A stretch of 20,000 bases of DNA from an uncultured virus (IMG/VR IMGVR_UViG_3300025325_000016) (IMGVR_UViG_3300025325_000016), one strand, 5' to 3'. Positions 1-20,000 are shown, counted from the first letter of the stretch. A program made the numbers and translations. The notes: a model not told the origin generated them from the letters alone.

Positions 1-1
1 G

Positions 2-3000
2 GCCCAACAAGACGAATATCTGAGAATGCAGCAGGCTAACGAACCGCCTGACCAGATGGGTAAGGGTTTAGGCGGAATGATGCGCCGGATGTTCGGCGGC
101 TTCGGCATGATGTACATGCGCTCGATTACTAACTTTGCCACCCAGGGCCTGGACATCGGGATGCAGGAGCGCTTGGGACAGGAGGGCGCTTTCTTCCCTG
201 CAGCCGGTCAACTGGCCGGGGTTGGCATTATGCCACGCAACCAGACCATCGTCGAGGCGAACCGCCGTGCGCTAATGGGCGGGAACGTGGGTATCTCCGC
301 CCTGACCAACTACCTGCAGACAACTCCGGGAATATCCGATGTTTACACCGCTGCCACTGGCGGAATGGGTGCATTTGCTTTTGCTTCCTGGGCCGGTGGG
401 ATGATGCCCGGAGGCGCTCAATCGGCGCTCTCGAAAGCTGCTCCAGGAATCGGTATGGCGATCGGGGCAGCCTCCCTTCTAGGCCGTGCCGTTCAGCAAT
501 CACAGGATGTAGAAGGATTGGGCTTCCGGCTGGCTCAGAGAACCGGTGCATGGAACGAGAAGCTCGACCTTACTTCCGGGTGGGCTGCGCTGATGGCAGG
601 GACTGAAAAGGTACAGGCCGTCCAGCAGCAGTACGCAAATATCCAGGGAGCTATCCAAGGTGGTCTCAGACCGTCTGAGGCTTTCATGGCAGCAGGCGGC
701 ATTCAGGGCTTTGGCGCAGCAGGGCCGGGAACACGTCTTCCTCAGCAGGGCGCAGCACTTGCCACGTCTTATATGCAGACGATGAAGCAGATCCAGGCAG
801 ATAATCCGAACCTGACCCCTGAAGCAATCGCCCAGGCATTCCAGTTCGTCCAGATGAACGACATGCCACTTAACAAGGTGGCAGAGGTAGCCGGAAGAAT
901 ACAGTCGACCGGCTGGTCTCCTTCCGGGATAGCTACTACCCTCAGTGCAGTCGGGGTAGGTCTAGGCAGGCAGTACGGCGGAGCTCAGGAGATGCTCTAT
1001 GAGCAGGCTCCAACGGCGCTCCAGGCTCTCTATACCCAGGCTGGCGCACAGGCGCTCTCGACTTTGGGCCCAGGCGTTGGGAGCGTTCTCGGGCAAGCGG
1101 TGGGCGTCGAGGGAGCAGCAGCTTATCTTGGACAGCTAGGTCAGATGGAACCGATGAGGCAGCAAGCTGCCCTATTTGATATCTCTCAGTTTGCTCGCCA
1201 GGCCGGTCTTGGGGTGAACGTCAAACCGCCCGAGATCCAGCTCAACCAGCCAGAGCTCACGGCAGAGGAGCAGTATTTCGAAAGATTGAGGCAGGCAAGA
1301 GTAGCTGGCTCGGCGAATGCTGCCGAGCAGGTAGGGGATATCCTAAACCGATTCTTCGCGATGCCTCAAGAGCAAGTCCAGGAGCGGCAGCGCGCTTTAG
1401 AGGGCAGGCAGGAAGGTGATATCCAGCAGGAGTTCCAGCGCCTGCAGTCGGCTATCGGTATCAACCAGGTCTATGCCCGCATGGGACAGCCCTGGGGTGC
1501 AAATATCACTCGCCTTGAAGCTCTAAATCCTCAACAACTGGCTATTGAGGGACAGAGGGCCACGACCCAGGAGCAGCTATATACCCAATTCCAGACCTAC
1601 ATGACACCACTGCAGGCCGGGGTTGCCATCACGCCGTTCTCCACTCTTACGGATAACCGTGAGGCTCAGCGCAGAATGGAGCAGGCGCTTACCGGTGAGA
1701 AGATAGCCGACCTTGGTAAAGAGAGATGGGGGCTTACTTTCCAGAAGAGAGACCTGCAAGCTCAGCAGTTTACGGATATGTCTGCTCGTGGTCAGCTTGG
1801 ATACTTCCAGCAGCAGGTATATTCCGGCATTGCTCAGATGGAACCTTATGCCCTGACCCAGGGTGTCGCTTACGGCATGCAGATGCCAGGTGGCGGAGAG
1901 ATCCCCTCCTGGATGTCCACCAGGGACATTTGGGGGCCGCAGGGCGGGCCGATGCAGGGCATGCCCATAAACCTGCCGCAGTTCACAATCTCGGGCGCCT
2001 CCAACCCGAACTTCCAGTACCTTCAGAATATGCTGCCGCAGGGCACCTTCGCCGGAGGGGCGGGACAGGCTTTTGCTCAGGGCTTCTCGCTCAACGGTCT
2101 CCCGGCAATGGCCGGTACGATGGGCATGGGCCTGTATATGCAGAACCTGCAGAATAAGGCGGCGATAGCCAGCGCCGGGATTGCCAGCCAGGGCAATCAA
2201 CTGCAGATGGAGTACCTGCCGAAGATTTGGGGTCTGCAAGACCAGATCCGTGATATAGGGATTGAGCAGACCCGATGGGGCTTTGGTCGCCAGCTTGAGG
2301 GTCTGCAGATGCAGCAAGGCCAGTTCTTCCAAAACATGGGCCTGCAGCAGCAGCAGATGCAGATGCAGCGAGCGTGGACACGCGAGGATTGGGGAGTTCA
2401 GGATCGCACCCGCAACATGCAGTGGGGCTGGAGAGTAGAGGACTTCCAGGAGCAGGCCAGGTTTATGACCGGGCGTGACCGCCGCCTTGCCGAACGGCAG
2501 ATGGAACGTGAAACCATCATGCACGACATCGAAGGCGGTCAGATTGACAAGCAGCGCAAGCGACAGGAGGAGATGTGGGCGCTTGAGGACGAACGCTTCA
2601 AGATGCAGAAGAAACAATTCATGGAAAATCAGAAGTTTCAAGAGGAGGGCATCAAGAAACAGCGGGAGTTCTTCGAGGCACGCACCAAGCTGGAGATAGA
2701 GCTGACCGACCTGCAGCGTGAGCTTCAAATGAAACAACTGGAGCTTCAAAAGCAGTCGGTTGCAATCCAGGCTCAGATGGCCGCAGAGTCTAAGAAGGTC
2801 AACGATATCCAGGCTGCTATCTCGATCCTGATGCTGGCTCAGCAGACCGGTTGGGAGGCAATCCAGAAGAACGGGGCCGAGTTCGCCGAAGCATTCGGTC
2901 AGAATATCTTAGACTGGATCGATAAACTCGGTGGAGCTGGCGGCACTGGTGGCGGCGGAGGAGGCGGTGGCGGCGGTGGTGGAGGCGGAGATCCCAACAA

Positions 3001-3331
3001 GCCGCATATCTTTATCGATGATGGCACCGGCAGATGCACCCGCTGTGGAAGAAGTGCAAGCGCCAAGATCCACACTGGCTTTGCCGAGGGCGGCAACTAC
3101 TGGCCCGGGATGGGCGACGTCAAGATCAACGAGCGTGTCCCGGAGTTCTTCAAGTCCAGAGAGAGCGGGGAGATCATCCCGCTCGGCAAGCTCGACCCCT
3201 GGCAGCAAGCCGTACTGCCTGCTCTAGACAAGGGCGAACAGAAGATGATTACCCTGGTGGTGAACGTTGGCGACGAGCGACTGATTAAGCGGATTATCAG
3301 GTTTGTGGATAAGGATATAGATGTCCTATGA
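2..3331 (+). CDS. Tail tape measure protein, C-terminal part (5'-truncated by the window)
   Basis: The frame is open from base 2 (GCC CAA CAA GAC GAA TAT CTG AGA ATG), so the ATG at 26 is probably internal. The >1100-aa protein is A/G/Q/M-rich, with a coiled-coil stretch and the C-terminal FAEGG...INERVPEFF...GEIIP motif typical of tape measure proteins. It is followed by Dit- and Tal-like genes with ATGA overlaps. Confidence 0.85.
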   Translation, partial: AQQDEYLRMQQANEPPDQMGKGLGGMMRRMFGGFGMMYMRSITNFATQGLDIGMQERLGQEGAFFPAAGQLAGVGIMPRNQTIVEANRRALMGGNVGISALTNYLQTTPGISDVYTAATGGMGAFAFASWAGGMMPGGAQSALSKAAPGIGMAIGAASLLGRAVQQSQDVEGLGFRLAQRTGAWNEKLDLTSGWAALMAGTEKVQAVQQQYANIQGAIQGGLRPSEAFMAAGGIQGFGAAGPGTRLPQQGAALATSYMQTMKQIQADNPNLTPEAIAQAFQFVQMNDMPLNKVAEVAGRIQSTGWSPSGIATTLSAVGVGLGRQYGGAQEMLYEQAPTALQALYTQAGAQALSTLGPGVGSVLGQAVGVEGAAAYLGQLGQMEPMRQQAALFDISQFARQAGLGVNVKPPEIQLNQPELTAEEQYFERLRQARVAGSANAAEQVGDILNRFFAMPQEQVQERQRALEGRQEGDIQQEFQRLQSAIGINQVYARMGQPWGANITRLEALNPQQLAIEGQRATTQEQLYTQFQTYMTPLQAGVAITPFSTLTDNREAQRRMEQALTGEKIADLGKERWGLTFQKRDLQAQQFTDMSARGQLGYFQQQVYSGIAQMEPYALTQGVAYGMQMPGGGEIPSWMSTRDIWGPQGGPMQGMPINLPQFTISGASNPNFQYLQNMLPQGTFAGGAGQAFAQGFSLNGLPAMAGTMGMGLYMQNLQNKAAIASAGIASQGNQLQMEYLPKIWGLQDQIRDIGIEQTRWGFGRQLEGLQMQQGQFFQNMGLQQQQMQMQRAWTREDWGVQDRTRNMQWGWRVEDFQEQARFMTGRDRRLAERQMERETIMHDIEGGQIDKQRKRQEEMWALEDERFKMQKKQFMENQKFQEEGIKKQREFFEARTKLEIELTDLQRELQMKQLELQKQSVAIQAQMAAESKKVNDIQAAISILMLAQQTGWEAIQKNGAEFAEAFGQNILDWIDKLGGAGGTGGGGGGGGGGGGGGDPNKPHIFIDDGTGRCTRCGRSASAKIHTGFAEGGNYWPGMGDVKINERVPEFFKSRESGEIIPLGKLDPWQQAVLPALDKGEQKMITLVVNVGDERLIKRIIRFVDKDIDVL
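664..680. repeat. Dispersed palindrome copy 1: TCTCAGAC-C-GTCTGAGG
   Basis: Read directly. The minus strand gives GCCTCAGACGGTCTGAG, 17 nt identical to copy 4. Lies inside the TMP gene (encodes LRPSE). Confidence 0.85.
2931..2989 (+). repeat. GGN low-complexity tract encoding a poly-Gly linker in the TMP
   Basis: GGAGGTGGGGGGGGGGGGG in the translation, encoded by mixed GGC/GGT/GGA codons. Confidence 0.85.
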
Positions 3332-3762
3332 CCACCAATAAGTATATTACCCTGCAAGACTCGACGGGTTCGGGTGCCCGGTTCGGCGTGGTACAGGGAT
3401 ACTTCAAACGAACCAAGAAGCGCAACCAGGATGTCCGGGACACTTTAGGCGGAGGCGTGGACGTTTCCCAGGGCGGAATCGTCGAGATCCACCAGTACGT
3501 GATCCGCTGCCGGGACGATGAACCTCGTGAGAATTACGGCGACTATGCCGAATTGGAACGGCTGTGGATGCTGAATAATCCCAACGGCACACCCTCGGAC
3601 AAGATCACCTTTATCGACCACTACGGGGAGAGTCATACGGTTATCTTTCTGGACACCTTCGATCCGAATGCCTTGACGACTATTATCGAGGGCGAGGGAG
3701 CCTGGTTCTTCGTCCCGGTCGTGTTTAGATTTCTACCAGTGGAAGAGCCTGGGCCATCATGA
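3328..3762 (+). CDS. Distal tail (Dit)-like minor tail protein, 144 aa
   Basis: Lies between the TMP and the Tal-like gene with ATGA overlaps at both ends. Size and beta-rich pattern (ITFIDHYGESHTVIF) fit a minimal Dit. Confidence 0.6.
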   Translation: MTTNKYITLQDSTGSGARFGVVQGYFKRTKKRNQDVRDTLGGGVDVSQGGIVEIHQYVIRCRDDEPRENYGDYAELERLWMLNNPNGTPSDKITFIDHYGESHTVIFLDTFDPNALTTIIEGEGAWFFVPVVFRFLPVEEPGPS

Positions 3763-6700
3763 GAGCTGTGCTGCCCTCTGTCCAGGACGCTATCCTGGAC
3801 AATGATACTTACCGGATGCTGGTCGGGGCTACAGTCTGGCCCTCCCGGATCTTCTTTGACGTTGTTACATCAGACTTCCCGATCGCTGGCGCCGATGCCG
3901 TAGGCATAGACGACGATCCTATGCCTCAGTCCCTGTATTACAGCGCCGCAAACGATCTGGTGGTCACGTTCGTCAATGATGGGGGCACCCTCAAGAGGGC
4001 AACCCAGGGCAACAGTAGTCTGACCTCCACCGGAATTTCTATCACTGGAAACCCCAGTATATATGAAGGAACCCTCTTCTATATTTCCGGGGGAGCGGTC
4101 TACAAACGGACGATAACGGACGGCAGCTATGCCTTGAGCGGTGCTACACTCGTCATCACTCCTTCGCTCGATCCTCTGGCAGTGCATGCGGTATCTGCCA
4201 CAGAGTGTGTGGTGGTGTGCGATGGAGATGGCGGCTTGAAGATCGTAGCCTCAGACTCGTCTGAGGGAGAGGGGCGCTTTATGTTCCCTCGCCTGTTTGA
4301 TTATACAGACGACGACCATCCCCTGCGCACCCTGACAAGCATCGCCCTATTCTCGGGTGCGTTCAAGCTCAACAACGACATCTTTTTCTATATCTCCAAC
4401 AATGCCACCGGAGCAATCGAGGCGATCAAGCTGGATAACTATACGGGCATTTGGGGAGATATCTGGACTTCGCTGCCCTCAGACATCGATGCAGGACTGG
4501 CGGACTTGAGAATAGTGCATGCCTATTCCCGTAATGGCACAGGCTATCTGGTAACGCAATTCCAGAGGACGGAGACTCTGCAGACCGCATTGACCTACAG
4601 CCTGATCCTTACGACTGCAGATGGCAAGTTCTTCTCGGTCGACCCATTTACTGCAGTCAGCAACCTGGGCTATCGTTTTCACGCAGTGGTCGGTGGGACT
4701 AAGCTGTTCCTCGGCAACTGCAACCGGATCTGCTACAGCGACGTCACGTATTACTTTGACGGGGCTGAGGGCCTGGGCCTAAGCTTGGAGATCCCCCATA
4801 CCGACATCATCGAATTTAATGACAGCTCTATGACCAGTGGAACCATGCAGATAGCTGCCGGTGATGACTATTATGCTACTCACCCCTACGTCATCGAGGG
4901 AAGTCTTATCACCGTCGACGTGGGCTATGAGACTACGGACGGCCAGGAATACGTAACCTACAACCGGTATATCATCGACAGGATCAGCGTCAACCGCAGG
5001 GATGGAAGCCGCTCTTTACAGATGTCCATAGTCCACGAAGGGATGTGGAAACTAAACCAGCTCTCCAGCCCGTTCTACATCGAGATATTCGGCAGGTCTG
5101 CAGTCGGCGATCAGCTCGAAGAAGAGAGCGGAAACGTATATACGGCTCCAGATACCCACCAGCTTATCAATAGAATGGCAGTCGATTTTTGGGGGTGCGA
5201 GCCTTATTCTAAAGCCTCCGAGAGTATTGTGGGTGTCGACATTATCAGCTCCGGTGGAGTGAACTACTACGAGGCAGCCGGAGCCCACAAGCTCGGCTTC
5301 AGATCGAAGGAACTAAAGGACTTCTACAATCTCACGGATAACCCGACCATCATCTCCGGGAGCATAGAGGTAAACATATTCGGGTGGAGCAGAGGATCTC
5401 CAGCCGACACTGTTACCCTCATAATTATCACCGAGGACGACGACAAGAAAGAATATCTGGACTTGACGAGCGCCGGTTTGTTTCCGGGGGGCGGAGAGAA
5501 TCCGATAGAAGTAACGGCGACCGGCCTGGACACGGAACACAGGCTGAAATATATAGGGCTGGTTTTTGAGTCCTCCGGAGATACTGCTTTTTGTCCCGCC
5601 AGAGTGGAGATCATGAGCGGTATCCATGCCTGGAGATATTACGACGATCCCAATACGCCCTGGTCTCAGCAAAAGCCTAGAGGTATCAAGATGCCTGGAT
5701 ATTACAGGCCATACCTCATGTTCGGGCAGAAGCCCTATAATGCTCAGAACTTTATTGCCACCGGAAGTTTCAAGACCTCTCTTACTTTTCCAGTAGTAGA
5801 CAACCCTAGCTACTATCGGGTTGGTGGTGGCCTGGTCGGGCTGGCGGATAACGGGATGAACTTCGTCCTTGGCTGCTATAACGAACGGATGACCAGGTTC
5901 GAGATCGTCAAGGTGAGGGATGGAGTAGATACTCTGCTCGCTAGTTGGACTCCAGGTTTTTCAGTTGACGAAGAGTACGAAGTCATGTTCATGCACAAGG
6001 ATGGCAGGTTCTCTGTATGGGGGATGAATGTGGATACCTGGGAAGAGGTCGCTTCTTACGAGTGGACGGATGACGATAGCTGGATGTTCACTTCTAAGAC
6101 CTCCAGCAAGAAGTGCGGCATTTATGGACAGGCAGACACCCCGGCTTTCTATATCATTGCCTATGACTCCGGCGAGAACGATGACGGAAAGATATCCGAT
6201 GGAGTTGGAGCACTTCCTCCCTGGTATCAGTTTGACGATTTTCCTGCTAGCGGAGAGGTAATCATCAACGGCTCGATTTATACATACACAGACCTCGCAT
6301 CTGTGACAGTCCGAGGCCCTTATCAGTACCGCCAGAATAACCCGGATTATAGCGAGGGAGCCGGACTAGAGAACAGAGACTACGATGACACCAAGATCGG
6401 TGGAGATCTGGCCGGAAGCTTGATCGCCATCGATGACGGGGCCTGTTACCTGGTATCCGATACCAATTGGAATCCATACGGGGATGAGAACCGGACACGC
6501 TGGATATCTCTCAACGAGATGATCGGCAATATCTATCATACCTGTGCTCAAAAGACCTACACTACCGGAGGACTTCATGGGATGGAACAGATCAGCGGGG
6601 AGAGGACATCCCATCCTACCGGAAGTATCTGTATGCAGAGACTCCGAGGAGAGCTCATGTGTCTCTCTTACTTTGGAGTTTCCGGGAGCAGCGATCTCAC

Positions 6701-7736
6701 TGTTGCGAACCTGATCCACCAGGTGGCTTCTCTTGCCGGAGCACGAGTGGTCTTCTCGGGAGATACCGTTTCGGCTGCGATGGGCATCAGCGGAGAGACA
6801 CTGATCGGCTCCTTTAAGAATGTCGAAAGCTTCGACATCGAGTTTGAGGCGGGAGCAGCCTCCTCGATCGTCCTAAGAACGAACGTGAACCGCCCTGGAA
6901 CCGACACGAAGGTGGAGGTTCAAATCGACGACCTGGGAGGCGGGGATTTTGAGATCGCCCTAGTCTCCACCCCCTCAGATACGATCTTGGGAAAGATAGC
7001 CGTAACCGTCGCCGACACCGATCATCGCTACCGGATTGTGTTCCACGAGAACTTTGTCTCCATCCATATCGACGATCGTTGGATTTACACCTTCTATACG
7101 GAAAGCCTGAGATATCCGAGCACCTGTAGCATCTGGCTGGATGGCTCCTTTACGGCAACCAACCTGAAACTGGTGGAGCTATGCGACTGGAGAGAGGCCA
7201 TATATATCGACCTCGAAACCAACGGCATGAGCGTAGTCCAGGACATCATCCAGGAAAGGCCGGTCGAGATCTACCCTCGCTCGGATGGCTCGATATCTTT
7301 CTGGTATGAGATAGTCAGGGATATTGTCACTCCCACAAGAGAACCTGGGCAGCACAGCGAGAGTCGGGGTAGGCCCTCGGGCGCTTCGTCGGATGCGATT
7401 ATCTACGGCTCGAAAGACGCCAAGACCCACCAGTACAGCCCGTTCCTGAAGGAGCATGGGTTCAGCACCAAAGTCTATAGGATGCCTAACCTGGATAGCG
7501 GTGCAGGCCGAGCGGCCAAGATCCTGCTCGAACGGCTATTCGAGGAGAGATCCACACACGATTTGACTATTCGCCCGGACGTGAGGCTGGAACCGGGAGA
7601 TAAGTTCGAGGTCGATTATGTGGCTACCGGCACCCAGCTTGTCCAGCAAATGACCCTGATCGTTACCGACGTGAGGTTGCATATCGACGATCGCAGCTCA
7701 TCGATGGGCATTACCGGCAGGGAGGACTACACATGA
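3759..7736 (+). CDS. Large Tal/baseplate-hub-like tail tip protein with inserted beta-sandwich domains, 1325 aa
   Basis: Follows the TMP and Dit-like genes. Hub-like motifs include GSLITVDVGY...YNRYIIDRISV and C-terminal RPDVRLEPGDKFEVDY...LIVTDVRLHI. Acidic and beta-rich. Confidence 0.7.
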   Translation: MRAVLPSVQDAILDNDTYRMLVGATVWPSRIFFDVVTSDFPIAGADAVGIDDDPMPQSLYYSAANDLVVTFVNDGGTLKRATQGNSSLTSTGISITGNPSIYEGTLFYISGGAVYKRTITDGSYALSGATLVITPSLDPLAVHAVSATECVVVCDGDGGLKIVASDSSEGEGRFMFPRLFDYTDDDHPLRTLTSIALFSGAFKLNNDIFFYISNNATGAIEAIKLDNYTGIWGDIWTSLPSDIDAGLADLRIVHAYSRNGTGYLVTQFQRTETLQTALTYSLILTTADGKFFSVDPFTAVSNLGYRFHAVVGGTKLFLGNCNRICYSDVTYYFDGAEGLGLSLEIPHTDIIEFNDSSMTSGTMQIAAGDDYYATHPYVIEGSLITVDVGYETTDGQEYVTYNRYIIDRISVNRRDGSRSLQMSIVHEGMWKLNQLSSPFYIEIFGRSAVGDQLEEESGNVYTAPDTHQLINRMAVDFWGCEPYSKASESIVGVDIISSGGVNYYEAAGAHKLGFRSKELKDFYNLTDNPTIISGSIEVNIFGWSRGSPADTVTLIIITEDDDKKEYLDLTSAGLFPGGGENPIEVTATGLDTEHRLKYIGLVFESSGDTAFCPARVEIMSGIHAWRYYDDPNTPWSQQKPRGIKMPGYYRPYLMFGQKPYNAQNFIATGSFKTSLTFPVVDNPSYYRVGGGLVGLADNGMNFVLGCYNERMTRFEIVKVRDGVDTLLASWTPGFSVDEEYEVMFMHKDGRFSVWGMNVDTWEEVASYEWTDDDSWMFTSKTSSKKCGIYGQADTPAFYIIAYDSGENDDGKISDGVGALPPWYQFDDFPASGEVIINGSIYTYTDLASVTVRGPYQYRQNNPDYSEGAGLENRDYDDTKIGGDLAGSLIAIDDGACYLVSDTNWNPYGDENRTRWISLNEMIGNIYHTCAQKTYTTGGLHGMEQISGERTSHPTGSICMQRLRGELMCLSYFGVSGSSDLTVANLIHQVASLAGARVVFSGDTVSAAMGISGETLIGSFKNVESFDIEFEAGAASSIVLRTNVNRPGTDTKVEVQIDDLGGGDFEIALVSTPSDTILGKIAVTVADTDHRYRIVFHENFVSIHIDDRWIYTFYTESLRYPSTCSIWLDGSFTATNLKLVELCDWREAIYIDLETNGMSVVQDIIQERPVEIYPRSDGSISFWYEIVRDIVTPTREPGQHSESRGRPSGASSDAIIYGSKDAKTHQYSPFLKEHGFSTKVYRMPNLDSGAGRAAKILLERLFEERSTHDLTIRPDVRLEPGDKFEVDYVATGTQLVQQMTLIVTDVRLHIDDRSSSMGITGREDYT
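4249..4266. repeat. Dispersed palindrome copy 2: CCTCAGAC-TC-GTCTGAGG
   Basis: Read directly. Inside the Tal-like gene (encodes ASDSSEG). Confidence 0.9.
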
Positions 7737-8362
7737 GCCTGCGTAATACCGTAAGAAGGTCGGCACGCCAGGGCCGTCAGATGCGGGCCATCATCACGGA
7801 CGTGCACGGCAGCAGGGCAGATGCCAGGCTATCCGAGAACGGGGCGATCGTCCATAATCTCCCGGTTATTGGTGGGCCGGTGAGGATGAACCAGCCGGTA
7901 TTCGTGGACTACACCACCGACGGCCCAACGATTGTCGCCTTTACCAATCTGGATAGTGTTCCACTTGAGCAAATTGGCGAACTAGCTCCTCTAACACTCA
8001 AGGGTGGCGGAGGTAGTGTAGGAGTATCATCTCATCAGTATATCCTTGAGATACCAGGTAATTTCACAATTGGCACGCAACTACTTCGAGCCTACAATCG
8101 CTTTGGGGTTTCTTACACCACTCTGGAAGCACATCTATCCGTGAGCCTTGCTATTACTGGTTCAGATCTAATCGTCGATGTAAACAAGAACGGGATAACC
8201 ATCTTCACAAACCAGGCAAACCGTCCTCGGATTCTCGTAGGGCAATATACAGGACTTTCCACAGCTATTAGCGTAACATCCTTTGATCACGGCGACTACT
8301 TTACGATTGCGGTAGAACAGGGTAGTGGAACCAACCTCGCCGTAGCTGTCTTGGTGGGCTGA
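7733..8362 (+). CDS. Tail spike/tip-associated protein (N-terminal OB-fold-like segment, C-terminal beta-sandwich), 209 aa
   Basis: ATGA overlap and GGAGG SD. The N-terminus (AIITDVHGSRADARL...PVFVDY...PTIV) resembles spike OB folds. The C-terminal LIVDVNKNGITIFTNQANRPRI...GDYFTIAVEQ pattern recurs in phage structural proteins. Confidence 0.55.
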   Translation: MSLRNTVRRSARQGRQMRAIITDVHGSRADARLSENGAIVHNLPVIGGPVRMNQPVFVDYTTDGPTIVAFTNLDSVPLEQIGELAPLTLKGGGGSVGVSSHQYILEIPGNFTIGTQLLRAYNRFGVSYTTLEAHLSVSLAITGSDLIVDVNKNGITIFTNQANRPRILVGQYTGLSTAISVTSFDHGDYFTIAVEQGSGTNLAVAVLVG

Positions 8363-8366
8363 TACG

Positions 8367-10043
8367 ATGCCAGATCCTTACTCGAATCCACGATATTCCC
8401 AGGCTTTCTCCAGCACATATAATGGCATGAATGTATATGGGTTGCAGGTGATCCCATTACCCCCAGATCCAGTTGCTTATTCAAAGGGGCCGCCAGCAGG
8501 AGCATACCCGCTCACTTTAACAACTGGGTTTATTACCAGTACATACAACGTAAGTAGTTCTGGTTCCTCCTATGTTAGCAATTGCGGGTTATTGAAAGAC
8601 GAAAACGACCATTTCTGGTACGTTCAGGTTTATAGAAGTTCTGGAGCTCCCGCTCCGTGGATCTATGTAGATGAGTGGGATGATATAAACTCGGTTCGTG
8701 TTTATCACGAAATTACTTTACCCGTCGAATTTTCTTCTGTATTTCACCTGGGTTTCTTTATGGAGCATATGTGCTGCTTTATGCGTAAAACCAGCTCGAC
8801 AACCTTTGACCTAGTTTTCTTCGGGAGGGATAATTCAGAAGTTGACCTAGACTCCAAAAACTATATCCAGCTATACCACTGGACAATTGGATCACCAACA
8901 ATGACCTTTGTGGGTGAGTATAGCTATTACTGGTCAGAGACCAAACCGGGATCTCTTGGTTCAACAATTAGAGGCTTGGCTCTCAATGGAAATAAGGTCA
9001 TTATAGCTATCGCTTTTTCAGGGGCGGGGGTATACAAGGTCAATGTTGTTGAGTTTGATTTAGACTCTGGAGCAGGATCTAGCTATGAGTTCTTCAACAG
9101 TAGTAGCACTTTATATCTTAGTAGTTATGACTGGAAATTTGTACCGGCTGGAAAAAAAGTCTATTTCGCTATGGTGTATACGCTTAGTGGCGTCACCAAA
9201 AAACACTGTACTGGCTGGCTTGGCGGCGAATTTGATATGTCCCTTAGCGCAGAAGTTTGGAAGAGGGGTATTGTCTACGAGAATGGAGCAGCCACTACTT
9301 ATGGTGACAGAATCCAGTTGATTACTGGAGCTGCCGCCCGAGCATACGGTGCGGATATTGCCATGAGCGGCTACGGTGTGGATGTTGATACCGGAGAAGC
9401 CTATACCAGAATCGAGTACGGATGGGATAGGAACGACGACGATGACTGTTCTCACTGCTTTATGGTACCTGCTGGCTGGCCTTGTAGTTATGAATTACGT
9501 GGAGCTGTCCGAGCTTATGTAAGCCTGTCTGATTTCACACAGTACGCAAGATGGGAGTACGAGGTTCTTTATGGAGAGGCGATCCCTTGGCCTACGGGTC
9601 GATATTCTGATCCGGGATATTGGACTACATCTGTTGAAATGAAGTACCCAGGTCGCTTTGGCCCGCTCTCGATGCAAGCAATAGCGGGATTACCCGAGAC
9701 AGAAAAATACTATTTACTGAATTGGGCAACGCTTGATGATTATGCACAGGGAAAGATTGGCCCACAGGGATATGGGGGTCTCCACGGGGTGGCAGGTGAA
9801 GGACAGAGAAACGATAACCTCCCTATCCAGATCGGCTATGAGCAATCTCCTTATTTTTGGAGCACCATATTTATAGACCACAATGGTGATGACTATTCAC
9901 TTATCAAAAATGTTGGTGGGACTAGCAACAATCCAATTACGGGTTTTGTTGGCATTTGGCCTGTCTATCATAAGGAAGGTAGATGGCTAATATATAAGCC
10001 ATTACAGGAGAGCCCCTTACTCCCTAGATGGCAGGTTGTATAA
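8367..10043 (+). CDS. Hypothetical beta-rich, aromatic-rich protein; possible receptor-binding tail protein, 558 aa
   Basis: Long ORF in the tail module, rich in Y/W/F/S/G, on visibly AT-richer DNA than the flanking core genes. No family recognised. Confidence 0.5.
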   Translation: MPDPYSNPRYSQAFSSTYNGMNVYGLQVIPLPPDPVAYSKGPPAGAYPLTLTTGFITSTYNVSSSGSSYVSNCGLLKDENDHFWYVQVYRSSGAPAPWIYVDEWDDINSVRVYHEITLPVEFSSVFHLGFFMEHMCCFMRKTSSTTFDLVFFGRDNSEVDLDSKNYIQLYHWTIGSPTMTFVGEYSYYWSETKPGSLGSTIRGLALNGNKVIIAIAFSGAGVYKVNVVEFDLDSGAGSSYEFFNSSSTLYLSSYDWKFVPAGKKVYFAMVYTLSGVTKKHCTGWLGGEFDMSLSAEVWKRGIVYENGAATTYGDRIQLITGAAARAYGADIAMSGYGVDVDTGEAYTRIEYGWDRNDDDDCSHCFMVPAGWPCSYELRGAVRAYVSLSDFTQYARWEYEVLYGEAIPWPTGRYSDPGYWTTSVEMKYPGRFGPLSMQAIAGLPETEKYYLLNWATLDDYAQGKIGPQGYGGLHGVAGEGQRNDNLPIQIGYEQSPYFWSTIFIDHNGDDYSLIKNVGGTSNNPITGFVGIWPVYHKEGRWLIYKPLQESPLLPRWQVV

Positions 10044-10064
10044 AGGAGAGATATCACTTATAAT
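10036..10064 (+). promoter_or_regulatory. Sigma70-type promoter TTGTAT-N17-TATAAT
   Basis: -35 TTGTAT at 10036-10041, perfect -10 TATAAT at 10059-10064, 17-bp spacer. It sits at the start of the largest intergenic gap between genes. Confidence 0.6.
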
Positions 10065-10139
10065 ACTCTAAGCACCTTACCACACCTGTACATGAAACCC
10101 ACTTTACAAAGTGGAGTGTAAACTCCAGAGACTTTATCA

Positions 10140-10159
10140 GCCTCAGACACGTCTGAGGC
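10140..10159. repeat. Dispersed palindrome copy 3: GCCTCAGAC-AC-GTCTGAGGC (intergenic)
   Basis: Perfect 9-bp inverted repeat ending 2 nt before the GGAGG SD (10162-10166) of the gene at 10173. Confidence 0.9.
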
Positions 10160-10172
10160 CCGGAGGATTACA

Positions 10173-10631
10173 ATGCCTGGTTGGACGAATGCTCACAAAG
10201 CTGATATTTTCAGACAGGTGTATCAGCGTACTACTCTCCCAACGAATTACCACATTGCTCTGGTCACGTCCGGCGACGTGCCAGACGCCGATACGAACGT
10301 GCTTGGCGACCTGACCGAGATCCCTGCGGGGAACGGCTACACGGCAGGCGGATACGCGCTCACTCCCGGCGATACCGACTTCGATTTCGTCGAAGAGGAT
10401 GATGCTGCCGACCTGGGACGTATCCAGATCAAGGATGTCGAATGGCTGGCAGATGGCGGCCCGATCCCTGCAACGGGTACGGCTGCTTATGCTGTCATGA
10501 CCGATGACAATGTTGTCCTGGCAAGCCGCAAGATCGCGCACTACTGGTCGCTTGGCGGGGAACGCTCTGTCCAGGACGGATCGCCGTTCCGGTTGATCAA
10601 CCTGGAAATCCGTGCCCTAGAACCCACATAA
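10173..10631 (+). CDS. Small phage tail-fibre/structural subunit (Gp80-like), 152 aa
   Basis: GGAGG SD. The pattern IALVTS..P.ADT...DLTEI..GNGYTAGG..L...DVEW.A.GGPI....YAV..DD matches a widespread family of about 130-150-aa fibre subunits. Confidence 0.65.
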   Translation: MPGWTNAHKADIFRQVYQRTTLPTNYHIALVTSGDVPDADTNVLGDLTEIPAGNGYTAGGYALTPGDTDFDFVEEDDAADLGRIQIKDVEWLADGGPIPATGTAAYAVMTDDNVVLASRKIAHYWSLGGERSVQDGSPFRLINLEIRALEPT

Positions 10632-10694
10632 GAGGCGCTATGCGCCACACAGTTGAATACTTGTTTTTGATCTTGCCTTTCAGCGAGGCCGCTT

Positions 10695-11702
10695 ATGGGT
10701 AGAGTATTTACAGACGGTGCTGAGTTTCAAGACCTTTTGTTCTGGAGTATTGTGCAAGGCGGGCCTGTCATAACCACGGTGGGCTCAAATGTCCGATCGG
10801 GTCTGGCGGCGTATAGATACGGTAGCGGCTCTCAGTATTCCGATAAAATTCTTCCTGCTGCTCTATCAGAGTTCTATTTCAAGTTAGGGTATAAAAGAGA
10901 CGGGGTTACATCAGCGGGAACCAGAATACCAGCCTGGTTCGCAACTTCAACGGAATTGGGATCGATCCGGCTGAACACAACTACCCACCTCCTTGAACAC
11001 TATGTGGGTACGACTCTAACAACAACAGGAACAATTGTAATACCACTAAGCGCTCACTGTGTGATCGAGTGCCATGTAAAAATTGGTGATGCTCCGAACG
11101 GAATTGTTGAAACTAAGGTAGACGGAATACCGGATATCAGCTTTGCTGGAGATAGCAAGCCGGGAGCTGATGCCGCTGCCAATATGCTTCGAGTCTACTC
11201 TATGGTGTCGTCTGGTATGAACATTGACGATCTAGCCCTCAATGACACCACTGGAGTTGTGGACAACTCTTGGTGCGGGGATGGTAGAGTCGCTCTGCTC
11301 AAGGGGAATGCAAACGGAGATGTCTCTCAGCTCGTAGGTCAGGACGGAAATAGCGTAGATAATTATCTGAATATCGATGATGTTCCTCATGATGGAGATA
11401 CCACCTACAACCAAGGTATTCTCAGTGGAGAATACGACCTGTATAACCTACAGGCAAGTGGCCTGAGCAATGTCTCTATTCTCCGAGGGTGGATAGAGGC
11501 CAGGGCAAGAAAAACGAAGGCCTCCCCCGAAACCGTCCTGCTTGGCTTGAAAACAGATGGTACTGAATACTGGAACGACAGCCACAATCTAATGACGATG
11601 GTTACTGGTATCAGACGGGATCATACGATCAATCCTAAAACGGGTTCGCCCTGGACTATAGCCGATTTGGATGCCCTTCAGATAGGGTTCAAGGTGGAAT
11701 AA
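10695..11702 (+). CDS. Virion structural protein, two beta-sandwich domains (N-terminal ConA/LamG-like); paralog A, 335 aa
   Basis: IECHVKI...GIVETKVDG...IDDLALNDTTG resembles LamG-type folds. Alignable over its full length with the next gene. Confidence 0.65.
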   Translation: MGRVFTDGAEFQDLLFWSIVQGGPVITTVGSNVRSGLAAYRYGSGSQYSDKILPAALSEFYFKLGYKRDGVTSAGTRIPAWFATSTELGSIRLNTTTHLLEHYVGTTLTTTGTIVIPLSAHCVIECHVKIGDAPNGIVETKVDGIPDISFAGDSKPGADAAANMLRVYSMVSSGMNIDDLALNDTTGVVDNSWCGDGRVALLKGNANGDVSQLVGQDGNSVDNYLNIDDVPHDGDTTYNQGILSGEYDLYNLQASGLSNVSILRGWIEARARKTKASPETVLLGLKTDGTEYWNDSHNLMTMVTGIRRDHTINPKTGSPWTIADLDALQIGFKVE

Positions 11703-11704
11703 TT

Positions 11705-12679
11705 ATGAGACTATTCACAGATGGTGCTGAGTTTCAAGATCTGCTGTTCTGGGATATAACAAACGTAGTTACTAATGTAACAACGACTCCAAGATCGGGT
11801 AATCGTTGTTATAGCCTAGGTGGTAATGCAACTCCAGTCAAAACTATTCCAAGTCTCTCAGAGTTTTATTTCCGCTTTGGATATAGAGTTACAGCTTTTC
11901 ACTATCTTCATAGATTGCCAAGGTGGCTGAAAGGATCAAACGAACTAGGTCATCTGAGAGTCAATGATGTGTCTGGTCTTGTCGAGATTTATTCCGGGGG
12001 CGTGCTAAAAGCGACTGGATCTATTCCAATTAAGCTAGACACTATATATCTGATAGAGCTTCATGTGAACATATCAGACACCGGCATTATAGAAGTCAAA
12101 ATTGAAGGGCATCCGGATACCAGTTTTACGGGAGATACCAAACCCGGATCCGAGACCAACGTAGATGCCTTACAGTTTATAGGGACCGGCTACATACAGC
12201 TTATTGACGATCTCGCCCTCAATGATACTACAGGTGGGGTTGACGATAGCTGGTGTGGGGACGGAAAAATTATTCTTCAAACCCCGAATGGAGCTGGGGA
12301 TAACACGGGTCTGACCCCATCCGCCGGAAGCAACTATGAATGCGTAGACGAGTTTCCCAACGACGGAGATACTACCTATGTGGGAGATACAGTTGTAGAT
12401 GACTACGATCTCTATAACCTTACTCCATGTGGTCTTGTTGATGTTGACATTTTGCGGGTATGGGCTGAGGCTAGAGCCAGGGACGTAAACGCCGCTGGCG
12501 GAGTCTGCAAACTTGGACTAAAGACTGAAGCAACTGAATACTGGAGTGCTGGAGATTTATCTTTGCTGACTTCTTACTCTCCGATACCTGGAACTCGGCA
12601 TACAGTCAATCCTAATACTGCTATCGCCTGGACTACTGCTCAACTAGATGCTCTACAGGCAGGATTCAAGGTCAGATAA
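11705..12679 (+). CDS. Virion structural protein; paralog B of 10695-11702, 324 aa
   Basis: Shares FTDGAEFQDLLFW, LSEFYF, IDDLALNDTTG.VD.SWCGDG, DGDTTY, YDLYNL, W.EARAR, LGLKT..TEYW and LDALQ.GFKV with paralog A. Confidence 0.65.
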   Translation: MRLFTDGAEFQDLLFWDITNVVTNVTTTPRSGNRCYSLGGNATPVKTIPSLSEFYFRFGYRVTAFHYLHRLPRWLKGSNELGHLRVNDVSGLVEIYSGGVLKATGSIPIKLDTIYLIELHVNISDTGIIEVKIEGHPDTSFTGDTKPGSETNVDALQFIGTGYIQLIDDLALNDTTGGVDDSWCGDGKIILQTPNGAGDNTGLTPSAGSNYECVDEFPNDGDTTYVGDTVVDDYDLYNLTPCGLVDVDILRVWAEARARDVNAAGGVCKLGLKTEATEYWSAGDLSLLTSYSPIPGTRHTVNPNTAIAWTTAQLDALQAGFKVR

Positions 12680-13677
12680 TGACACTCTCAATCAATTCTG
12701 AGGCTACTGGTGGCGAGAGCGTTGTTGGTAGTTTTGTAGTAACCAAACCTGCCACTGTCTCAGATGGCGATCTGCTCGTTGTAATTGTAGGTGCTCAGGT
12801 TATCCCAACCATCACTTCTCCCCGTTGGGTTCAATTAGGTGTTGGATCATCTGCAACGGGTAATGACACTTATGTTGGAGTATTTTGTCGCTATGTAGGA
12901 GAAGCAGATGACGAACCGGCATCCTATGTTTTCTCTGTAACTGTCAATGGACAAATGGGATGGTGGATTGGATCGCTCACTCCTACTACCCCACATGCCA
13001 ATTTAGATCAGGCCATCTCCTTTGCTAACAGACAGAATGACACTTCTCCAAATACGAGCGCTCTAACAACGGTTGCGGCTAACACCCTAGCCTTTGCAGC
13101 CTGGGCAGTCAATAACGATAATGCCACCGATCCTCCCGCTGGAGGATGGGACACTAGAGCGGATAACGTTGGCGGAAACGGTGTTCTGACTGTTAGCTCA
13201 CAAGCCTTTCCTTCTGCGGGTACTTCAACTGGAACCCCGGAAATAACGAATGTAGCCGCCAACCAGGAAACCGAAACAGCTATGATCGTGTTTCGGGATG
13301 GGGTCGCTCCCGCCAACCGCGCTACCAATATCGGTGTTCAGGTGGAGTATGTTGCAGATGCAGAACCTACTCGCCTGACCAACATCGGCGCACAGGTGGA
13401 GTATGTTACCAGCGACGATCCCACCCGGCTAACTAATATTGGCGTTCAGGTCGAATATGTTCCAGAGCAGGCTTTCCTTGTAACTCAAGAAGTCTTTGGT
13501 ATTGAGTATGCCGATGACCAGGCTTTCAGGGTTACTGCCATTGGTTTCCAGATTGAGTATATCGAAATCAGAGGTAAGAAACCCAAAGATCCGCCTTCGC
13601 ATGGCCCAAAATTCATATCCGGCAGTGGGCCAGAAACACATATAGCCCATAAGTCCATCCCTCACCTGAGGATATAG
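12679..13677 (+). CDS. Structural/fibre protein: N-terminal beta-sandwich plus five C-terminal 17-18-aa repeats, 332 aa
   Basis: TAATG overlap. The VTKP..V.DGDLLVV motif is common in phage fibre domains. Repeats have the form R.TNIG.QVEYV. Confidence 0.6.
   Translation: MTLSINSEATGGESVVGSFVVTKPATVSDGDLLVVIVGAQVIPTITSPRWVQLGVGSSATGNDTYVGVFCRYVGEADDEPASYVFSVTVNGQMGWWIGSLTPTTPHANLDQAISFANRQNDTSPNTSALTTVAANTLAFAAWAVNNDNATDPPAGGWDTRADNVGGNGVLTVSSQAFPSAGTSTGTPEITNVAANQETETAMIVFRDGVAPANRATNIGVQVEYVADAEPTRLTNIGAQVEYVTSDDPTRLTNIGVQVEYVPEQAFLVTQEVFGIEYADDQAFRVTAIGFQIEYIEIRGKKPKDPPSHGPKFISGSGPETHIAHKSIPHLRI
13318..13563 (+). repeat. Five in-frame tandem repeats (spacing 54, 54, 51, 51 nt), consensus R-x-T-x-I-G-x-Q-[VI]-E-Y
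   Basis: Units start at 13318, 13372, 13426, 13477 and 13528: RATNIGVQVEYV, RLTNIGAQVEYV, RLTNIGVQVEYV, LVTQEVFGIEYA, RVTAIGFQIEYI. Confidence 0.85.
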
Positions 13678-13686
13678 GAGTTCATC

Positions 13687-14136
13687 ATGGCAAGATTTAA
13701 TGGAATCGCACAGACCGCAGAGGTAGCTCTCTCCGCCGCTGTAGCAAGGACGGTCATCCAGATGGTCGCTCCTGCCAATCATCGGGTAGTTCTCACCGGA
13801 TGGGGGGTGTATTTTGATGGGACTTCGGCTAATGCCGAACCCGTCCAGGTGGAGATAGTGCTCCAGACCACCGCGGGAACAATGAGCGCCTTGACTCCAG
13901 CCAAGAAGGACACCAGTTTACCGGAGACTCTGCTGACTACAGCACAGCACTCTGCCTCGGCTGAGCCCACCACTACAGATGTGCTCGACGTGATCGAGTG
14001 CCACCCGCAGGGCGGCTACGAGAAAGCTGCCCCCTTGATGACCGAGATCGTTGTGGGTGGCGGTAAGCGGATCGGTATTCGCTGCACCGCACCGGCAGGC
14101 GTGAACGTCCGGGCCAAGCTGGAGTTTGAGGAATAG
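13687..14136 (+). CDS. Small beta-sandwich phage structural protein, 149 aa
   Basis: AGGAG SD. The pattern EVAL.A..ARTVIQ..AP...GV.FDG...EPT...HPQGG...GIRCTAPA.VN...EE recurs in phage tail regions. Confidence 0.6.
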   Translation: MARFNGIAQTAEVALSAAVARTVIQMVAPANHRVVLTGWGVYFDGTSANAEPVQVEIVLQTTAGTMSALTPAKKDTSLPETLLTTAQHSASAEPTTTDVLDVIECHPQGGYEKAAPLMTEIVVGGGKRIGIRCTAPAGVNVRAKLEFEE

Positions 14137-14139
14137 TCC

Positions 14140-15360
14140 GTGCCTGATGTAAAGTATATCGGCAGAAGGCAGATCTATATCCGGGGGCGTATCCCCCTGG
14201 GCCTGGACATCAGGCCCGAGCCTGCGGATATCTTCACGTCCGTAGACGGATCAGCCTATTTCCCGCTGGAGATCACACCTGATCCTGCTGATATCCTTGT
14301 CGATGTAGGTACAGTCGGCATTGCGCTGGAGATTACACCGGAGCCGGCCAGTGCCATATTTAGCACGGTTTATACCATCGAGGTTACTCCTGCTCCAGCC
14401 GATGCCGTGGTCGACGGTGTAGACCCGACCCTGACGGCACCACCTCTGGAGATCACGCCAGAGCCCGCAACTTGTATAACCGATGCGACCGACCCAACCG
14501 TATATGCGCCTCTAGAGCTGATCCTGGAGTACGCTGCTGTAGTAATGAGTGCTGCAGATCCGGATGTGCTTACCCCACTGGAGCTGGTCTTGGAGTTTGC
14601 CGGTGCCGTCGCTTCCGCAGTGGACGGCCAGGTCTACGCACCATTAGAGCTGACCCCGGCCTTCGCCGCCGTACTGACAGACAGTGACCTGCAGGTCTAC
14701 ACTCCATTTGTGTACACACCAGTCTTTGCCGCTGCCAGGATGGACGTCGACAGCCCATATATCTTTACTCCGCTGGAGCTGTACCCACAACCCGCAGATA
14801 TCTTTACCAATATAGACGGCAGTTCTTATATCCCGTTTTTCTACACACCCGACGAGGCAGATATACTCGCTGAGATCCATAATCCCATCTTCTGGAATCC
14901 GACGATTGTCTATCCGGCTGCAGTAGATGCGGTGATGTCCGGCAGCGACCCGACCGTGTATACCCCGCTTGAACTCAGGGACTTGTTTACCTCAATTGAG
15001 GTAGATGCCCTAGACCCGTTTGTGTATACGCCCCTGGAACTCGTGGGCTTGCTTGCTCAAGTAGATGTCTCCGGGCTGGTCGGGCTGGTCTATACTCCGC
15101 TGGAACTGCGTGAGCTCGACGAGGCGGACGCTCTGGCGGGTGCAGCCGATCCGGTCGTATGGGTGCCCTATTTCGCCAGACCTCAGCCTGCCGATATAGA
15201 CACCGGGATCGTCGACCCGAGCGTGCTGCTTGGCTTCATGCTCGTCCGGTTGGTGCGTGCGACATTCTTGTCCAAGCAGCTTTCTATACCGACTTATGGG
15301 AAGGACACGTTTATCAGCACGAAGCTGGGCAAGAAAGTGGATGTGGAGACGAAGCTATGA
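14140..15360 (+). CDS. Acidic repeat protein (about 16 repeats of ~21-22 aa, PLE[LI]xPxxA...DPxVYT); putative fibre scaffold, 406 aa
   Basis: GTG start with GAGG SD. The repeats are directly visible in the translation, and basic N- and C-termini flank an acidic repeat core. Confidence 0.7.
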   Translation: MPDVKYIGRRQIYIRGRIPLGLDIRPEPADIFTSVDGSAYFPLEITPDPADILVDVGTVGIALEITPEPASAIFSTVYTIEVTPAPADAVVDGVDPTLTAPPLEITPEPATCITDATDPTVYAPLELILEYAAVVMSAADPDVLTPLELVLEFAGAVASAVDGQVYAPLELTPAFAAVLTDSDLQVYTPFVYTPVFAAARMDVDSPYIFTPLELYPQPADIFTNIDGSSYIPFFYTPDEADILAEIHNPIFWNPTIVYPAAVDAVMSGSDPTVYTPLELRDLFTSIEVDALDPFVYTPLELVGLLAQVDVSGLVGLVYTPLELRELDEADALAGAADPVVWVPYFARPQPADIDTGIVDPSVLLGFMLVRLVRATFLSKQLSIPTYGKDTFISTKLGKKVDVETKL

Positions 15361-15695
15361 CAACCAGACCGGATATGCACGTCGATGATTATGGCACCGA
15401 CTTCGAGCTGGCTGTTCTGAGCCGCTCCAATAATAAGCCGCTTCCCCTGGCAGGCACGCTGATCAGGCTATTTCTGTTTCAGCCGCCTACAGTAGAAGCT
15501 TTCATGCGGGAGGCCGAGCTGCTCACCCCGCCCACCGGCGCAGATGGCAAGCTGGTCTACACCTTTGAAGACGGGGATATCACGGAGGCCGGGACGTGGT
15601 ACGTGCAGGCACTTATTCAAGACGATGATGGCCGCTGGCATACGGACATCGAGAGCTTCGAGGTCGGCGCCAATATCGAGGTGGAGGGATCGTAG
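15357..15695 (+). CDS. BppU N-terminal-like (upper baseplate/adaptor) domain protein, 112 aa
   Basis: Start re-called to the ATG at 15357 (ATGA overlap, GGAG SD). Motif DGKLVYTF..GDI..AG.W.VQ......GRWHT....FEV. Confidence 0.65.
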   Translation: MTTRPDMHVDDYGTDFELAVLSRSNNKPLPLAGTLIRLFLFQPPTVEAFMREAELLTPPTGADGKLVYTFEDGDITEAGTWYVQALIQDDDGRWHTDIESFEVGANIEVEGS

Positions 15696-15697
15696 AC

Positions 15698-16681
15698 ATG
15701 CTGGATACCCTGGCAATTGATATCTCGAAATGGCAGCAGCGCATCGATGTCCATAGCCTTAGGCGGGAGGGCGTCGGGCTTATTATTGGCAAGCTATCCC
15801 AGGGCATGAATCCAGATCCCAAGTGGGATGCCCATGCGAATACCACTGTTCAGGCAGGACTTCCTCTTGCGGGCTATCACTGGAGCGATCCTATCGTCCC
15901 TGCTCTAGAGCAGGCCGAGTTTTGCGCCGAGATCGCCAAGGATTACCCGGTCACGTTTATCGGTCTTGACCTGGAGCAGTGGTGGAAGTCCTGGAGCGAG
16001 TACAGGGTACTAAAACAGTATGCCCGCAGGTTCCCGGCCTCTCACCTGGGGCAGCATGCCCAATGGATGTATAACACCCTGGGAAAGAAGTCCTCCAGGC
16101 TGATCCTGCCTTACTCGAACCAGAACTACCAGAAGACTTATTGCCCTAATCTATTCACCTGGTGGATCAGGTCTTCGGTACACTGGATTGCCCAATGGCC
16201 GAATGCCTACCAGCCATCGGACAATAGAAAAGGCGTCTATATTACCTGGTTCGATCTCAAGACCAAAGTGGTGCCCTACAAGCGCTCTCCCTATCTATTC
16301 TCTGGTGTAACCAAGGCGGTCTGCTGGCAGTGGACGGGCGATCGATGGATGCTGCCCTATGTCTATAAGCTCCTGACCGGCAGTGCGCTCAGCACCCTGG
16401 ACATCAATATTGTAGATATGCTGTGGCTGAATAGCTTGGGTAAGCCGCCGCCTCCACCACCGCCCCCGCCTCCAGAGCCGCCGCCCTTATATACCGCCAG
16501 GGTCATCGCCTCAGACGGTCTGAGGGTTAGGTCTAAGCCCGGACTGACTTCGGACTGCATTATCCTGAGAAAAGAGAGCTACGGGACGCTGGTGGATGTC
16601 TGGCAGGTAGTGGGCGATTGGTCTAAGGTCAGCAAAGACTTATCCGAATGGATGTTCTCGGAGTACCTACAGAAGATATAA
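15698..16681 (+). CDS. Endolysin: GH25 muramidase, poly-Pro linker, C-terminal SH3b cell-wall-binding domain
   Basis: IDISKWQ, GYHW, EQA.F, the catalytic LDLE (DxE) motif, WIAQW, WQWTG and LDIN are GH25 hallmarks. Linker KPPPPPPPPPPEPPP; SH3b-type VIASDGLRVRSKPG...DWSKV...WMFSEYL. Confidence 0.92.
   Translation: MLDTLAIDISKWQQRIDVHSLRREGVGLIIGKLSQGMNPDPKWDAHANTTVQAGLPLAGYHWSDPIVPALEQAEFCAEIAKDYPVTFIGLDLEQWWKSWSEYRVLKQYARRFPASHLGQHAQWMYNTLGKKSSRLILPYSNQNYQKTYCPNLFTWWIRSSVHWIAQWPNAYQPSDNRKGVYITWFDLKTKVVPYKRSPYLFSGVTKAVCWQWTGDRWMLPYVYKLLTGSALSTLDINIVDMLWLNSLGKPPPPPPPPPPEPPPLYTARVIASDGLRVRSKPGLTSDCIILRKESYGTLVDVWQVVGDWSKVSKDLSEWMFSEYLQKI
16509..16525. repeat. Dispersed palindrome copy 4: CCTCAGAC-G-GTCTGAGG
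   Basis: Read directly. Inside the SH3b-coding part of the endolysin (encodes ASDGLR). Confidence 0.9.
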
Positions 16682-16682
16682 C

Positions 16683-17747
16683 ATGAAGAAACTACAGATC
16701 GCCATCATCGTCATGGTGTTGCTCCTGAGCACCGGAGCCGGAATAGCAGTACCTGCTGTCTTCTCCTCGCAGACGCCCAGGGACACTCCTACTCCCGGAG
16801 GTACAGCCACGCGGGTAAGGGACACTGCTACTAGCGATCCAACTGCAACAGAGACGAATACCGATACCCCGCCTCCAACCATGACGGAGATGCAGGTTAC
16901 GTCTACAGACGAGCCTACAGCCACAGACGATCCTACCTTTACGCCTGAGCCCCCAACGGCTACACCAACAGCGGTGGATACACCCACACCTAGAGTAAGA
17001 CCCACTACGGCTGTCCCACCTTCTCCAACCGAGCGGGTCAGGCCTACGCTTACTCTAGAGCCAACCAATACTCCGGATGTGGACTTCACCCATACACCTA
17101 CGATTACCCGGCAACCCACTGCTACCGGGGTTCTCCCTTCCCCCACTATTACCCGCTGGCCTACCCCAACGCCGACTGGTAGTAGGTCGTCAACAAGTAC
17201 CCCCTACCCTACTCTGACCCCCTCTCCGGTTCGTACGCCTACACGCACTCCGGAACCAGTCAGAGCTCGCGTAGCCCTGGCAACCATTGATTGGGACAGG
17301 CTGATATATGTCGATCCATCGGTAACACCGACCCCTACTCCCTCGCTCACCCCGACGATCCCTCCCCTGATCACCATTACCGCCAATGAGATCATCGTCA
17401 GCGAGAACGTCCGCCGATCGCTCAAGATTGAGTTGCCGCCGCTGTATCGAGGCGTCACGTTCCTTAGCTACATCATCGTGGTTGTTTCGTTGGGGATGAT
17501 GAGCGCAGTCGTCTGGCAGCGTCGTAAGATTACGAGGTTCCCCAGGGTCGTCTACTGGCTGTTCTGGTTGATCCATGCGGCGGTTTATTTTACAGCCCTG
17601 ATCCTGAACAGCATTGGGCTGCTCACAATAGACTACAGCGATATCTTCTTCTTGAAGTGGTCGATCCTCCTGACATTCCACATTATTCTTACAGGAGCTA
17701 TCGTTACCATAGTTACGTTCCTAAAGGGTGTGGATACCAGTGGATAG
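16683..17747 (+). CDS. Signal-peptide-bearing Pro/Thr-rich (mucin-like) protein with about 3 C-terminal TM helices, 354 aa
   Basis: MKK plus a hydrophobic leader, about 200 aa of PT/TPT low complexity, then three hydrophobic segments. Confidence 0.75.
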   Translation: MKKLQIAIIVMVLLLSTGAGIAVPAVFSSQTPRDTPTPGGTATRVRDTATSDPTATETNTDTPPPTMTEMQVTSTDEPTATDDPTFTPEPPTATPTAVDTPTPRVRPTTAVPPSPTERVRPTLTLEPTNTPDVDFTHTPTITRQPTATGVLPSPTITRWPTPTPTGSRSSTSTPYPTLTPSPVRTPTRTPEPVRARVALATIDWDRLIYVDPSVTPTPTPSLTPTIPPLITITANEIIVSENVRRSLKIELPPLYRGVTFLSYIIVVVSLGMMSAVVWQRRKITRFPRVVYWLFWLIHAAVYFTALILNSIGLLTIDYSDIFFLKWSILLTFHIILTGAIVTIVTFLKGVDTSG

Positions 17748-18117
17748 TGCTGCTCTTTCGGATATCATCAAAGTCCTTCTTGGCTCTCTTGTAGGGGTGG
17801 GCCTGGCTGCAATCCTTCCCTTTGTCCTGGCGATGCGTAGGGAACGGGAGGACAAGCTCAACCTTGGCGCTGAGGCCACGCAGAAGTTCATTGGGGCAGC
17901 AGGCGCCCTCCAGGATGATTATCAGGAATTGCTGAAAGAGGTAAAAGAGCAGAAGAAGGAAGCGAGAGAGCTGGCTGCAACATATAAGGCAGAGATCGAA
18001 CAGCTCAGGGTGCAGATCATAGAGCTGCAAGCACAGATGGCAGGGCTCCAGGCGGGCATTGCCATACTGAGACAACAGGTCGAGAAACTCGGCGGGACAC
18101 CGGAGTATCCGAAATGA
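17740..18117 (+). CDS. Single-TM plus coiled-coil membrane protein (holin/antiholin-like lysis accessory)
   Basis: GTG 17740 is preferred over GTG 17728 because AAGGGTG lies 9 nt upstream. TM segment VLLGSLVGVGLAAILPFVLA is followed by RR and a heptad coiled coil ending LGGTP. Confidence 0.6.
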   Translation: MDSAALSDIIKVLLGSLVGVGLAAILPFVLAMRREREDKLNLGAEATQKFIGAAGALQDDYQELLKEVKEQKKEARELAATYKAEIEQLRVQIIELQAQMAGLQAGIAILRQQVEKLGGTPEYPK

Positions 18118-18737
18118 TACTTGCACATGAAGACATTCAAGAGACGCATAAGCAGGGCGACATCTTTATCGATCCGTTCAACCCCGAGCGCCTCAACCCG
18201 AACAGCTATGATGTATCTCTTGGTAACTGGTTTGTGTGGCTGCTGAGATACGAGCACGGCCTGCCGGTCTACTCCGACATCTGGAGCATGGCCGAGGGTG
18301 AGTGTGTCAAGGTGCCGCAAGGCGGCATGCTACTGGCTATTACAAGGGAACGGATTGGAGCACGGGGGAAACTCACTGCCGAGATCCGGGCCAAATCTTC
18401 AATCGAGAGAGGAGGTATCCATATCGCTCAATCTGCGGGCTTAGGTGATGTGGGCTACTACGACCAGCACTGGACAGTAGCTGTCACCAGTTCCGTAGGA
18501 GGAGCGGTGCTCAAGATAGGCCAACCGTTCGCTCAGGTCGTTTTCCATGAAACCAAGACTGCTACAGCTTATCCGTATACAGGCCAATATGCCAAGGATG
18601 ACTGGCCGTTCGCCATGCTCCCCATGCCACAGCGGAATCACTACAGGTATCTTACGTATGGGCAGGATGGTAGAATAAATATCGCTAACGATGACAGGCC
18701 GGTTGACAATAGTTGGCGTAACCTAATCGTTCGATAG
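18114..18737 (+). CDS. dcd: dCTP deaminase / trimeric dUTPase-superfamily protein (atypical active site)
   Basis: MIL...I...G.I.IDPF....LNPNSYDVSLG, KSS.ER.G, AGLGDVGY, G.PFAQVVF and Y.GQY. The usual WT[LM]E motif reads WTVA. Confidence 0.85.
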   Translation: MILAHEDIQETHKQGDIFIDPFNPERLNPNSYDVSLGNWFVWLLRYEHGLPVYSDIWSMAEGECVKVPQGGMLLAITRERIGARGKLTAEIRAKSSIERGGIHIAQSAGLGDVGYYDQHWTVAVTSSVGGAVLKIGQPFAQVVFHETKTATAYPYTGQYAKDDWPFAMLPMPQRNHYRYLTYGQDGRINIANDDRPVDNSWRNLIVR

Positions 18738-18747
18738 GAGAAATACT

Positions 18748-18948
18748 ATGCCATTACTGACTGCCGCTGCTCTCGCCGCTATGATGGAGAGCAAGCCCAA
18801 CTGGTCTGCCAGGGACACTGTTGTCGAAAGCCTGCAGGCTGCAGAAACGGCTGATCCGTCCGTTGTTCCCGAGCTGCCTGCGGAGTACGCACTCGCCGAT
18901 GTCGTCGAGGCGCTGGTCGCTTTGGGGTTGGTCACTGTAGCGTCCTGA
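18748..18948 (+). CDS. Small acidic protein, head-fibre/decoration-like C-terminal helix, 66 aa
   Basis: AGGAG SD; ends ADVVEALVALGLV. Confidence 0.55.
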   Translation: MPLLTAAALAAMMESKPNWSARDTVVESLQAAETADPSVVPELPAEYALADVVEALVALGLVTVAS

Positions 18949-18994
18949 TGGGTCGCTATCGGTTTATGGACGCTACTTTTCAAGGAGATAAGAA

Positions 18995-19234
18995 ATGCCA
19001 TTCGTTACACGAGATCAGTTAGTCACCATCTTTGGGGCGGGTCTCATCAAAGGGCCTGCGAACGTCGAGACCAAGCAGAGCTTCCTCAGCCAAGAAGGTG
19101 CCGGATATGTGGAAGACATGCTCAACGATCTTGAAGTCGCAGATCCGGTCGAAGTGGCCGATGATGCCAATGTCGCAGCCGTGGTTGCGGCACTCAAGAC
19201 CCTGGGCCTGTTCGTCGATCCAGGTTCGTCCTAA
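18995..19234 (+). CDS. Small acidic protein, likely paralog of 18748-18948, 79 aa
   Basis: AAGGAG SD; shares MPxxT...L, ExADP and AxVVxALxxLGL with the preceding gene. Confidence 0.55.
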   Translation: MPFVTRDQLVTIFGAGLIKGPANVETKQSFLSQEGAGYVEDMLNDLEVADPVEVADDANVAAVVAALKTLGLFVDPGSS

Positions 19235-19246
19235 GTAGGTGTGATT

Positions 19247-19513
19247 ATGCCTGTTATGCGTACCAGCAAGGGAAACGTTACACAAGCCGCTCGGAACAAG
19301 TCCGGCATGAAGGGAGACGAGGACAAGAAAGGTAAGTTCCCCGTCTTCGACGAGCGCAGTGCCCTGTCGGCGATCAAGCTCAGGCATAACGGCAAGGGCG
19401 TGACGGCTTCCGCTGTACTAAACAAGGTTGCGTCGTGGGCTAGGCGCAACAACAATAAGGCCGTTCTCAATGCCGTCGCCGCCGCAAGGCAGGCTGACGC
19501 CAAGCGAAAGTAG
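19247..19513 (+). CDS. Small basic protein, DUF6582-like FP[VI]xDxxxAxxA motif
   Basis: ATG 19247 follows AGGTG (alternative start GTG 19241). Contains GKFPVFDERSALSAIKL and is K/R-rich. Confidence 0.5.
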   Translation: MPVMRTSKGNVTQAARNKSGMKGDEDKKGKFPVFDERSALSAIKLRHNGKGVTASAVLNKVASWARRNNNKAVLNAVAAARQADAKRK

Positions 19514-19525
19514 GAGAATAATCTC

Positions 19526-19879
19526 ATGTTTCTCAGCACTTTGTTCCAGGAGGTCGATCCGACCTCCCTAACCTCCGTCCTCTTGTGGGTCATCGCTGGC
19601 CCTGGTGTGGTCTTTCTGGTCGGCAAGTTCCTCTCCATCCTGCTTGAGCTGTGGCCCAAGTGGGGCGAGTTTCCTACCAGCGTAAAGACCGTGGTGCCTA
19701 TCTTTCTGGCTGCTCTCCTGGGTGTTTCCGCTCAGCTCCTGATTGCACAGCCCGCCTTGATCGCCGCTATCGAACCCTGGTTCAAGGTCGTGATGATGGC
19801 TATTCTTGCCTGGGTTGCCAGTCAGGTTCAGTACATGGCTTCGAAGAGAGCAGAGTTCGGCGCACGCTTCCGGGAATAG
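19526..19879 (+). CDS. Putative holin, about 3 TM helices with basic C-terminus, 117 aa
   Basis: AGGAG SD, three hydrophobic segments and a charged tail KRAEFGARFRE. Last gene before the terminator. Confidence 0.6.
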   Translation: MFLSTLFQEVDPTSLTSVLLWVIAGPGVVFLVGKFLSILLELWPKWGEFPTSVKTVVPIFLAALLGVSAQLLIAQPALIAAIEPWFKVVMMAILAWVASQVQYMASKRAEFGARFRE

Positions 19880-19910
19880 GGTAAAATACCCTAGCGTCGT
19901 GTAGCTCCAA

Positions 19911-19950
19911 AGAGACCCTCTGGACATAATCCAGAGGGTCTCTAGTTTTT
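19911..19950 (+). terminator. Intrinsic terminator candidate
   Basis: Perfect 14-bp stem AGAGACCCTCTGGA / TCCAGAGGGTCTCT with a CATAA loop, followed by AGTTTTT. Confidence 0.7.
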
Positions 19951-20000
19951 GGGGAGGCAGTTTGCGGTTCGTCAACCGGGGTGGTCTGCCTCCAAGCACC

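What the first reader, a model, noticed from the sequence alone, without database searches (positions are those of the whole stretch)
664..16525. Dispersed palindromic element (G)CCTCAGAC-N1-2-GTCTGAGG embedded in unrelated late genes
Seen: four copies, at 664-680 (TMP), 4249-4266 (Tal), 10141-10158 (intergenic, just before an SD) and 16509-16525 (endolysin SH3b), with gaps of about 3.6, 5.9 and 6.4 kb. The arms are invariant except for one terminal base, while the centre varies (C, TC, AC, G). The coding copies give different peptides (LRPSE, ASDSSEG, ASDGLR), and copy 1 is the 17-nt reverse complement of copy 4, so conservation is at the nucleic-acid level. A fixed 16-bp motif is expected about 1e-5 times per 20 kb under a uniform model. 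Inference: this is a genome-wide cis-acting site system. The 1-versus-2-nt spacer is awkward for a rigid dimeric repressor and fits a hairpin or cruciform read as structure. Candidate roles are a transcription roadblock/operator, a hairpin promoter for a phage polymerase, an RNA processing site, or a DNA packaging/organisation or recombination signal. I do not recognise it as a described element.
Basis: partly seen in the sequence, partly recalled or inferred. Interest (0 to 1): 0.82.

Follow-up and report, generated by a model that had tools for sequence, protein, structure and literature searches.

The report
Clade-specific palindrome sites across phage genomes
The four identical short palindromes are real and are one example of a habit shared by a whole family of uncultured soil and groundwater phages, each branch of which scatters its own version of the palindrome through its genome, probably as docking sites for an unidentified nucleic-acid-binding factor.

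Summary
CTCAGAC-N1-2-GTCTGAG occurs four times at the stated places, in 0 of 200 dinucleotide shuffles and 0 of 100 codon shuffles. No imperfect copies exist. Independent assemblies from several runs carry all four copies, so this is no artefact.

The wider finding lies outside the window. The window belongs to an uncultured siphovirus family with tape-measure genes of about 3000 codons and no INPHARED match. In 15 of 27 family sequences examined, one palindrome recurs far above shuffles. The arm differs by clade: CTCAGA(C), CTCCAC, CTCCAAC, YTCCAA, TCCTAC, CTCGTA. The centre varies in sequence, and in most clades also in length. Sites lie across whole genomes in all codon phases. About 12 of 34 are non-coding, against 6% non-coding DNA. 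Some intergenic positions are kept between clades while the arm sequence switches. Sites appear to arise by substitution, not insertion.

The function is unknown. My best guess (0.35) is docking sites for a co-evolving DNA-binding protein, as with Noc or KorB; the one complete relative encodes a ParB/Noc-like protein. A structure-read hairpin (0.3) remains open. The closest described case is the 17-bp repeat of Cluster O mycobacteriophages, also of unknown function.

The parts
664..680 (.). Copy 1: TCTCAGAC-C-GTCTGAGG, inside the tape-measure-like gene (2-3331); read as G-L-R-P-S-E-A
   Evidence: bridged by X1 contig record 1 with 0 differences
4249..4266 (.). Copy 2: CCTCAGAC-TC-GTCTGAGG, inside the 1325-aa tail-tip-like gene (3759-7736); read as A-S-D-S-S-E-G, in a variable, indel-rich loop of the protein family
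10141..10158 (.). Copy 3: CCTCAGAC-AC-GTCTGAGG (9-bp arms with the flanking G/C), non-coding, 15 nt upstream of the ATG of the 152-aa gene 10173-10631, with GGAGG between. G015 has a copy at the matching place, 14 nt upstream of its 73%-identical homologue, with the same 6-nt arms and a different centre
16509..16525 (.). Copy 4: CCTCAGAC-G-GTCTGAGG, inside the GH25 endolysin gene (15698-16681), at the junction of the proline linker and the SH3-like domain; read as A-S-D-G-L-R
4477..4484 (+). The only solitary half-site in the window (CCTCAGAC); no partner arm

Best explanation
The four copies are this phage's share of a clade-specific set of short dyad-symmetric recognition sites. Each site has two 6-8-nt arms of the general form (C)TC-N2-3-AC and an unread centre of 0-4 nt. 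A whole family of uncultured siphoviruses with very large tape-measure genes keeps such sites throughout its genomes.

I think they are most likely docking sites on phage DNA for a sequence-specific, two-armed DNA-binding protein. The logic would be that of Noc with its NBS sites, or KorB with its OB operators: many dispersed palindromes, between genes and inside them, from which the protein acts on transcription or DNA organisation.

Shown: the sites are real and far above chance. They are genome-wide and occur in all codon phases. They are enriched in non-coding DNA. The arm differs by clade, and some intergenic positions are kept while the arm sequence switches. Where it could be tested, the sites were made by substitution.

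Inferred: that a protein reads them; that it reads duplex DNA rather than a hairpin; and what binding achieves.
For: (1) Arms are invariant and the centre is free in every clade.

(2) Recurrent palindromes were significant (at most 2 of 100 codon shuffles) in 15 of the 27 family sequences tested. L182 was borderline at 5 of 100, and 11 showed none. Some of the 27 overlap or are close relatives, for example L188 within G015 and L143/L147.

(3) The arms are variants of one theme: CTCAGA(C), CTCCAC, CTCCAAC, YTCCAA, TCCTAC, CTCGTA. This is what drifting specificity of one kind of reader would give.

(4) Position is kept while the arm switches. Upstream of the glycerophosphotransferase-like gene, L016 has CCTCAGAC-AC-GTCTGAGG 20 nt before the ATG, and G011 has CTCCAC-ATT-GTGGAG 9 nt before the aligned ATG. 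Downstream of the tail-tube gene, L016, G013 and G014 each have their own motif 24-56 nt after the stop. Window copy 3 matches G015 site 6817. The L016 site ahead of the portal gene matches G015 site 38949; both lie 3-4 nt before a TTGACA.

(5) Several clades have 0-1-nt centres and AT-rich arms that cannot make stable hairpins (G013, L150/L152, L147, L154).

(6) In G013 the outer arm base is T or C independently in the two arms: 8 mixed, 4 T/A and 1 C/G. There is no preference for pairing and none for the sense strand.

(7) Coding copies use all three phases, 2/5/1 in G015, and two phases plus non-coding in the window.

(8) The only complete genome of the family, G011 (82 kb, 10 sites), encodes a ParB/Noc-family protein. 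It matches phrog_4715 at E 1.3e-10, and PDB Noc 7ol9 at E 4e-5 and ParB 4umk at E 6e-4 over residues 17-211.

(9) Published parallels exist. Cluster O phages carry 34 copies of TGTTCGG-NNN-CCGAACA, and the authors suggest a dimeric DNA-binding protein (PMC4351075, section 8 read). KorB loads at a 13-bp palindromic OB and acts at a distance (PMC11790492, passages read).
Against: Spacer length varies within genomes: window 1-2 nt; G015 2-4 nt; G011 2-3 nt; L154, L147 and L182 0-1 nt. ParB, Noc, KorB and classical repressors use fixed spacing (my own knowledge).

The ParB/Noc-like gene was found in 1 of 5 fetched genomes. tblastn at E<=1 finds no homologue in G012-G015, the window or the other family loci. 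PHROGs finds none in G012-G014. Those four genomes are 49-74% complete.

G011 and G014 share the arm CTCCAC, yet apart from the structural genes nothing of G011 matched G014 at E 1e-6. This argues against a reader encoded in the early region.

Some copies sit at the tip of longer, non-conserved stems (L016 14 bp, G014 9 bp, window copy 3 9 bp). That looks like selection for folding.

Nothing is known of the early region of the window's own phage.
Confidence: 0.35

Rival explanations
1. The sites are read as a stem-loop in single-stranded nucleic acid, either mRNA or ssDNA at replication forks. A factor recognises the stem sequence and the loop is free. The intergenic copies act as 5'-UTR or 3'-end RNA hairpins for stability, attenuation or translational control. 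Alternatively the copies act as ssDNA signals, for example for priming or restart.
For: Centre length varies by 1-2 nt within most genomes, which is natural for a loop. The window copies fold at -9 to -15 kcal/mol as RNA. Some copies are extended by non-conserved complementary flanks: a 14-bp stem in L016 after the tail-tube gene, 9 bp in G014, and 9 bp in window copy 3. G015 keeps a 12-bp hairpin with CCTCAG/CTGAGG arms at the place where L016 has the full motif. Non-coding copies lie 6-25 nt before start codons or just after stop codons. One G011 copy at a convergent gene junction is followed by a T-run. In window copy 1 the stem extends only through G-U pairs on the sense strand.
Against: With 0-1-nt centres only 4-5-bp stems are possible in G013, L150/L152, L147 and L154. 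The outer pair in G013 shows no pairing or sense-strand preference, 4 versus 4. There is no clear excess of compensatory double changes. Most copies in G015 (8 of 10) and the window (3 of 4) are inside translated genes, where ribosomes would melt an RNA hairpin. None of the four window copies has a T-run, and the terminator scan flags none of them. No Rfam family matches. Stems of 6-9 bp are too short for RNase III (my own knowledge).
Confidence: 0.3
2. The palindromes have no function for the phage. They may be tiny selfish or self-propagating sequences. Or they may be short shared linkers that persist because they promote recombination and module exchange among co-infecting relatives.
For: In the window and G011 the copies are all perfect, with no one-mismatch copies. 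Coding copies are not positionally conserved between genomes that share an arm, which indicates high turnover. The arm CTCCAC is shared by G011 and G014, whose non-structural genes do not match. Between the window and strain L137 the endolysin switches from about 70-80% to about 96% identity some 40 nt upstream of copy 4. Recombination between repeats is reported for Cluster O (PMC4351075, section 8 read). Earlier notes of this scan describe 17-20-bp mobile palindromes in CPR bacteria; these are unchecked leads.
Against: The four window copies have no target-site duplication in their flanks. The G013 copy in the transferase-like gene lies in a gap-free aligned block (VPSNLEK against VPEVLLD), and the G015 copy there has only 2 extra residues. 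At copy 2 the window's protein is shorter than its relatives, not longer. Centres differ between copies, so copies are not simple duplicates. Arms stay identical at positionally conserved intergenic sites whose flanks and centres have diverged, which points to purifying selection. G013, G014 and G015 do have excess one-mismatch copies (13, 3 and 3 against about 0.5 expected).
Confidence: 0.15
3. The arms are recognition sequences of a restriction-modification or other defence system. The system could be the host's, or a methyltransferase of the phage. The paired arrangement would serve as a decoy, a trap or a methylation switch.
For: The arms are short asymmetric words that often end in AC. 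This resembles, from my memory only, sites of MmeI-type enzymes such as TCCRAC. Arm identity changes between clades with different G+C, and so probably different hosts. G011 encodes two methyltransferase-like proteins and an ArdC-N anti-restriction domain.
Against: Defence targets are expected to be avoided in phage genomes, not enriched (my own knowledge). Solitary half-sites are not enriched beyond codon effects. No cognate enzyme was identified. G012 has a DNA methyltransferase but no recurrent palindrome.
Confidence: 0.07
4. The copies arise by chance, from an adapter or assembly artefact, or as a by-product of a repeated peptide.
For: In L143/L147 all copies are read in one phase as x-[PS]-[TY]-V-G. 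In L159 both copies encode PQRGG within the tape-measure gene. Some relatives' counts may therefore be inflated by peptide repeats.
Against: No match occurs in 0 of 200 and 0 of 100 shuffles. Independent runs and assemblies carry the copies. The window copies use two phases plus non-coding DNA and give different peptides. G015 uses all three phases.
Confidence: 0.01

Closest known systems
17-bp dyad repeat of Cluster O mycobacteriophages (Corndog and relatives): TGTTCGG-NNN-CCGAACA (PMC4351075; abstract, passages and section 8 read)
   Same: The 7-bp arms are invariant and the centre is variable in sequence. Copies are spread through the whole genome, between genes, near 5' ends and inside genes. 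The motif is absent from other phages. Recombination between copies has been noted. The function is unknown, and the authors suggest a dimeric DNA-binding protein.
   Different: The spacer is fixed at 3 bp there, whereas its length varies here. Density there is about 1 per 2 kb (34 in about 70 kb), against about 1 per 4-8 kb here. One motif serves one tight cluster there, whereas here a divergent family holds at least six arm variants, with positions kept across arm switches. There is no sequence or protein similarity: neither the Tal-like protein nor the L016 terminase has any INPHARED hit.
Noc-NBS, ParB-parS and KorB-OB systems (KorB: PMC11790492, passages read; Noc, parS and the number of OB sites on RK2 are from my own knowledge)
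   Same: Short palindromes are dispersed over a replicon, including inside genes, and are read by a ParB-family protein that acts beyond the site. G011 encodes a ParB/Noc-family protein. The G013 motif YTCCAA-S-TTGGAR has the same 13-bp, single-centre-base layout as the OB core.
   Different: Those systems use fixed spacing. A ParB-like gene was seen in only 1 of 5 fetched genomes. No binding has been shown, and no ParA partner was looked for.
Stoperators of Cluster A mycobacteriophages (my own knowledge)
   Same: Many copies of one short repressor site lie across the genome, including within operons. Site sequence co-varies with phage lineage.
   Different: Stoperators are asymmetric 13-mers oriented with transcription. 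The sites here are symmetric and show no orientation bias.
REP elements with RAYT transposases, and tiny mobile palindromes such as Rickettsia palindromic elements (my own knowledge; the scan's earlier notes are unchecked)
   Same: These are short hairpin-forming repeats with conserved stems and variable loops. They are lineage-specific and sometimes lie in frame inside genes.
   Different: No flanking tetranucleotide tag, no target-site duplication and no insertion signature was seen where tested. No HUH or RAYT gene was found in G011. The elements here are also much shorter than RPEs.
Dispersed RNase III-site hairpins of T7-like phages (PMC11707656, passages read, for their dispersal and similarity in a vibriophage)
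   Same: Similar hairpin-forming sequences are scattered over a phage genome at gene junctions.
   Different: Those are long, imperfect stems in intergenic RNA (my own knowledge). Here the arms are 6-9 bp, and many copies lie inside coding sequence.

Membership tests
Cluster O-type phage-wide dyad repeat | Invariant inverted arms with a centre free in sequence | tested here: met
   Four of four window copies share CTCAGAC/GTCTGAG; the centres are C, TC, AC and G
Cluster O-type phage-wide dyad repeat | Fixed spacer length (3 bp) | tested here: not met
   The window has 1 and 2 nt. G015 has 2-4 nt and G011 2-3 nt relative to 6-nt arms
Cluster O-type phage-wide dyad repeat | Copies throughout the genome, both between and inside genes | tested here: met
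   The window has 3 coding and 1 non-coding copy. G011 copies run from 9 kb to 81 kb. About 12 of 34 sites are non-coding
ParB/Noc/KorB docking sites | A ParB-family protein encoded by the same replicon | tested here: inconclusive
   Present in complete G011. Not found in partial G012-G015 or in the window. The early region of the window's phage is not available
ParB/Noc/KorB docking sites | Palindrome with fixed half-site spacing | tested here: not met
   Spacer length varies in most clades and is fixed only in G013, G014, L183 and L150/L152
ParB/Noc/KorB docking sites | Protein binds the site | not testable with these tools
   Needs EMSA or DAP-seq. The single-sequence model of the G011 protein was poor (pLDDT 49)
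Intrinsic (Rho-independent) terminator | G+C-rich stem followed by a T-run | tested here: not met
   None of the four copies is among the 15 terminator-like sites of the scan, and no T-run follows them. One G011 copy at 72515 does have a T-run
Tiny mobile palindrome / RPE-like in-frame insertion | The copy is an insertion relative to homologues, with a target-site duplication | tested here: not met
   No direct repeats flank the copies. At copy 2 the window's protein is shorter than its relatives. The G013 copy lies in a gap-free block. Copies 1 and 4 could not be tested for lack of informative homologues
REP / RAYT | Associated Y1 HUH transposase and a conserved tag next to the hairpin | tested here: inconclusive
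   No such gene is among the Pfam or PHROG hits of G011, and no conserved flank lies beyond G/C. Most proteins have no family hit, and the window's full genome was not seen
Cluster A stoperators | Asymmetric site oriented with transcription | tested here: not met
   The sites are symmetric. G013 variants show 4 versus 4 orientations within plus-strand genes
Uptake signal sequences (DUS/USS) | Hundreds to thousands of copies in the host genome, mostly single | tested here: not met
   The best bacterial genomes hold 7-8 copies per 0.9 Mb. The whole genome-contig scan gave 119 loci in 596 Gb
CRISPR-repeat mimic (RNA anti-CRISPR) | Similarity to a CRISPR repeat | tested here: inconclusive
   No Rfam family, including the CRISPR-DR families, matched at E<=5. 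The host and its repeats are unknown

The most novel reading that the evidence does not exclude
The palindromes are a heritable 'barcode' of each phage clade. A reader, either in the conserved late or virion module or in the host, scans phage DNA for its own arm sequence. That sequence can switch in concert at all sites, as between the close relatives G011 (CTCCAC) and G015/L016 (CTCAGA), whose capsid proteins are 75-80% identical. Such a code could tell own DNA from foreign DNA, for packaging, for protection from the phage's own nuclease, or for exclusion of rivals. It could also define groups of phages able to swap modules at the sites. This would be a new kind of phage genome-wide self-recognition system.
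Probability: 0.12. Interest if true: 0.85.

Novelty: new variant of a known kind. Interest (0 to 1): 0.6.

Why it matters
Genome-wide dyad repeats have been noted in one phage cluster (Cluster O) and left unexplained. Here the same kind of element appears in an unrelated, uncultured phage family, in at least six arm variants. Some sites stay in place while their sequence switches.

One can look for the protein, or host factor, whose recognition surface co-varies with the arm. The series also allows a test of duplex against hairpin recognition using the spacer variants that nature already provides.

If it is something else, it may be a new layer of phage genome organisation or self-recognition. 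Either way, the motif is a practical marker for sorting metagenomic fragments of these phages into clades.

Tried and rejected
- The window's own genome is not held. There is no megablast hit in INPHARED, and no tblastn hit for the Tal-like protein or the L016 terminase.
- The 558-aa protein gave no IMG/VR relative.
- No RNA holder was listed among the sequencing runs. Only contigs, not raw reads, could be laid, so read-end pile-ups (nicks, RNA ends) could not be examined.
- Suppressed variation at the sites could not be tested. One search lists only 40 of 659 variant places. Strains L137 and L138 are too close (97.7% and 99.65%). The 80%-identical endolysin of L137 is about 96% identical across the whole SH3 part, so the intact motif there says little.
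- The insertion test for copy 1 failed, because that part of the tape-measure protein does not align with L141. L150 and L152 tape-measure proteins are only about 31% identical.
- Host link through the motif. The same palindrome tips terminator-like hairpins in small CPR-type MAGs: G006 has 7-8 copies and G008 has 4. In a sample of 401 genomes of that phylum only G006 stands out, and the control pattern shows that other genomes have unrelated high-copy palindromes. BLAST of the window against these MAGs gave only short matches. I do not treat this as host evidence.
- The solitary CTCAGA excess on the G015 sense strand is mostly in one codon phase (xCT CAG Axx), which is a codon or amino-acid effect.
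- An excess of compensatory double changes was not clear.
- All six 3-nt centres in G011 are T-rich on one strand. This is too few to interpret.
- The model of the G011 ParB/Noc-like protein was poor (pLDDT 49), so no fold search was run.
- Metagenome records behind L145-L161 could not be searched whole.
- Earlier scan notes gave nothing for this genome or for look-alike stretches.


Full report
**The observation**

The pattern CTCAGAC-N0-4-GTCTGAG occurs exactly four times in the window, at 665-679, 4250-4265, 10142-10157 and 16510-16524. None of 200 dinucleotide-preserving shuffles gave a single match. With the outer pair the copies are T/CCTCAGAC-N1-2-GTCTGAGG. Allowing three mismatches adds no further copy. 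Only one solitary half-site exists, at 4477. In 100 codon-order shuffles no 6-nt-arm palindrome reached four copies.

All long ORFs are on the plus strand. They are:
- a 5'-open tape-measure-like gene (2-3331);
- a 1325-aa tail-tip-like gene (3759-7736);
- further tail genes;
- a GH25 endolysin (15698-16681; PF01183, E 1.3e-15) with a weak SH3 match;
- a dCTP-deaminase-like gene.

Copies 1, 2 and 4 lie in coding sequence in two different phases, and copy 3 is non-coding, 15 nt before the ATG at 10173. One small correction: copy 1 is the reverse complement of copy 4 at 16 of 17 bases.

**Not an artefact**

Twenty DNA runs from 18 studies of soil, sediment and groundwater hold the stretch. Contigs from four of them bridge each of the four copies, with no indel at any copy. 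Two JGI contigs of the same species carry copies 2-4: L138 at 99.65% identity and L137 at 97.7%.

**The family**

The phage has no relative in INPHARED by DNA, by the tail-tip-like protein or by the terminase.

Homologues of the 1325-aa protein (99% to 33% identity) led to 35 metagenome loci and 9 IMG/VR loci. I fetched five IMG/VR records whole. G011 is 82,163 bp with terminal repeats and is rated complete. G012-G015 are rated 49-74% complete.

These phages have tape-measure genes of 3000-3500 codons, and methyltransferase and sugar- or glycerophosphate-transferase-like genes inside the tail module. The structural module is shared. Apart from it, only the SSB of G011 matched another of these genomes (G012) at E 1e-6.

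**The motif is clade-specific, but the habit is family-wide**

The window's motif is absent from relatives at 72% identity or below, including the homologous spacer of L140/L141. Many relatives, however, carry their own recurrent palindrome:

| Genome or locus | Palindrome | Copies |
|---|---|---|
| G011 | CTCCAC-N2-3-GTGGAG | 10 |
| G014 | CTCCAC-N3-GTGGAG | 6 |
| L158 | same arm, CTCCAC | 4 |
| L183 | same arm, CTCCAC | 3 |
| G015 | CTCAGA-N2-4-TCTGAG (the window's arm) | 10 |
| G013 | YTCCAA-S-TTGGAR | 4 perfect, 13 with one mismatch (0.55 expected) |
| L154 | CTCCAAC-N0-1-GTTGGAG | 3 |
| L182 | TCCAAC arm | 3 (borderline) |
| L147 | TCCTAC-N0-1-GTAGGA | 4 |
| L150, L152 | CTCGTATACGAG | 3 each |

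Of 27 sequences tested, 15 were significant (at most 2 of 100 codon shuffles), one was borderline and 11 had none. Some of the 27 overlap or are close relatives. The arms look like variants of one theme, (C)TC-N2-3-AC.

A caution applies. In L143/L147 and L159 all copies are read in one phase as similar peptides, so peptide repeats may contribute there. The window, G015, L150/L152, L154 and L158 use mixed phases.

**More copies of the window's own motif**

An IMG/VR contig, L016 (9.4 kb), holds two exact copies. One is identical to window copy 3 over 21 bases. I first took L016 for an unrelated phage, because tblastx against the window found nothing. It is in fact the head module of the same clade:
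- Its terminase, portal, capsid and tube proteins are 55-80% identical to G015 and 31-77% identical to G011.
- The window's 152-aa protein is 73% identical to its G015 homologue.

L016 is therefore the same phage as the window, or a sister of it. Both of its copies are intergenic. One lies between terminase and portal, 4 nt before a TTGACA-17-TATACT promoter-like site. The other lies 24 nt after the tail-tube gene.

**Where the sites lie**

By my own rough ORF calls, about 12 of 34 perfect sites in the window, G011, G013, G014 and G015 are non-coding. About 6% of the DNA is non-coding (binomial P about 5e-7). The rest sit inside genes, often the very long tail genes. G015 has 8 of 10 in coding sequence, in all three phases. 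In G011 the sites run from 9 kb to 81 kb, through leftward early and rightward late genes.

**Positions kept, sequences switched**

1. Window copy 3 and G015 site 6817 both lie 14-15 nt before the ATG of the same gene. They share the same arms, but the centres (CACG against CCCA) and the flanks are unalignable.
2. The L016 site ahead of the portal gene and G015 site 38949 both lie 3-4 nt before a TTGACA.
3. Before the transferase-like gene, L016 has its CTCAGAC motif 20 nt upstream. G011 has its CTCCAC motif 9 nt upstream of the aligned start. G015 has a 12-bp hairpin with CCTCAG arms at the same place.
4. After the tail-tube gene, L016, G013 and G014 each carry their own motif 24-56 nt past the stop. 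In G013 and G014 it follows a separate generic hairpin.

Coding copies, by contrast, are not at matching places in genomes that share an arm.

**Substitution, not insertion**

The flanks show no target duplication. At copy 2 the window's protein is shorter than its relatives, in a variable loop. The G013 copy inside the transferase-like gene lies in a gap-free block, and the G015 copy there comes with only two extra residues. Copy 4 encodes A-S-D-G-L-R at the start of the SH3-like domain.

**What reads them?**

*For recognition on duplex DNA:*
- The arms are symmetric and the centres free.
- Several clades have 0-1-nt centres that allow only 4-5-bp stems.
- The two arms in G013 degenerate independently (8 mixed, 4 T/A, 1 C/G) and show no sense-strand preference.
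- Copies occur in all phases.
- The complete genome G011 encodes a ParB/Noc-family protein (phrog_4715 E 1.3e-10; PDB Noc E 4e-5 and ParB E 6e-4).

*For a hairpin:*
- The centre varies in length within most genomes.
- Several copies are prolonged by non-conserved complementary flanks.
- The non-coding copies sit where RNA hairpins are usual.

*Against a reader encoded in the early region:* G011 and G014 share CTCCAC without any non-structural gene matching between them. No ParB-like gene was found in the four partial genomes.

I put duplex docking sites first (0.35) and a structure-read hairpin second (0.3). Recombination linkers or selfish palindromes follow (0.15), then a defence-related role (0.07).

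**Comparison with what is known**

The nearest description is the 17-bp repeat TGTTCGG-NNN-CCGAACA of Cluster O mycobacteriophages. It has 34 copies, invariant arms, a variable centre and copies both between and inside genes. Its function is unknown, and the authors doubt a transcriptional role (PMC4351075, section 8 read).

The present case differs in three ways: spacer length is variable, density is lower and, above all, it shows a series of arm variants with positional conservation. KorB-OB (PMC11790492, passages read) and Noc-NBS (my own knowledge) are the closest mechanistic models.

The features that define intrinsic terminators, T7-type RNase III sites, stoperators, uptake sequences and in-frame mobile palindromes were each tested and not met. 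For REP/RAYT elements the test was inconclusive (see the membership table).

**Verdict**

The finding is real and more general than reported. It is a new variant of a known but unexplained kind of phage element, and its function is still open.

Noticed in passing
window 16440-16500 and 15698-16681; L137:11495-12677: The endolysin has a run of about 13 prolines between the GH25 and SH3-like parts. Between two strains the GH25 part is about 70-80% identical in DNA and the SH3 part about 96%, so a recombination junction lies at the linker, about 40 nt upstream of copy 4. Many foreign contigs also end on the proline-coding repeat (loose ends at 16443-16486).
   Followed up: partly
window 10695-13677: There are three consecutive genes of 324-335 aa. 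The first two match phrog_2448 and share short DNA stretches with each other. Strains differ here by skips of 118-912 bases in the laid contigs, so this looks like a variable cassette of tail-fibre-like genes.
   Followed up: no
L141:1-9582, G011 44674-53709, G015 19187-29692, G014 34525-44532: Tape-measure genes of 3000-3500 codons occur throughout the family. The window holds only the last 1109 codons of its own, including a run of about 15 glycines.
   Followed up: no
G011 39333-43907 (L190:19333-19899, L191:633-3907): Methyltransferase-like, nucleotide-sugar-transferase-like and glycerophosphotransferase-like genes sit between the tail-tube and tape-measure genes. This hints at chemically modified virion proteins. 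Cluster O phages also carry transferase genes in the structural operon (PMC4351075).
   Followed up: partly
window 19911-19943: A strong terminator-like hairpin (14-bp stem, then a T-run) lies after the small genes at the end of the window. It probably marks the end of the late operon.
   Followed up: no
L028, L031, L045, L048, L081, L082 (G006); L021, L056 (G007); L041, L067 (G008): Small CPR-type MAGs carry the window's palindrome at the tip of longer AAACA...TGTTT terminator-like hairpins, with 7-8 copies in a 0.9-Mb genome. Other genomes of that phylum have unrelated high-copy palindromes; for example, the control pattern occurs 15 times in G051. This may be coincidence rather than a host link.
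   Followed up: partly
L022-L120 (Sulfurovum MAG JANTGA01): About 19 copies of CCTCAGAC-NN-GTCTGAGG form part of a longer multi-palindrome repeat, next to ACTCGAACAAGTTCGAGT, sometimes in tandem 81-88 nt apart. This repeat family is unrelated to the phage.
   Followed up: no
G014 1421-1435 and 33600-33614: The same 26-base stretch, the motif followed by GATACTATGGA, stands at two gene starts in opposite orientation. There the 3' arm (GGAGG) serves as the ribosome-binding site, 6 nt before the ATG.
   Followed up: no
L016 2468-2496: A near-consensus sigma-70-type promoter (TTGACA, 17 nt, TATACT) lies ahead of the portal gene, directly after a motif copy.
   Followed up: no
window 18114-18737: A dCTP-deaminase-like gene (PF22769, E 3.6e-21) follows the lysis genes, inside the late gene block.
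   Followed up: no
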